A DNA stretch of 64,000 nucleotides from Longimicrobiales bacterium (GTDB lineage Bacteria; Gemmatimonadota; Gemmatimonadetes; Longimicrobiales; Gaopeijiaceae). The notes beneath the pieces are model-generated. The model worked only from the letters and a program-made list of their open reading frames with translations, searched no databases and was not told the DNA's origin. Positions 1 through 64,000 of the stretch are shown piece by piece; the first letter of the stretch is position 1; the number at the start of each line of letters is the position of its first letter. The DNA is taken from positions 608,001 to 672,000 of the forward strand of contig CBDCNQ010000002.1 in the NCBI GenBank assembly GCA_965219445.1, given 5' to 3'. The translations under genes and the position numbers were made by a program.

Positions 1-19
1 GAGCTGCGCAACACCACGT

Positions 20-1381
20 TCAATGGTTTACACCGCCGGTCTTCTGTATCCTGAAAGCGTGGGATGATACATGGCCCACGAATAGCCCGCTCTTGTTCTC
101 GCCACGGGCGACCTGAACGGCTCGTTCAACGTCCGCTTTCCGGGTGTTCGCCCCACGGTAGATTTCCTTTATTGCCTCCGGCGGAGGGTCTATTACTTTG
201 ACGGGCCAGCCGTTACAGTCCTCCTTTCCGGTGTCGCGCGCCTGCTCCAGATCAACCAATAGCCGGACTTCCTTCTCGTACCCCCACGATATCCCTTTCA
301 CCAGCAACAGCCTGGACAGTGACTTCCAAGTCGCTCCAAACTCCGCGATATTTGTACTCGTAAGAATCGGGAATCCTTCTGCATTCCGTCCTATCCTCAA
401 ATCACGTTCCATGCTCTCTCGGTCGACAAAATCTAGCCGGATAGATTCGCCTACCGATGGCTGGTATATGGGGGCTATTTCCGAGTAAATGACCGGCCTT
501 AATTCAAAGCCTAGAGCGCTCAATGCCTCCGTATCGTAGCCCACGACTATACCAGTATTCTGGGCATAATGCGCCCACATCGTGGGAACGAGTATGTCTG
601 TGCTAAACGAGACCACTCCCACCAGCGTATTCAAGTATTCTTGGATGAATGTGGACAGCCGCAGGTCGCCGTAGCGGAGCGACCGTGTCAATAGTTCTTC
701 CCATGGCATCGCAATACCCAAGTGCCCTTCCAGTTTCGATTGCACCATAGCCAGAAAAGCGAGCGTATCCTCCTGCCTGTGGCTCTTCATCGTTATGACA
801 TTGCATTCCATATCGTCGTTCAGGGCCAACAATTGAGTCGCCCGCAGATTGCGCGGTGGTCCCTCGCCGATGAGTTTTTTGGGGATGTACTTGTATAGGA
901 TGTCGGGGATGTCCGAATCACCCCACACGGACCTCTGCGCGCACTCCTCCGATTGAAGGATTTGAAGCCAGTGCGCTGCGATGTCGCCCATGTTCGACAT
1001 CGCAACCGCGCGGTTTGCCTCATTCAAAGTCGCCATTTGTGCGTAAGCCGCGGTAAGGCGCGCCATCGTTTTCCGTATGGCCTGGTCGTCGTATAGGTGA
1101 TGACTCTCGTGGATCGAGCAATACAACCCCCGGGCAACCAATCGGTTGACTCCTTCGATCGCAACAGCCGGTGGACCAGTTATACCCCTCTGCTCTCCGC
1201 TTCGCTCTTCTGGATTCGCCTCGAAAATGACCTCACCCCGGGGCGGTGATCGCCGCTCTCTTTCGAGCCTCTCCTTTCTTCGGGACTCGTCGAGGCCAGT
1301 AAGCCTCTCCTCCATCCCTCGATTGGATATACTCGCGATGCCTGACGTTCTCAGACTTGCTGGTGCGCTTATCCGTGTCAT
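20..1381 (-). CDS. DUF2971 domain-containing protein
   Basis: C-terminal half has LYKY...VVSFS...TMWAHYAQNTGIVVGYD...V.YS...KG..WGYEKEVR, typical of DUF2971. The true start is uncertain (possibly MEERL at about 1315). Confidence 0.65.
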   Translation of the reverse strand: MTRISAPASLRTSGIASISNRGMEERLTGLDESRRKERLERERRSPPRGEVIFEANPEERSGEQRGITGPPAVAIEGVNRLVARGLYCSIHESHHLYDDQAIRKTMARLTAAYAQMATLNEANRAVAMSNMGDIAAHWLQILQSEECAQRSVWGDSDIPDILYKYIPKKLIGEGPPRNLRATQLLALNDDMECNVITMKSHRQEDTLAFLAMVQSKLEGHLGIAMPWEELLTRSLRYGDLRLSTFIQEYLNTLVGVVSFSTDILVPTMWAHYAQNTGIVVGYDTEALSALGFELRPVIYSEIAPIYQPSVGESIRLDFVDRESMERDLRIGRNAEGFPILTSTNIAEFGATWKSLSRLLLVKGISWGYEKEVRLLVDLEQARDTGKEDCNGWPVKVIDPPPEAIKEIYRGANTRKADVERAVQVARGENKSGLFVGHVSSHAFRIQKTGGVNH

Positions 1382-1692
1382 CGTGCAAGCCGAAGTCAGA
1401 ACAATACGCGGCGTCCAGTCTCCCTTTCGCTCCGTGGCAGTCGCAGTTATCCGACAACGTTTCGCACCATGGGTACGGATACCGTTCGATCCTGTATTCC
1501 CCGTCGTCCCACTCTTTCGGGAGTCGATCTACGATCGACTCCCAATTGGCTACGTGGCTTGAACAATCGGAGAGCCGAAAGGGTGTAACCGATGGAGTGG
1601 ACGCCCCCTCCCGACGGCATCGCAATGTGCCAAGATGGTGTTGAGTGATTGCGACCTTGAGAGGTCTGACCATCTGAGGGAGGAGGCATCCA

Positions 1693-2718
1693 ATGGAGGA
1701 GGTTATCATCATCGCGATCGATTTGGCAAAGAACAGCTTCCAGGTACATGGGGCGAGGGGCGACGGGTTGGTGGCATATCGCAAGAAGCTGAGCCGGGGG
1801 AAGTTGCTGAGTTTTCTTGCCTCGCAGCCGCGCTGTGTGGTGGCGATGGAAGCGTGCGCCGGCGCCCACTACTGGGCCCGGGAGATCATGATGCTCGGTC
1901 ACGAGACGAGGCTGGTGCCACCGATCTACGTGAAGCCGTTCGTCAAGAGGCACAAAAACGACGCGGCGGACGCAGAGGCGATCTCGGAAGCGGTGCAGCG
2001 TCCGACCATGCACTTCGTGGCGGTGAAGACAGAAGCGCAGCAGGCGCAGGGGATGCTCTTTCGCACGCGTGACCTTCTGGTGCGCCAGCGCACCCAAACG
2101 ATAAACGCGCTTCGGGGCCACCTGGCGGAGTTCGGTGTCGTGGCTCCACAGGGCACTGCCGCGGTGAGGCGGCTGGCCGGTGTGCTCGAGGACGGGGACT
2201 CTGCGCTGCCGGGGGCGGTCCTTGAGCTGGGCAGGCTACTGCTCGAGCGGATCGATGAGCTCGATGAGAAGATCTACGGACTGGACAAGAAGCTCCGGGC
2301 GAGCGCACGGGAGGATGAAGAGACGGCGCGGCTGATGACGATCCCGGGAATCGGACCGATCACCGCGCTGGCCATCCAGGCCTTCGCGCCACCGATGGAG
2401 AGCTTCCGGCGTGGGCGCGACTTCTCGGCTTGGCTTGGCCTCGTGCCGCGGCAGCACACGACCGGGGGCAAGCCGAGGCTTGGCAGAATATCGAAGATGG
2501 GTCAGCGCGATCTCAGGCGGCTCCTGATCACGGGCGCCATGACGATTGTCCACCACGCGATCCGACGCGGCGAGACGACGGATCCGTGGCTAGCCAGGAT
2601 GTTGGCACGCAAGCCCAGGATGCTGGTCGCGGTAGCGCTGGCGAACAGGATGGCGCGCATTGTCTGGGCGCTTACGACGAAGAAGGAGATCTATCGGGCT
2701 CACGCTGCCGCCGCCTGA
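1693..2718 (+). CDS. IS110/IS1111 family DEDD transposase (recombinase)
   Basis: AIDLAKNSFQVHG, MEAC, KNDAADA, TIPGIGP, WLGLVPRQHTTGGK, VALANRMARI; RBS GGAGG upstream. Confidence 0.95.
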   Translation: MEEVIIIAIDLAKNSFQVHGARGDGLVAYRKKLSRGKLLSFLASQPRCVVAMEACAGAHYWAREIMMLGHETRLVPPIYVKPFVKRHKNDAADAEAISEAVQRPTMHFVAVKTEAQQAQGMLFRTRDLLVRQRTQTINALRGHLAEFGVVAPQGTAAVRRLAGVLEDGDSALPGAVLELGRLLLERIDELDEKIYGLDKKLRASAREDEETARLMTIPGIGPITALAIQAFAPPMESFRRGRDFSAWLGLVPRQHTTGGKPRLGRISKMGQRDLRRLLITGAMTIVHHAIRRGETTDPWLARMLARKPRMLVAVALANRMARIVWALTTKKEIYRAHAAAA

Positions 2719-2754
2719 CCGGGCGAAAGGAGGGAAGCCGAGAGGACGGTTCGG

Positions 2755-2960
2755 TGCATGTGGTCAGGTGCTGTCGTCTATCCGGCCTGTTGGTGCGGCA
2801 ACTCAGTTGGCCGCTGGCCTGTATGGAGATACGCGGGCCGAGTCCATATCGGTTACGCGAGCTTCGGTGCTCTCCGTTCGGTTGCTGGTTTTCTCGACCC
2901 CGTCTCATTGACCGTTTGCCCTTACCTGTCCTCCGACCTGCTCACATCCCCAACAGCTGT
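2755..2960 (-). ncRNA. Putative bridge/seek RNA of the IS1111 element, antisense to its transposase
   Basis: Minus strand reads GGCAAACGGTCAATGAGACGGGGTCGAGAAAACCAG...GGCCAGCGG...CCGCACCAACAGGCCGGATAGACGACAGCACCTGACC, resembling IS1111 right-end sequences as I recall them. It contains GTAACCGAT, identical to the left junction 1585-1593. Limits are approximate. Confidence 0.65.
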
Positions 2961-3445
2961 CCTAATCTGGACTCCAGGAACGCCGCCGCTTGTCTGGATG
3001 ACCAACATGAAGCTTGCAGCTTGAACCACATACGATCGTTGCTGATGACCGTCTCATACAGATGATGCGGCCGATAGCGGCCGACACGTTTACGGTTCCA
3101 CGATTCCCCGACCAAGCGCCACAAACGTGATCGGTACCATCGTCTTTCAAGCTCCCGAGCGACAGAGGACCGGTAACACCATCCGCCCAATGCGTCGACG
3201 ATCTGACCAATATTCATGTACCAGGCTCCAGGGGTCTTGCGAATGCTCAATTTATGAGGCACGATCGGCAACCGGACGTACGTCCGGCCCGTCACAGTCT
3301 GGCCGAGCCTTTATCGAACGTTTACTACCGCGCTGACCTCGCAAAGCACCATTGCACCCCGATCGACGCAGGTTGTCGGGCGACTCCGCATCTCGCCGAT
3401 GTCGACGCAGATTGGCGAGCTGCCGGGGAGATAGCGAGGAGCGAA

Positions 3446-3556
3446 GCTCGCCGGAGGGCGAGCGCCGACGACGTTGTGTGGTGCGTGTACGTCAGCAGCT
3501 CGGGGCGTCGGAGAGGAGAGCGTGCCGGGTGCTCGGGCAGCCACGCACGACCCAGG
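3446..3556 (+). mobile_element. IS3-family OrfB N-terminal remnant
   Basis: Translates SPEGERRRRCVVRVRQQLGASERRACRVLGQPRTTQ; SERRACRVLG is a hallmark IS3 OrfB start. Confidence 0.75.
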
Positions 3557-3559
3557 AAC

Positions 3560-4095
3560 GGGTCTAGAAAGACCGTGAAGAGGTCGTCTGCCATGGCCCG
3601 GTCGCGGTCGACGCGGCTCGCGCGCATGATGGACGGGTTCTCGTAATGTGCATAGAATCCGAAGTAGAGATAGTCGTCGTCGTAGGCGACGAAGACCTCG
3701 GTGTTCTCGGTCGCGGAAGCCCCGTCCAGTGGCGACTCCTGCACGAAGTCAGCGAGCACCGCGGCCCTCCGCCACGCCTCGTCATCCAGCCGTCCGTCGA
3801 TCACTGGAGGTGTGTCGAGGCGGGTGGGGCGGACCCTCGGACGGCCCGGCACCAGCCCGAGCTGCACGTCGGCAAGCTCGGCGGTGGTTCGCTCGTCCCC
3901 GGAACCGTCGGCTCCTCCAGCAGCCTGGGCGCTCACAGTTCCTGAAAGGGCGAGAAGGGCTACCATCGCTCCGAAGCCACCCGCAAGTCGGCCCAGGCGG
4001 GTGGCTCCTGCGAAATCCCTGCGAGACATGTCTATTCTATGCTTCTCTATGCCTCCGGTCGGGGCTCTCTCGTCTGTGCCGGCACCGCGCGTCAC
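3560..4095 (-). pseudogene. Truncated CBM9/DUF5916-like secreted protein (N-terminus only)
   Basis: Signal peptide followed by PPVIDGRLDDEAW...FVQESPLDG...TEVFVAYDDDYLYFG, homologous to the start of 41561-43795. It breaks off at the IS3 remnant. Confidence 0.75.
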
Positions 4096-4134
4096 TGGGC
4101 TAGTTGGGGAGGGCCGTAGGCATCGAGATGCATC

Positions 4135-4290
4135 CCCTCGGTGATCTTGGTGTCCGGTCCCAACATGCCGAAGGCGATTTCCATGGCGTCGATCATCCCC
4201 GACACGCTACCGCCGTTGTACACGTCGATGATGGGATACATGTTGGTCCGGAACACGTCCCCGGTGTGGAGGACGTCCGAGTCCCTCGGC
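4135..4290 (-). pseudogene. Fragment of MBL-fold metallo-hydrolase (cyclase-like)
   Basis: DVLHTGDVFRTNMYPIIDVYNGGSVSGMIDAM...PDTKI; no N-terminus. Confidence 0.6.
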
Positions 4291-4431
4291 GACTTCCGGC
4301 AACCAGATTGATATGAGAAAGCAAAGTCGACCCCCATTACGGGGGCACCGTGTGATGCGATGCTCCAATAGTGAAACGGGCTCGAAGCCCACGAGAACCG
4401 AAGCTGGCCAGATGAAGACACGAACGATGAT

Positions 4432-4500
4432 CCCAAACTAACGATCGGACTCGACCTCGGCGACCGCTTCAGCACTTTCCATGTTCTCGACGACCAACGG
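4432..4500 (+). mobile_element. IS110-family transposase N-terminal remnant
   Basis: Translates PKLTIGLDLGDRFSTFHVLDDQ, the first RuvC-like strand of IS110 transposases. Confidence 0.6.
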
Positions 4501-4927
4501 TGTGTCGCGACCTGCGTTTCATCTACGGTAGAGATCGCAAAAGCGATCCCGTCAGCAGTAATTAAGGTGACGTGCCCCCCCCTGCGGTACCACTTGAAAC
4601 TCAGTTTGCCGACGCGCTGTCGGTCTGCCGGTGGGGGGACAGCTGGACGGAAACTACCTTCTTCTCGTTGGCTACGAGGGCATACTTGAAGGTCATACCG
4701 TATCCACCTCGGTCCAGTTCGGCTGGGTCGACGACGTCACTGTGAAGCGGACCCAGGACGAAGCCGGCAACGACGTGTTCAAGTTCACCGGACGCTCCTG
4801 GTGGCGGCGGGCGGGGTTGGCGGCCGCAAAGGTAAAAGGGACCGTCGTGCAATAGCCTGTGCTGCACATCCCGATAACTACGCGACGGTGACCGTCGAGC
4901 GGCTTCCCGTAGCTTGACAATGCGTGG

Positions 4928-4961
4928 AGCCCCGAGCGTCCCAGCGGCGTTCGGGGCTTTT
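4928..4961 (+). terminator. Intrinsic terminator-like hairpin
   Basis: AGCCCCGAGCGTC-ccagc-GGCGTTCGGGGCT followed by TTT. Confidence 0.6.
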
Positions 4962-5050
4962 GGTTCTACTCCACCACCACCTGCCTCACAGTCTCACTAC
5001 AAACCGGAATCGGCCACTCCCCCGCCACATCTGTCTCGACCTCGAACTCC

Positions 5051-5257
5051 TCATTCCCACGTCGGATATTTTCGTGGTCCTTCTGCCCTTTCGATCACGA
5101 ACGCGGCGAGTTTAGTCCAACGGACTGGAGACGGCTTCAATTCTTCGAGAATCTCGTCGGCAGTCGTGCCTCTGAATAGCCCCTTGTACCTCTTTCTTTG
5201 CCTGTACGCCGCCACAGCACGACGGACAACGGGTTGCTCATCAGGCGTCAAATCCAT
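5051..5257 (-). CDS. Hypothetical small protein
   Basis: 68-aa ATG ORF with protein-like composition, ending near the hairpin; no family recognised. Confidence 0.35.
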   Translation of the reverse strand: MDLTPDEQPVVRRAVAAYRQRKRYKGLFRGTTADEILEELKPSPVRWTKLAAFVIERAEGPRKYPTWE

Positions 5258-5371
5258 GACCGTAATCTAACGGTACTCCCCGCTGCCGCTGATCAAGCTA
5301 TGGGCGATGATCGAGCGGTGCGATGGTTGGATGGGACAGCTGGAGTCTCGCGGTGCTCGCGCAGATCAAGA

Positions 5372-5725
5372 TCAAGAAAAAATCGCGCTCAGATCTCCAT
5401 CCTGATCCGCGAAATTGACCATGCATCGAATGGGCTTGCTCAACTCCTCCTCCTCGGAGTCGTAATCATCAAAGTCGTACTGCTGGAAAATCTCCTTCAG
5501 CGTTGCAATGGCTTCGTCCTCCAGTTCAACCGGGATGGATTGGTCAGGGGAGCGGCACTGTCCCACACAGCGGATTTCCCCAAAAATCTGGTCACGCCCA
5601 TTCTGGGACAGGGAATACTGGATCAAGGACTGGATGGCTTGGTCGGTTCCTCCAAGGGAATAATCCCTCACGACTTGGTTTAGAAACTGCTGATGTTTGC
5701 CCTTGACCGTGACATTGATTTTCAT
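5372..5725 (-). CDS. Hypothetical protein (two Cys in RCVGQC, acidic)
   Basis: 117-aa ORF with GAGG RBS and plausible codon usage; no family recognised. Confidence 0.55.
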   Translation of the reverse strand: MKINVTVKGKHQQFLNQVVRDYSLGGTDQAIQSLIQYSLSQNGRDQIFGEIRCVGQCRSPDQSIPVELEDEAIATLKEIFQQYDFDDYDSEEEELSKPIRCMVNFADQDGDLSAIFS

Positions 5726-5842
5726 GGGCCAGTCCTCATGAGGATTGAATGAACGGGCAAAAGCCCACTTCGCCGACGATCACCACGCCTTCCACGAAGA
5801 CGCGAAGCCAGGGGATCTGTGACGACGATGAATCGCTCGGTC

Positions 5843-6760
5843 TCACCGCCTTTCGTCCCGCTGCTCAATGAACTCTCGAACCACCGCCGGCCGCCATCGG
5901 ACGGTGCGCTTGCCCACACGCACCCTGTTGATCGGCAGTTGGTAGACATTATTGGTGGGGATTCCCAGCATCTTTCCCACCTCCGCGGCCTTGAGCAGCG
6001 GTTCATCGTCGTAGCTGTCACCCACCAACGGTGTGGGGGCGGGCGGGGCGGTCTCCTCGGCTACCTCGGGCGTCACCGCCTCTTGCTGTAGTTCCGAATC
6101 GGCCAGCGCCCCATTCGCCATTGTTTCTCTGACCCATTGCACCGGCAGCTCGTCGATGAGCTTAGTAGCAGCCTTGTGAAGGGTCTCCTTCGTCTCATCG
6201 AGGTTGGCCTCAACTTGGCCGACGGAGGCTCCGTTTAGCCTAATGTCCCAAAGGAGTTCAGTCGTGCGGGCCAACCAGTCAATCAGCCTTCCCCCGGCTG
6301 GAATACAACGGACTCGGCCCTTATGCTCGAACTCAAACTCGTCCACTCGACGATGGTTTCCCCGGATGGCGACCTTCGACCTAGGCAATGGAGGAAGCAA
6401 GTTAGTCGGGGCTACTCTTGCGATGGCATCGAGGAGCTCCTTGTAGTCAACTGGCTTGCTGAGCGTTACGCTAGCACCCTTGTTCTCTGCCTCAGCGAGC
6501 AGCTCAGGGCCTTTGGAGGAAACGGCAATGACCGGCGCATCCGGAAACAACGTTTTCAGCGCCACGATAAATTCCATACCACCGACGTTAGGCATGACAA
6601 GATCTGTGATGACGACGTCGATGCTACTTTTCATGTAGACCTTGAAAGCTTGTTCGCCATTCGAGGCGAAATAGACCACGTGGCCCATTCCCTCGACCAT
6701 GTTTCCCAAGATCACCCGATCCGTCTGTTCGTCTTCGACGATCAGAACACGTGCCGCCAT
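5843..6760 (-). CDS. Response-regulator receiver fused to C-terminal excisionase/AlpA-like HTH
   Basis: RVLIVEDE...VITDLVMP..GG...KP receiver; C-terminus LLKAAEVGKMLGI...VYQL...RVGKRTVRW...VREFI. Confidence 0.75.
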   Translation of the reverse strand: MAARVLIVEDEQTDRVILGNMVEGMGHVVYFASNGEQAFKVYMKSSIDVVITDLVMPNVGGMEFIVALKTLFPDAPVIAVSSKGPELLAEAENKGASVTLSKPVDYKELLDAIARVAPTNLLPPLPRSKVAIRGNHRRVDEFEFEHKGRVRCIPAGGRLIDWLARTTELLWDIRLNGASVGQVEANLDETKETLHKAATKLIDELPVQWVRETMANGALADSELQQEAVTPEVAEETAPPAPTPLVGDSYDDEPLLKAAEVGKMLGIPTNNVYQLPINRVRVGKRTVRWRPAVVREFIEQRDERR

Positions 6761-6982
6761 ACCACCGCTCCCTGGTCCGGCTCTTTGGTGAGTGCGCCGT
6801 TACCAAACGATGCAGGGAGGCCCTGCTTGGAGCAACCTTTTTTGGGGGTATTGTCGGGCAGCACCTGCGGGAAGGTTAGGCGCAAACGAAGCGAACGTCT
6901 CGCGCCTCCTGAACGAGAAGGCGGCCACCTCCGAACGATGGGCGTGGCCGTCTAAACCACTGTAGTTCAGACGTTTACACAA

Positions 6983-7056
<74 letters not shown>

Positions 7057-7183
7057 CTGGGGCGAGGGCACTTGGACGCTCGATCCAGGTGGAACCTAAC
7101 AGGCCACTTGCTGCGGCCCAATGCTCGTGCGCTGAACGTGTGGGGTCTGGGGAAGGATCCTGTGGTCGGGCGCGCGCGCTGCG

Positions 7184-7538
7184 TCAGAGCGGGTTGACGT
7201 CGCCCCCGCCCCCGCCGCTTCCTTCGGAGCCGGTACCGAGGACGTCGAACCCGAGGATCGTGACGAGCGCTCCGCCGAGCACCACCACTCCAGTCCGCAA
7301 CCAGGAAACGCGCTTTAGCTCCAGCCCAGCGATGTTGGTCTCGGGGACGCGAAGAGTCGACCCCTCTCCGTCGAATCCGACCCCGCTGATCGCATCCAAC
7401 CATGTGGCCGAGAGAATGACATCACCGGCTTCGCGGCGAACCATTTCCCCGTCCACCCTGATGACGTTATTGACGGTGAACTGTGTCAACTCGAAACTGG
7501 ATGGGCGTTCGAGATGTAGGCGGATGGGACTCCCACGG
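7184..7538 (-). pseudogene. 5'-truncated hypothetical membrane protein
   Basis: Protein-like ORF with a C-terminal TM segment and Gly-rich tail; its start is cut by the IS256 left end. Confidence 0.55.
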
Positions 7539-7700
7539 GGAGCTAGGATCAAAGGCATCATAGGGGCATGGCGACCGCTACCGGTACCGATCAGCAGCGA
7601 AGCAGCCCGAAGACGAAGAGGCGTTCTCCTCCGGGAACGGGTGCGCGTTCATCATTGTTCGCGCAAGGAAGCAACCCACCTATCCAAGAGGAGAACGCCC

Positions 7701-8756
7701 ATGGAGAGGTATATCGGACTCGACGCACACGCGTCGAGCTGCACGCTGGGGATTGTAGGCCCCAGCGGCAAGCGCTTGGGCTCGCAGGTGGTGGAGACGA
7801 ACGCGCGGGCGCTGATCGAGGTGCTGCGAGGGATTCCGAGGAACCGGCACTTATGCCTGGAAGAAGGGACGCTGTCGGGGTGGCTGTACGAGGTGCTGAA
7901 GCCGCACGTGGAGGAGCTGACGGTGGCGGGGGTCGGCAAGAGCCGGGGCCCGAAGACCGACAAGCTGGACGCGTTTGCCCTGGCGGAGAAGCTGCGGATC
8001 GGATCACTGGAGACGACGGTCTACAAGAACCGGGGCCAGTTCAGGCGGCTGGGGGAACGGGCGAAGAGCTACGACTTCTTGGTCGGCGACACGGTGCGGG
8101 TGAAGAACCGGCTCAAGAGCGTGCTGCGCTCGAGAGGAGTGGCCTACGGCGCGGGGCGCTCGGTCTACTTAAAGCGCGACCGGGAGGAGTGGTTGGCCAA
8201 GCTGCCGGAAGCGAGCAGGACGACGGCCGGGTTGCTGTACGAGGAGCACGACGCACTCGTGGCATTGAGGGCGAAGGCCGAGAAGGCGTTGCTGGCGGAA
8301 GCACGCAAGCATCGAGAGTGGCATGTGCTGAAGACGTGCCCGGGTCTGGGTCCGATCCGGACGGCGGAGCTCCTGCCGGTGGTGGTGACGCCGTACCGGT
8401 TCCAGAGCCGGAGCAGGTTCTGGGCGTACTGCGGACTGGGCGTCGTGATGCGGAGCTCGTCGGACTGGGTGCGGGGTCCGGGTGGGCGGTGGGTAAGGGA
8501 ACCGGTACAGCAGACGCGGGGGCTGAATCGGAACTTCAACCACACGCTGAAGCGTGTGTTCAAGGGCGCAGCGACGACGGTGATCGGTCGGGCCGAGGAC
8601 GAGCCCTTGTACCGCCACTACGAGCGACTCCTGGAGGGGGGCACGAAGCCGAATCTGGCGAAGCTGACGATCGCGCGTCAGCTCGCCTCGATCGTGCTAG
8701 CGGTGTGGCGCACGGGCGAAGCGTACGACCCCAAGAGACTGGAAGCGACGGAGTAA
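7701..8756 (+). CDS. IS110-family DEDD transposase (recombinase)
   Basis: MERYIGLDAH, CLEEG, KTDKLDA, TCPGLGP, FWAYCGLG; AGAGGAG RBS before ATG 7701. Confidence 0.93.
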   Translation: MERYIGLDAHASSCTLGIVGPSGKRLGSQVVETNARALIEVLRGIPRNRHLCLEEGTLSGWLYEVLKPHVEELTVAGVGKSRGPKTDKLDAFALAEKLRIGSLETTVYKNRGQFRRLGERAKSYDFLVGDTVRVKNRLKSVLRSRGVAYGAGRSVYLKRDREEWLAKLPEASRTTAGLLYEEHDALVALRAKAEKALLAEARKHREWHVLKTCPGLGPIRTAELLPVVVTPYRFQSRSRFWAYCGLGVVMRSSSDWVRGPGGRWVREPVQQTRGLNRNFNHTLKRVFKGAATTVIGRAEDEPLYRHYERLLEGGTKPNLAKLTIARQLASIVLAVWRTGEAYDPKRLEATE

Positions 8757-8833
8757 ACCGGCCTGGGATCGGCGAGCGTGGGGTCGAAAGCGGTCACAAC
8801 ATGGGGTCCGACGAAACGGAAGCGAACCGGTTA

Positions 8834-8960
8834 CAGGGGACAGCATCCATACACACCGTGGGCCGGGGCAGAGAGCCCAAGCCCCCACTCAAAGGCTATG
8901 CACCCCTGGAGAGCCGAACGAAGCGATGGGCCACAGAGTCCCAGATAGAAGGATGGTTCC
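8834..8960 (+). ncRNA. Bridge/seek RNA core (target- and donor-binding loops)
   Basis: Two stem-internal-loop structures containing TACACACC (8850-8857), TCAAAGG (8889-8895) and ATAGAAGG (8945-8952), which match the target and donor junctions. The full transcript may be longer. Confidence 0.8.
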
Positions 8961-9241
8961 CGCTCCAGAGCGGAGAACGCGACGGCTGTGAACGTCTTCC
9001 GGACTGCGATGCGGACCCTGCGAGCGCACCCCTCCCCACCCTGAGTCGTCGACCGGGCAATCCAAACCATGCGGACGCCGACGGTCAAAAAATGAGCCGA
9101 CGGCGCGTGGGGAAGGTGCGTCTTGACCGCCAGCCCCATAGAAGGGTGTGTAAAAAAAGAGGCGACGTACCTTTCCGCTAGGTAGTAAGAAGTTAACCAG
9201 CGAATCCCGGGTGAGCGCCCGGGGGAAAGGAACGATGCCTC

Positions 9242-10486
9242 GTGAGGAAGAATATGGTGGGACCCGAGAGTGAGTCCAGCACGCCGACGTGGGAGTGCTT
9301 GGAAGCGCTGGTTCGTGAGAAGGCCCAGGAGATGGTCCAGCGGATTCTGGAGGAGGAAGTGACGGAGTTGCTCGGCCGGGAGAAGTCGGAGCGGAAGACG
9401 GTCGTAGACCCGGCGCCAGGCTACCGCAACGGCTACGGCAAGGCTCGGCGGCTGGCGATGAGCTCGGGCACGATCATGCTCCGACGGCCCCGGGTTCGAG
9501 GCATTGAGGAGCGGTTCGAGAGTCGGGTGTTGCCGTTGTTCGCACGACGGACGAAGGAGGTGGGTGCTCTGCTTCCGGAGCTGTATCTGCACGGGCTGGC
9601 GGAGGGAGACTTCGAGCTGGCGATGCGGGGCCTGCTGGGCGAGGGGGCCCCGTTGTCGAAGTCTTCGATTTGGCGGCTGCGGGCGGGATGGACAAGGAAA
9701 TTCGAGGAATGGTCGAAGCGCTCGCTGGCCGACCGTGAGGTCGTCTACGTCTGGGCGGACGGGATCTACGTGAAGGCGGGGCTCGAGCGGGACAAGGCAG
9801 CGCTGCTGGTGGTTCTCGGTGCGATGCGAGATGGTACGAAGGAGGTGTTGGCCCTGAGATCGGGCTACCGAGAGTCGGTCGAGTCCTGGTCCGAGGTGTT
9901 GCGGGATCTGAAGGCACGCGGCATCGAGGCGCCCCGGCTTTTGATGGCGGACGGCAACGCGGCGATCTGGGGCGCAGTACGGCAGGTATGGCCTGAGGCG
10001 GGCGAGCAACGGTGCTGGAACCACAAGATGAGGAACGTGCTGGACCGGCTGCCTCAGCGGGAGCAGAGCGAGGCGAAGGACCTTCTCAGGACCGTGGTCT
10101 ACGCACCGAGGCGGTCCGAGGCGCTGAAGGCCCGTGAGGCGTTCGCCAGGCGCTACAGACCGTGGTATCCGAAGGCGGTGGATGTACTCGAGGACGACTG
10201 GGAGCGGATGGTGGCGTTCTACGACTTCCCCGAGGACCACTGGAAGCATCTACGCACGACGAACGTGGTCGAGAGCCCCTTTGCCGCAGTACGGCTCAGG
10301 ACAACGGCGGCGAAGCGCTTCAAGCGGGTCGAGAGCGCTACGGCGCTGATCTGGAAGCTGCTCTTGGTGGCGGAGAAGCGCTTCAGAAGGCTCGACGCTC
10401 CTCACCTCCTCAAGGACGTATTTGAAGGAAGAAAGTTCGAAGACGGAAAGCCCGTCTCAACCCAACAGCGGAAAAACGCCGCCTGA
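9242..10486 (+). CDS. IS256-family (mutator-type DDE) transposase
   Basis: YRNGY, PRVR, LYLHGL, VYVWADGIY, MADG, QRCWNHK, LRTTNVVES motifs. Confidence 0.95.
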   Translation: MRKNMVGPESESSTPTWECLEALVREKAQEMVQRILEEEVTELLGREKSERKTVVDPAPGYRNGYGKARRLAMSSGTIMLRRPRVRGIEERFESRVLPLFARRTKEVGALLPELYLHGLAEGDFELAMRGLLGEGAPLSKSSIWRLRAGWTRKFEEWSKRSLADREVVYVWADGIYVKAGLERDKAALLVVLGAMRDGTKEVLALRSGYRESVESWSEVLRDLKARGIEAPRLLMADGNAAIWGAVRQVWPEAGEQRCWNHKMRNVLDRLPQREQSEAKDLLRTVVYAPRRSEALKAREAFARRYRPWYPKAVDVLEDDWERMVAFYDFPEDHWKHLRTTNVVESPFAAVRLRTTAAKRFKRVESATALIWKLLLVAEKRFRRLDAPHLLKDVFEGRKFEDGKPVSTQQRKNAA

Positions 10487-10516
10487 AACATTTACACACC
10501 TATTGACCCAACCTCC

Positions 10517-10624
10517 GTCGGTATCGGGCTGAGTGCAGAACTCGGGGCCCACTGGTTCAGTGGCCTCGTCACCGCAGGAGAAAATCAGGATCCCGATGGT
10601 AACCGAACGTGTGAGCGTACGCAT
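10517..10624 (-). pseudogene. 3'-truncated putative lipoprotein
   Basis: MRTLTRSVTIGILIFSCGDE with AGGAG RBS; cut by the IS256 right end. Confidence 0.45.
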
Positions 10625-10761
10625 GGCACACTCCTGGTGTGGGTCAATGCAACATACACAGTCCCGTCGTAGTGCGCCGATCTTCTGAACGCCCACATTC
10701 AACAACAAGCTGTCATGGAGCGGAGCAAGCAGGCATACGTCAAATGACGTAGCGATGGCCG

Positions 10762-11268
10762 TCAGATGACGTAGCGAGCGGATGCGCCCCCCGGGTGCCA
10801 CCCCTGAACGCGGCCCTCACCCTGCTCACTCAGTAGGATGTTACCGGGCTTGATGTCGCGATGGACGACGCCGTTCTCGTGCGCGTAGTCGAGAGCGCCC
10901 CCGACCTTCTGCGTGATCGCCAGTGCGTCATCCACACCGAGTTGCTTCTCGCGGTCGATGCGCTCCCTGAGTGATTCCCCTTCGATGTGGGGCATCACAT
11001 AGAACAGGAAGCCGTCGGCTTCGCCTGAATCGTGGAGCGGCAGGATGTGCGGGTGAGTCAGGTTCGCCGTGGTCGTGATCTCAGCTAGGAAACGTTCGGC
11101 TCCAACGACAGCAGCCAATTCGGGCTTAAGGACCTTGAGCGCAACCTTTCGCTGGTGCTTCAGGTCATCGGCCAGGTAGACGGTGGCCATGCCGCCCTCG
11201 CCGAGCTCTCGCTCAATGGCGTAGCGGCCTTCTAGGGCAGCGTTCAGGCGAGCGACTGGATCGGACAT
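10762..11268 (-). pseudogene. Truncated Hanks-type Ser/Thr protein kinase
   Basis: LGEGGMATVY, VALKVL, HRDIKPGNILL present. The sequence diverges before DFG, so the C-lobe is missing. Confidence 0.85.
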
Positions 11269-11459
11269 GGGCGCACTCCGGGATCAGACTGCGGTCAAGA
11301 TCCGAGAGCGGGGCGGTAGGCGCAAGCTGAGCCCTGTCACACGCCCAGAGTCGAGTTCTAAGTGTCGTCGGTGCTAGCGCCCCCTGACTCATACCCCCGC
11401 ACCGTGTGGAAAATGGCCCGGTCGAAGAAACGGACCACGAGCAGCTCGAGGTCGAGCTG

Positions 11460-11524
11460 CGGCGTGACATGGTGCTCGCGAGTTTTCGCGAGAGACCATC
11501 GAAGAGTTCATCCATGGTAGTCAC
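11460..11524 (-). pseudogene. Truncated Tat-signal protein start
   Basis: MDELFDGLSRKLASTMSRR, after which the sequence no longer resembles a signal peptide. Confidence 0.4.
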
Positions 11525-11590
11525 CTTGAGGAAATCATTTACTTCTTCCCCAATTTACCACCACGGGGCGGAGTACCCTCAGCTTATTTT

Positions 11591-12625
11591 TCAGGCCACA
11601 CCCGTCTCGGCCGAGGTAGCCATCAGCTTCTCGATGTCTTCCTTTCCCGTCGCGACGCGGCTAGCAATCGTGCCGTCCGGATCGACGAGTACCAGTGCCG
11701 GGGTGACGAAGACACCGTAGGCGTCAGCCACACCGTCCTCCTCATCGGAGAGTACGTCCTTCACGCCGAAGACCAACTCTCGGGCCCGCGCGGCCTGCTC
11801 CCACCCACTACCGAGCACGGCGATCCGGAGCGTCTCACGTTGTTCCCGTTGCCACCTCTCGACGTCGGGTGCCAGTGCCATGCACGGCTTGCACCTCGGA
11901 TCCAGAAAGATCAGCAGGACTTTCTTCCCATCGCCGCGGAGGTCGTCGAGGCTGACGGATCCGCCCGCCAGGGAAGGCAGTTGGAAGCCGGGGGCGACCT
12001 CACCGACCGGGAGGTCGCGCGCCTCCTTGATCGGGTTGAAGAGCTCGGGCACCGACGCGCCGGGTCCTTCCAGGGCATCCAGCCGAAGCAGAAGCCGACC
12101 CTGCTGCCGGATCAGGTGAAGGATGAGCCACCCCTGTACCGCCACGACGGCGACCACCCCAATCACAACGGAGAGTGTCACTACGTCCGAGCCGGCGGCC
12201 TGGGCGATGAGCGGGACGATGCTCGGCCCGGGGCCCGCCCAAACGACGAACCCCGCCAGCGCCAGCAACACGCCGTTCCGCATGAGCGTCGGCCACCCGA
12301 TCGGGCGCGTGTCGGTCGAACCGAAGCATCGGCAGGGTGGCCTCCGCCCCAGAAGGAGATTCACCCCGATCACCGCGGTGAACACGAATAGGAGGGTCAA
12401 CGCAGCCAAGGCTCCCCACGACGCCGAGCGGACAGGAAGGAGGACTACGGCCACCGCCAGTTCGGTGAGTGGAAGCAACGCCGCGACGGTGGCGGCGACC
12501 CGTTCCGGGACGCCGAGTTCCAAAGCCGCCTGCCGTGTGCCTTTTGGGTCAACCAGCTTCGCGCCAGCCGCGACGACGAAGACCGCGCTCAGCAGCACTC
12601 TGGCGACCACCAGTAATGGATCCAC
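11591..12625 (-). CDS. MauE/DoxX membrane domain fused to thioredoxin-like (MauD/TlpA) domain
   Basis: ARVLLSAVF..AGAKL, PLTEL, PCRCFG, RN; C-terminal APGFQL...CKPC...YGVFVTPALVLVD. Confidence 0.85.
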   Translation of the reverse strand: MDPLLVVARVLLSAVFVVAAGAKLVDPKGTRQAALELGVPERVAATVAALLPLTELAVAVVLLPVRSASWGALAALTLLFVFTAVIGVNLLLGRRPPCRCFGSTDTRPIGWPTLMRNGVLLALAGFVVWAGPGPSIVPLIAQAAGSDVVTLSVVIGVVAVVAVQGWLILHLIRQQGRLLLRLDALEGPGASVPELFNPIKEARDLPVGEVAPGFQLPSLAGGSVSLDDLRGDGKKVLLIFLDPRCKPCMALAPDVERWQREQRETLRIAVLGSGWEQAARARELVFGVKDVLSDEEDGVADAYGVFVTPALVLVDPDGTIASRVATGKEDIEKLMATSAETGVA

Positions 12626-12734
12626 CCGACTCTCCTGTGGACGATTGGTTTCCCGTCACATCCGTGAAAACGATGGAGCGCGGGGTCTTGCTTTCGGTTC
12701 GTATCGGGGGGTGATACGGACGTGCTTCGTGCAG

Positions 12735-12808
<74 letters not shown>

Positions 12809-12899
12809 TTGTGATGGACCTCAAGGTAATGCGCCCTCCAACTTCCATCCACGGGACAGGCCGGTCCTTCCCTTCCATCGATCCCTCCCATCGCTCGAG

Positions 12900-13616
12900 T
12901 CAGGCCTCCTCCGCACACTTCGTGAGAGCCGCCACATCCTTGGAGCTCAGCGTCTCCCACTCGCCAGGAGAAAGGTCCCCGAGCTTTACGGGACCGAATC
13001 GCACCCGCTTCAACGTCACGACGGGTAACCCGACCGCGTACATGAGCCTCCGCACCTCTCGCTTCCGTCCCTCGGTCATGACGAGCGTGAGATGTCCGGT
13101 TTCCTCGACCGGGTCGGCGACTTCTAATCGTACCGGACGGGCGAGGCCATCGTCGAGCACGACGCCCTCCCGAAGACGCGCGACATCCTCCTTGGACGGC
13201 AGGCCCTGCACGCTTAGTTCGTATTCGCGCTCCACCTCGTAGCCTGGGTGCTGAAGCCGGTTCGCGACGTCTCCTTCGTTGGTCAGGAGGAGCAGCCCCT
13301 CGGTGTCGAGGTCGAGCCGGCCGACGTAGCGGAGGCTGGAGTGCTCAGGAGGAAGCAGGTCGTAGATGGTGCGCCTTCCGTGGGTGTCCGCCGCGGTGCA
13401 CAGAACGCCCACAGGCTTGTGAAAGCGGATCCAGAGTGCGTCGGGGAGACGGACGGAGGTTCCATCCACTTCGACCTTGTCTCGGGATGGTTCGACCTTG
13501 GTTCCGAGCTCTGTAACCACGGTCCCATTGACCTGGACCCGGCCGTCCAGAACCATCGCCTCGGCCTTCCGCCGGGAGGCCACGCCAGCCCTGGACAGGA
13601 ACTTCTGAATCCGCAT
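12900..13616 (-). CDS. rluB: rRNA pseudouridine synthase (RluB/RsuA family)
   Basis: MRIQKFLSRAGVASRRKAE S4 domain, VGRLDLDTEGLLLLTN, EGRKREVRR; follows scpB. Confidence 0.9.
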   Translation of the reverse strand: MRIQKFLSRAGVASRRKAEAMVLDGRVQVNGTVVTELGTKVEPSRDKVEVDGTSVRLPDALWIRFHKPVGVLCTAADTHGRRTIYDLLPPEHSSLRYVGRLDLDTEGLLLLTNEGDVANRLQHPGYEVEREYELSVQGLPSKEDVARLREGVVLDDGLARPVRLEVADPVEETGHLTLVMTEGRKREVRRLMYAVGLPVVTLKRVRFGPVKLGDLSPGEWETLSSKDVAALTKCAEEA

Positions 13617-13631
13617 ACAGCGTTCTCATCC

Positions 13632-14345
13632 TCAGTCGGCGGCCGGGTCCTCCACTCCGTCGACCCGATCTTCGGCTGCGTCGGAAAGCACGTCGTCCAC
13701 ACCCGGCTCCGGCGCGTCCGCGTCGGCCTCCCTCCACTCCGCCTCCTCCCTCGACTCCGCCTCCTCCCTCGACTCCGCCTCCTCCGTCGGCTCCGAGCCC
13801 TCCAAATCTTCGAGCGGCGTCCGCTCCCTCAGGATTACGGGCAATTCCTCCTGGCGCGGGAGATCCTCCAGCAACCGGAACCCGAAGTGCTCCAGGAAGC
13901 GCTGGCTGGTTCCATACAGGAGGGGACGACCAAGGCCCTCGCCCCGGGCTACGACGGTGATGAGCGCACGGTCCTGGAGCGTTCGAATCACGCCCGCCGA
14001 ACTGACACCACGAATGTACTCGATCTCGATGCGCCCGATCGGCTGCCGATACGCAACGATGGCCAGCGTCTCCAAAGCCGGGCCGGAGAGCCGGGAAGGC
14101 TTGGGAATCGTGTCGAACCGTTCCAGGTAGGGTGCAAAGTCCGCCCTAGTGAGAAGTTGATAGCCCTCACCGAGTTCTCGGATCTCGAAGGCCCGCTCGG
14201 ATTCCGAGTACGCGGCGTTGAGCTCCTGGACCGCCTCCTCGATCAGATCTTCGTCGAGCGCCTCGTCGGCACGGGCGATCTCCTCCGCATTCAACGGCGC
14301 GTCGCTCGCGAAAAGCACGGCCTCCACGATCTGGGTCGGATTCAC
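13632..14345 (-). CDS. scpB: SMC-Scp complex subunit ScpB
   Basis: VEAVLFAS, LSGPALETLAIVAYRQP, IRGV, GRPLLYGT..FLEHFG..L.DLP. Confidence 0.95.
   Translation of the reverse strand: MNPTQIVEAVLFASDAPLNAEEIARADEALDEDLIEEAVQELNAAYSESERAFEIRELGEGYQLLTRADFAPYLERFDTIPKPSRLSGPALETLAIVAYRQPIGRIEIEYIRGVSSAGVIRTLQDRALITVVARGEGLGRPLLYGTSQRFLEHFGFRLLEDLPRQEELPVILRERTPLEDLEGSEPTEEAESREEAESREEAEWREADADAPEPGVDDVLSDAAEDRVDGVEDPAAD
13728..13785. repeat. 18-bp tandem repeat (about 3 copies) in scpB acidic tail
   Basis: CTCCCTCGACTCCGCCTC units encoding EEAESR-EEAESR-EEAEWR. Confidence 0.8.
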
Positions 14346-15151
14346 GGCGCCTCCAACGCGTTATCATTGGCCGCTCCCGGATCTTCCTTCCCCGCTGAGT
14401 CTTCACTCTCCCCGACCCCCGGATACATCCACAACTCCGAGAACATCTCAACCTGCCGTAACTTCACGCGCCGCCTCCGTGTGAGCTCCAGGCCCGCAAG
14501 CAAGGTCATGACGCCATGTAAGCGGCTCTTGAAGGGCCGCACCAGCCGGCTGAACTCGATCCGTCGCACCCGATTGAGCGTGCTGAGGATCAGGTCCATC
14601 TTGTCTTCCATCGCCACCGGACGGGTGGCCACCAGGTGCGTCCGAATTCCAGGATCTGGCGGAGTAACCAGGAGGGCCGCGGCAAATACCTCCTCCCAAG
14701 TCGTCTCCAAGGGCGTCTCTTCCATCGGCGGGCGTGGGCGCGGTTCCAAGAATCCCTTCCCGAATCTGCGAGCTCGCTCGGCCTCCGCAGTGGCCAGCCG
14801 CTGGCTGACATCCCGGATCTGTTCGTATTCGAGGAGGCGGCGGACGAGTTCGGCCCGCGGATCTTCGTCTTCCGTCTCTCCATGCCTAGGCAGGAGCATC
14901 TGAGTCTTGATGTGAACGAGCCCGGCCGCCATCTCGATGAACTCACCGGCATTGTCCAGATCCTTGGCCTCGATCCCTTCGAGGGCGGCCAGAAATTGAC
15001 GTGTGATCCGGGCGATCGGGATCTCGAAGACATCGATGTCCTGCTGGCGGATGAGGTGCAGTAGAAGGTCGAGCGGCCCCTGGAAGCGCTCAATGTCGAT
15101 GACAAGAAAGTCCTCCCGCTCGAGGGGACTCTCGATGACGGCTAAATCCAC
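14342..15151 (-). CDS. scpA: Segregation/condensation protein ScpA
   Basis: FQGPLDLLLHLI, IPIARIT.QF, EDPRAELVRRLLEY. A GTG start at 15151 is inferred. Confidence 0.92.
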   Translation of the reverse strand: MDLAVIESPLEREDFLVIDIERFQGPLDLLLHLIRQQDIDVFEIPIARITRQFLAALEGIEAKDLDNAGEFIEMAAGLVHIKTQMLLPRHGETEDEDPRAELVRRLLEYEQIRDVSQRLATAEAERARRFGKGFLEPRPRPPMEETPLETTWEEVFAAALLVTPPDPGIRTHLVATRPVAMEDKMDLILSTLNRVRRIEFSRLVRPFKSRLHGVMTLLAGLELTRRRRVKLRQVEMFSELWMYPGVGESEDSAGKEDPGAANDNALEAP

Positions 15152-15795
15152 AGTTCTATGAAGGTGTCGGCCAGGCCGAAGAGAGCGAAGACCGGCCACA
15201 GGATGATATTGAAGAAGGGGGGATAGAGAGAGGCGAGCACAATCAAGACCAGAATCCCGTAGCGGCCCGCTTGTTGGTAGGCGGCGCGCCATCCTCGAGG
15301 CAGGAAGTGGTACAACACATGGGAGCCGTCGAGTGGTGGAATCGGGACAAGATTGAAGAAGGCGAGGATCAGGTTGATGAATACGCCGAACCGCGCGGTG
15401 CGAATCAGGAAACCGAACGTCGATTCCCCCGCAGGCAAGGCGCCCTGAAGCTTGATGAAGACCACGACCATGAGCGTGAAGACTACCGCCAGAATCAGAT
15501 TCGACACGATTCCGGCAAGAGAAACACGGATGTCTCCACCCCGGAAATCCCTGAATTTCCGGGGATCGATGGGGACCGGTTTGGCCCACCCGAAAATCAA
15601 GCCACCCGGCAGCAGGTACAGGACCACCGGAACGATGAACGACCCTAACGGGTCCAGATGCGAGACAGGGTTGAGCGTGATGCGCCCTAGGGATTGGGCG
15701 GTGTCGTCACCCTCCTTGAGGGCCACCCACGCGTGCGCGACCTCATGAACAACGATCGAGAAAATGAGTACCGGGAGAACCGACAGAAGCAGCAT
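15142..15795 (-). CDS. Site-2 protease family (M50) membrane metalloprotease
   Basis: HEVAH, GRITLNP, FNLVPIPPLDG. Confidence 0.92.
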   Translation of the reverse strand: MLLLSVLPVLIFSIVVHEVAHAWVALKEGDDTAQSLGRITLNPVSHLDPLGSFIVPVVLYLLPGGLIFGWAKPVPIDPRKFRDFRGGDIRVSLAGIVSNLILAVVFTLMVVVFIKLQGALPAGESTFGFLIRTARFGVFINLILAFFNLVPIPPLDGSHVLYHFLPRGWRAAYQQAGRYGILVLIVLASLYPPFFNIILWPVFALFGLADTFIELWI

Positions 15796-15981
15796 GGCGG
15801 GAAGGTATCCGTGGCAGTGGGCAGCGGCTAGTGCGCCCCACCGGAGCCTCCATCCGGGATGGGCGGTCTCGTCCCTCCCTTATCCGCACGGTTCTTGATG
15901 GGGTCTTTCGTTTCGTCTATACTTTCCGCTAAACGCTGAACCCAGTCGTGGTCTAGAAGCCAGAGGGTCGAAAGAGCAGAG

Positions 15982-16236
15982 TTGCCGAATATCAAGAGTG
16001 CGAAAAAGCGCGTCAGGTTGAGCCGTGACGCCAACGCACGTAACCGCGCCGTGAGGTCCAGGCTCCGGACGGCCCTGAAGCGCGTCGAAAACGCCGAGAA
16101 CGCGAAGACGGCCGAAGTCGAGTACCGAAAGGTACAGGTCCTTCTCGACCGGGCGGCCACAGGCAGACTCCTCCATCCCAATACTGTGGCTCGGATGAAG
16201 AGCAATCTGGCCCGCAGGGTCGGCGTGATGAGCTGA
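15982..16236 (+). CDS. rpsT: 30S ribosomal protein S20
   Basis: MPNIKSAKKR...N...RSRLRT..K...LDRAA...LHPNTVARMKS. Confidence 0.95.
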   Translation: MPNIKSAKKRVRLSRDANARNRAVRSRLRTALKRVENAENAKTAEVEYRKVQVLLDRAATGRLLHPNTVARMKSNLARRVGVMS

Positions 16237-16239
16237 GAG

Positions 16240-17523
16240 TTATACCTCCCAGACGACCACACCCCCGACGATCGTATAGCGAGCTCGCCCCTTGAGCTCC
16301 CAGCCGTGGAACGGCGTGTTTCGGCTCTTGGACAGGAATGCGCCCCGGTCTACCGTCCAAGCTTCTTCCGGATCGATGATCGTGACGTCACCGGGCGAGC
16401 CGGCGGCCAACGTTCCCCCGGGCAAACCGAACGCCTGAGCCGGACCGACACTCATCCGGTGGATGAGCGTCGAAAGGTCGACGAGTCCCTCCTCCACCAC
16501 ATGCGTAAGCCCGAGCCCCAACGCAGTCTCCAACCCGATGATTCCGTTGGGTGCGTCCGCGAAGGCCTGCTCCTTTTCATCGTAATGGTGGGGAGCGTGG
16601 TCCGTCGCGAATACATCCAGAGTCCCATCGGCCAACCCCTCGCGGACCGCTTCCCGATCTTCCACTGAGCGAAGCGGCGGGTTCATCTTAGCGTCTGTGT
16701 CGAAGCCCTCGACACGCTCGTCGGTGAGGATGAGGTGGTGGGGGGTGGCCTCGGCCGTGACGCGCACACCCCGCGCCTTCGCCTGCCGGATGGCCTCCAC
16801 TCCGTAAGCCGTGGAGACGTGCTGGAGGTGGATGTGCCCCCCGGTGAGCTCCGCAAGAAACAGATCTCGAACGATATGGACGTCTTCCGAAGCGTTGGGC
16901 TTTCCGTGGAGACCGAGCTTGGTGGCGACAAGCCCCTCGTTCATGACCCCAGCACCCGACAGCCCGAGATCTTCTGGGTGATCCGCAACCGGAATGTCGA
17001 ACGCCTGGGCGTACTCCAACGCCTTGCGCATGAGCCCGGAGTCCATGACGGGGTTCCCGTCGTCGGTGATGCCCACCGCCCCCGCCTCGAACATCTCGCC
17101 GATGGCCGCGAGCTGTTTGCCCTCCTGCCCCACGGAGATGGCGCCCATCGGGTAGACCCGCGCTGCCCCTGCCGCCACACCCTGGGCGAGAACGAAGCCC
17201 ACGCCCGCCGGGTCGTCCACGACAGGGTCCGTGTTCGGCATTGCGCACACCGCCGTGAATCCGCCGGCCGCCGCTGCCATCGCACCGGTGGCGATCGTTT
17301 CCTTGTGCTCGCCCCCGGGCTCACGGAGATGGACGTGGACGTCGATCAGGCCCGGTGTCACAGCGAGTCCCCCCGCGTCGATTTCACGAGCGCCCTCGGG
17401 CGGATCGATCCCCTCGCCGACCTCGCCGACGACTCCATCCGCGATTAGGACGTCCCGAATGGAGTCGATCGATTGGCTGGGGTCGATGAGCCGTCCGCCA
17501 CGGATCAACAGCGGTTCGCTCAA
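16240..17523 (-). CDS. pyrC: Dihydroorotase
   Basis: [45 protein letters not shown] start overlapping the pyrB stop is inferred. Confidence 0.95.
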
Positions 17524-18491
17524 ACCTCTGCTCCCCCCTTGGCCGCCTCGGCCGTGTCTGGCGCACCGCCCGCGAGCAGATAGAGAACCGCCATCCGAAC
17601 CGCTACACCGTTCGTCACTTGCTGCAGAATCAGGGCGTGAGGCCCGTCGGCCACGTCGCTGTCGATTTCGACCCCGCGGTTCATGGGCCCGGGATGGAGG
17701 ACCAGCAAGTCCTTTGGCGCCTGTTCGAGCTTGGTCCGGGAGACGCCCCAGACCTGATTGTACTCTCGCAAGCTGGGGAGGAAGCCTGCTTCCATCCGCT
17801 CCAACTGCAGACGGAGAACGTTGAGGACGTCGGCCCACTGGATCGCCTCTTCGATCCGCGAAAAGACGGTGACTCCGAGCTCGGCGATCCCTAACGGGAG
17901 CAGTGTCTTCGGTCCGCACACTGCTACCTCGGCGCCGAGGGCGAGGAGTCCATAGATATTCGAGCGAGCCACTCGGGAGTGGAGGATGTCACCCATCAGG
18001 CAGACCTTGAGTCCTTTGATTTTCCCGTAGTGGTCGCGGATGGTGAGAATGTCGAGGAGCGCCTGGGTCGGGTGCTCGTGGCTGCCATCCCCTGCGTTGA
18101 TCACGTTCGAGGGAATACGCTCGGCCAGAAACTTCGCGGCCCCCGAAGAGCCATGCCGGATGACGACCATGTCGATGCGCATCGCCTCGAGGTTTCGGGC
18201 CGTATCGACCAACGTCTCACCCTTCACCACCGAAGATCCACTCGACGTGATATTCACCGTGTCCGCGCTTAACCTCTTCTCGGCGAATTCGAACGACACC
18301 CGGGTGCGTGTGGAGGCCTCGAAGAAGAGGTTCACGATGGTTTTTCCCCGGAGGACGGGCACCTTCTTGATTCGGCGCTCCGAGATTTCCTTGAAGGGCT
18401 CCGCCGTGTCCAGAATGTTGAGAATCTGTTCGGCCGAAAGCGACTCGAGTCCCACGAGATCCTTGCCGAGAGGCGAATTCGGCTCGTTCAA
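17520..18491 (-). CDS. pyrB: Aspartate carbamoyltransferase catalytic subunit
   Basis: [32 protein letters not shown]. Confidence 0.97.
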
Positions 18492-19024
18492 GCCTCCGCC
18501 TCCGATGAAACGGGCACGATGTCAACGCCCCAACGGCCATCGAGGTCCGGGACGGACACCTCCACGGACTGCTCGGGCAAAACCGTGATGACCTTTCCCG
18601 CGACGTTCGGTTGGATCGGAATCTCTCGGCCTCCACGATCGACCAGTACGCAGAGTGAAACCCGCGCCGGCCGACCCCAGTCCGTGAGTTCGTTGAGGGC
18701 TGCCCGGACGGTTCGGCCCGTGAAGAGTACGTCGTCGACGATCACCACCGCCCGCTCGTCCACACCCCCCTCGGGCAGGACCGTCGCACCGATCACAGGG
18801 CGTGGCCCAATAGCCATGAGATCGTCTCGATACAGCGTGATATCCAGGGATCCGATCGGTACGATGACGTCTTCGGCGCGTTCGATCTCGGATCGGAGCA
18901 GGTCGGCGATCTGGACGCCGCGTCGCTGGATACCCAGGAGGGTCAAATTGCCGGGTCCTGCGTTTTGCTCCACGAGCTCACGAGCCATCCGCGCGACGGC
19001 GCGACGCACCGCCTGTTCGTCCAT
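18488..19024 (-). CDS. pyrR: Bifunctional pyr regulator / uracil phosphoribosyltransferase
   Basis: [40 protein letters not shown]. Confidence 0.95.
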
Positions 19025-19190
19025 GATCGAGACGTGCAGAGAGGAGCTCCTAGCCTAGGCCCGATTCCGTCGTGCAACACCCCCGACCAATCCCCAAAAG
19101 ACACCGGCGGGTGGGTGCAGCCCACTCAACGAAGGCGCCGGAAGGTAGACAAGGCTACAACGCTTTACAAGGACATCCCGCCCCGACATC

Positions 19191-21257
19191 ATGAACGCCG
19201 CCAGAAGGCTGCTCCGGACAGCATCGCTCTCCATACTGAAAGGTTCCTCTATGCTTCAAGGCCCCAAGCACGGCCGTCTCTGCGCGGTGGTGATCCGCTG
19301 CAAGTGCATGCAGATGGCCGTCTTGGGGCTTCTGATCGGGATCTCGGGCCTTCGCCCCTCTCCAGCGTCGGCTCAGGGGAGCCCCGAGGCTCCCCAGGTA
19401 ATCGGCGCCCCCAGGGTGATCTTGGGAGGTGTCCCTTTCTCGCTCGATCTTCAGGGAAGTGCGGTCGCCGCGGTCGCCTACGACGTGCGGGACGCCCAGG
19501 GGATGGTCCTGGGGTCGGGCTCCGTGGGAGTCGGCGGAACGGCCACCGTGAGCGACCTGGTCGTGTCTGGCCGCAACCGCCTGCCGCTCACGATCCGACT
19601 CGGACAGGTGAGTGAAGAGTTGTCCCGTCCTTACGCACCGGGCTGGTTCTCCCTCGCTCCCCCTGTTGTTGCCATCCTGCTCGCGTTGGTCTTCAAAGAG
19701 GTGATCACGGCGCTGATGGCTGGCGTCTGGCTCGGTGCGCTCGCGGTGGCCGGATATAACCCGCTCTCCGCCCTGTGGCGCACGATCGACCTCTACGCCG
19801 TTCCGGCGCTCGGTGACGTGGAGGGAGGACATACGCAGATTGTCGTGTTTTCCTTGTTGTTGGGCGGCCTCGTGGGGATCGTCTCCAGAAACGGCGGCAC
19901 ACAAGGGATCGTTGACGCCGTGAGCCCCTTCGCGAGCACGAGCCGGCGCGGCAAGATCGCCACGTGGGCCGCCGGCCTTGCCATTTTTTTCGACGACTAC
20001 GCCAACACGTTGATCGTCGGGAACACGATGCGGCCGATCACGGACCGCCTCAAGATTTCGCGCGAGAAGCTCGCGTACATCGTCGACTCGACCGCCGCTC
20101 CCGTGGCCGCTCTGGTCCCGATCTCGACGTGGGTTGGATACGAGATCTCGTTGATCGCGGACGGCATGGCTATCGCGGCCCAGCAAACCGGCACCGATCC
20201 GGCGCTCGTCGCAACGCTGACGTCGGTCAGCCCGTTCGCCGTATTCATCAGCACGATCCCGTATCGATTCTATGCGCTTCTGGCCCTCGCGTTCGTGTTC
20301 CTCACGTCCGTGATGGACCGGGACTTCGGAGCGATGGCGAGGGCCGAGCGGCGCGCGGCGTCCGGCGGGGGTGTTTATCGCGCAGGAGCGCAGCTCTCGA
20401 TGGACACGACGGATCCCCATGTGACACCCCCGGAGGGAGTGACACCTCGGTGGTACAATGCGGCGGTTCCGATCATCACGGTCATCCTGGTCGTCCTCGG
20501 GGGCCTCTACACGTCTGGACGCGCGTCCGCAGGCGCGGACGCATCGCTGATGGACGTTTTCGGCGCGGCCGACCCCTTTGCGACGCTTCTTTGGGGATCC
20601 ATGGCGGGATGCATCGTGGGAATCGGGCTTTCGGTGATCCAACGGATCTTGAGCGTCCAGGAGTCGCTGAACGCTTTGGTGGCCGGGATGAAGTCAATGT
20701 TCCTGGCGATGATCATCCTGACGCTGGCCTGGTCGCTCGGCCAGGTGACAGAGGATCTGGGTACGGCTCAGTACCTCGCACAGATCCTGAGCGACGCGGT
20801 GCCACTCGAAGCCATCCCCGTACTCGTGTTCCTGACTTCAGCCGCGATGGCCTTCGCGACCGGTACGTCCTGGGCGACCATGGCCATCGTGATCCCCCTG
20901 GTGATCCCCCTCACAGTGACCCTGGGCGGTGCGGAGGGTTTCGGAGCCGGCGGAGAGTACTCGATCCTGTTGGGAGCCATCAGCTCGGCCCTCGCGGGGG
21001 CCATTTTCGGAGACCACTGTTCGCCGATCTCGGACACGACCGTACTCAGTTCGACTGCGGCGGCATGCGATCATGTCGACCACGTGAGGACCCAGCTGCC
21101 CTATGCCGTAGTGGTGGCGCTCCTCGCGATGGTCGTGGGCGACGTCGGCACCGCCTTGGGATTGTCGGTCTGGGTCGCTCTCGTCGCCTCGATCGCGATA
21201 CTCGCGGGCGGGTTGAAGTTGTTCGGTACTTCACTGCGGGGGGAATCGGGAGCGTAG
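19191..21257 (+). CDS. Na+/H+ antiporter NhaC family protein
   Basis: IFFDDYAN, SREKLAYIVDSTAAP, FATGTSW, GDHCSPISDTT, HVRTQLPYA. The start is probably downstream (about 19308). Confidence 0.9.
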   Translation: MNAARRLLRTASLSILKGSSMLQGPKHGRLCAVVIRCKCMQMAVLGLLIGISGLRPSPASAQGSPEAPQVIGAPRVILGGVPFSLDLQGSAVAAVAYDVRDAQGMVLGSGSVGVGGTATVSDLVVSGRNRLPLTIRLGQVSEELSRPYAPGWFSLAPPVVAILLALVFKEVITALMAGVWLGALAVAGYNPLSALWRTIDLYAVPALGDVEGGHTQIVVFSLLLGGLVGIVSRNGGTQGIVDAVSPFASTSRRGKIATWAAGLAIFFDDYANTLIVGNTMRPITDRLKISREKLAYIVDSTAAPVAALVPISTWVGYEISLIADGMAIAAQQTGTDPALVATLTSVSPFAVFISTIPYRFYALLALAFVFLTSVMDRDFGAMARAERRAASGGGVYRAGAQLSMDTTDPHVTPPEGVTPRWYNAAVPIITVILVVLGGLYTSGRASAGADASLMDVFGAADPFATLLWGSMAGCIVGIGLSVIQRILSVQESLNALVAGMKSMFLAMIILTLAWSLGQVTEDLGTAQYLAQILSDAVPLEAIPVLVFLTSAAMAFATGTSWATMAIVIPLVIPLTVTLGGAEGFGAGGEYSILLGAISSALAGAIFGDHCSPISDTTVLSSTAAACDHVDHVRTQLPYAVVVALLAMVVGDVGTALGLSVWVALVASIAILAGGLKLFGTSLRGESGA

Positions 21258-21279
21258 CCCTCGTAACGCTTTCGGCCCG

Positions 21280-22590
21280 TCAGCGAATCAGAGTCAGAGT
21301 CTCAACCCCCCGGCCCACCCGTTCGAGGAACGGCCGGCCTCCCGAGGCCGCTCCGTTCGCCACCGACCAATCGTAGGAGAAGAGTAGGAAGCCCCTCACC
21401 CCGATGCGATGAGTGATGTCGATCTTGCTGAGGACCCCATCATACGTCGTCAGATAGGCCCCCACACCGGCCCAGACCCGTTCGGGTCCACCGACTTCCG
21501 CCGCACGGGAGATGGCTCGGTCGAATAAGTCGTCATCCGGGTTGTATGCCATTGGCGCCACCACGTCGATAATTCCCCGTCGGAGCCACCCCTCCCAATC
21601 CTGGTACCGGTGCAGGAAAGACTCTCGGGCATCGGGAAAGACAGCGGCCGAAACGAGTACCTCCGGGCGCCTACGCTTCACGCCCACATAGATTCTCTCG
21701 ACCAACTCCGTAATCTGACTTCTCCGGAACTCGGCCCACGGCTCGGGGAACGCCTCCACGAGTGCCAGCGGATTCTGCTGGGAGGCCACGGCGAGTTCGG
21801 GTCGCTGACCGTCCGTGATACGTCCGTCCATCCAAATCTCGAATCGGTCGAGCGCCCCCCGTGAGTAGTCGAAGGCTCCACTCGGATAGCGAACATAGTC
21901 GAGGTGGATCCCGTCGAGATCGTAACGCTCCACGAGGTCGGTCGTGACCGCGTACACACGCTCCTTCACCTCGGGGGCCGACGGGCTCGAATACAACCCC
22001 TCGACGTCGGAGTTGGCCAATGCGTGCGAAATCAGGCGCTCGAAGTATCGGGAAGACGCTGGATCCACGTCATACAGCTCAATGGCGAGCTCTCGTGGAA
22101 CAGCAAGGAGCCCGGGACGCTCATTCATCAGATGCCTGGGGTCCCGGGAAATGACGGATGCGCTGGAAATCAGGTGTACGTTCACCCAGGCGTGAACTTC
22201 GATGCCCCGTGCGTGTGCCTCCCGGACGGCCAAGGCAAGCGGATCGAAGGCCGGTGGGCCCTGGATCCCTTCGGCTCTGGGCTCGATCCCCCCCAAGTAG
22301 TAGGCGTCCCCCCTGCCCCGAACCTGAACCAATAAAGTATTGAAGCCGGCTTCCGCCGCCCTGGCCACCATGGCCCGCACGGAATCGGGATGGGTCAGTG
22401 TGGAGCGGACCACCCAGAGTCCTCGGGTCTCCGAGACCCGGGGGTACGATGAGTTCGCCGCAGGGCCACCAGTTTGATCGACCGGCACGGCGACGGCGGT
22501 CACGGCAATGTGTGGGCTTGGGACTCCCAAGGTTTGACAGGCCGCCACGAGAAGACCGCTCGCAACGAGAAGACTGCCCACAACGCGGAA
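21280..22590 (-). CDS. Glycoside hydrolase-like family 10 (DUF187) lipoprotein
   Basis: ETRGLWV, FNTLLVQVRGRGDAYY, FDPL...EAHARGIEVHAW, YDLDGIHLDYVRYP, QDW..W; lipobox LVAAC. Start approximate. Confidence 0.85.
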   Translation of the reverse strand, partial: FRVVGSLLVASGLLVAACQTLGVPSPHIAVTAVAVPVDQTGGPAANSSYPRVSETRGLWVVRSTLTHPDSVRAMVARAAEAGFNTLLVQVRGRGDAYYLGGIEPRAEGIQGPPAFDPLALAVREAHARGIEVHAWVNVHLISSASVISRDPRHLMNERPGLLAVPRELAIELYDVDPASSRYFERLISHALANSDVEGLYSSPSAPEVKERVYAVTTDLVERYDLDGIHLDYVRYPSGAFDYSRGALDRFEIWMDGRITDGQRPELAVASQQNPLALVEAFPEPWAEFRRSQITELVERIYVGVKRRRPEVLVSAAVFPDARESFLHRYQDWEGWLRRGIIDVVAPMAYNPDDDLFDRAISRAAEVGGPERVWAGVGAYLTTYDGVLSKIDITHRIGVRGFLLFSYDWSVANGAASGGRPFLERVGRGVETLTLIR

Positions 22591-22636
22591 CAGCCTGTCG
22601 AAGACGCCACCCTGCCTCTTCGGTTCTCGATTCAGA

Positions 22637-23104
22637 TCACGGTCCACGGTGCTCCCGGAAAAAGTCCCGAAGAAGATCACCCGCCGCATCGGCGAGCGTT
22701 CCACCCGTCACGTCGATCCAATGATTCAGCCGCTCGTCTTGAGCCAGGTTTGCCAGACTTCCCACCATGCCCGCCTTGGGGTCCGCCGCTCCGAAGACGA
22801 GCCGGTCGATTCGAGATAAAACCAGCGCACCCGCGCACATCGCGCAAGGCTCCAATGTCACGTAGAGCGTGCATTGGGTGAGACGCCAGTCACCCAGCTT
22901 CTGAGCAGCTTCCCGGATCACCACCAATTCGGCGTGAGCGGTCGGGTCATTGGAGGTGACCGTGAGGTTATGCCCCTCCGCGACGATCTCGTGGTCCTTG
23001 GTGAGTACCGCCCCAACCGGGACCTCTCCCATGGAGGTGGCCATCTCGGCCAGCTCCAAGGCGCGAGTCATCCACTCGACGTCCGTCGGCGACGCACCCT
23101 CCAT
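22637..23104 (-). CDS. tadA: tRNA adenosine(34) deaminase
   Basis: GEVPVGAV, DPTAHAE, YVTLEPCAMCAGA, FGAADPKAG. Confidence 0.95.
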   Translation of the reverse strand: MEGASPTDVEWMTRALELAEMATSMGEVPVGAVLTKDHEIVAEGHNLTVTSNDPTAHAELVVIREAAQKLGDWRLTQCTLYVTLEPCAMCAGALVLSRIDRLVFGAADPKAGMVGSLANLAQDERLNHWIDVTGGTLADAAGDLLRDFFREHRGP

Positions 23105-23156
23105 CAGGAAGTAGGTGGTGAAGCTAGTGCGACGCGAATCCCGCTTCGCACATCAC

Positions 23157-23822
23157 TCAGTGGGCCGTCGTGCTGACCAGAATCGAAGCGTCGTCGAACC
23201 GGCGGTACAGGGCGACCACCCGTCCGATCAGATGAAGCTTCTCGGGATCCTCAACGGCCGTTGGGGGGCCGCCGCCGTCGGCCGGCGTCAAAGAGACAGC
23301 GCGCCCATTATTCGAAAATTCATAGAAAGACGGGCCACCCTCGACGCGAGCCACCACGATGGCCCCCTCGACCAACTCCTCGACCTCCGCCGGTTCGACC
23401 AACAGATAGTCGCCCTCGTTGATGTCGAGAGCCGCCAACTCCCGCCCAACGGCACGGACGAAGAACGAACCCTTCGATCCAGCGAGCCGCCGGTCGATTG
23501 TCAGGTGCATCTCGGCCAGCTCGGTCCTCAGGCCACCACGCCCCTGGGGAAGGTCGTGGTAGCAGGGCACGGATACCGTCTGCGCACTCAGGTCCACGCC
23601 GAGGATCTTGACCCCCCTCGAACGGGAGGGATCGCGCTCGAGAAAGCCCTTGTCGGCCAACGCTTGGAGGTGCTCGGAGACAGTCTTGGTGCTCTTTATA
23701 CCAAACCGCTCGCCGATTTCCCGAATGGAGGGTTGATACGTGTTGCTCCGAAGGTAGTGCACCATGAAGTCGAGAATTTTCCTCTCGATTTCGGTGATGC
23801 TTTGCTCCATCCGGGACTCCAA
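23157..23822 (-). CDS. LexA-like repressor lacking autoproteolytic residues
   Basis: N-terminal YQPSIREIG..FG.KS...V..HL.AL..KG.L LexA wHTH; the C-terminal S24-like domain is degenerate. Confidence 0.8.
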   Translation of the reverse strand: MESRMEQSITEIERKILDFMVHYLRSNTYQPSIREIGERFGIKSTKTVSEHLQALADKGFLERDPSRSRGVKILGVDLSAQTVSVPCYHDLPQGRGGLRTELAEMHLTIDRRLAGSKGSFFVRAVGRELAALDINEGDYLLVEPAEVEELVEGAIVVARVEGGPSFYEFSNNGRAVSLTPADGGGPPTAVEDPEKLHLIGRVVALYRRFDDASILVSTTAH

Positions 23823-23874
23823 CGGTTTCGCCCCTACATCAGGCGTTTAAAAGATTCCTTCTCAGTTACAGAAT

Positions 23875-23886
23875 AAACACCTGTTC
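23875..23886. promoter_or_regulatory. Candidate LexA operator (GAAC-N4-GTTC-like)
   Basis: AAAC-ACCT-GTTC, one mismatch to the Firmicutes/Actinobacteria SOS box core, about 55 bp upstream of the LexA-like ORF. Confidence 0.4.
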
Positions 23887-23988
23887 CCAACATTGAAAGG
23901 GCGTTGTTTATTAGGAGGTGGCTATCCTAATGCGTGGCGATCCACCCCGTCAAGAATACCGTGGAAGGCGCCGGCACCTGGAAACGGA

Positions 23989-25459
<1,471 letters not shown>

Positions 25460-25580
25460 TTAATGTTATTTATCACATGTCGATGTATTCTGCGGGCGGG
25501 CGACTTCGAGCGATGCCCACCGCCGAAAACCGCCCCGAGCGCGACCGAGCGGGGAAGGGCGTGCCGATCACCCGTAGCGA

Positions 25581-26792
25581 TCACCCGTAGCGTGCCTGGA
25601 TGTACTCTTCGAGGATCCCCTTGAACTCCTCCACCATGCCCTCCCCCTGGAGCGTCGAGTGGTGTGCCCCATCGACGTACACCGGGGCCTTCGGGTCCTC
25701 GGCCGTACCGGGCAATGAAATCCCTAAATCGGCGTGCTTCGACTCGCCCGGGCCGTTCACGACACACCCCATCACCGCCACCGTCATATCCTCGACACCA
25801 GGAAACTCCCGACTCCACACGGGCATCTTTTCACGGATATAGGTCTCGATGTTCTGAGCCATCTCCTGAAAGAGGCTGCTGGTCGTACGGCCGCAACCCG
25901 GGCAGGCCGTGACTTGGGGTTCGAAACTGCGGAGTTGCAGAGACTGGAGGATCTGCCTCGCGACGCGCACTTCCTCGGTGCGATCGCCGCCTGGCTCCGG
26001 CGTGAGGGAGACCCGAATCGTGTCCCCGATCCCGTCAATGAGAAGAGGAGTGATTCCCGCGGTGGTCGCGACGATTCCCTTGGTGCCAATACCCGCCTCG
26101 GTCAGACCCAGGTGAAGCGGGTAATCACACTGGTCCGCGAGCATCCGATAGACGTCGACGAGATCCGGCACCTCGGAGACCTTGGCACTGAGCACGATCA
26201 TATCGTGTCCCAGACCGGTTTCCTCAGCCAAGAGCGCCGACCGAGTCGCGCTTTCCACCATCGCGTCCAACAGGACCTCCCGCGCATCTCTGGGATCGGA
26301 GCGTTCGGCGTTGGCATCCATCATTTCGGTGAGGAGCCGTTGGTCGAGCGAGCCCCAGTTCACCCCGATCCGCACGGGCGTCGCATATTCGATGGCCACT
26401 TCCACGATCCTCTGGAAGTTGGAGTCCCAGTGTTTTGTACCGACGTTTCCGGGGTTGATACGGTACTTCGCCAAAGCCTCGGCGCACGCCGGGTACTTCG
26501 TGAGAAGAAGATGGCCGTTGTAGTGAAAGTCACCGACGATCGGCACGTCGGTGCCCTCATCCGAGAGCCGTGCCACGATCTCGGGAACGGCCTGAGCGGC
26601 TGCCTCGTCGTTGACCGTCACGCGCACCAGTTCGCTTCCGGCCTGCGCCAACGCGACGGTCTGAGCGACCGTGGCGTCCACGTCCGAAGTATCGGTGTTG
26701 GTCATCGACTGGACCACGATCGGATTTTTCCCGCCGATCTCGACCCCATCGACGTCCACAACCACGGACGGCCTTCGCGTCCAATGACTCAC
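25581..26792 (-). CDS. ispG: (E)-4-hydroxy-3-methylbut-2-enyl-diphosphate synthase
   Basis: [46 protein letters not shown]. Confidence 0.97.
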
Positions 26793-27084
26793 GTAGCACC
26801 TTGTGTGTTCGGGTGTGGAAAGCGTCGCCGCAATTTACGGAAGGCGGGGCACCGCTCCAAGATCATGCACCGCAACGGAACGGTGGTCCACCCTCGGCGT
26901 GCGGTTCGACGGTGCTCTGGCGCCGGGGTAGCGCTGCCGGATTTCGCGGGACAGGCCGATATTGACCAATGTTCCGGCCTCCGCGACAATCCTTTTCCGC
27001 CTAGGATCTGAGGCCGTGGCATCCCGGGTACCCGTGCGCTAGCACGGGTGGTGACCCACTGTACTTCTTCGGCAGCCTTCCACC

Positions 27085-28218
27085 ATGACAACCAGAAGCG
27101 ATCGAACGAGCGGCGAGCTGAAGCACGACCCCCGCGTCCTACTCGGGCCGGGCCCCAGCAACCTGCATCCTCGTGTGTTCCGTGCCATGGCCAGCCCCAT
27201 CTTGGGTTACATGGACCCGGATTTTCTGTCGATCATGGACCACACGATGGCTCTCTTGCGCTGTCTCTTTCAGACCGAAAACGAGTTGGCCGTCACGCTT
27301 CCTGGCACGGGTATGTCAGGGATGGAGGCGGCCGTCTGTAACGTGGTCGAGCCCGGCGACGAGGTTGTGGTGGGAATCCATGGCTTCTTCGGCCAGCGGC
27401 TGGCCGAGCTTGTGGAGCGGCACGGTGCGACGGCCCTACGAGTCGAGGTCGACTTCGGGCAAATAGTGGACACCGATCAGATCGCGACCGCTCTCGATGC
27501 CCACCCTGACGCCAAGATGGTGGCCGTCGTGCACGGCGAGACCTCCTCAGGGATCGCACAACCGCTCGAGGACATCGGTAAGGTGGTGCGTGAACGGGAC
27601 AAGCTCTTCCTCGTCGACACGGTCTGCTCGCTCGGCGGCGCCCACATCCCGGTAGACGAATACCTGATCGACATCTGCTACAGCGGGGGGCAGAAGTGCA
27701 TCGGGGGACCCGCGGGAATCGCCTGCATTACGCTCAACGATCGTGCGATGGGCGTGATCGACTCCCGAAGCCGCCCGGTCGACACATGGTATCTCGACCT
27801 CACGCTGATCAGTAAGTACTGGCTCTCCGATCGTGCTTACCATCACACGGCTCCGGGATCGCTCGTCTACGCCATCCACGAGGCGCTTCGCCTGGTCCAG
27901 GAGGAGGGGCTCCAGGCGCGATTCGCACGTCACCAAAAGTGCGGAGATCTCTTGAAGGCCGGGCTCACCGACCTCGGGCTCGAGCTATTCGGTGATCCGG
28001 TGAACCGCCTGTCCATGCTCACCTGCGTGATGATCCCGGACGGCGTCGACGACGCCACAGTCCGAGGCCGCCTGCTCCGAGAATACGGTATCGAGATCGG
28101 AGGCAGTCTCGGGCCGCTCGCGGGGAAAGCGTGGCGGATCGGTTTGATGGGGTACGGCTCTAGCGAGCGTAACGTGCACTACCTGATCGCCGCACTGCGG
28201 AAGATCCTCGGAAGCTAG
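27085..28218 (+). CDS. Alanine/serine--glyoxylate aminotransferase family (class V PLP)
   Basis: LLGPGPSN, VHGETSSG, VDTVCSLGG, SGGQKC, YHHTAP, WRIGLMG. Confidence 0.92.
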   Translation: MTTRSDRTSGELKHDPRVLLGPGPSNLHPRVFRAMASPILGYMDPDFLSIMDHTMALLRCLFQTENELAVTLPGTGMSGMEAAVCNVVEPGDEVVVGIHGFFGQRLAELVERHGATALRVEVDFGQIVDTDQIATALDAHPDAKMVAVVHGETSSGIAQPLEDIGKVVRERDKLFLVDTVCSLGGAHIPVDEYLIDICYSGGQKCIGGPAGIACITLNDRAMGVIDSRSRPVDTWYLDLTLISKYWLSDRAYHHTAPGSLVYAIHEALRLVQEEGLQARFARHQKCGDLLKAGLTDLGLELFGDPVNRLSMLTCVMIPDGVDDATVRGRLLREYGIEIGGSLGPLAGKAWRIGLMGYGSSERNVHYLIAALRKILGS

Positions 28219-28642
28219 AGACGCCCCTCTCACCGACCTGATCGCTCGAACGGCGGACCCGGGAGTAGGGCGCAGCGAGATTATTGCCGAGACACTTCGG
28301 ACAGGACGCTAAGTAACGGGCACCTCGGGTCCGGAGATGCTCCTGCGCGCCCGCTCCAGGCACCCGTACTCGATGAGCTCCTCGAGAATCTCGACTTTCT
28401 CTTTCTCCGGGCCGTTGTGATACCGTGCCCAGAGGCGCTCGCACGGAGAAAACAGGGGCTCCGCCGACTGAGTCGAGGGCTCCGCCGGCGAAGGCGTGGG
28501 CTCGTGCGGAGCGGTATCCGAGGCTCTGACCTGGCGAGCGATGTCGGTCCTTCCTTGTCCAGCACCGCTCGCTCGGGAGCGGCTGGGGGGGCTAAAAAAT
28601 TGTGGGCTAGAGCATACGGCGAGCAGGGATCATGGGCAAGTT

Positions 28643-29140
28643 TCAGCCTTCGGCAAGCCATATTTCCATCTGAATGTTGCACCGATCGTACGGCGAGGCG
28701 CCGCCCTTCACCGGTCTGAACCCGAGTTTTCTGTACAGGTTGATCGCCGGCTCGAGAATCGTGTTCGACTCGAGATACACCCTCGTCGCGCCTAGCTCAC
28801 GAGCACGGTCCAGCAAAGCCCTGCCGAGCCGCCATCCGATTCCCTTGCCGCGGGCATGCTGGTCGACGGCCATCTTGGCGAGCTCGTAGGACCCGCTTTC
28901 CATGGGTATGAGTGCGACCGTGCCGACGGCCTCGCCGTCGTACAGCGCCATGAGAATCGCGCCGCCGGGGTGGAGAATCTTCTCCTGCGGATGGTCGAGA
29001 TAGAGGCGGTCCGCGTCCTCGGCCTCCCAGTAATGGTTGATCCAGTCCAGGTTCATGCGGCGGAACGCATCGGCATGTTCGGGCCGGAAGTCCAGGATCT
29101 CGACCCTCCCGGCTTCGCGCCGGTCGTACGCTTCCTTCAC
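28643..29140 (-). CDS. GNAT acetyltransferase (possibly remnant of a MarR-GNAT fusion)
   Basis: ELAKMAV....RGKGIG, YLESNTILEPAINLYRKLGF, SPYDRCNIQM. Confidence 0.8.
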   Translation of the reverse strand: MKEAYDRREAGRVEILDFRPEHADAFRRMNLDWINHYWEAEDADRLYLDHPQEKILHPGGAILMALYDGEAVGTVALIPMESGSYELAKMAVDQHARGKGIGWRLGRALLDRARELGATRVYLESNTILEPAINLYRKLGFRPVKGGASPYDRCNIQMEIWLAEG

Positions 29141-29358
29141 TCGATCGAAGATCGAGCGCTCCTCGAGACGACGGGACCAACTCGATCAAAGAATTTCGTC
29201 GTCCACATGAGGCCGATCCCTTCGGGAATTACGAAAGCGACAAATATCTCCCTCTTGGCCACTGGCAATGGCGGTAAAAGGTGGCCTGGGGGGTGTTGTT
29301 CTTGCGATCCGCACGATACAGTAAGTCTCTTCCGGTTCTGCCCAAAAAGGAGATAGCC

Positions 29359-30549
29359 ATGACCCGTGCACGCTTCGGCTTCGTCAGCTGGTTTTCAGTA
29401 CTCACCCTCGCATTGGCCTCCGGGGTCACCGTGCCAACCGGCGCCGCCGCTCAGGAGAGTTCACAAGGTCAACCGTTTTTTGGGATCACCACTGATGGCC
29501 ATCTGACCCCCGACCTCTTCCCGATTCGTGCGACCGGCGTTTCCACTGCACCGATCCTGGAAGCGGCGAGAGCCTACCTCAGGATGTTGAGGCCCGAGCA
29601 AGTGGCACAGACCAACTTCGGATTGGACTCGGATGAGTGGCGTCATTGGAGCAACGTCCCCGTCGGCGGCCTGCCACGGGAGGGGCTGTCGTTCAGGGAT
29701 ATGAGCAACCCCCAGCGGGAAGCGGCCTTCGCCCTGGTCCGGGCGGGCCTCAGCGCTCGCGGATTCGAGCAGGCGCGCAACATCATGCGCATAGACGGTT
29801 ATCTGGCGGCCGTTCTCGAAGACTACAACCGGTACGGAGAGTACCTCTACTTCATCGATATCTTCGGCGAGCCATCTGAGACCGAGCCCTGGGGATGGCA
29901 ACTCGACGGGCACCACCTGGTGGTCAATTACTTCGTGATGGGGGATCAGGTGGTGATGTCGCCCAACTTCTGGGGATCCGAGCCGGTCTCGATCGACACG
30001 GGCAGGTACCCAGATATCAAGGTTCTACAGGAGGAGCAAGACGTGGGCCTGGCCTTCATGGAATCGCTCCGACGGGATCAACGTGCACTTGCCGTCGTGG
30101 ACACTGAGAAAACGCGCAATAACATGCGAGGCGCGGCGTTCAGAGACAATTTGGTCATGCAGGAAGCAGGCATCCGCGGGGACCAACTGGACGCTGTCCA
30201 GCGCGAGCGCCTGATGGATGTAATCGGTGTTTATATCGGCACCATGAGGTATGACCAGGCGAGCGTCCGGATGGACGAAATTCAGGAGTACCTCGGTGAA
30301 ACCCGATTTGCCTGGGTGGGCGATGTGGGACCCGACGCCCTCTACTACTACTACTACCGGGTTCAGAGCCCCATCATTTTTATCGAGTTCGACCACACGA
30401 CTCCAGTCAGTTTCCGCACCGAGCCGAACCCGCCTTCGCGGAGCCACATCCACATCGCCGTTCGGACTCCGAACGGGAACGACTACGGGAAGGACTTGTT
30501 GAGGCAGCACTACGAGGAGCACGACGGCGACCCGAATCACGGGCACTAG
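29359..30549 (+). CDS. DUF3500 domain secreted protein
   Basis: Signal peptide; EWRHWSN, GLSARG, FGEPS..EPWGWQLDGHHL, FWGSEP, RTPNGNDYGKDLLRQHY. Confidence 0.85.
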   Translation: MTRARFGFVSWFSVLTLALASGVTVPTGAAAQESSQGQPFFGITTDGHLTPDLFPIRATGVSTAPILEAARAYLRMLRPEQVAQTNFGLDSDEWRHWSNVPVGGLPREGLSFRDMSNPQREAAFALVRAGLSARGFEQARNIMRIDGYLAAVLEDYNRYGEYLYFIDIFGEPSETEPWGWQLDGHHLVVNYFVMGDQVVMSPNFWGSEPVSIDTGRYPDIKVLQEEQDVGLAFMESLRRDQRALAVVDTEKTRNNMRGAAFRDNLVMQEAGIRGDQLDAVQRERLMDVIGVYIGTMRYDQASVRMDEIQEYLGETRFAWVGDVGPDALYYYYYRVQSPIIFIEFDHTTPVSFRTEPNPPSRSHIHIAVRTPNGNDYGKDLLRQHYEEHDGDPNHGH

Positions 30550-30753
30550 AGACCTGAGCGGCGTGTTGGTCATGGATGGGGTGGGCTGGTAGAGGGAAGC
30601 CGGCCGGAGAGGTCAGCCAGGTCGGCCGGAACCCGCTTGCCGATCTGGTGGATGTCAGCGACCATACACTCTAGGGGACATGCGGCGGCTTCCAGGTTTT
30701 GCCGCGGCAGGTTACTCTCGAGGCAGGAACGCCAATTCGTCGAGGAGGTAGAG

Positions 30754-31962
30754 ATGCGCCCGATCCGCTCATTCATCCCGACCATTAGCATCGTGCTCGG
30801 CCTCTGGACCGTGCCCCCGGCCTGGGCTCAGGCGCAGGTCCACCAATCCGAGAGCGGACCCTACCGCGTCGTGACCGTCGTGGATGATCTGCAGGACCCC
30901 TGGTCCATCGCCTTCCTCCCCGGGGGTGAGATGCTGGTCACGGAGAAGCCCGGGCGGCTGCGGATCGTGCGCAACGGGGTCCTTCAGCCGGAGCCCATCA
31001 CCGGCACGCCAGAGGTCCGGTACCTGGGGCAGGGCGGCCTCCTGGACGTGGTGCTCCACCCGAACTACGAGTCCAACCGGCTCATCTACCTCAGCTTCTC
31101 CAAGCCGAACGACGATGGAAGCGAGGGTACGACCGCCGTGGTTCGAGGCCGGCTTGAGGGCAACCGCCTGGACAATGTAGAGGAGATCTTCGAGGCGAAG
31201 GCGTGGAGCCGAAGCGGAAGCCATTATGGATCCCGGCTGGCCTTCGACGCCCAGGGCTACCTCTTCATAACGGTTGGCGACCGGGGGGCGGGTCCGGCGA
31301 TCGAAACCGCGTATGTGCACCCTGCCCAGGATCTCACCAACCATCAGGGGACGGTCATTCGCCTGCATGACGACGGACGCGTCCCTGAGGACAATCCGTT
31401 CGTCGGCCGAGCCGACGCACTGCCCGAGATCTGGAGCTACGGCCACCGCAGCCCGCAGGGCCTCACTATCCATCCCGAGACGGGTGACATCTTCCAGAGC
31501 GAGCACGGGCCCCAGGGCGGGGACGAGCTGAATCTCATCCTGCGGGGGCGGAACTATGGCTGGCCCGTCATCGGCTACGGCACGAACTATGGGGGGACCC
31601 GCCTCTTCTCGACGAGGGAGGTCGACGGGATGGAACAGCCGCTCCAGCACTTCACTCCTTCCATCGCCCCCTCCGGGTTGATGGTCTATACCGGCGACCG
31701 CTTTCCGGAGTGGAAGAACAGCGTCTTCATGGGCGGTATGGCCGATCCGCAAGTCGCGCGGCTGCCTATCGTGGGTGAGGGTGAGGGTCTGTACGTCGGA
31801 AGGATGGAGCGGCCTCCATTGATGATCGGCTTCGGGCGCATCCGGGCCATCACGCAAGGGCCGGACGGCTTGATCTACATCGCGATCGACGACCGCCGGG
31901 GCGGTGGCCTCACGCCGATCGTACGCCTCGAGCCCGGCGATGGGGCCCAGGCGGCGGGATGA
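30754..31962 (+). CDS. PQQ-dependent sugar dehydrogenase (glucose/sorbosone family)
   Basis: PWSIAFLP, GQGGLLDV, HYGSRL, IWSYGHRSPQG, EHGPQGGDELN, NYGWP, SIAPSG. Confidence 0.92.
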   Translation: MRPIRSFIPTISIVLGLWTVPPAWAQAQVHQSESGPYRVVTVVDDLQDPWSIAFLPGGEMLVTEKPGRLRIVRNGVLQPEPITGTPEVRYLGQGGLLDVVLHPNYESNRLIYLSFSKPNDDGSEGTTAVVRGRLEGNRLDNVEEIFEAKAWSRSGSHYGSRLAFDAQGYLFITVGDRGAGPAIETAYVHPAQDLTNHQGTVIRLHDDGRVPEDNPFVGRADALPEIWSYGHRSPQGLTIHPETGDIFQSEHGPQGGDELNLILRGRNYGWPVIGYGTNYGGTRLFSTREVDGMEQPLQHFTPSIAPSGLMVYTGDRFPEWKNSVFMGGMADPQVARLPIVGEGEGLYVGRMERPPLMIGFGRIRAITQGPDGLIYIAIDDRRGGGLTPIVRLEPGDGAQAAG

Positions 31963-31981
31963 TCAGGGATGGGCTAGGACG

Positions 31982-32008
31982 GCCCCGGAGGGGAGTCCTC
32001 TCCGGGGT
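31982..32008. terminator. Hairpin between convergent genes
   Basis: CCCCGGAGGG-agt-CCTCTCCGGGG. Confidence 0.45.
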
Positions 32009-32030
32009 CTGACGGTGGGGAGTGGGGAGG

Positions 32031-33248
32031 CTACGCCCGCGCGACGCCACTCGCGATGAGCTCCTCTATCTCCTCACGGGAGTAGCCCAATTCCGCCAAC
32101 ACGTCCTTCGTGTGCTCCCCCAAAAGCGGGGCGCCTCGCTCGACGGACGCCGGCGTTTCGGAGAATTTCACCGGAAAGCCGAGCGTCCGGACGGGTCCCA
32201 GCTTCGAGTGCTCCACCTCGACGACCATGTCTCGGGCGAGCGTCTGGGGGAACTCGAGCATGTCGCTGATGCTCGCGACCGGACCGGCCGGCACACCCCC
32301 CTCTTCGAGGAGCCCGAGCCACTCAGCCGTCGGACGTGTCTTGAAGCGATCACCGAGGACCGAAGCGAGCTGCTTTACGTTTTGCATGCGATCCGCGTTC
32401 TCCAGGAAGCGGGGATCCTCGGCGAGCTCGGTAATCCCCATGACTTCGACGAGTCTGTGCCAGGTCGCTTGGTTCGAGCCCCCCACCGTGATCCACCCGT
32501 CCGACGTCTCGAAAGCCTGATAGGGTGCGGTCAGTGGATGGGCTGAACCCAAAGGCCCCGGCGAAACGCCCGTAGCCAGGGTCACGGCCGCCTGCCAAAA
32601 CGACTGCGTGACGCCCGCCTCGAACAGAGACGTGTCGATCCTCTGGCCTCTGCCCGTTTCGAGTCGCCGAACGCATGCAGCCAAGATGCCCATCGCGGCG
32701 AGTATGCCGGCCGTGATGTCGGTAAGAGGCGGGGCGCACTTCACCGGGGGCCTTCCCTCCCCCTCGCCGGTCACGCTCATGATCCCGCTGTAGCCCTGGG
32801 TAATGAGGTCGAAGCCCCCGAGGTGGGCCATGGGGCCGGTCCTTCCGAACCCCGAGATCTCGCAGTAGATGAGTCCTGGGTTCGTCTCCTTCAGCAGATC
32901 ATAACCGAGGCCGAGGCGATCCATCGTTCCGGTGCGGTGATTCTCGATCAACACGTCGGCTCGATCGACCAGCCGGCGAGCGACCTCGAGCCCGGCCTCC
33001 GACTTGAGGTCCAAGGCTATCCCGCGTTTGTTCCGGTTCAACATCATGAAGGCCACCGACTCACCGTCCAGGTCGGGGGGGCGGAAGCCACGCGTCGCAT
33101 CTCCTCCGGCAACCGGCTCCACCTTGACCACGTCGGCCCCCATGTCGGCGAGCATTCTACCGCACGTCGGACCGGCCATGATGTGCGCGAACTCGACGAC
33201 ACGCAGGCCTGCCAGCGGTCCACTCCGATCCGGTGGGCTCATATTCAT
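32031..33248 (-). CDS. CoA-transferase family III (CaiB/BaiF)
   Basis: GPLAGLRVVEF...AGP, GADVVKVE, NRNKR, ADVLIEN, ISGFG.TGP, APLLGEHT. Confidence 0.95.
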   Translation of the reverse strand: MNMSPPDRSGPLAGLRVVEFAHIMAGPTCGRMLADMGADVVKVEPVAGGDATRGFRPPDLDGESVAFMMLNRNKRGIALDLKSEAGLEVARRLVDRADVLIENHRTGTMDRLGLGYDLLKETNPGLIYCEISGFGRTGPMAHLGGFDLITQGYSGIMSVTGEGEGRPPVKCAPPLTDITAGILAAMGILAACVRRLETGRGQRIDTSLFEAGVTQSFWQAAVTLATGVSPGPLGSAHPLTAPYQAFETSDGWITVGGSNQATWHRLVEVMGITELAEDPRFLENADRMQNVKQLASVLGDRFKTRPTAEWLGLLEEGGVPAGPVASISDMLEFPQTLARDMVVEVEHSKLGPVRTLGFPVKFSETPASVERGAPLLGEHTKDVLAELGYSREEIEELIASGVARA

Positions 33249-33399
33249 GTCCTCCCAACCTGCAACATTTCTTCGGTGCTGCGCATGGAGACTTGCCCCC
33301 GGAGAGGTCCGGCATCGATTCCTCCTTCCGCAGCAAACGCGTCGCAGTGATACTTACGTATCGTCCGTATTGTGCGGCGGTCAAACTACTTACCGGCCT

Positions 33400-34065
33400 T
33401 GGGCAGCACAATCGAGCGGCACCGTGCTCGAGGGGGCCACGGCTTCCGTCGTCGGCATGGGAATCGACGATGTTGTCACCGACGCCGACGGGCGGTTCCA
33501 GCTGGCCCACCTCCCCGCCGGGCGAATCATACTGAGGATCGCGCTTTCCGGATATTCGTCGGCGGTGGAGTCGATCGACGTATCCCCGACGGAGGTGACT
33601 CGCGTTCGAGTCCTTATGCCCCCGGTCGATGCAACGGTGGACGAGCTTCTCGTGATGATGGGCGGAGTGCAGCGGTCGCTCACGGGAGCGGCTGTGGCCG
33701 AGGTCGAGCGCCGCGGCAACTCTGCGAGGAGCGCGCTGGATCTTCTGACGCAAGAAGTACCCGGTGTGGTTGTCGAGCTGAGCGGGGGCACCCTGAGTGG
33801 CGGCGCCAGGATTCGGATCCGCGGCTCGAGTTCCTTCCACAACAACAATCCCGCGATCTACCTCGACGGGGTCCGTATCGATGACGGCCAACCAGGGTCA
33901 GTCGCGATCCATGTCCTTGAGCTGATTCCCTCCGACGACGTAGAGCGCATCCAGATCCTTCGGGGAGCCTCGGCTGGGGCCGCATACGCGGACGCGGTGA
34001 ACGGGGTGATCCTCATTGAGACCCGGCGAGGGTGGGGTGGGGGCTCAGGGAGATCGCAGCCGTAG
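33400..34065 (+). CDS. TonB-dependent receptor plug-only protein or fragment
   Basis: TDADGRF carboxypeptidase-regulatory-like domain; IRIRGSSS, PAIYLDGV, VERIQILRG..A...Y...NGVILIETR; no barrel and no clear start or signal peptide. Confidence 0.6.
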   Translation, partial: WAAQSSGTVLEGATASVVGMGIDDVVTDADGRFQLAHLPAGRIILRIALSGYSSAVESIDVSPTEVTRVRVLMPPVDATVDELLVMMGGVQRSLTGAAVAEVERRGNSARSALDLLTQEVPGVVVELSGGTLSGGARIRIRGSSSFHNNNPAIYLDGVRIDDGQPGSVAIHVLELIPSDDVERIQILRGASAGAAYADAVNGVILIETRRGWGGGSGRSQP

Positions 34066-34135
34066 CTCCCACAACTCCCGAGTTCTTCGTAGTGGACTCT
34101 CCCCATTGTTCTCGGGGTCCCTGGCAGCACCGATA

Positions 34136-34163
34136 GCCCTCCGCCCTCCGCCCTCCGCCCTCC
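34136..34163. repeat. Heptamer tandem repeat (GCCCTCC)4
   Basis: Read directly; lies in the intergenic region upstream of susC. Confidence 0.85.
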
Positions 34164-34324
34164 GTCAGCTCTCCGCTCGACCCGTCGCGCACCGTCGCCA
34201 GGCAACAAGAAAGTCCTCCTTCTCGTACTATTGCGGAGGATCGGAGTGGTGGCTACCATATCCGGGTTTTCGTGCGGCCTCAATTCCACAGTAGGCGGCT
34301 TCCGTCATCGAGAGGAGGAGAACC

Positions 34325-37300
34325 ATGTTGCATATGCGTTTGTATACGATGCGAACCCTCGGCGTGTCTATATTTGTGGCACTCCTTGGCGCGTCGACAC
34401 TAGCGGCCCAGACGGGGACGCTGGCTGGGAGGGTAACCGACTCCGGAACCGGTCAGGCGGTGGCGTCGGCGCAAGTCGCCATCGAGAGCCTGGGGCTGGG
34501 AACGCTGAGTACGGCGAACGGATCCTTCAGCTTTGCCGTGCCACCTGGCGCACACACCGTGACGGTTCAGCGTCTGGGGTACGCAGAAACGACTGCAGCG
34601 GTCCAGATCGTGGCCGGTCAGACCGTCTCAATGGACTTCGTGATCGCTGAATCAGCGCTTCAGCTCGACGAGATCATTGTCACCGGCACCGCCGGTGGAA
34701 CTCAGAGACGCGCTCTCGGAAATGTCGTCGCCAGGGTGGATGCAGGAGCCATCGCGGCGGCGCCGATCACAAGCATGGAAAATTTGCTCCAGAGCAGAGT
34801 TCCAGGTGTGACACTCCACGTCGGCTCCGGCGCATTGGGCGTAGAAGGGAGTCAGATTCGCATCCGTGGGTCGTCGAGCATAGGTCTGCCCAACGACCCG
34901 CTCATATATATAGACGGCCGGCGCATGAACGCCGAGCGTTCCTTCAGGGCGGGTACGACCGGTACCGGGGCCTTTTCTAGGCTGGACGACATCAACCCCT
35001 CGGACATTGAAAGCATCGAGATCATCAAGGGCCCGGCCGCAGCTACGCTGTATGGCACGGAGGCTTCGAACGGAGTGATCCAGATCATCACAAAGCGTGG
35101 AGTAAGCGGTGCCACGAGGTTCGATGCGACCGTTGAGCTCGGGCGGAACTGGATACCCGGCGTGCACAAAAAGTTCAATACTACGCAGATATGGGGGAAG
35201 AACGCTGCCGGAGACCTCATCACCATGCACCTCTATACGAAGGAAGCGGAACGGTTGGCGGCAGGGGGGGTCGAGGCCCAGCTCTCGGCGGACCCCGGGT
35301 CATCGCTTGGCGCAGCATTTGGAGGGCCACTCTTTCAAGACGGTCTCATACAGCGATACGGCCTGTCAGCTACCGGTGGCACCGACGCGCTTCAATACTT
35401 CGCGTCGTTCAACCGCGTCGACTCGGAGGGGTTCGTCTCTTGGAACACGGATGTGCAGAACTCGGCGAGGTTGAACCTCACGGCGACGGTCAGCGACAAC
35501 CTGACCTTTGATCTCCAGGGCTCGTATCTGGAACGCCTAACCCGACATCCGGGGAATCTCTGGGCAGAATTTAGGCGAGGCCGTGTCAGCACAGCCGGGG
35601 ACATCGGGGGTAACAACCCGAATGTACGGCGGGGCTATGGAGTTGCACCGTTCGAGATATGGCGTGACGGAAACTTTGAAACAAACGACGTAGAACGGAG
35701 CAGCTGGGGCATAACGCTCAACTACAATCCCATCAGTTGGCTCGAGTTCCGGGGGACATTCGGAAACGACGTTTCAGAAGAGCTCTATACAGACTTCCGA
35801 AAGAAATTGGGAAAGCCCTTCGATGCCGCGTCCAGCGTTTATCTCGACGGTAGAATAGACCACGATCTGTTAAAGAACGTAAACCGGACGTTAGACCTCT
35901 CTACATCGGCGACCAGTCAGATTACAGACAACATCGGGGGCGTCACATCGGTTGGGCTTCAGTATTACGACAGGACTCAGTACCAGCTCAGCCTTCAAGG
36001 AGAAGAGTTCGCCACGGGGGCGCTATCCACGGTGGGCGGGACGGCGCTGACAGAAGCTGACGAAACGCGATTCGAGAATGCCACAGTCGGCGGCTTCCTC
36101 CAGCACCAGTTTGATTGGCAACAGAGAATCTTTCTGACGGCGGCAATACGAGCGGACGACAATAGTGCATTCGGTGAGGACTTTGACCTCGTCTACTATC
36201 CGAAGTTCAGTGGAACCTGGGTTGTCTCCGAAGAGCAGTTCTGGAACTTGGATTTTCTCAACCAGCTTCGGCTCAGGGGGGCATGGGGAAAGGCCGGACA
36301 GCAGCCCAACGTATTCGCTGCCACGAGGCTTTTCGAGGCCCGCGCTGGAACGGGGGACGCGGGCTACCTGACACCCATACAGTTCGGAAATCCTGATTTG
36401 GGGCCCGAAGTAGGTCAGGAGTTCGAGGTGGGTGTCGATCTGGCGGCTTACGACGATCGGATTGGAGTCGAGTTCACCTACTATACTAAGAAGACCAAAG
36501 ATGCCATCGTGAACACGCCGGTAGCCCCGTCGCTAGGCTTCCCAGGCTTCAAGTTCGTAAACATCGGTCAGGTCAGTAACTGGGGTACGGAATTGGCTGT
36601 CGACCTACAGGTTCTGACGACGAATTGGCTTCGGGCGGACCTAGGCATGTCCTGGGCCACGACGTTCTCTCGGATCGATGACATGGGCGGAATCTCTGAG
36701 ATCCCCATCCGTCGAACCAAGAGACACGTAGAGGGGTTCCCGCTGGCGGCCCAGTTCGAGCGCAAGGTTGTCTCCGCCGAGTGGTTTGACCCGGCTAACC
36801 CCACCGGAAGGGTGGCGAACCCCATGTGCGATAGCGGAACCGGCTATCTGGGGAGAGAGAGAGGTGGGGCTCCTGTTCCGTGCGACGAGGCGCCGCGCGT
36901 CTGGTGGGGTCGTCAGGCTGAGCCGACTTGGACGCTGCAGGCGTTTCCATCGTTCACCATCCGCAACAACTGGCGTGTGAGCGCCCTCTTCTACGCGCAG
37001 GGCGGCAACATGTATGGCTCCGACGCTCTGTACAATGCTGAGATCGCGTGGCGAAACACCAGAAAGGCCAACGTTCTAGATGAGTTGCTGTACGTGGCTC
37101 AGCGTTCCGTGGCGCCACCTGCGATGGGGTACTACAAGGGCGGATTTCTCAAGTTACGGGAAGTGTCGCTTGGCTATACCTTTCCCGTGGATATGCTCCC
37201 TGGCGGTGTGAGCGGGGCATCTATAACGGCCTCGGGCAGGAATCTGGGTGTCCTTTGGCAGGAAGGGAGGTTCAGTTATCTGAACAGGCAACCGGTTGGC

Positions 37301-37423
37301 GATCCGGAAAGGAACAGCATCGCAGCGACAGGACCCAATGAAGGCCACTTTACCGGCGAGCCTACATCGGGAACGATGCCTCCGGCCTCGCACATTACGA
37401 TAACCGCAAGGGTGTCATTTTGA
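34325..37423 (+). CDS. SusC/RagA family TonB-dependent transporter
   Basis: LDEIIVTG, IRIRG, DINPSDIESIEIIKGPAAATLYGTEASNGVIQIITKRG, RADDNSAFG, GNPDL.PE, terminal F. Confidence 0.95.
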   Translation: MLHMRLYTMRTLGVSIFVALLGASTLAAQTGTLAGRVTDSGTGQAVASAQVAIESLGLGTLSTANGSFSFAVPPGAHTVTVQRLGYAETTAAVQIVAGQTVSMDFVIAESALQLDEIIVTGTAGGTQRRALGNVVARVDAGAIAAAPITSMENLLQSRVPGVTLHVGSGALGVEGSQIRIRGSSSIGLPNDPLIYIDGRRMNAERSFRAGTTGTGAFSRLDDINPSDIESIEIIKGPAAATLYGTEASNGVIQIITKRGVSGATRFDATVELGRNWIPGVHKKFNTTQIWGKNAAGDLITMHLYTKEAERLAAGGVEAQLSADPGSSLGAAFGGPLFQDGLIQRYGLSATGGTDALQYFASFNRVDSEGFVSWNTDVQNSARLNLTATVSDNLTFDLQGSYLERLTRHPGNLWAEFRRGRVSTAGDIGGNNPNVRRGYGVAPFEIWRDGNFETNDVERSSWGITLNYNPISWLEFRGTFGNDVSEELYTDFRKKLGKPFDAASSVYLDGRIDHDLLKNVNRTLDLSTSATSQITDNIGGVTSVGLQYYDRTQYQLSLQGEEFATGALSTVGGTALTEADETRFENATVGGFLQHQFDWQQRIFLTAAIRADDNSAFGEDFDLVYYPKFSGTWVVSEEQFWNLDFLNQLRLRGAWGKAGQQPNVFAATRLFEARAGTGDAGYLTPIQFGNPDLGPEVGQEFEVGVDLAAYDDRIGVEFTYYTKKTKDAIVNTPVAPSLGFPGFKFVNIGQVSNWGTELAVDLQVLTTNWLRADLGMSWATTFSRIDDMGGISEIPIRRTKRHVEGFPLAAQFERKVVSAEWFDPANPTGRVANPMCDSGTGYLGRERGGAPVPCDEAPRVWWGRQAEPTWTLQAFPSFTIRNNWRVSALFYAQGGNMYGSDALYNAEIAWRNTRKANVLDELLYVAQRSVAPPAMGYYKGGFLKLREVSLGYTFPVDMLPGGVSGASITASGRNLGVLWQEGRFSYLNRQPVGDPERNSIAATGPNEGHFTGEPTSGTMPPASHITITARVSF

Positions 37424-38853
37424 ACGCCCGGGCCAAGAACGCCAGACGTGAGGGGGTACTCATGAGAAAGCTTAAGCATATAAGGAAGCATATAAGAGGC
37501 GGTCGTTTTTTCGCGATCGCGCTTTCGGGGCTCGTTCTTGGGACTCTAGCCGGATGCGAGTCTTTGTTGGACGTCGACCTCCCCGGGAGCGTCCTAGAAG
37601 AGGACCTAAACGACGCGACATTGGCGAATACGCTGGTCCTGGGGGTCCAGAGTGATTTCGAATGCGCGTTTAATGCGTGGATGCAGGTAATGTTGCTCTG
37701 GACTAGCACCATGGATACATCAGCAACGACGACTACAGCCGGAAACATCCAGACCCGGAGAGTAAAGGTTGAGGATTACGGACAAGGGGACTGCGCCGTC
37801 GACGGGAGTCCTCTTCCATTCTCGTTCTGGGGACCTCTCCATACTGCGCGCGTCGATGCCGACCGGGCCATCGCGCTCATCGAGGGCTTTGACGATGCTG
37901 TCCTCGCGTCCAATGAACTTTCCACAAAGGACTTCCTGTTTGGAAAGGCTCACGCATATGCGGGGTACAGCATTCAGCTCCTTGCGGAGTCATTTTGTGA
38001 GCTCTACTTCGATGCCGGTCCAGTTGAAACTCGCGAGGACGGGTTTAATAGGGCGGTGGCCCGTTTCGATTTAGCACTCGCCTCCTTGGCCAACGTGACT
38101 TCCGGCGACGACTTAGCAGAGGCTACATCTCTCACGAATATGGCACTCGTAGGGCGCGCGAGGGCTAATCTGTATCTTGGCAACGATGCGCTCGTGCTGG
38201 CGGACGCCGCGTTGGTTGATGTTGGTTTTGTCCGTATGATTGATCGCTCTAACTTAAACGATTTCCGCCGTAATCGTACCTATGACCAGAGCAACAAGGA
38301 TAGATCACGCTCAGTCTCTAACTTGCAAAGCATGTATCGAGAGGTGGAGCTTCCGATGATGGTCCATGGGAAGCTCGGTGATCATTGGACCCTGTTGGTT
38401 GATGGGGTCCCAGGGATCGGGGATCCAAGAGTGGTGAGTACAGGTCCTACGACCGGGAGTAACGGACACACTCCGTTGTACAAACAAGCGAAATACGAGG
38501 GCCAGGACTCTCCCATAATCTTCACTAGCTGGAAAGAAGCCCAACTCATGATTGCGGAGCTCAACCCGAGCCAATCAGTCGGCATCATCAACGCGCTGAG
38601 GGCTTATCATCCAGGCCTACCCGTTTATGCTGAAATCGACCCGGTTTTAATCGCAGCACAGGTGCTCGAAGAGCGCCGACGGGAGTTGTGGCTGCAGGGA
38701 AATCGGATGGGTGACCTGCTTAGATACGACGGGCAGCCCGGATTCGAGTGGGCGACCGACGTCACCCCGGCTGGTCAGACTATCGTTGAGTCAACGCCCC
38801 ACTGTATGATTACGCAGGTAGCCGAGACCGACGCCAACCCGAACGCAGAATAG
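37420..38853 (+). CDS. SusD/RagB family lipoprotein
   Basis: Lipobox LAGC, EAQLMIAE, INALR, EERRRELWLQGNRMGDLLR, ETDANPN. The start may be 37462. Confidence 0.92.
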   Translation: MNARAKNARREGVLMRKLKHIRKHIRGGRFFAIALSGLVLGTLAGCESLLDVDLPGSVLEEDLNDATLANTLVLGVQSDFECAFNAWMQVMLLWTSTMDTSATTTTAGNIQTRRVKVEDYGQGDCAVDGSPLPFSFWGPLHTARVDADRAIALIEGFDDAVLASNELSTKDFLFGKAHAYAGYSIQLLAESFCELYFDAGPVETREDGFNRAVARFDLALASLANVTSGDDLAEATSLTNMALVGRARANLYLGNDALVLADAALVDVGFVRMIDRSNLNDFRRNRTYDQSNKDRSRSVSNLQSMYREVELPMMVHGKLGDHWTLLVDGVPGIGDPRVVSTGPTTGSNGHTPLYKQAKYEGQDSPIIFTSWKEAQLMIAELNPSQSVGIINALRAYHPGLPVYAEIDPVLIAAQVLEERRRELWLQGNRMGDLLRYDGQPGFEWATDVTPAGQTIVESTPHCMITQVAETDANPNAE

Positions 38854-38903
38854 CCGCCTTGCCGCCGAGAGTTAGCCTCCATCCGCAACAGGGAGTTAGG
38901 GCC

Positions 38904-39704
38904 ATGAACCGCTCGAGTAGCATTGTTCCCATCCTAGCGCTCCCACTGATCCTATGGATGTCAGCCTGTACCGCCGGAGAAGACGCGTCGACCGGCGGGA
39001 ACGACATGGCGACACCGGCACAGGCGGTGATCGACCGCTGGGCCGGCTCGCCCTATCTCGGGGAGCTCAGAGACTCCGTCCTCTACGGTGAGATCTGGGA
39101 GCGGCCCCAGCTCTCCAAACGCGACCGCAGCATGATCACGATGGCGGCCCTCCAGGCGCTCTACCGGGACCAATTGAGGGGGCACATCGGCCGGGCTCTC
39201 GACAATGGTGTGACCCAGGAGGAGATTTCCGAGATCATCCTACAGGTGACGTTCTACGGGGGGGGTTGGCCGGCCGGTGTGAGGGCCTCCGGGATGGCAG
39301 GGGAGGTGTTCCAGGAGCGTGGACTCCCGGTGGATCAGACAATGGCGGCGCCCTGGGATCCACCGGGGTTGCCGCCCCAGGAGTACACCAGTGGCGGATA
39401 CGCAGCCATACCGAGGCTCGGGGAGCTTAGGAACAGCCTCCTCTACGGCGATGTCTGGGAGCGGCCGCAACTCTCGAAGCGTGACCGTAGCATGGTCACG
39501 GTGGCGGCCCTCCAGGCGCTCTACCGGGACCAAGCGCGGGGGCACATCGGCCGGGCTCTCAACAACGGTGTGACCCAGGAGGAGATCTCCGAGCTCATCC
39601 TGCACGTGATGTTCTATTCTGACTGGCCAGCGGCAGTCAAGGCAGGTGGCTTCGCGGCGGCGGTGTTCCAGGAGCGGGGCTTGCCGCTCGGCGGAGGGGG
39701 GTGA
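38904..39704 (+). CDS. Tandem carboxymuconolactone decarboxylase (CMD)-family lipoprotein
   Basis: Lipobox-like MSAC; two copies of LYG.IWERPQLSKRDRSM.T...H..RAL.NGVT.EEI.E (360-bp period). Confidence 0.85.
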   Translation: MNRSSSIVPILALPLILWMSACTAGEDASTGGNDMATPAQAVIDRWAGSPYLGELRDSVLYGEIWERPQLSKRDRSMITMAALQALYRDQLRGHIGRALDNGVTQEEISEIILQVTFYGGGWPAGVRASGMAGEVFQERGLPVDQTMAAPWDPPGLPPQEYTSGGYAAIPRLGELRNSLLYGDVWERPQLSKRDRSMVTVAALQALYRDQARGHIGRALNNGVTQEEISELILHVMFYSDWPAAVKAGGFAAAVFQERGLPLGGGG

Positions 39705-41444
39705 GTGATGACTCGGGACCTCCTCGTATTCTCAGCCCTACTGGTGAACCTCCTGGCGGCAGGCCCCGCGTTCGCACAGACAGAGCGCTCGGGATGGGAG
39801 CCGATCACGAACGAGCGGCTGGCCCATCCGGAAGACGGTGACTGGCTGAACTACCGGCGGACTCACAACGTCCAGGCATTCAGCCCGCTCGACGAGATCA
39901 ACAGGACCAATGTGGAGCAACTCCGGCCGGTCTGGAGTTACTCCTTCAGGGACAACGCCAGATGGTCGCCTACGCCGATGGTCGCTAACGGCATCATGTA
40001 CGTCTCGGAAGGCAGCGGCACGATCACGGCGATGGACGCGGTTAGAGGGGACGTCCTGTGGGTACACCAACGCAGCTTTCCCGACGACATTCGGATCTCC
40101 ATGGCCTATCCACGCAGTCGGGGAGTCGCCGTATTCGAGGACAAGGTCTACTGGGGGACGGCCGACTCGTACCTGGTGGTGCTGGACGCCTTAACCGGTG
40201 AGCAGCTCTGGGAGGTGCAGACGGACGACTATCACCTGGGGGCGGGTCACGCCCATCCGCCGGTGATTGCGGACGGCAAGGTGCTCTTGGGCACCACCGG
40301 GAATGCGCTAGGAATCTCCGGTGCTCGGGGAAAGATCGACGCGTACGATGCGGAAAGTGGCGAAAGGCTGTGGAGGACCTACACCGTGCCGGCACGGGGG
40401 GATCCAGCATACGAAACGTGGAGCGCCGACGAGACGGGGGTGCCACCGCTCGGGGGGTCTGCCTGGCACACGTTCAGCTATGACGCCGAGCTCGGGCTGA
40501 TCTACGCCGGCACGGGTCAGCCGACGCCTAGGAATCGGGTGCTACGGGGTCCCGGTGATGCGCTCTACACCGCCTCCATCCTCGCGCTGGACTTCGACAC
40601 AGGCGAGATTCGTTGGTACTTCCAAGTCCTGCCGGGGGAATCTTGGGACTACGACCAGTCACACGAGAGCATGCTGATCGATTTGGTCATCGACGGTCAG
40701 CCTCGAAAGGCGCTTGTTCACACCAGCAAGATCGGCTGGGGGCAGGTGCTTGACCGGGAAACGGGTGAATTCCTTTTCGCGTTCAGGACGGGCTACGATA
40801 ACGTCGTGACCGGATGGACGGACGAGGGGCGTCCCATCTACAACATCGAAACCCTGCCTAGGCAAGAACACCTGGACTCGGGAGAGACCATCACGGCATG
40901 TCCACACCTCCACGGAACCCGGGACCTCAATTCTCCCAGCTATAGTCCGTTGACGGGCCTGTACTACACAGGCATCAACTACTCCTGCCAAGTCTTGACG
41001 TACTTCGCCCAGGAATTCATCGAGGCTGGGAGATACCAGGGGATGTCGGGCCGTCCGACGTTGGCGCCCGGCTACGACTACGTCGGAGAGTTCGTCGCCT
41101 TCGATCCGGCGACGGGGGAGCGGGCATGGGTGTATCGGCCGGAGAGCGGCGCTCCTATGTCCGCCTCCGCGCTCGCTACGGCCGGAGGGATCGTCTTCGG
41201 TGGGACCTCCGATCGCTGGTTCTTCGCGCTCCACACCGAGACTGGTGAGCTCCTATGGGAGATGCGCCTGAATGGTGATATCTCAGGATCCCCGGTTACC
41301 TTTACCGTTGATGGAAAGCAGTATGTCGCCGTGGGTGCCGGCGGTCGTATCGCACAGACGACGACGTTGGGTCGCCTGGTGGATATCGATATTCCCTCGG
41401 GAAGTGGCGTGATGTGGGTGTTCGCGCTTCCCGAACGCGACTGA
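39705..41444 (+). CDS. PQQ-binding beta-propeller dehydrogenase (alcohol dehydrogenase-like)
   Basis: DWLNYRR...FSPLDEIN..NV..L, TPMV..GIMY, W-docking repeats, WDYD, LATAGGIVF, GKQYVAV. Confidence 0.88.
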   Translation: MMTRDLLVFSALLVNLLAAGPAFAQTERSGWEPITNERLAHPEDGDWLNYRRTHNVQAFSPLDEINRTNVEQLRPVWSYSFRDNARWSPTPMVANGIMYVSEGSGTITAMDAVRGDVLWVHQRSFPDDIRISMAYPRSRGVAVFEDKVYWGTADSYLVVLDALTGEQLWEVQTDDYHLGAGHAHPPVIADGKVLLGTTGNALGISGARGKIDAYDAESGERLWRTYTVPARGDPAYETWSADETGVPPLGGSAWHTFSYDAELGLIYAGTGQPTPRNRVLRGPGDALYTASILALDFDTGEIRWYFQVLPGESWDYDQSHESMLIDLVIDGQPRKALVHTSKIGWGQVLDRETGEFLFAFRTGYDNVVTGWTDEGRPIYNIETLPRQEHLDSGETITACPHLHGTRDLNSPSYSPLTGLYYTGINYSCQVLTYFAQEFIEAGRYQGMSGRPTLAPGYDYVGEFVAFDPATGERAWVYRPESGAPMSASALATAGGIVFGGTSDRWFFALHTETGELLWEMRLNGDISGSPVTFTVDGKQYVAVGAGGRIAQTTTLGRLVDIDIPSGSGVMWVFALPERD

Positions 41445-41486
41445 GGGACAGCACTCGGCGTTGCGAAGCGGGTGACTCCAACACGA

Positions 41487-41516
41487 GGGCTCCTCCAAAC
41501 GAATCTGGAGGGGCTC
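41487..41516. terminator. Hairpin downstream of PQQ dehydrogenase
   Basis: GGGCTCCTCCA ... TGGAGGGGCTC; no clear U-tract. Confidence 0.3.
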
Positions 41517-41560
41517 GGGCCCCCAGTCGGAAAACCGGCGCGGACTAGCGAAGGATCGCG

Positions 41561-43795
41561 GTGAATCCATCGTCCGGCGGACCGACTGCTGGCGGCCGTC
41601 CTTCTCTCTTTTGGTTGGTCCTCACACTTTCCGTGCTCGGAGCTGATGCCGGATCCGCCCAGGAAAACTGGGAGCTCTATCAGATCGGAGCCGTAAGGGT
41701 GGACCGAGGCCCCGAGATCGACGGGGTGTTGGACGACTCCGTCTGGGAGACGGCCCCGGTCATCGACGAGTTCGTCCAGCAGGATCCGGACGAAGGGGCG
41801 CCAGCAACCGAGAAGACCGAAGTTCGTGTGCTCTACGACGGAAGCAATCTCTATTTCGGGGTGCGAGTCTTCGAGTCGTCCTCGGCAGTCATCGCCACCG
41901 AGATGAGGCGGGACGCGGACCGGATCCTCGAGGAGGACAACTTCCAGCTCATCCTCGATACCTTCGGGGACTCCCGGTCCGCGTACATGTTCGTGGTGAC
42001 CCCCCTAGGGGCCCAGCTCGACCAGCAGGTGTTCGATGACGGAGGGCGCGGAGTGCGCGGCGCGACCGCTTCCGCGATCAATCGCAACTGGGACGGCGTA
42101 TGGTCCGTTTCCGTGCGCCGGACGCCGCAAGGTTGGGTGGCGGAGATCGCGATCCCGATGGTCACGCTCAGGTTCCCCGAGGCGGATCCACAGGCGTGGG
42201 GGATCAACTTCATGCGGAACATCCGGCGCAAGAACGAACAGGTGTTTTGGGCGCCCGTCCCACGGGCGTTTGCCCTGACGAGGGTCAGTCTCGCCGGAAG
42301 CCTGACCAACCTCGAGTCTCTGGACAGAGGAAAAGATCTTCGTATCAAGCCGTACGTTACGGGGGGAGGTCATCGCCAGCTCGAGGGCGGGATCACGGAC
42401 AACTCCACGGAGGCCGAGGTTGGACTCGACGTCAAGTACGGTGTGACCGCAAGCCTGAATCTCGACGTCACGGTCAACACGGACTTCGCCCAGGCCGAGG
42501 TGGACGAAGAGCAGGTGAACCTGACCCGGTTCCCCCTCTTCTTCCCCGAAAAGAGGGAGTTCTTCCTGGAGAACGCCGGGCATTTCGCCGTCGGGTCGAC
42601 GAACTCAACCGGGCGGATCGCGGACCTCTTCTTCAGCCGGCGGATCGGACTCACCGACAGTGGGGAGAGCGTCCCCATCCTGGGTGGTGCGCGGCTCACT
42701 GGAAAGGTGGGTCGAAACAACATTGCGGTCATGGACCTCCAGACGGACCGTGCGTTCGGTGAGCCGGGAGAGAACTTTCTCGTTACGCGCTATCGCAGGG
42801 ACATCTTCGAACGATCCCAGGTCGGCGGAGTCTTCATCAACAGGGAGGCCGCAAACGGGGGGCACTTCAACCGGACCTATGCCGCCGACATGACCCTGGT
42901 GCTCTCACCGTTCCTCACGATCGACGGGTTCCTAGCGGCCACCTCGAGCCCGGGTATCTCCGATGGGGAGTCCGGCGGTCACATCCGGGCTGGCTGGCTC
43001 GACCGGAGGTGGCGGATCTATGGCGAGCACACGGACCTGGGGGATAACTTCAACCCAGAGGTCGGGTTCGTGCCGCGGGTGGGAATCCGTAGGAGCAAGT
43101 TCTTCGTGGCGCGGACTCCGAGGCCCGAAAGATGGGGGATCCGGCTGCTAGAGCTTGTGTGGAACCTGGAGTACCTCACCGACCAGACCGGTCGACTCGA
43201 GAGTCGCCGTTTTTGGCACAGATTAGGAACTACGTTCGATAACGGCACCCACCTGAACATCAACTACAACCGCAACTTCGAGCGGCTCGACGAGCCCTTC
43301 CCAGTTGGAGGGGGCGTGGTCGTCGACCCGGGCGACTACTCGTTCTGGGACCTGACGATCACGTTCACCAGCAACCCCGCCCGAAGGTTCTTTTACAGGC
43401 TACGGTACAAACCGCAAACGTTCTACGACGGGGATCGGACAGACATGTCCGCCAACGCCGGCCTCCGGGTCACCAGCCAACTCGCCACCTCGGCCAGCTT
43501 CTCGCGGAATGACCTTGACCTGCCGTCCGGTAGCTTCAAGGCGGACATCGCGTCCTTCCAGCTCGATTACGCGCTTTCACCGGCGCTGTCCCTGCGGAGC
43601 ATCGCGCAGTACAACTCGACCTCCGAGCAGTGGAGCGCGAGTGCCCGGTTCCGCTACATTTACCGACCTGGGAGCGACATCTACATCGTCTACGACGAGG
43701 TACGCCGCGACACGACCATCCCCGTGTCACCCTTCGTGGAGGAATTCCACAACAGGCAGCTCATCGTGAAGATGACCTACCTGTTGTCGATGTGA
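41561..43795 (+). CDS. CBM9-like / DUF5916 outer-membrane protein
   Basis: PEIDGVLDDSVW, GWVAEIAIP..LRF, WGINFMR, TVNTDFAQAEVD, NLTRFPLFFPEKREFFLE, LFFSRRIG. Confidence 0.88.
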   Translation: MNPSSGGPTAGGRPSLFWLVLTLSVLGADAGSAQENWELYQIGAVRVDRGPEIDGVLDDSVWETAPVIDEFVQQDPDEGAPATEKTEVRVLYDGSNLYFGVRVFESSSAVIATEMRRDADRILEEDNFQLILDTFGDSRSAYMFVVTPLGAQLDQQVFDDGGRGVRGATASAINRNWDGVWSVSVRRTPQGWVAEIAIPMVTLRFPEADPQAWGINFMRNIRRKNEQVFWAPVPRAFALTRVSLAGSLTNLESLDRGKDLRIKPYVTGGGHRQLEGGITDNSTEAEVGLDVKYGVTASLNLDVTVNTDFAQAEVDEEQVNLTRFPLFFPEKREFFLENAGHFAVGSTNSTGRIADLFFSRRIGLTDSGESVPILGGARLTGKVGRNNIAVMDLQTDRAFGEPGENFLVTRYRRDIFERSQVGGVFINREAANGGHFNRTYAADMTLVLSPFLTIDGFLAATSSPGISDGESGGHIRAGWLDRRWRIYGEHTDLGDNFNPEVGFVPRVGIRRSKFFVARTPRPERWGIRLLELVWNLEYLTDQTGRLESRRFWHRLGTTFDNGTHLNINYNRNFERLDEPFPVGGGVVVDPGDYSFWDLTITFTSNPARRFFYRLRYKPQTFYDGDRTDMSANAGLRVTSQLATSASFSRNDLDLPSGSFKADIASFQLDYALSPALSLRSIAQYNSTSEQWSASARFRYIYRPGSDIYIVYDEVRRDTTIPVSPFVEEFHNRQLIVKMTYLLSM

Positions 43796-43852
43796 GATCG
43801 GTGTTCCGTATCGCCCCACAGAGCACTACATGATTGTGGGTGCGCCAGTCCC

Positions 43853-45169
43853 TTATCCGCCGCCGCCGTCCTCCATGAGGAGGCTCGCCCTCTCGGCGAC
43901 CCGCTCGTCGAAGTCCTCCTGATCCAGAGCGACGATCTGCAGATGTATGTGCGCCATCTCGTCGCCGGTACGCCGGCCATGGACCACCCACTGGTCCGGA
44001 TCGGGATTATACGGGTGGCCGGCGGTATTGTCGTAGTATGAGGTCAGAACAAGGACCGTGCCCTTAGGTAGCAACGGCTGCACGTGGTCGTCGTAGATGT
44101 ATGTGAGACTCCAGCTGTGCAGCCAATTGTACTTGGTCAGGATCTCCTTGCGACCGTCCGGATAGATCGCCTCCAGAGACTGTCCGGTGCCCCGAAGATG
44201 CTGATGCCCCCGTATGCTGAAAACCCAAGACGGCTCTTGCAGAACGTGATAAGCCTGCGTAATCCCTGTCGAGTGGGGCGGAATCAGCATCGTCTGCTGG
44301 CCTTCTCTATCAATCTCCTTATACGAGCTGAAAGTCCTTGTCGCGCGACGGAGCTTATACTTCGGCTCAAAATCCATCGGGTAGAACCACAGGGCGACTT
44401 CGGCGTAAGCGTCTTCGACTCCTTCGCCCCTCGGGAAGTAATGGAGGTTGAAAGATATCGTCTGTTCCGGCTCGACCAGAAGCCCGGTGTCTTCGGGGTA
44501 GAGGTCGAAGGGCGTACCCGGCCCACCAAACCTCGAAATGCTGGTGTTGCCATGGTGCGTGACGTGACGGCTGTGGAGGCTGGGCCTGCTCTCGGTGGCC
44601 ATGATCCAGCGCGGCTCATCGAGCCCCTCTAACACTATCTCGGGCTCGAACCACTGATCCAACCCGCTGGCTTCCACGTCGAACCCAGGCGAGCGGTACA
44701 CCAAATCTGGCGGGCGCCCGAGTTCGTCCTCCAGTAGCCATGAGACTCCATCCGGCCACATCCGTGGCGGCGGCAGGTCCGCCGGATCCCCCTCAGGCGC
44801 CCCGGCATCCGCCCAGGCCCCGATGATTGCGATCTCCTCGTCGGTCAGCGAGAGGTCGTTCTGGTATTCCTGAATCCCAATCGTCCGGTCGACATGCCAC
44901 GGCGGCATTGTGCGCGTCTCCGTCTGGTACTTCATCATCGGCGCCCACGGACGCGCTTCATCATACGAGAGCAGCGACATAGCACCGATGCCGTCCGGTC
45001 GATGACACGCCTGACAGTTCTGTTGGAGAATCGGCATCACGTCGCGACTGAATGTGACGTCCGACACTTGGGCCGACACCTGACCAGGGATCAGTAGCAC
45101 CCCCATCAGCGCAAGCACTGTGCCGATGTAGGTGATCATTTGCCCAGTACCTTGGCTCTTCTTCTCCAT
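43853..45169 (-). CDS. Cytochrome c-fused PHM-like copper monooxygenase, copy A
   Basis: Signal peptide, CQACH...TMPPW, VTHHG, LHY, RGHQHLRG, DEM; start MEKKSQ after a GGAGG RBS. Confidence 0.8.
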   Translation of the reverse strand: MEKKSQGTGQMITYIGTVLALMGVLLIPGQVSAQVSDVTFSRDVMPILQQNCQACHRPDGIGAMSLLSYDEARPWAPMMKYQTETRTMPPWHVDRTIGIQEYQNDLSLTDEEIAIIGAWADAGAPEGDPADLPPPRMWPDGVSWLLEDELGRPPDLVYRSPGFDVEASGLDQWFEPEIVLEGLDEPRWIMATESRPSLHSRHVTHHGNTSISRFGGPGTPFDLYPEDTGLLVEPEQTISFNLHYFPRGEGVEDAYAEVALWFYPMDFEPKYKLRRATRTFSSYKEIDREGQQTMLIPPHSTGITQAYHVLQEPSWVFSIRGHQHLRGTGQSLEAIYPDGRKEILTKYNWLHSWSLTYIYDDHVQPLLPKGTVLVLTSYYDNTAGHPYNPDPDQWVVHGRRTGDEMAHIHLQIVALDQEDFDERVAERASLLMEDGGGG

Positions 45170-45230
45170 CCTAATGCCTCCATGGCTTTCGCCGGTTGTG
45201 TGCTGGTGCACCAGTGCGGGGCCAGTTCCC

Positions 45231-46547
45231 TTATCCGCCGCCGCCGTCCTCCATGAGGAGGCTCGCCCTCTCGGCGACCCGCTCGTCGAAGTCCTCCTGA
45301 TCCAGGGCGACGATCTGCAGATGTATGTGCGCCATCTCGTCGCCGGTACGCCGGCCATGGACCACCCACTGGTCCGGATCGGGATTATACGGGTGGCCGG
45401 CGGTATTGTCGTAGTATGAGGTCAGAACAAGGACCGTGCCCTTAGGTAGCAACGGCTGCACGTGGTCGTCGTAGATGTATGTGAGACTCCAGCTGTGCAG
45501 CCAATTGTACTTGGTCAGGATCTCCTTGCGACCATCCGGATAGATCGCCTCCAGAGACTGTCCGGTGCCCCGAAGATGCTGATGCCCCCGTATGCTGAAA
45601 ACCCAAGACGGCTCTTGCAGAACGTGATAAGCCTGCGTAATCCCTGTCGAGTGGGGCGGAATCAGCATCGTCTGCCGGCCTTCCCTAGCAGTCTCCTTAT
45701 ATGAGCTGAAAACCCTTGTCGCGGTACGGAGCTTATACTTCGGCTCAAAATCCATCGGGTAGAACCACAGGCCGACTTCGGCGTAAGCGTCTTCGACTCC
45801 TTCGCCCCTCGGGAAGTAATGGAGGTTGAAAGATATCGTCTGTTCCGGCTCGACCAGAAGCCCGGTGTCTTCGGGGTAGAGGTCGAAGGGCGTACCCGGC
45901 CCACCAAACTTCGAAATGCTGGAGTTGCCATGGTGCGTGACGTGACGGCTGTGGAGGCTGGGCCTGCTCTCGGTGGCCATGATCCAGCGCGGCTCATCGA
46001 GCCCCTCTAACACTACGTCGGGCTCGAACCACTGATCCAAACCGCTGGCTTCCACGTCGAACCCAGGTGAGCGGTACACCAAATCTGGCGGGCGCCCGAG
46101 TTCGTCCTCCAGTAGCCATGAGACTCCATCCGGCCACATCCGTGGCGGCGGCAGGTCCGCCGGATCCCCCTCAGGCGCCCCGGCATCCGCCCAGGCCCCG
46201 ATGATTGCGATCTCCTCGTCGGTCAGCGAGAGGTCGTTCTGGTATTCCTGAATCCCAATCGTCCGGTCGACATGCCACGGCGGCATTGTGCGCGTCTCCG
46301 TCTGGTACTTCATCATCGGCGCCCACGGACGCGCTTCATCATACGAGAGCAGCGACATAGCACCGATGCCGTCCGGTCGATGACACGCCTGACAGTTCTG
46401 TTGGAGAATCGGCATCACGTCGCGACTGAATGTGACGTCCGACACTTGGGCCGACACCTGACCAGGGATCAGTAGCACCCCCATCAGCGCAAGCACTGTG
46501 CCGATGTAGGTGATCATTTGCCCAGTACCTTGGCTCTTCTTCTCCAT
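45231..46547 (-). CDS. Cytochrome c-fused PHM-like copper monooxygenase, copy B
   Basis: Same motifs as copy A, with a few substitutions. Confidence 0.8.
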   Translation of the reverse strand: MEKKSQGTGQMITYIGTVLALMGVLLIPGQVSAQVSDVTFSRDVMPILQQNCQACHRPDGIGAMSLLSYDEARPWAPMMKYQTETRTMPPWHVDRTIGIQEYQNDLSLTDEEIAIIGAWADAGAPEGDPADLPPPRMWPDGVSWLLEDELGRPPDLVYRSPGFDVEASGLDQWFEPDVVLEGLDEPRWIMATESRPSLHSRHVTHHGNSSISKFGGPGTPFDLYPEDTGLLVEPEQTISFNLHYFPRGEGVEDAYAEVGLWFYPMDFEPKYKLRTATRVFSSYKETAREGRQTMLIPPHSTGITQAYHVLQEPSWVFSIRGHQHLRGTGQSLEAIYPDGRKEILTKYNWLHSWSLTYIYDDHVQPLLPKGTVLVLTSYYDNTAGHPYNPDPDQWVVHGRRTGDEMAHIHLQIVALDQEDFDERVAERASLLMEDGGGG

Positions 46548-46629
46548 CCTAATGCCTCCGTGGCTTTCGCCGGTTGTGGCGGATGCTTCTGCTACTTCAT
46601 GGCCGCTCTTCACTAGGTCCCCCCCTCGC

Positions 46630-47580
46630 CTATGGCGTGACGGTGACCCGTATGTAGGCAGTGGTCCAACAGCAATGTTGGTTCACCGCACCAAAGCTTT
46701 CTACCGCCCAGATGCGCAGTACGTAATCACCGGGCTCGCTGAACGTCGCCGTCGTCGAAACTTCGCCAGCCCCTCCCTCGAGAATGGTTTCCGCCTCGCT
46801 GAAATTCACCTGACCAGGCCCTTGATGATGATACCACCGCAGGATGCTGCTGGTTCGAGCCTGCATTTGCTCCCCGGCAAATGAGCCAACCACCATCGTT
46901 GCCGAAGCAGGTTGCGGGTCCACCCACACGCTCAACGGTAACACATCGCCCGCCGCTACCGTTAGCGGACCATACGTGACGCCGGAGCGGCCCCGGCCCG
47001 CCGGGCCCTCTGGGCCGCCGAATCTGAGCTCCGCGGCAACGGGTGAGATTGTGTAGGCCTCCATATTGTCCATGCGGTAGGCTTCATAGAGTGCACGCCC
47101 CGGCACGGAGTACGTCCGACCGTCCTGGATCAGGGTCCAGCGGACATCGCCCCTGTAATCTCCGGGCACGTCTACTGTGAAGGCACTCAGGTATCTGCGG
47201 TTACAACACTGAGACGCTGGCACGAAATGCGTCGGCTGATTGCCGTCGAACTCGCTCGGCTCGATGAAATTGTTTGGCCCGAGCGGGATATCCACCGCCT
47301 CCAGCGAGTTCAGGTTGAAGTAGGAGAAGCTGAGCCTGGTCATGTCGCTCATGTCATCGAAATTCGGGATCCAACCCTCGAAAATCGGAATTACAGGCTG
47401 GCCACTTTCCCTCACAGGCGCGGTGAGCAATGGAAAATCAAGGTCCTGTCGGAGGCCCCCTCGGCTCTGATAAAGGCCAAGCTCTGCTTCTGGCTCTGGT
47501 ACTTGCGCCGCCAAGCCTACCCAGCCGCCCATCACCCAAACACTTGCAACCCCCAGGGCAACGTAGTGCGTCCATCTCAT
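46630..47580 (-). CDS. Secreted hypothetical protein with two vicinal CC motifs and Ig/PKD-like C-terminus, copy 1
   Basis: Signal peptide, GQPVIPIFEGW, YFNLN, IPLGPNNFIEP, QPTHF, SQCCN, ATFSEPGDYVLR, HCCWT. Confidence 0.8.
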   Translation of the reverse strand: MRWTHYVALGVASVWVMGGWVGLAAQVPEPEAELGLYQSRGGLRQDLDFPLLTAPVRESGQPVIPIFEGWIPNFDDMSDMTRLSFSYFNLNSLEAVDIPLGPNNFIEPSEFDGNQPTHFVPASQCCNRRYLSAFTVDVPGDYRGDVRWTLIQDGRTYSVPGRALYEAYRMDNMEAYTISPVAAELRFGGPEGPAGRGRSGVTYGPLTVAAGDVLPLSVWVDPQPASATMVVGSFAGEQMQARTSSILRWYHHQGPGQVNFSEAETILEGGAGEVSTTATFSEPGDYVLRIWAVESFGAVNQHCCWTTAYIRVTVTP

Positions 47581-47712
47581 CGCGTACTCCTCCCTCCTCC
47601 GTCGTCTACGACGGCTATGCACCAACAACTGGCGTTCAACAAACTCGTCAGAATGTAGGCGCTTTACGCGTTCCGCGACAGAGCACTACATGATTGTGGG
47701 TGCGCCAGTCCC

Positions 47713-49029
47713 TTATCCGCCGCCGCCGTCCTCCATGAGGAGGCTCGCCCTCTCGGCGACCCGCTCGTCGAAGTCCTCCTGATCCAGAGCGACGATCTGC
47801 AGATGTATGTGCGCCATCTCGTCGCCGGTACGCCGGCCATGGACCACCCACTGGTCCGGATCGGGATTATACGGGTGGCCGGCGGTATTGTCGTAGTATG
47901 AGGTCAGAACAAGGACCGTGCCCTTAGGTAGCAACGGCTGCACGTGGTCGTCGTAGATGTATGTGAGACTCCAGCTGTGCAGCCAATTGTACTTGGTCAG
48001 GATCTCCTTGCGACCATCCGGATAGATCGCCTCCAGAGACTGTCCGGTGCCCCGAAGATGCTGATGCCCCCGTATGCTGAAAACCCAAGACGGCTCTTGC
48101 AGAACGTGATAAGCCTGCGTAATCCCTGTCGAGTGGGGCGGAATCAGCATCGTCTGCTGGCCTTCCCTAGCAGTCTCCTTATATGAGCTGAAAGTCCTTG
48201 TCGCGCCACGGAGCTTATACTTCGGCTCAAAATCCATCGGGTAGAACCACAGGCCGACTTCGGCGTAAGCGTCTTCGACTCCTTCGCCCCTCGGGAAGTA
48301 ATGGAGGTTGAAAGATATCGTCTGTTCCGGCTCGACCAGAAGCCCGGTGTCTTCGGGGTAGAGGTCGAAGGGCGTACCCGGCCCACCAAACCTCGAAATG
48401 CTGGTGTTGCCATGGTGCGTGACGTGACGGCTGTGGAGGCTGGGCCTGCTCTCGGTGGCCATGATCCAGCGCGGCTCATCGAGCCCCTCTAACACTATCT
48501 CGGGCTCGAACCACTGATCCAACCCGCTGGGTTCCACGTCGAACCCAGGCGAGCGGTACACCAAATCTGGCGGGCGCCCGAGTTCGTCCTCCAGTAGCCA
48601 TGAGACTCCATCCGGCCACATCCGTGGCGGCGGCAGGTCCGCCGGATCCCCCTCAGGCGCCCCGGCATCCGCCCAGGCCCCGATGATTGCGATCTCCTCG
48701 TCGGTCAGCGAGAGGTCGTTCTGGTATTCCTGAATCCCAATCGTCCGGTCGACATGCCACGGCGGCATTGTGCGCGTCTCCGTCTGGTACTTCATCATCG
48801 GCGCCCACGGACGCGCTTCATCATACGAGAGCAGCGACATAGCACCGATGCCGTCCGGTCGATGACACGCCTGACAGTTCTGTTGGAGAATCGGCATCAC
48901 GTCGCGACTGAATGTGACGTCCGACACTTGGGCCGACACCTGACCAGGGATCAGTAGCACCCCCATCAGCGCAAGCACTGTGCCGATGTAGGTGATCATT
49001 TGCCCAGTACCTTGGCTCTTCTTCTCCAT
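47713..49029 (-). CDS. Cytochrome c-fused PHM-like copper monooxygenase, copy C
   Basis: Same motifs as copy A; a mosaic of A and B variants. Confidence 0.8.
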   Translation of the reverse strand: MEKKSQGTGQMITYIGTVLALMGVLLIPGQVSAQVSDVTFSRDVMPILQQNCQACHRPDGIGAMSLLSYDEARPWAPMMKYQTETRTMPPWHVDRTIGIQEYQNDLSLTDEEIAIIGAWADAGAPEGDPADLPPPRMWPDGVSWLLEDELGRPPDLVYRSPGFDVEPSGLDQWFEPEIVLEGLDEPRWIMATESRPSLHSRHVTHHGNTSISRFGGPGTPFDLYPEDTGLLVEPEQTISFNLHYFPRGEGVEDAYAEVGLWFYPMDFEPKYKLRGATRTFSSYKETAREGQQTMLIPPHSTGITQAYHVLQEPSWVFSIRGHQHLRGTGQSLEAIYPDGRKEILTKYNWLHSWSLTYIYDDHVQPLLPKGTVLVLTSYYDNTAGHPYNPDPDQWVVHGRRTGDEMAHIHLQIVALDQEDFDERVAERASLLMEDGGGG

Positions 49030-49111
49030 CCTAATGCCTCCGTGGCTTTCGCCGGTTGTGGCGGATGCTTCTGCTACTTCATGGCCGCTCTTCACTAGGT
49101 CCCCCCCTCGC

Positions 49112-50062
49112 CTATGGCGTGACGGTGACCCGTATGTAGGCAGTGGTCCAACAGCAATGTTGGTTCACCGCACCAAAGCTTTCTACCGCCCAGATGCGCA
49201 GTACGTAATCACCGGGCTCGCTGAACGTCGCCGTCGTCGAAACTTCGCCAGCCCCTCCCTCGAGAATGGTTTCCGCCTCGCTGAAATTCACCTGACCAGG
49301 CCCTTGATGATGATACCACCGCAGGATGCTGCTGGTTCGAGCCTGCATTTGCTCCCCGGCAAATGAGCCAACCACCATCGTTGCCGAAGCAGGTTGCGGG
49401 TCCACCCACACGCTCAACGGTAACACATCGCCCGCCGCTACCGTTAGCGGACCATACGTGACGCCGGAGCGGCCCCGGCCCGCCGGGCCCTCTGGGCCGC
49501 CGAATCTGAGCTCCGCGGCAACGGGTGAGATTGTGTAGGCCTCCATATTGTCCATGCGGTAGGCTTCATAGAGTGCACGCCCCGGCACGGAGTACGTCCG
49601 ACCGTCCTGGATCAGGGTCCAGCGGACATCGCCCCTGTAATCTCCGGGCACGTCTACTGTGAAGGCACTCAGGTATCTGCGGTTACAACACTGAGACGCT
49701 GGCACGAAATGCGTCGGCTGATTGCCGTCGAACTCGCTCGGCTCGATGAAATTGTTTGGCCCGAGCGGGATATCCACCGCCTCCAGCGAGTTCAGGTTGA
49801 AGTAGGAGAAGCTGAGCCTGGTCATGTCGCTCATGTCATCGAAATTCGGGATCCAACCCTCGAAAATCGGAATTACAGGCTGGCCACTTTCCCTCACAGG
49901 CGCGGTGAGCAATGGAAAATCAAGGTCCTGTCGGAGGCCCCCTCGGCTCTGATAAAGGCCAAGCTCTGCTTCTGGCTCTGGTACTTGCGCCGCCAAGCCT
50001 ACCCAGCCGCCCATCACCCAAACACTTGCAACCCCCAGGGCAACGTAGTGCGTCCATCTCAT
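49112..50062 (-). CDS. Secreted hypothetical CC-motif protein, copy 2
   Basis: Translation identical to 46630-47580. Confidence 0.8.
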   Translation of the reverse strand: MRWTHYVALGVASVWVMGGWVGLAAQVPEPEAELGLYQSRGGLRQDLDFPLLTAPVRESGQPVIPIFEGWIPNFDDMSDMTRLSFSYFNLNSLEAVDIPLGPNNFIEPSEFDGNQPTHFVPASQCCNRRYLSAFTVDVPGDYRGDVRWTLIQDGRTYSVPGRALYEAYRMDNMEAYTISPVAAELRFGGPEGPAGRGRSGVTYGPLTVAAGDVLPLSVWVDPQPASATMVVGSFAGEQMQARTSSILRWYHHQGPGQVNFSEAETILEGGAGEVSTTATFSEPGDYVLRIWAVESFGAVNQHCCWTTAYIRVTVTP

Positions 50063-50308
50063 CGCGTACTCCTCCCTCCTCCGTCGTCTACGACGGCTAT
50101 GCACCAACAACTGGCGTTCAACTCCGACCGCTTAACCGCATAAACCATCATAATGGAGGAGTTTCACGCGTTCCGCAACAGCTCGGGGAGGACTCGGCAA
50201 TCGGCGAACATCTTCCGCCCCAGAGTCCTTTCGGGATGAGCTGATGCAGCCGCGGATCGTAGCCAAGGCGAAGGCCCGGCCACCATACCCGGATCAACCC
50301 GGGTGAGA

Positions 50309-50791
50309 TCAGCGGTTGCTCCCTCCCGAAGCGGACGGCCACAAGGGCATCTCGCTCATCGCGCTCGAGGTCGCATCCAGGGGGACTTCGCCGGCGGGAA
50401 GTCCGTTCAACTGGAACAGATAGGCGATGACGTCCGCGTAGGTCTGTCGAGGCAGCCCTCCCGGATTATCGTCCGGCATGTTGAACGAGACGTACTCGAA
50501 GATGTCGGCAACTGCCCGGTCACCCCAACGTCGCTGGAACGATGATCCGGTGAACTCCGCCTCCACGTGGCACCACACACAGTTTTCTCGGAAGAGCCCT
50601 TGACCACGGTTAGCCTGAGAGGTGGTGTAGAACGCCCCATCCGCCGAAGATTCCTCGACCGCCGGAGCCGCGTCGGCGGGCGACGGCTCTGCAGTGGGTA
50701 CGCCGCTGTCCGCGGTCGTTCCCCCGGGAGTGGAGGCGCATCCGGAGAGCGCCGCGACCAGAACACAACAGTTGAGAAAGAGCTGTTTCAT
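50309..50791 (-). CDS. Monoheme cytochrome c lipoprotein
   Basis: Lipobox LSGC, QANRG..LF...CVWCH, NMPDDNPG.L, AYL..LNG.PAG. Confidence 0.88.
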   Translation of the reverse strand: MKQLFLNCCVLVAALSGCASTPGGTTADSGVPTAEPSPADAAPAVEESSADGAFYTTSQANRGQGLFRENCVWCHVEAEFTGSSFQRRWGDRAVADIFEYVSFNMPDDNPGGLPRQTYADVIAYLFQLNGLPAGEVPLDATSSAMSEMPLWPSASGGSNR

Positions 50792-50949
50792 AGAAGTCCC
50801 CTGAGGTGAATGCCCAAACGTGGCGACGTTCACCGGCTTAAGGCAAGGTCTGCCGTCCCTTTGCGATCCCACCCGGATGCGGCTATATAGACGGAAGCGA
50901 GGCGGAGGTTCGCCTGTCTAACCCTGGAACGCTAGCTCAGGAGACCAAG

Positions 50950-52032
50950 ATGATCGCGAACCGCTGGATCTTGGGAATATCTGTCGCAGCCGGGATGGTG
51001 ATCTGTGCTCCATTGGACGCACAGATCAAGGGGGATCAGGATATCACCGGACCCTACGAGGTGGTGGAGGATTGGCTCAAGCCACTGCCCTGGCACCAAG
51101 AAGGGTTGACCTTTGGCCTGATTACAGCGGTTTACCCCGATACTCCGGACAGGATCTTCCTGCTGCAGGGAGGTGACTTGCCGGACCCTCGCCCTCCCCG
51201 GGGTCCGGGACCGCAGTCCAACTCTAACCACATTCCCGCCCATTTCGTGCTCGTCTTGAATGGTGACGGTGAGCTTATCGAGTCCTGGACGCAGTGGGAT
51301 CACCTCTTCGTGAGACCGCACAAGGTTCTCATAAGCCCTTACGATCCCGAGCGGCACGTCTGGATCGTGGACGACTGGGCCAGCCAGATCTTCAAGTTCA
51401 CCAACGATGGATCGGAACTGGTCATGACATTGGGGGAGAGGGAAATGACGGGGGACGACCAGAACCATTTCGCGCGACCGACCGACATGGCCTTCCTACC
51501 GGATGGTACGTTTTTCGTTAGCGACGGCTACGTGAACACGCGCGTGGTGAAGTTCAACAAGGATGGCGAGTATTTGATGCAGTGGGGGAGCAGCGGAACC
51601 GGACCGGGCCAGTTCAATCTTGTCCACTCGGTAAAGGTTGACTCGGATCGCCGCGTGTATGTCGCCGATCGCCGCAATGGTCGCATTCAGATTTTCGATG
51701 AGAATGGGAAGTTCCTCGACATGTGGGACGGGATGGCCCAGCCGTCTCACATGGTGGTCGCTCAGGATCAAACTGTTTGGATGAGTGACCCAACGCTCAA
51801 CCGGTTGGTACAGTTCAACTTGAATGGCCTATTCCTTACTTCCTGGGGCGCGGCAGGGAGTTTTCCGGGCGCATTCAACAATCCTCACCACTTCGACGTG
51901 GACCAGGACGGCAACCTCTACGTAGCGGATTACGCCAACTTCAGGGTGCAAAAATTCGTACCGAGGCCGAACGCCGATCGGCGCCGCTTGATCCAGCCTG
52001 CCTTCGCGTCGATCAACGCGATGGAGGACTGA
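50950..52032 (+). CDS. Peptidyl-alpha-hydroxyglycine alpha-amidating lyase (PAL)-like NHL propeller
   Basis: RPH, RPTDMA, SDGYVNTRVVKF, GQFNLVHS, VADRRNGRIQ, NPHH; signal peptide. Confidence 0.85.
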   Translation: MIANRWILGISVAAGMVICAPLDAQIKGDQDITGPYEVVEDWLKPLPWHQEGLTFGLITAVYPDTPDRIFLLQGGDLPDPRPPRGPGPQSNSNHIPAHFVLVLNGDGELIESWTQWDHLFVRPHKVLISPYDPERHVWIVDDWASQIFKFTNDGSELVMTLGEREMTGDDQNHFARPTDMAFLPDGTFFVSDGYVNTRVVKFNKDGEYLMQWGSSGTGPGQFNLVHSVKVDSDRRVYVADRRNGRIQIFDENGKFLDMWDGMAQPSHMVVAQDQTVWMSDPTLNRLVQFNLNGLFLTSWGAAGSFPGAFNNPHHFDVDQDGNLYVADYANFRVQKFVPRPNADRRRLIQPAFASINAMED

Positions 52033-52136
52033 GGGATCAGCGCCAGGTCACATATTGCGGCTCGACCGTCCACCCGTCGGCGCCGGGCCCCCAATCACAC
52101 GACGGGTATCCACCGGTACGGAGAAGGAGGCGGAAC

Positions 52137-53516
52137 ATGCGTTCGCTGAAGATGGTGCCCCATTATCTGCTCCTAGTTGCAGCGTGCTCGCCTGGAGCTG
52201 CGAACCAGGCGCCTCAGGCGACAGCGGACGTCACGGTGTTCGAGGGAGCCCTCCTCATCACGGGCGAGGACGGACCACCGATCGAGAACTCGGCGTTCAT
52301 CGTCGAGAATGGCAGGCTCACCGCCGTCGGGAGAAGCGGTGAGGTGTCGGTCCCGGCAGGCGCCGCGCGCGTCGACCTGAGCGGCAAGACCGTCATGCCC
52401 GCTATGGTCGACCTCCACGGCCACATCGGGTACCGAAAATACTTGAACAACCGGGTCGAGAACTTCACGCGGGAGAACATCGAGGACCACCTGCAGCGTC
52501 TCGCGTATCACGGCGTGACCGCGTTCCTCAGCCTGGGCACCGACCGCCGGGAGAGCGGGTACCGCATTCGCGACGAGCTACGCGGCAATCCCCTCCCCGA
52601 CGGGGCGCGGTACTTCACGGGCGGTCAGGGGCTGGCGAGGCCGAATGCAGGGCCCGGCATTCCCATGCGATTCGCTGCGTACGCCATTTCGACGCCAGAG
52701 GACGCGAGGCTGGCTATCCGAGAGATGGCGCTCCGTCACGTCGACTACATCAAGATTTGGGTCGATGACCGAAGGGGGCGGGTGGCGAAGCTGACACCGC
52801 CGCAATACCGTGCCGCCATAGACGAGGCACACAAGCACGGCATCCGCGTGATGTCTCACACCTTCCTGCTCGAGGACGTGAAGGATCTCTTGCGGTCCGG
52901 ACTCGACGGCTTCGCTCACAATGTCTGGCGCGCGGAGGGGGTGGACGACGAGCTGATAGAGATCTTTAAGGAGCATCCCGACGCGTTCGTCCTCGACACC
53001 TTCTGGGGAAGCCGCAACCAAATCTTCGGCGGCAGGCCTGAGTGGATAGACGATCCCCTCCTGCACGAAACTTTCTCTCCTGAAGAGATCGCGCTCCTGG
53101 AGAGACCTGACACTCCCGCGGACGCGGCGGAAGTCTGGGCCGCGGGCGAGGTGCCACGCAGCGTAATGAAGCTCAAGGAGGCCGGCGTGCGCTTTGGGGT
53201 GGGGAGCGATATTGGGGGGATCAGCGGAGGGCAGTTCTTCGGCTGGAGCGCGCACATCTCCATGGCCAGCTGGGTCGAAGCAGGCTTGACCCCGGCCGAG
53301 GCGATCATCGTGGCTACGCGCAACTCGGCCGAAGCCCTGGGGGTGGATGACCTGGGCACGGTGGCCGAGGGAAAGAGCGCGGACTTCATCGTCCTCGACG
53401 CCAACCCCCTCGAGGACATTGCGAATACGAGGAAGATCGACAGGGTCTACATGAGGGGCCGGGAGATCGATCGGGCGGCGTTACGGGCCAAGTTCCAACG
53501 GGGATGGTCGGACTGA
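52137..53516 (+). CDS. Amidohydrolase family lipoprotein
   Basis: Lipobox VAAC, DLHGH, IKIWVD, AH, GSD, GKSADFIVLDANPLEDI. Confidence 0.9.
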   Translation: MRSLKMVPHYLLLVAACSPGAANQAPQATADVTVFEGALLITGEDGPPIENSAFIVENGRLTAVGRSGEVSVPAGAARVDLSGKTVMPAMVDLHGHIGYRKYLNNRVENFTRENIEDHLQRLAYHGVTAFLSLGTDRRESGYRIRDELRGNPLPDGARYFTGGQGLARPNAGPGIPMRFAAYAISTPEDARLAIREMALRHVDYIKIWVDDRRGRVAKLTPPQYRAAIDEAHKHGIRVMSHTFLLEDVKDLLRSGLDGFAHNVWRAEGVDDELIEIFKEHPDAFVLDTFWGSRNQIFGGRPEWIDDPLLHETFSPEEIALLERPDTPADAAEVWAAGEVPRSVMKLKEAGVRFGVGSDIGGISGGQFFGWSAHISMASWVEAGLTPAEAIIVATRNSAEALGVDDLGTVAEGKSADFIVLDANPLEDIANTRKIDRVYMRGREIDRAALRAKFQRGWSD

Positions 53517-53683
53517 TCCTTTCGTAGGATCGATCCTCGACGGACCTTCGGGCAGCTTAGCTGCTCATCGGGGTGCCTAGCGGATGCCATGCCCCTATGA
53601 TGCCTATCCCTGTCGTGGATCTCGCTGGAATCGAGGTTGAAATGAGCAATCGTATGGCGGTGGTTGGTCGAGGCCATGAAGTG

Positions 53684-55297
53684 ATGTCGCCTTACTCCGC
53701 TCTACTAAGAACAGCGCTAGCCGTCCTCTCGGCTGTGTCATGGGCGGTCGTAATTCCCCTAGGCGCGCAGGCTCAGGATGCCCAGGTAACAGGGTGGATT
53801 CCGTTCACGCTCGAGGACGCTACGGTCGAATCGATCAACGCCGCGTTCGATGCGGGCGCGCTTACCTCCGAGAAGCTCGTCGCGCTATATCTCGCACGTA
53901 TCGGCGCATACGAGAACCGGGGTCCAACAATCAACGCCTTCATAAACATTCATCCCGATCCTCTATCGGTGGCGCGCGCGTTGGACCTGGAGCGGCAAAC
54001 GCTGGGCGCCCGCAGTCCCCTGCACGGCATACCGGTCGTCCTCAAAGACAATTTCAACACCTCGGATCTTCCCACGACTGGCGCGTCGCTCGCCTTGAAG
54101 GATTTGTTTCCGGCGCGGGAGGCCTTCGTAGTGGAACGCCTTCGTGCGGCTGGCGCCATCATACTTGGCAAGACCAATTTGACCGAGATGGTCTCCTCCG
54201 TGCTGGATTCCTCGCTCGGCGGGCGTACCTCCAACCCGTGGGATTTGACGCGCACGCCTGGAGAGTCCAGCAGCGGCACGGGTGCGGCGCTCGCTGCCGA
54301 TTTCACATTGCTGGGGACGGGCAGCGACAATGGTCAATCAGTGCGATCACCGGCTTCCGCTGGGGGCGTGGTTGGCATGAAGCCGACGATTGGCTTGGTC
54401 AGCTGCGCCGGCGTGCTGCCCAGTTCGCTCTCCCACAACGCGTGCGGACCAATGGCGCGGTCGGTTGCCGATCTGGCCTACCTGCTCGACGTGATGGCGG
54501 GCTTTGACCCGCGCGATTTCAGGACGCGCCTGTCGCTCGGACAGATTCCCGAGACCTACACGAGCTTTCTCGATTCGAATGGGTTACGGGGAGCGCGCTT
54601 CGGCATCGTGGTCGAACTGCTCGGCGACCGACCGGAAAATGCGGAGGTCAATCGCGTCTTCAACGCGGCGACTGTTCGCTTGGAGAGTCTCGGTGCAACG
54701 GTCTTTCCAATCCGGATCCCCGACATGAACGACTACAGGGGCATCGGGACCGACACGTATGAAACTTGGGATCTGTTGAATGCGTGGTTCGCCGAGCTCG
54801 GCCCGACCTCGCCGTTTCACGACATGGAGGACTTTTTGGAGCGGGGCACGTATGACCCGGGAATTGTGCCGCGGCTTCGACAGCGACAGGCTCACGCGGG
54901 GCCGGAGCATTTCGAGGAGTATCAACGGCGGCTGCTCAAGATGCATGAGTTTCGGAAGTTGTTGGTGGGTGTGATGGATCAGTACTCCCTGGATGCTCTC
55001 GTCTATCCCTTGCAACAGATCTTGGTCGCGCCGCATGGCGAGAGTAATGCCGGACGCAACGGCTTTCTCGCATCAATGGGAATGTTGCCTGCCATCGATG
55101 TGCCCGCTGGGTATTCAGCGCCGCTTCCGAACGCACCCGACGGGATTCCGATTGGCATGGATTTCCTGGGAAGGCCCTTCGACGAGGGGCGCCTCATCAG
55201 GCTGGCCTTCGCGTGGGAGATGAACGGTTTAGAGCGGCGTTGGCCGTCCAATACGCCGCCACTCCCCGGGGAAACGATCGATGTGGCGCCGGATTGA
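53684..55297 (+). CDS. Amidase-signature family protein, secreted
   Basis: LHGIPVVLKDN, LGKTN, GESSSG, GSDNGQSVRSPA, KPT.GLV, GPMARSV. Start approximate. Confidence 0.92.
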   Translation: MSPYSALLRTALAVLSAVSWAVVIPLGAQAQDAQVTGWIPFTLEDATVESINAAFDAGALTSEKLVALYLARIGAYENRGPTINAFINIHPDPLSVARALDLERQTLGARSPLHGIPVVLKDNFNTSDLPTTGASLALKDLFPAREAFVVERLRAAGAIILGKTNLTEMVSSVLDSSLGGRTSNPWDLTRTPGESSSGTGAALAADFTLLGTGSDNGQSVRSPASAGGVVGMKPTIGLVSCAGVLPSSLSHNACGPMARSVADLAYLLDVMAGFDPRDFRTRLSLGQIPETYTSFLDSNGLRGARFGIVVELLGDRPENAEVNRVFNAATVRLESLGATVFPIRIPDMNDYRGIGTDTYETWDLLNAWFAELGPTSPFHDMEDFLERGTYDPGIVPRLRQRQAHAGPEHFEEYQRRLLKMHEFRKLLVGVMDQYSLDALVYPLQQILVAPHGESNAGRNGFLASMGMLPAIDVPAGYSAPLPNAPDGIPIGMDFLGRPFDEGRLIRLAFAWEMNGLERRWPSNTPPLPGETIDVAPD

Positions 55298-55340
55298 TGA
55301 GGCTGGAGATTCCCATTCCTCGCGCGATGGAGGCTGTACC

Positions 55341-56414
55341 ATGTCATATGCAATTCGAGCCGGATTCGCGCTGACGGTCATCATGGTCATCACGGCGGTC
55401 GCGGTCCCTGCCGCCGCCCAATCCAACCCCTATCACCGAGTCGAGGCGCCGGTGCCCCCGGCACACATGAATGGCGGAGAATGGGGGGAGTTGATCGGCG
55501 TCGATGTCGATCCCCAGGGCAATGTCTGGGTGCTGCATCGATGTTTCAAGGCCGTGCTTGGACATCCTCGGGTGATTCCCGGGCACTCCGACGGCCAGAG
55601 CGCCAACTGCTTAGGACCGTGGGCCGCTCACCCGCCGATCATGAAGTTTTCTCCTTCGGGGGAGTTCCTGACGAGCTTTGGAGAAGGGGTGTTCGGTAGG
55701 CCTCACGGCCTCGCAGTAGACCACGAAGGAAACGTATGGGCAGTGGACGACAATTCGTACACGTCGGAGCCCGGAGTGGGCCATGTGATCTACAAATATA
55801 GTCCAAACGGTGAGCTGCTACTGACCCTTGGCAAGGTGGGTATTGCGGGGGATGGTGTCGACACCTTCGATCGTCCGACCGATGTTGCTGTCGCTCCGAG
55901 TGGAGAGATATTCGTGACCGACGGCCACGGCCAGAACAATCGCGTGGTGAGGTTTTCGAGCAAAGGTGATTTTCTCGGGTCATGGGGAGGCACGGGATCG
56001 GGGCCTGGCAACTTCAACCAGCCCCACACGATCGCCATCGATTCTCAGGGGCGGGTGTTCGTCGGTGACCGCGGAAATAATCGAGTCCAGATCTTCGACG
56101 GGGATGGGAATTTCATCGACGAGTGGAGGCAGTTTGGCCGCCCGAGCGGGATCTCCATCAATAGGGCGACCGACATGCTTTACGTAACCGACTCAACTTC
56201 GAACTCCAGAAGTGCCCCAAGTGTGAGGAGGGGCATTTATGTCGGGAGCGCCAGAACCGGCGAGGTCATGTATTTCATTCCAGACCCCGACCTGGAGCAG
56301 GCGGATTGGACCCGGATCTCAGGAGCGTCGGGTATTGCGTCAGACGCCACGGATACCGTCGTGTACGCGGCGGACGTGGCTCCCCACACACTGCGAAAGT
56401 ATGTGAGGCCGTGA
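55341..56414 (+). CDS. PAL-like NHL repeat protein
   Basis: RPHGL, FDRPTDVA, TDGH, QPHTIA, GDRGNNRVQ; signal peptide. Confidence 0.85.
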   Translation: MSYAIRAGFALTVIMVITAVAVPAAAQSNPYHRVEAPVPPAHMNGGEWGELIGVDVDPQGNVWVLHRCFKAVLGHPRVIPGHSDGQSANCLGPWAAHPPIMKFSPSGEFLTSFGEGVFGRPHGLAVDHEGNVWAVDDNSYTSEPGVGHVIYKYSPNGELLLTLGKVGIAGDGVDTFDRPTDVAVAPSGEIFVTDGHGQNNRVVRFSSKGDFLGSWGGTGSGPGNFNQPHTIAIDSQGRVFVGDRGNNRVQIFDGDGNFIDEWRQFGRPSGISINRATDMLYVTDSTSNSRSAPSVRRGIYVGSARTGEVMYFIPDPDLEQADWTRISGASGIASDATDTVVYAADVAPHTLRKYVRP

Positions 56415-56445
56415 ACGGCCCCAGCAGAAAGAAAGGGAGCGCTCC

Positions 56446-57513
56446 ATGTCGACTGTAACTCGAGCTAGCTTCGCGATCGCGGTCATCATGACCGTACCGG
56501 CGGTCGTAGTCCCTGCCGCCGCCCAATTCAACCCCTATCACCGAGTCGAGGCACCGGAGCCTCCGCCCCACATGAATGCCGGCGAATGGGGGGAGTTGAT
56601 CGGGGTCGATCTGGATCCCCAAGGCAACGTCTGGGTGCTGCATCGATGCTTTAAGGCGGTGCTTGGAGATCCTCGGGTGACTCCGGGCCACTCCGACGGC
56701 ATAAACGCCAATTGTGTGGGGCCGTGGGCCTCTCACCCACCGATCATGAAATTTGCTCCGTCAGGGGAGTTCCTGACCAGCTTCGGTGAGGGATTGCTCG
56801 GCCGGCCTCACGGCTTCGCTGTGGACCACGAAGGGAACGTCTGGGTCACCGATGTCATGGTTGTTCCTAACCAAATGGGCGCCGTCGTCATCAAGATCAG
56901 TCCGGACGGTGAAGTCCTGATGACGCTGGGCACCCCCGGTGTCACGGGGCAAGGTACCGACACGTTCAATAGGCCAAGCGATGTCGCCGTGGCCCCAAAC
57001 GGCGAGATCTTCGTCACGGATGGGGAAGGGCCCAACAACCGTGTGGTAAAGTTCTCGAGAGAAGGTCGCTTCATAATGGAGTGGGGAGCGACGGGATCGG
57101 AGCCTGGCAACTTCGACACGCCCCATACCATTGCCATCGATTCTCAGGGGAGAGTGTTCGTCGGCGACCGTGGTAACAATCGAGTCCAGATATTCGACGG
57201 AGACGGAAATTTCGTCGACGAGTGGAAGCAGTTTGGCCGTCCGAGCGGGATCTCCATCAATAGGGCGACCGACATGCTCTACGTAACCGACTCACATTCG
57301 AACTCCAGAGTTAACCCAGGTGTGAGGAGGGGCATCTCCATCGGGAGCGCGAGAACAGGGGAGGTCATGTATTTCGTTCCGGACCCCGACCTCGAGCATG
57401 CCGAATCGACCCGAATCTCCGGAGCATCAGGCGTCGCGTCAGACCCCGCAGACAGGGTCGTGTATGCGGCGGACGTGGCTCCGCACCAGTTGCGAAAATA
57501 TGTCCGGCCTTAG
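56446..57513 (+). CDS. PAL-like NHL repeat protein (tandem paralog)
   Basis: Closely similar to 55341-56414; RPHGF, TDGE, TPHTIA, GDRGNNRVQ. Confidence 0.85.
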   Translation: MSTVTRASFAIAVIMTVPAVVVPAAAQFNPYHRVEAPEPPPHMNAGEWGELIGVDLDPQGNVWVLHRCFKAVLGDPRVTPGHSDGINANCVGPWASHPPIMKFAPSGEFLTSFGEGLLGRPHGFAVDHEGNVWVTDVMVVPNQMGAVVIKISPDGEVLMTLGTPGVTGQGTDTFNRPSDVAVAPNGEIFVTDGEGPNNRVVKFSREGRFIMEWGATGSEPGNFDTPHTIAIDSQGRVFVGDRGNNRVQIFDGDGNFVDEWKQFGRPSGISINRATDMLYVTDSHSNSRVNPGVRRGISIGSARTGEVMYFVPDPDLEHAESTRISGASGVASDPADRVVYAADVAPHQLRKYVRP

Positions 57514-57757
57514 CGCCCCTTTGAACTTCCTCGTCCAGAACTTCTTAGAGGAGCTGAGGCAGGTGGTGCCGGATTGAGGACACATTCGAGTGAGGGCTCT
57601 GACGATTATTGAACCCGGTCTACAAGACGAGAACGGGATATGGATTGACAAGCAGCATCCTGCGAACTTACCGTGATCCCGTGAAGCGAGGCGCAGCGCG
57701 TATCGCCTAGCCCGTTCCAAGAGCCCACGATCACTGGCCAAGGGGGGAAGAAGAGTC

Positions 57758-59182
57758 ATGAACCGGAACATGCGGATTCGACGGCCGCTCGTCGACAACG
57801 TGGCGGTCAAGCTTCTGTTCGTGCTGGTCGGAGCTGGTCTTTTGACGCTCCATCCCGCGGCGCTTTCCGCGCAGCAGGCGCAAGACCAGGTGACCTACGC
57901 CAGGGACGTTGCTCCGATTATCCAGCAGAACTGCGTGACGTGTCACCGGCCAGGCTCCATCGGTGCTATGTCTCTCGAGACGTACGAGCAGGTCCGGAGT
58001 TGGGCGCCTCGCATCAAGGAACGCACCACGAAGCGCGAGATGCCCCCTTGGCCGATCGACATGACGGTCGGGGTCCAGGAGTTCAAGAACGATCGGTCTT
58101 TGAGTGAAGCGGAGATCGAGACCATCGCACGCTGGGTGGATGCGGGAGCGCCCATGGGAGATCCCGCGGAACTGCCACCTCTCATCGAGTGGCCGGATCA
58201 CTCGAACTCCTGGCGGTTCGCCGAGCATTTCAACCGGCCGCCGGATCTCGTGGTCCCCTCGCCACCCTACACGGTGCCGGCCGACGGGGCGGATCACTGG
58301 CCGAACCTGGTAACGCCGATACCGCTGACGGAGCAGCGGTGGATCGCAGCCGCCGAGTTCAAGCCGGAGAAGGTGGAGATCGAGGAGGTCTTCCATCACG
58401 CCAACCCCTCGGTGGGCAACCCGAACGTGCCGGGAGGGATGAACGGTTCGATAAGGCAGGTGCGGGGGATGGAAGGAATCATCTTCGCGGAAAACACCGG
58501 TGTGCCGATCGCTCCCGGAGATGTCGTCCGATGGGGAATGCACCTCTTCCCGATCGAGAGGACGGTAGAAGATGCTGTGCTCGAGCTCGGGCTCTGGCTC
58601 TACCCGCCGGGTCAACCTCCGGAGAAGGCGGTACCCAACGCTCAGGGACTTTCTTGTAGCCAGTGGGCCGGACATGGCTTCGACGCGGGCCGGTCAGGCG
58701 ACCTTGTCGGCGTGAGCGCCGACCCGCAGATTGGGCGGCAGGGCGACATACTCATTCCGCCGAACAGCCTGGCGACCTACCGCGGAGTCTACGTGCTGGA
58801 TCGGCCAGCCCGGCTTCAGAGCCTCCGGGCCCACATGCACCTGCGAGGCGTGTATCAGATCCTGGAGGCGATCTACCCGGATGGCCGGTGGGAAGTGATC
58901 AACAAGATGCACAACCATCACCGCTGGCAGACGGAGTTCCTCTACGAGGAAGATGCGATGCCGCTGTTTCCCAAGGGCACGGCCCTCATCTCGACCTGTG
59001 TCTACGACAACACGGAGGCCAACCCGTTGAATCCGGATCCTACCGTGTGGGTCACGAGAGGCTCGCGGACGGTCGATGAGATGGGCCATTTCCGGGCCCA
59101 GATGGTCTTCTATGACAGCGAAGAAGAGTTCCAGAAGGTGGTGGACGAAAGGCAGCGGCGGATCACCCAGGACCAGGAGTAG
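57758..59182 (+). CDS. Cytochrome c-fused PHM-like copper monooxygenase, divergent paralog D
   Basis: CVTCH...EMPPW, VFHHAN, MH, RAHMHLRG, DEMGH. Confidence 0.8.
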   Translation: MNRNMRIRRPLVDNVAVKLLFVLVGAGLLTLHPAALSAQQAQDQVTYARDVAPIIQQNCVTCHRPGSIGAMSLETYEQVRSWAPRIKERTTKREMPPWPIDMTVGVQEFKNDRSLSEAEIETIARWVDAGAPMGDPAELPPLIEWPDHSNSWRFAEHFNRPPDLVVPSPPYTVPADGADHWPNLVTPIPLTEQRWIAAAEFKPEKVEIEEVFHHANPSVGNPNVPGGMNGSIRQVRGMEGIIFAENTGVPIAPGDVVRWGMHLFPIERTVEDAVLELGLWLYPPGQPPEKAVPNAQGLSCSQWAGHGFDAGRSGDLVGVSADPQIGRQGDILIPPNSLATYRGVYVLDRPARLQSLRAHMHLRGVYQILEAIYPDGRWEVINKMHNHHRWQTEFLYEEDAMPLFPKGTALISTCVYDNTEANPLNPDPTVWVTRGSRTVDEMGHFRAQMVFYDSEEEFQKVVDERQRRITQDQE

Positions 59183-59322
59183 GAAGATCGGCGGATAGCG
59201 GATAGGTTGCTTTCGACCCCGACAAGGGGCTCCACATCGATCACGGCGAGACTCGGCCATCTGGACCCTCCAGATGGCCGAATCTCGTCCGAGGACAACC
59301 ATTGAAGAGCGAGGCCGAGGAC

Positions 59323-60189
59323 ATGTCCAAAGTTGCACTTTTGGTTGGCGGCTTCTTCTTGCTGCTCGCTGGATCCGTGCCCCTAGAGGCGCAGAATCCC
59401 CTCGCGGGTGCCGCCAGGACGGAGATGCTGCGGAACCTTCGCCCATCGGGTCAGCCGGTGGTTCCCATCTTCGAGGGTTGGTATTCCGAGCCAGACGGTT
59501 CTCACGGTCTCTGCTTCGGATACCACAACTTGAACCTTCAGGAAACGTTGGACATTCCTCTGGGACCGGACAACTTCATCGAGCCGGCCCGCTTCGACGG
59601 GGTCCAACCCACGCACTTCGATCCGGTGCCGATGAGCGGGGACCTGCGGTATTACTGCGTGTTCGCAGTGAACGTGCCGGCAGACTTTGGAAACCAGGAT
59701 GTCGTCTGGACCCTCAGGATCGATGACCAGGATTACTCGGTGCCCGGCCACACCACCGCTTTCGATTACCGAATTCAGGAGCCGGATCACCCTTCACTCA
59801 ACTCGGTAGCGCCGCTGGTTCGGTTCCTCGAGCCGGAGGGGCCGGAAGGGAGGGGGCGGGGCGGCGTCTGGGCCGGGCCCATGAGGACGGAGGTCGAGAA
59901 CCCTCTGTCGTTGAGGATCGAGGTGGCGGAACCCGAGACCACGAGCCAATATTCCGCCTTTGAGATGGTCACCGCTCGCTGGGCAATGCATCAGGGACCG
60001 GGAGAGGTGGTCTTTCAGCACATGGACGATGCAGCGTCCATGCCGCGAGGAACCGGGTTGACTACGACGGCGACGTTCAGCGAGCCTGGGAACTACATTC
60101 TGCGCGTGCAGGCCTTCGAAGGTAGGCGGGCTTGGCAGAACCATTGCTGCTGGACGAATGCCTACGTGGAGGTCACGGTCACCCCCTGA
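59323..60189 (+). CDS. Secreted hypothetical CC-motif protein, divergent paralog
   Basis: GQPVVPIFEGW, YHNLN, IPLGPDNFIEP, QPTHF, ATFSEPGNYILR, HCCWTN. Confidence 0.8.
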   Translation: MSKVALLVGGFFLLLAGSVPLEAQNPLAGAARTEMLRNLRPSGQPVVPIFEGWYSEPDGSHGLCFGYHNLNLQETLDIPLGPDNFIEPARFDGVQPTHFDPVPMSGDLRYYCVFAVNVPADFGNQDVVWTLRIDDQDYSVPGHTTAFDYRIQEPDHPSLNSVAPLVRFLEPEGPEGRGRGGVWAGPMRTEVENPLSLRIEVAEPETTSQYSAFEMVTARWAMHQGPGEVVFQHMDDAASMPRGTGLTTTATFSEPGNYILRVQAFEGRRAWQNHCCWTNAYVEVTVTP

Positions 60190-60377
60190 CCAAGGGCCTA
60201 ACGCCGACCCCCCTCGGTGACGATCCTGCGCTAATGGGGCGCTTCCTGGTCCGCCGCTCGGTATGAGCCCGAGTGGGAGCATGATTCCGGCTTTGGCTCT
60301 GTCGGCGAGCTCCTCCGGGTCTCCGGATAGGTAGGGAACACGAGACGGAGTGAAGGCGTTCTATGTTCCTGACTCCT

Positions 60378-60429
60378 GCCTTTCTTCGGAGGTGCCCAAT
60401 GAAGCCTTTCTTCGGAGGTGCCCCATGAA
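60378..60429 (+). repeat. 26-bp tandem duplication of RBS plus start codon
   Basis: GCCTTTCTTCGGAGGTGCCC(A/C)ATGAA occurs twice. Confidence 0.85.
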
Positions 60430-61342
60430 GCGTACCATTTTTCTCGCCTTTCTCTCCGTATTGTTCGTTGCTGGGTGCTCAACAGGAGACTCACCGGGGA
60501 GACAAGGGTCGCTTGTTATGTGCGGCGACCCTTCACCGATGAGCCGGATCGAAACGCCTGAGCTTCCGACTCCCATGCCGCCGACAGAGCTGTCCGAAAC
60601 AGACCGCGTCGGCTACCCCGAGGGGTACCGGGAGACCTTCGAGCAGTTCTACGTGTTCGATCGTATGGACGTTGGAAGGGTTGCCTTCGTCTGCGCAAAC
60701 GATGTTGCGGCCGGTATCGGGCCGGGAGAGCCCTTTCCGTACGGAAGCATCTTGGTCATCGAGGGCTGGCGACCCGTGAGGGACGAAGACGGCAACCTGG
60801 TCTCGGACTCGAGTGGTCATCTCATACGCTCGGAACTTACTGGTGTCTCACTGATGAGGAAGGAGCCGGGCTTCGGGGAAAGCTACGGAGACAAGCGTTC
60901 GGGGGAGTGGGAGTATGTCGGCTACCGGCCCGACGGAACCTATTCCACACCTCCAGAAGAGACCGCACGCTGTGCTTCCTGCCACGGGGCTGGTGCAAGG
61001 CAGGACAGGGACTTCGTATTTCGCACGAACGTCCACTTTCTGCCCGACCGGTATGCTCACTCGGATCCAGTGCCTGAGGCCGCAATCGGTATTTCCCGGA
61101 TGAGCTTCCAACCTCGCACTTATCAGGTACGGCCTGGCACCACGGTGCTTTGGCAGAACAGCATGATCGACGAGACCGCGCACGCGATAAGCGCTGGCGA
61201 CGGATCCTTCAATTCAGGGCTGCTGTCGCCCGGACAGACGTTCAGTCGCACTTTTGAAACGCCGGGTCGATACGAGTACATCTGCCCGCTTCATCCCGAA
61301 CAGATGCGTGGAACTATCGAAGTGACGAATGAAGCTGGTTGA
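60425..61342 (+). CDS. Cytochrome P460/c'-beta family lipoprotein fused to a cupredoxin domain
   Basis: Lipobox VAGC, PEGYR, FPYGSILVIE, MRK, GEWEY, CASCH, DFVF; then H...F.SG.L.PG..F...YICPLHPEQM. Confidence 0.8.
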   Translation: MKRTIFLAFLSVLFVAGCSTGDSPGRQGSLVMCGDPSPMSRIETPELPTPMPPTELSETDRVGYPEGYRETFEQFYVFDRMDVGRVAFVCANDVAAGIGPGEPFPYGSILVIEGWRPVRDEDGNLVSDSSGHLIRSELTGVSLMRKEPGFGESYGDKRSGEWEYVGYRPDGTYSTPPEETARCASCHGAGARQDRDFVFRTNVHFLPDRYAHSDPVPEAAIGISRMSFQPRTYQVRPGTTVLWQNSMIDETAHAISAGDGSFNSGLLSPGQTFSRTFETPGRYEYICPLHPEQMRGTIEVTNEAG

Positions 61343-61419
61343 CCGCGGCCCTGCGTGTATATGCGAAACGGTGTGTGAAGTTCTCCCCAAACGAAGTATT
61401 ACTGCCGAGGGGGCTCAAG

Positions 61420-62964
61420 ATGAACGTGAAGAAAGCGAATAGCGATACTGACAACCGCCACCTGACGCGGCGGGACTTACTGCAGAATGCGAGCTTGGCC
61501 ATCGCGGCTGCGGCCATGGCACCCAAGTCGGCAGCCGCGGCAGCCTCTCGCGCGATGGGGAAGAAGGCGCGACCTCGGGTGCCCATGGCCGCGCAGATGC
61601 AGGACGTCAGCCCCATAATGGCTCGGCTCAGCGCCTATATGAGCGAGGCAAGGACCCGCCCGTTGCCTGGGCCGGTGCTGGAGAGGGCGGAGCATCATAC
61701 CCTAGACACCATAGCCGCAATGATTTCGGGTTCCGAACTCCCTCCCGGCCGTGCGGCCATCCAATTCGCGAGTGGCTACGGTGGAGCGCAAGGGGCCACC
61801 GTGTCGGCCTCGACCGTTCTGGCTGGTCCCATGGAGGCTGCGCTAGTCAACGGGGTGATGGCCCATGCGGACGAGACCGACGACTCTTGGCCGTCGGGAT
61901 GGCATCCCGGCTGTGCGGTCGTGCCTGCCGCGCTGGCCGCCGGGGAACGATTCGGTATCAGCGGGACGCACTTCCTGCGCGCGGTGGCGCTCGGCTACGA
62001 CGTTGGCTCAAGGGTGTTAATAACGTTGCGGTCCGCAGGTCCACAAACGTACAAGAGCACCCATAGCATTGCCGGAGTCTGGGGCGCTGCGGCAGCCGCT
62101 GGCTGCGCGGCCAGCCTATCGCCACAGCAGATGCGCTGGCTATGCGATTACACGGCCCAACAGGCTTCGGGTATCCGCGCCTGGTCGAGAGATGTCGACC
62201 ACATGGAGAAGGGATTCGCCCTTGGTGGCATGTCGGCGCGCAGCGGGGTCACCTCCGCACTGCTGGTTCAGGCCGGCTGGACTGGCATCGACGACATCTT
62301 TTCGGGAGAGAATAACTACATCCTCGCCAATGCACGGGAAGCCGATCCGGAAAACCTACCGACGGAACTGCTAATTGATGAGCTGGGCGAACGCTACGAG
62401 ATAGCGCGCACGAACATCAAGAAATGGAGTGTAGGATCGCCCCTTCAGGCACCGCTCGATGCGATGGAGATCATTCTGGGGCGGCACCGGTTACAAGCCA
62501 ACGACGTGACGGAAGTCATCTATCGCGGGAATCCGGAGGCGTTCACCTATTGGGCTCAGATGCCCGACATCAATCTGCGCTACATGATCGCCGTAATGCT
62601 GATCGACGGAACCCTCACCTTCGAGTCGTCGCATGACGGATCGCGCATGGAGGACCCGGACATCCTTCGTCAGTACGCGAAGGTGAGATTTGTCCCCGGC
62701 GTCGGCCCAGCCCAGGGCGGTGAGCAGCCGATCATCCAGGTCATTCTCGCGGATGGCACGCGCTTCGCCGAGGATTTCATCGCTGAAAACACTCTCGGCA
62801 GGATCGACAATCCGATGACCCGCGACCAGGTGGCGGCGAAGGCCCAAGGCTTGATGGCTCCCGTGCTTGGTACAGCGGCCTCCAGAAGCCTGATCGATGC
62901 CATGTTCGGGCTGGAAAACGTGGACGACATCCGATCGCTTCGACCCTTGCTGCAAAGGGCGTGA
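61420..62964 (+). CDS. MmgE/PrpD family protein with Tat signal
   Basis: LTRRDLL, AALVNGVMAHADETDD, HPG, ALGYDV, G..A..GV..A, IKKW, G..DNPM. Confidence 0.88.
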   Translation: MNVKKANSDTDNRHLTRRDLLQNASLAIAAAAMAPKSAAAAASRAMGKKARPRVPMAAQMQDVSPIMARLSAYMSEARTRPLPGPVLERAEHHTLDTIAAMISGSELPPGRAAIQFASGYGGAQGATVSASTVLAGPMEAALVNGVMAHADETDDSWPSGWHPGCAVVPAALAAGERFGISGTHFLRAVALGYDVGSRVLITLRSAGPQTYKSTHSIAGVWGAAAAAGCAASLSPQQMRWLCDYTAQQASGIRAWSRDVDHMEKGFALGGMSARSGVTSALLVQAGWTGIDDIFSGENNYILANAREADPENLPTELLIDELGERYEIARTNIKKWSVGSPLQAPLDAMEIILGRHRLQANDVTEVIYRGNPEAFTYWAQMPDINLRYMIAVMLIDGTLTFESSHDGSRMEDPDILRQYAKVRFVPGVGPAQGGEQPIIQVILADGTRFAEDFIAENTLGRIDNPMTRDQVAAKAQGLMAPVLGTAASRSLIDAMFGLENVDDIRSLRPLLQRA

Positions 62965-63010
62965 GGAGCGCCGATCAACGCGAGGGAGGACTGAGGGATC
63001 AGCGGTTGCT

Positions 63011-64000
63011 TCAGAACCGATAAGTGTAGTTCAGCTTGACACTCGCTCCGCGAGAGAGAGTCAGGAACTCCCGGTTCTGGTTGAAGAGCCCGTCACCCAA
63101 GTTCTGCCAGTTCTGCGTGAAGACGAGGAAGAGATCGTTCCCGGGCGTTATGATCCAACGCGTCCGCATGAAGAGGCCCACTACCTCGGAGACGTCGTCG
63201 TATTGGATGTTGCCCGTGACGGATGCCAGCGGATTGATGTTCCACTCGCCGGCCACCCGAAGTAGGTTTGCATCGAACGATCCCTGGGGTAGGTCGACGT
63301 TGTTCTTCTCGATCTGGGCGGAGAGGAGAATCCCCGGTGACGGCCGGACGTCCAGAACACTCTCCAGCTGGGTCCGGTCTCCGCTCCAGAAGCCACCTAG
63401 ACGGACGGAGACCCTCCCGGAGACGACTCTGCGGCTCGCGGTTCGAACCGTAAACCTCCAATCCCAGTTTCTGTAGGTCTCCTCCTCGATGAAGATGCCG
63501 TCGCTGATCTCGAACTCGCTATCGAGGTAATCGAACTGGTGTTGGAGGTCGACTTCGAAGTTGTCCTGGCTCTCGAACTCGACCCCGAAGACCTTGAACT
63601 GCCACTGTCGTTCTTCGGCCACACCGGTGACGAGGTCCTCCCAGCGGTTTAACTGAGCGGCGAAGTGGAAGCGGCGAATCGCTCGATTCGGGTGGAGGCT
63701 CCAGTCGATATCGGGTCTCGGTCGCCACCTGATTAGCGAGTGAAACTGCCGCACCCCGTTCCGCTGGACGAAGCCCATGGCGGGGCTGTAGTCGTGGCCC
63801 AACTCACGGTAGAAGAGCCGCGAGGACCAGGGATCGTTGGGAAACCTCACGAAGACCCCACGCGCGCTCAGCGCCGAGGTGCTGCGCTTTACGCCTGGAT
63901 CAGGGTTGGAGTTCCTCACGAAGAACGTTTGCGCCCTGAGGTTCTTGTCTCCAAGAAACCGCGCCGTGTAGAAATTCAGATCCAACCCCGCCGTGTGCTG
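63011..64000 (-). CDS. DUF5916 outer-membrane protein, C-terminal part (continues beyond the window)
   Basis: YSPAMGFV.R.G, GGFWSGDR, NNVDLPQGSF, IQYD, RWIITPGNDLFLVF, KLNYTYRF. Confidence 0.8.
   Translation of the reverse strand, partial: QHTAGLDLNFYTARFLGDKNLRAQTFFVRNSNPDPGVKRSTSALSARGVFVRFPNDPWSSRLFYRELGHDYSPAMGFVQRNGVRQFHSLIRWRPRPDIDWSLHPNRAIRRFHFAAQLNRWEDLVTGVAEERQWQFKVFGVEFESQDNFEVDLQHQFDYLDSEFEISDGIFIEEETYRNWDWRFTVRTASRRVVSGRVSVRLGGFWSGDRTQLESVLDVRPSPGILLSAQIEKNNVDLPQGSFDANLLRVAGEWNINPLASVTGNIQYDDVSEVVGLFMRTRWIITPGNDLFLVFTQNWQNLGDGLFNQNREFLTLSRGASVKLNYTYRF

Follow-up and report, generated by a model that had tools for sequence, protein, structure and literature searches.

The window, which is the whole 64,000-nucleotide stretch of Longimicrobiales DNA that was analysed, contains an IS256-family insertion sequence whose left terminal inverted repeat (IR) is split by an IS110-family element (Table 1). 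The question raised by this locus is how one transposon comes to lie in the very end of another. A preliminary description, made from the letters alone, proposed that the IS110 element had been directed there by an RNA encoded in its own non-coding end. We put at about 0.9 the probability that this is an intact IS110-family element, situated at a fixed base of the IS256 left IR and placed there by a guide RNA from its downstream end that pairs with both strands.

Removal of the element joins 7539-7555 to 9146-9154 and restores the 26-mer quoted in the preliminary description, which matches the reverse complement of 10491-10516 at 21 of 26 positions. That IS110 splits the left IR was borne out; the IS256 itself had been given a start at 7539 and begins at 7540, because the base before GAGCTAGG varies among copies, and its IR is 25 bp long. 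The host shows the marks of its family, namely a Mutator-type DDE transposase, terminal IRs and an 8-9 bp duplication. The IS110 insertion is sequence-specific and oriented, with a short shared core and without terminal IRs; since AAGG is common to 7552-7555 and 9142-9145, the exact boundary can slide.

Table 1. Features of the IS110 element and its IS256 host, in window coordinates
Feature	Position	Strand	Remarks
Outer 16 bp of IS256 left IR	7540..7555	+	Ends in left target TCAAAGG with shared AAGG core; DNA before it variable among copies
IS110-family element, 1590 bp	7556..9145	+	Boundary can slide within AAGG
Predicted -10 box CATCAT	7556..7561	+	Promoter only in circle with ends joined; motif conserved in relatives
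Sub-terminal inverted repeat, left arm, short and imperfect	7563..7573	+	10/11 bases pair with 9128-9137, one gap
Inverted repeat over ribosome-binding site, left non-coding end	7620..7699	+	Arms 7620-7636 and 7683-7699, 88% complementary
IS110 recombinase gene, 351 aa	7701..8756	+	D8, E55, D87, D90, S253; PF01548 and PF02371 above cut-off
Predicted target-binding loop	8835..8907	+	Consensus helices 1-3, changes on both sides
Right target guide	8849..8858	+	8850-8857 complementary to top-strand GGTGTGTA
Left target guide ACTCAAAGG	8887..8895	+	7/9 to IS256 left IR, at most 5/9 to right IR, 9/9 to off-target site in G000
Predicted donor-binding loop	8911..8959	+	Consensus helices 4-5
Possible short right donor guide GATG, weak	8925..8928	+	Complementary to CATC of left end
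Left donor guide	8945..8952	+	Identical to last 8 bases of element
Predicted -35 box TTGACC of circle-junction promoter	9123..9128	+	Motif conserved in relatives
Sub-terminal inverted repeat, right arm	9128..9137	+	
Inner 9 bp of IS256 left IR (right target)	9146..9154	+	
IS256-family transposase, 414 aa, intact	9242..10486	+	NF033543 295 bits against cut-off of 150; PF00872
IS256 right IR, unoccupied	10491..10515	-	

The window composite has no target duplication of its own (flanks 7530-7539 and 10516-10525), and its right flank matches the left flank of another composite in the same genome (G000:C2:522562). Flank swaps of this kind are seen in about 10 composites and indicate rearrangement between copies or misassembly. 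A tRNA-Arg(TCT) (6983-7056, minus strand) and a tRNA with a CAT anticodon (12734-12808, minus strand) lie approximately 0.5 and 2.2 kb away, and no link to the insertion was seen.

The recombinase matches PF01548 with 39.7 bits (cut-off 29) and PF02371 with 32.4 bits (cut-off 21.3), and the five residues listed in Table 1 are invariant in 17 of 17 aligned relatives. A phmmer search of the PDB with the single sequence gave no hits; a profile of the relatives matched IS621 (E 3e-11) and placed S253 on the serine of the IS621 ESG motif. The full-length match to NCBIfam NF033542 (E 3e-32, 112 bits) falls under the cut-off of 140. The best plasmid matches are annotated IS110 elements of 23-27% identity, and identity to characterised recombinases is approximately 25%. 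Five of the 22 full copies in this genome (G000) share a 1-base deletion near the end of the gene, giving a 354-aa protein with a different C-terminus.

Of the marks of the IS1111 group, two are present. The guides are located downstream of the gene, in a non-coding right end of 389 nt (the left end has 145 nt), and the segment with the top-strand match (8850-8857) precedes the other (8887-8895), which is the order given for IS1111-type RNAs in the available portion of PMC11187229. Two further marks are absent. No near-perfect sub-terminal IR of 11-13 bp lies 7 bp and 3 bp from the ends; the arms here are approximately 7-8 bp from both ends and weaker in relatives, although their purine run covaries in L025, L063 and L075. 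In place of GL-P----S(T)G the recombinase reads GLGVVMRSSSD, with P and G absent there in 17 of 17 relatives. As it lacks both the repeat and the serine motif, the element is not filed in the IS1111 group; it is an IS110-family member working like the IS1111-type seekRNA elements. Within what the accessible text of PMC11187229 describes, it resembles ISEc11, ISKpn4 and ISPa11 in having a guide-bearing non-coding region downstream of the gene with the top-strand before the bottom-strand match, in a predicted circle-junction promoter and in natural reprogramming between relatives (there ISEc11 and ISXne4). It differs from them in its target, in having GLGVVMRSSS and in ends that break the 7 bp / 3 bp rule.

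When the ends of the element are joined they give TTGACC, 17 nt and CATCAT, a predicted junction promoter. Scanning the linear element revealed no promoter, as would be expected were it to arise only on circularisation. By analogy with IS621, ISEc11 and CazIS110, the ends would join to form a circle and so create this promoter, and the junction transcript would supply the recombinase together with a two-loop RNA. Of its loops, one would recognise the IS256 repeat and one the right end of the element itself, with strand exchange taking place within the shared AAGG. Each copy would probably have inserted independently into a new IS256 copy, and the splitting of the left IR probably immobilises the host. 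The inverted repeat over the ribosome-binding site has a possible role in translational control. No circle joint was found in four runs, three of them consisting of contigs, which drop rare forms, and no RNA was seen over the guide region in the single RNA run, whose only match was a 286-nt piece of the recombinase gene.

The guides themselves were found where the preliminary description had placed them, with TACACACC at 8850-8857, TCAAAGG at 8889-8895 and ATAGAAGG at 8945-8952 (identical to 9138-9145). When the non-coding end was Markov-shuffled 100,000 times, both target matches arose together in four cases. Its account of the fold needed amendment. CCCCTG of the enclosing stem spans 8903-8908; folding of the single sequence gives the inner GTGGG/CCCAC stem, but this is missing from the 28-sequence consensus, in which the inner helix starts with GG at 8860-8861 and the left guide has 9 nt. 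No Rfam family was matched at the gathering score. In the 28 relatives the right end forms two loops, with 95.3% of cells paired (34-52% when slid) and with changes on both sides in 15 of 31 pairs. Folding and covariation had been suggested as checks: the single-sequence fold was unremarkable, being no stabler than shuffles (z -1.0 and -1.2), and it is therefore the compensatory changes across the relatives that argue for the structure.

If the guides dictate the target, as was proposed, they should follow their own flanks, and this is what was found. The 88 loci with the scaffold contain 45 distinct guide pairs, from which 17 left and 25 right guides were kept after removal of rows that lacked a flank or repeated a guide. 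Left guides matched their own flanks at 5.41 of 7 positions against 3.46 when permuted (n=17), right guides at 5.16 against 3.06 (n=25), and in each case 0 of 20,000 permutations were as good, counts which overstate significance since the relatives are kin. The right guide occurs in three registers among relatives, which were allowed in the test and the permutations alike, and the same element appears to use two registers, one at the IR site and the other at off-target sites. The left donor guide matches the element's own right end at 8/8 positions in five of eight distinct types and at 7/8 in the other three, and the donor segment tracks the right end through a GG-to-CC core change in acidobacterial relatives. 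No covariation support was found for a second donor guide; its segment varies among relatives while CATCAT is constant. The guide RNA had been called fully readable, which is an overstatement, since only some 4 nt (GATG) of the second donor guide pair.

The copies in G000 point the same way. Besides 22 full copies there are one with an internal deletion and a single 5' fragment; the full copies are 98.9-100% identical with identical ends, and their guides are all the same despite 21 haplotypes. The outer 16 bp of the IS256 left IR (1-2 variants) stands before 23 of the 24 IS110 left ends. Every one of the 23 IS256 left ends with an intact site is occupied, and the five empty left ends each have a change in the target, so that no intact empty site is left. 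IS110 was found next to none of 29 IS256 right IRs. The exceptional full copy occupies a site that agrees with the left guide at 9/9 and with the right guide over 6 bases; its target halves are separated by one base fewer.

Near-identical elements were detected in seven further Longimicrobiales genomes of several genera (protein 95-99% identical where measured), a distribution that suggests horizontal spread. Six of these (G252, G253, G254, G255, G236 and G293) hold at least 24 full copies, counted in searches that scored up to 40 candidates per genome. The expectation that other copies would share the site was upheld both in G000, where 21 of the 22 full copies lie at one fixed base of the left IR, and in these six genomes, where 22 of 24 are followed on the right by the inner part of the IS256 IR, the other two lying at guide-like off-target sites. 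All three off-target sites, one in G000 and two in other genomes, are without IS256 and resemble the guides. The predicted uninterrupted left IR also exists, at 19 places distributed over 6 of the 251 Longimicrobiales genomes and in 41 of the 41 empty ends examined in G254. Public runs contain the element too: one labelled as a sponge metagenome has a contig over 7540-9171, and runs X1 and X23 have loose ends at position 9142, which indicate that the empty site exists elsewhere. At the right junction of L002 (= L186) there are 3 extra bases, an imprecise product like the altered empty sites described below.

Several other structures were encountered among these copies. A group II intron of 1900 bp (RVT_1, GIIM; G000:C4:1169767-1171666, L314) has entered the inner part of one IS256 left IR at a distance of 3 bases from the right end of IS110, making three nested mobile elements; the intron has 13 copies in G000, most of them after hairpin-like DNA ending in GTG. 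The right end including the guide RNA is tandemly duplicated, with two copies in G000 (G000:C5:1611142-1613245) and three in G253 (L185). A lone 90-bp fragment resembling the donor-binding loop (89% identical) is located at G000:C5:1023334-1023423 and is also found in G293 (L282).

The same distribution of copies could have arisen had IS110 inserted only once, in the distant past, with the IS256::IS110 composite then spreading under the IS256 transposase and the guides surviving as a relic. Several composites have an 8-9 bp duplication of their own on either side, and in G255 all five IS256-sited copies share one unusual base at the right junction, as this account would have it; the haplotypes are moreover mosaic (of 528 site pairs tested for four gametes, 326 fail), so that recombination blurs the history. 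The duplication is, however, equally expected if IS110 inserts after IS256, and the diversity of the IS110 parts is hard to reconcile with a single event: each of the 11 composites whose IS256 bodies are identical has an IS110 haplotype of its own, with a mean of 16 differing columns, and the copies sit in IS256 types that are 80-97% identical. On these two grounds independent insertion of the copies is likely, as judged from sequence. The three off-target copies, which match the guides without any IS256, and the retention of the catalytic residues in 22 of 22 recombinase genes in G000 also tell against the spread of one composite, which we regard as improbable.

A different objection is that the site might be chosen through direct recognition of DNA by the protein, or through docking on the IS256 transpososome, the RNA matches being incidental. 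The failure to see RNA over the guide region in the one RNA run and the unremarkable single-sequence fold would accord with this, but recombinases that are 95-99% identical carry different guides and lie at correspondingly different sites (L009, G236), the guides covary with the flanks, and the off-target sites have no IS256 on which to dock. We consider targeting by protein the least probable account of all and retain placement by the guide RNA.

The vacancy of the right IR had been provisionally attributed to its mismatch with the left guide, and a natural variant, albeit a single copy, agrees with this. In G001 a relative that is 95% identical carries the left guide ATCACTAGG, which matches the right IR at 7/9 and the left IR at 3/9; its left flank is an IS256 right IR, the IS256 body having been lost, and the left IRs of G001 are empty. 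A search of metagenome contigs for a second right-IR insertion gave 0 matches. Four copies in G236 carry an altered guide; the alteration falls at a position that also differs in three of their target IRs, but it is not compensating. The variant copy in G001 has a 600-bp flank that differs little from that of an empty right IR in G000. Two genomes of different genera share approximately 600 bp, nearly identical, beside an IS256 right IR (L078; G000:C2:599943-600560), which suggests cargo that moved with IS256.

The relatives also indicate where the IS256 target came from. In a tree of 35 recombinases, midpoint-rooted, without a clade test and confined to members of the present clade, the five IS256-targeting rows form a clade (100/100) nested among relatives with GGATAGG guides. 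The right flanks of GGATA-type loci share sequence leading to the 3' end of an IS91-family transposase, a remnant of which lies beside 8 of 22 such loci among those listed, some of them duplicated. In the 30 loci read, the uninterrupted GGATAGG motif stands at the start of conserved sequence and the DNA outside it is variable, which marks a free element end, and an IS91 transposase stands behind 4 of the 15 ends with enough sequence. This end agrees at 17 of 22 bases with the one situated 232 bp downstream of an annotated ISVsa3 transposase; for the related ISCR1 the downstream side is the oriIS side, according to the portion of PMC6218425 available. The closest relatives thus insert 7 bp inside the end of IS91/ISCR-type elements, and it is likely that the IS256 target is derived, the lineage having switched host from such an end by replacing its two target guides. 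Assignment of the sister clade to attC sites was dropped after the IS91 transposase remnants and the ISVsa3 end match were found. The window also holds, at 53546-53602 on the minus strand, a 57-bp left-end remnant from a sister IS110 element (83% identical); before it stands GGATAGG, which the IS91-end clade targets, and no recombinase comes after it.

The empty sites bear on what followed this change of host, and altered empties may be resistant variants, excision scars or both. All empties are altered in G000 (5/5), G255 (10/10) and G253 (1/1). This does not amount to a general rule that empty sites are always altered, since intact empties are kept in the presence of the element in G293 (4/4), G236 (1/1) and G252 (4/5, three sharing one flank); in G176 the IR is altered in 13 of 16 ends examined (of 40), and no element with these guides was found there. 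An arms race is therefore not established. One reading of the whole, which we hold only tentatively, is that this divergent IS110 lineage is specialised on transposon ends, exchanged the IS91/ISCR end for the IS256 left IR through a rewriting of its guides and is now in such a race, IS256 elements with altered IRs escaping and spreading (G255, G000) and guide variants following (G236) or switching IR (G001). The altered empties could instead be the scars of imprecise IS110 excision or junction recombination and not escape variants that were never invaded, a reading to which we give serious weight, if not quite even odds. Three empties in G000 with otherwise identical IS256 bodies show three different changes within 4 bases, none with its own duplication, and two of the three read GAAGG, as does the element's right end; excision of IS621 regenerates its site at a low rate in what is accessible of PMC13626964. 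Against scars, two older empties in G000 have point changes together with duplications of their own, and one altered variant in G255 must have transposed, because its 8 occurrences have different flanks. Many occupied composites likewise have swapped flanks, and no regenerated target is reported in the available parts of the ISEc11 and CazIS110 papers.

Insertion into the end of another transposon has a precedent. IS4321 and IS5075, of the IS1111 group, were reportedly found in the terminal IRs of Tn21-family transposons by Partridge and Hall in 2003. They are likewise IS110-family elements in a terminal IR; here, in contrast, the host is an IS256, only the left IR is used and the sub-terminal repeat is short and gapped, IS4321 being compared by description only. 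ISEc21, of the IS110 group, also targets another IS and differs in that its targets are DDE codons inside IS3-family genes and its RNA lies upstream, so far as the accessible text of PMC11187229 states. The element resembles IS621 and ISCro4, as they appear in the available sections of PMC11208160 and PMC13626964 and in PDB 8wt6 and 9t56, in its DEDD residues and catalytic serine, two-loop RNA and short shared core; IS621 has its RNA upstream and a REP target, and the link to it is detected by profile only and not from a single sequence. The mechanism and IS-on-IS targeting are already known. No report of IS256-IR or IS91-end targeting by an IS110 element was found in searches of the openly accessible literature, nor was the IS91-to-IS256 switch or the altered empty sites, and the searchable supplementary files of PMC11187229 and PMC11208160 contain no mention of IS256, IS91 or oriIS.

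What is added by this locus is the probable host switch, together with the variety of guides and targets that occurs in nature. The case is a clean natural one of RNA-guided parasitism of one transposon on another. Near-identical recombinases carry four different left guides and form an allelic series with on-target, off-target and altered sites, in genomes that range from nearly free of the element to saturated with it. The series bears on natural guide reprogramming, on a possible shutdown of the host IS and on possible scars of IS110 excision, and the recombinase, remote from those characterised, is a new scaffold for bridge recombinases.

What the first reader, a model, noticed from the sequence alone, without database searches (positions are those of the whole stretch)
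43853..62964. Candidate bacterial PAM-like system: heme c-fused PHM-like Cu monooxygenases clustered with PAL-like lyases
Seen: four secreted proteins with an N-terminal CxxCH/MPPW heme domain followed by HH, H, HxH and DEM. Three secreted NHL propellers lie among them. Known: animal PAM is PHM (CuH His107/108/172; CuM His242/244/Met314; Arg240 binds the substrate Gly carboxylate) plus PAL (three Zn His, catalytic Tyr and Arg). All four proteins have Arg two residues before the HxH (RGHQH, RAHMH), as in PHM RVHTH. The 50950 protein keeps PH, DGY, HS, ADR and PH. Inference: a periplasmic two-step Gly alpha-hydroxylation and cleavage system. The fused heme, fed by the neighbouring cytochrome c, cupredoxin or PQQ dehydrogenase, would replace ascorbate. 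I know of no biochemical characterisation of such a cluster, but I could not search the literature.
Basis: partly seen in the sequence, partly recalled or inferred. Interest (0 to 1): 0.92.

Follow-up and report, generated by a model that had tools for sequence, protein, structure and literature searches.

The report
Heme-fused bacterial copper hydroxylase cassettes
This bacterial DNA encodes exported relatives of the animal copper enzymes that make amidated hormones and noradrenaline, each carrying its own cytochrome and paired with an unknown partner protein, next to a likely second-step lyase and a peptide amidase, so it may be a bacterial route for oxidatively cutting carbon-nitrogen bonds.

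The parts
43853..45169 (-). Heme c-PHM/DBH-fold protein, copy A (438 aa): R213, R275, T279, Q291
   Evidence: 44% identical to D
45231..46547 (-). Copy B (438 aa): K213, T275, V279, R291, the type that recurs once in each of two other triplets
46630..47580 (-). Partner protein (316 aa, signal peptide, two Ig-like domains by homology to the modelled paralog, C-terminal CCW); no Pfam hit
47713..49029 (-). Copy C (438 aa): R213, G275, T279, Q291
49112..50062 (-). Second partner copy, identical in DNA to the one at 46630
   Evidence: 0 differences in 999 nt
43818..50122 (.). Tandem amplification: 45221-47640 matches 47704-50122 (99.4%); 43818-45200 matches 47678-49060 (99.3%)
   Evidence: contigs of runs X1 and X4 end at 50122, and the repeat pieces in X1 carry about twice the depth of the flanking contigs
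50309..50791 (-). Monoheme cytochrome c lipoprotein, upstream of and co-directional with the partner-C-partner-B-A run; candidate electron donor
   Evidence: PF13442, E 1.8e-7; role inferred
50950..52032 (+). PAL-complete NHL propeller (H124, Y194, H226, R241, H313)
52137..53516 (+). Exported amidohydrolase; best NCBIfam hit Xaa-Pro dipeptidase, below the cut-off
53573..55297 (+). Amidase-signature enzyme; best PDB hit peptide amidase (5ac3, 1m21; E 2e-69, residues 21-503 of the 519 queried)
55341..56414 (+). NHL propeller lacking the PAL Tyr and third His (HHHRS)
56446..57513 (+). NHL propeller lacking the PAL Tyr and third His (HEHRS)
57758..59182 (+). Heme c-PHM/DBH-fold protein D (474 aa), the modelled copy
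59323..60189 (+). Partner of D (288 aa, CCW); modelled as two beta-sandwich domains
60425..61342 (+). Cytochrome P460-like plus cupredoxin fusion lipoprotein; the only copy found in the genome
61339..62964 (+). MmgE/PrpD-family protein; not shown to belong to the system (found in 0 of 80 related loci)
34325..43795 (+). Upstream TonB receptor, SusD, CMD, PQQ-like dehydrogenase and DUF5916 genes; orthologs stay near the 50950 and A orthologs in another genus

Best explanation
Each unit is a two-gene periplasmic cassette: a heme c-fused, two-copper PHM/DBH-type hydroxylase plus a dedicated partner with a vicinal Cys-Cys. Shown: fold, ligand motifs, pairing and gene context. Inferred steps: (1) Electrons from periplasmic donors (PQQ-like dehydrogenases, small cytochrome c, cupredoxin) enter through the His/Met heme and reduce CuH and CuM, replacing ascorbate (about 75%). 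(2) The partner binds the enzyme as a small subunit or as a copper or redox helper (about 65%; binding untested). (3) In the Arg-bearing subfamily to which A-D belong, CuM/O2 hydroxylates the carbon next to an amide-type nitrogen of a carboxylate substrate (N-acyl or peptidyl amino acid, Gly or Gly-like). The PAL-complete 50950 cleaves the carbinolamide to an amide plus an oxo-acid, and the peptide-amidase-like enzyme releases ammonia. The purpose would be catabolic, opening bonds that peptidases cannot cut, with one lyase serving several hydroxylase paralogs in trans. (4) Paralogs diversify their substrate range by tandem duplication. Gene conversion homogenises the copies except at residues 213, 275, 279 and 291.
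Against: Most cassettes have no PAL-complete neighbour: 9 of 80 loci, 3 of 20 regions around close paralogs, and no propeller between the cassettes of the tandem arrays fetched. In this genome the enrichment (5 of 14 clusters) is only marginal against other island genes (18 of 122, p 0.06). The clade statistics rest on three genera and are not independent. The Asn316 and Tyr318 positions differ from PHM, and Arg is absent in most of the family. Copper geometry, heme-to-copper distance, partner binding and any activity are untested. No PqqE over the cut-off was found, so the PQQ-like donors may lack their cofactor. Enrichment of amino-acid changes in the two variable segments held for two other close pairs (p 0.0005) but not when two more pairs were added (p 0.12).
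Confidence: 0.45

Rival explanations
1. The cassettes are self-reducing copper hydroxylases for non-amide small molecules (DBH/TBH-like amines, or other C-H or heteroatom oxidation). The PAL-like and amidase genes are independent residents of the same mobile catabolic islands, acting on other carbinolamides (ureidoglycolate-type chemistry; recalled, not from a call).
For: DBH ties with PHM structurally. Gln replaces Arg at -2 in 60 of 80 loci. PAL-complete genes are absent near most cassettes, and 16 PAL-complete genes are spread through this genome, 10 of them more than 7 kb from any cassette. Amidase, DUF5916 and PQQ-like genes are also enriched near cassettes.
Against: The 50950 clade is near cassettes about four times as often as other propellers in four of the same genomes, and beside different Arg-type paralogs. 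Arg at -2 is kept in 112 of 120 relatives of D, which suggests an anionic substrate.
Confidence: 0.33
2. The proteins do not activate O2 on an organic substrate. They are heme-copper redox proteins (oxidase, NO or N-oxide handling, copper storage or electron relay) that reuse the PHM fold.
For: About 15% identity to PHM and DBH. There is an extra, nearly invariant His two residues after the CuM Met. The model fits closed PHM and DBH chain A slightly better than open forms, though within about 1-2 Z. A P460/cupredoxin fusion follows D.
Against: All six ligand positions are kept. There are 15-35 matches per well-assembled genome in this group, with variation focused at a few positions, which fits many substrates better than one inorganic reaction.
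Confidence: 0.12
3. A strict PAM equivalent that makes bioactive C-terminally amidated peptides from Gly-extended precursors, for example as signals or defence in a sponge host.
For: Arg at -2 and a PAL-complete neighbour. Relatives of the stretch occur in runs labelled sponge metagenome.
Against: The neighbours are uptake and hydrolytic genes, including an enzyme that would remove the amide. No precursor peptide gene was noticed, though none was searched for systematically. The Asn316 and Tyr318 equivalents differ.
Confidence: 0.1

Closest known systems
Peptidylglycine alpha-hydroxylating monooxygenase (PHM, rat; PDB 1PHM, 1OPM, 1SDW, 6ALA, 5WJA)
   Different: About 16% identity; fused N-terminal cytochrome c; obligate-looking partner gene; His and Arg/His/Trp where PHM has Asn316 and Tyr318 (by offset); no sequence-level hit to PHM in the PDB; bacterial, with about 20 paralogs per genome.
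Dopamine beta-hydroxylase (human, 4ZEL)
   Different: The accessory domain is a class I cytochrome c, not DOMON (DOMON recalled); no dimerisation domain; 14% identity.
Peptidyl-alpha-hydroxyglycine alpha-amidating lyase (PAL; rat 3FVZ; active Exiguobacterium PAL in PMC9155641)
   Same: 50950 keeps the five key residues. Rat PAL covers the propeller profile in one stretch (positions 57-337 of 344, E 4e-52) and is the top hit for the His-to-Tyr segment.
   Different: A separate gene, not fused to the hydroxylase. Whole-protein scores are higher for TRIM71-type NHL repeats. 55341 and 56446 lack the Tyr and one His. The Exiguobacterium sequence could not be seen.
Peptide amidase (PDB 5ac3, 1m21)
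   Same: Best PDB hit of 53573 over nearly the full length (E 2e-69); amidase-signature Lys and Ser motifs present.
   Different: General amidases score nearly as well in NCBIfam, all below their cut-offs; specificity untested.

Membership tests
Copper type II (PHM/DBH) monooxygenase superfamily | Two tandem beta-sandwich (PHM/PNGase F) domains | tested here: met
Copper type II (PHM/DBH) monooxygenase superfamily | CuH His-His...His and CuM His-x-His...Met present and conserved | tested here: met
   invariant in 120 of 120 aligned sequences
Copper type II (PHM/DBH) monooxygenase superfamily | Ligands form two copper sites across the cleft | not testable with these tools
   model coordinates and residue-level structural alignments were not returned
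Copper type II (PHM/DBH) monooxygenase superfamily | Pfam Cu2_monoox_C or Cu2_monooxygen over the cut-off | tested here: not met
   D scores 16.8 bits against a cut-off of 23 for PF03712; A-C have no hit; 13% of the members of two Atlas neighbour clusters carry PF03712
PHM (peptidylglycine hydroxylase proper) | Arg240 equivalent | tested here: met
   R320 in A-C, R357 in D; 112 of 120 relatives of D, but only 15 of 80 wider loci; mapped by offset from HxH
PHM (peptidylglycine hydroxylase proper) | Asn316 and Tyr318 peptide contacts (PMC12164859) | tested here: not met
   Met+2 is His; Met+4 is His (A-C) or Arg (D); mapped by offset from the CuM Met
PHM (peptidylglycine hydroxylase proper) | Hydroxylates C-terminal Gly with O2 and a reductant | not testable with these tools
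   needs an enzyme assay
PAL (gene 50950) | Three Zn His, catalytic Tyr654 and Arg706 | tested here: met
   HYHRH; Arg706 numbering recalled
PAL (genes 55341, 56446) | Three Zn His, catalytic Tyr654 and Arg706 | tested here: not met
   HHHRS and HEHRS
PAM-type two-enzyme system | Hydroxylase and lyase genetically coupled | tested here: inconclusive
   family-wide 9 of 80; 50950 clade 7 of 11 against 28 of 166, with kin not independent
Class I cytochrome c domain | CxxCH, distal Met, cytochrome fold, exported, maturation system present | tested here: met

The most novel reading that the evidence does not exclude
Bacteria have a complete, ascorbate-free counterpart of animal PAM chemistry used for catabolism. 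A heme-wired, two-subunit copper hydroxylase, a true PAL and a peptide amidase act in series to strip C-terminal Gly or Gly-like residues from blocked peptides and N-acyl compounds in the periplasm. The enzyme repertoire is tuned by tandem duplication and gene conversion that spares four specificity residues. This would place the PHM-PAL pairing in bacteria and supply a self-reducing recombinant model for the open question of how electrons reach CuM.
Probability: 0.3. Interest if true: 0.92.

Novelty: new variant of a known kind. Interest (0 to 1): 0.74.

Why it matters
PHM and DBH are studied as eukaryotic, ascorbate-driven enzymes. How electrons move between their two coppers (open or closed mechanism, and the role of ascorbate) is still debated (PMC12164859, passages and section 20). 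A bacterial version with a built-in optical redox reporter would make that directly testable. It could also replace the rat PHM that a published protein-ligation platform had to pair with a bacterial PAL (PMC9155641). The family is large (2093 hits among 8000 candidates scored) and is named only 'hypothetical' or 'cytochrome c' by the sources shown. This window is a good entry point: enzyme, partner, PAL-complete lyase and amidase lie together, and three natural near-identical variants point to the residues that probably set specificity.

Full report
1. What is there. The window is G000:C2:608001-672000 of a 4.56-Mb, 5-contig genome. A, B and C are a tandem amplification with a 2482-bp period. 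A and B differ at 16 codons (10 non-synonymous), A and C at 8, B and C at 11. Pfam sees only a weak cytochrome c domain and, in D, a sub-threshold Cu2_monoox_C.

3. The missed partner. The genome holds 21 heme-PHM-like hits and 15 full-length genes of an unannotated family of about 300 aa; all 15 lie within 150 bp of an enzyme gene. In 80 loci from GTDB genomes (Gemmatimonadota, Acidobacteriota, Proteobacteria; best 80 of 582 confirmed) the partner is adjacent and co-directional in 75 of 80, on either side. It is modelled as two beta-sandwiches (pLDDT 89.7) with only generic Ig/PKD matches. It ends in Cys-Cys-Trp (C252 invariant, C251 90% or more in 121 rows). The three partners in this genome that lack Cys-Cys belong to the three enzymes with N-M in place of E-M at the CuM Met, a hint of functional coupling. 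Binding could not be modelled.

4. The propellers. Rat PAL numbering read puts His585 and Tyr654 on H124 and Y194 of 50950; H226, R241 and H313 complete the set. Of 42 propellers in the genome, 16 have this HYHRH signature and 16 form another group (HHHRE); the window's other two are HHHRS and HEHRS. A PAL from Exiguobacterium converted hydroxylated peptides to amides together with rat PHM (PMC9155641; passages of the main text seen, supplement unreadable), so bacterial PAL activity is already in print.

5. Is PAL coupled to the hydroxylase? From the enzyme's side, weakly. A PAL-complete gene lies within the 8-kb flanks in 9 of 80 loci, and PQQ-like genes in 27 of 80. It is present in 3 of 20 regions around close paralogs, plus one cut by the region's edge. 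In this genome it is within 7 kb of 5 of 14 clusters (0.84 expected by uniform shuffling, p 0.002), but only marginally above other island genes (18 of 122, p 0.06). From the lyase's side, clearly. Relatives of 50950 at 75% identity or more occur in 8 of 260 genomes of the family, this one included. In the 7 other genomes, 7 of 11 loci are within 7 kb of a heme-PHM gene; two of the 11 are partial or broken, and one miss lies 4.5 kb from a contig end. This compares with 28 of 166 other propeller genes in four of these genomes (p about 0.001). Among metagenomic contigs, 4 of 7 close relatives (65% or more) have an enzyme gene in the flanks; one duplicates a genomic locus and two are short. None of 73 distant ones does, though only 27 of those had 8 kb of flank. 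The neighbours are six different paralog types in different orders, and all whose motif was read have Arg at -2. A recurring set is amidohydrolase, PAL, enzyme, partner and PQQ-like gene, and a second locus of this genome has it too. All 8 genomes with the 50950 clade carry the HHGSAR-type enzyme, found in 10 of 260. Caveats: three genera, 7 of the 10 in one genus, and only 6-7 candidates scored per genome.

6. Substrate clues. PHM binds the peptide through Arg240, Tyr318 and Asn316 (PMC12164859; passages and section 20 seen). By offset from the ligands, A-D keep the Arg but have His at 316 and His or Arg at 318. Arg is kept in 112 of 120 relatives of D, but the wider set has Gln in 60 of 80; another subfamily has Gly, Asn and Arg at the three places. 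So an anionic substrate is likely for this subfamily, and peptidyl-Gly is one option among several. The co-directional run from 50950 has gaps of 31-244 bp. It contains an amidohydrolase whose best NCBIfam hit is Xaa-Pro dipeptidase (below the cut-off) and an amidase whose best PDB hit is peptide amidase. A TonB receptor-SusD pair lies upstream. This reads as catabolism rather than hormone-like amidation (inference).

7. The triplication. In runs X1 and X4 contigs end at 50122, the repeat edge, and the repeat pieces in X1 carry about twice the depth of the flanks; X1 may be the source sample. The 90% cluster of A (15 of 43 members listed) holds two further sets of three distinct proteins that share a longest-contig length (4,374,951 and 139,775 bp). 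I take these as triplets on one contig each, without having seen the DNA. Copies are 97.5-99.5% identical within a set and 87-97% between sets, and 42 positions are fixed between the window set and the distant set. Yet positions 213, 275, 279 and 291 vary within all three sets, and one copy in each set has Lys213, Val or Ile279 and Arg291. For the distant set the overlap is 4 of 8 variable sites (p 2e-5 over all mature sites; p 0.02 among the 66 variable sites). This is the pattern expected from concerted evolution that spares specificity residues; parallel change after separate triplications is the alternative. Position 213 follows the HH strand, and 275-291 is the first strand of the CuM domain and its loop. 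That they line the substrate cleft is inferred from recalled PHM anatomy. In a separate 16-member subfamily, two columns of the same strand tie for the most changes among 391 columns (8 each, with one other column). The two segments were chosen from the A/B/C data; they were enriched in two other close pairs (16 non-synonymous and 2 synonymous against 42 and 56, p 0.0005) but not after adding two more pairs (p 0.12). Single-copy orthologs in another genus carry Val279. Tandem arrays of cassettes recur in congeners, which have 1-33 matches per genome.

8. Novelty. Database names are 'hypothetical' or 'cytochrome c'. Ten full-text searches showed no study of the family (apart from the two papers cited, only listings were seen). 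The scan itself has noted the family in 25 findings from at least 24 genomes. I had the partner before reading those notes. In the snippets I saw, and in two further look-ups that returned nothing, I found neither the clade-specific PAL link nor the triplet pattern.

9. Verdict. It works like PHM/DBH and belongs to the structural superfamily. It is not shown to be PHM, and it fails two of the three peptide-contact tests. It is a new variant of a known kind. A hydroxylase-lyase-amidase route is the best single guess (0.45), against an independent lyase (0.33), non-oxygenase redox roles (0.12) and strict peptide amidation (0.10).

Noticed in passing
G000 genome-wide; window 55341-57513: A second large propeller group (16 of 42 in the genome, 14 of 28 in the related loci) has His in place of the PAL Tyr and Glu in place of the third Zn His (HHHRE): probably a different metal-dependent lyase or hydrolase.
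   Followed up: partly
window 60425-61342: Lipoprotein fusing a cytochrome P460-like domain to a cupredoxin; the only copy found in the genome.
   Followed up: no
G000:C3:153347-158499 and C5:1390693-1393145: Three enzyme paralogs with N-M in place of E-M at CuM have partners without the Cys-Cys motif.
   Followed up: partly
G000:C4:276292-278031: Partner-less heme-PHM-like paralog fused to C-terminal TPR repeats.
   Followed up: partly
G000:C5:155003-156400 (L082): Partner-less subfamily, with named relatives among Pseudohongiellaceae and other Gammaproteobacteria, with Gly, Asn and Arg at the 240/316/318-equivalent places in about 116-118 of 120 relatives; the Arg may have moved position.
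   Followed up: partly
G000 genome-wide: 38 PQQ-like dehydrogenase genes, but no PqqE over the cut-off; the cofactor may be scavenged or different.
   Followed up: partly
L119 (G007:C7:1160500-1180499): Six heme-PHM-like genes in 17 kb; two pairs show many more non-synonymous than synonymous codon differences (58/27 and 83/25).
   Followed up: partly
window 1693-10486: Two IS110-family transposases and one Mutator-family transposase.
   Followed up: no
window 11591-12625: MauE-AhpC/TSA fusion.
   Followed up: no
window 41561-43795 and 63011-63985: DUF5916/CBM9 protein at the left edge of the cluster, and a protein with a similar-looking C-terminus (no Pfam hit) at the right edge; 28 DUF5916-like genes in the genome.
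   Followed up: no
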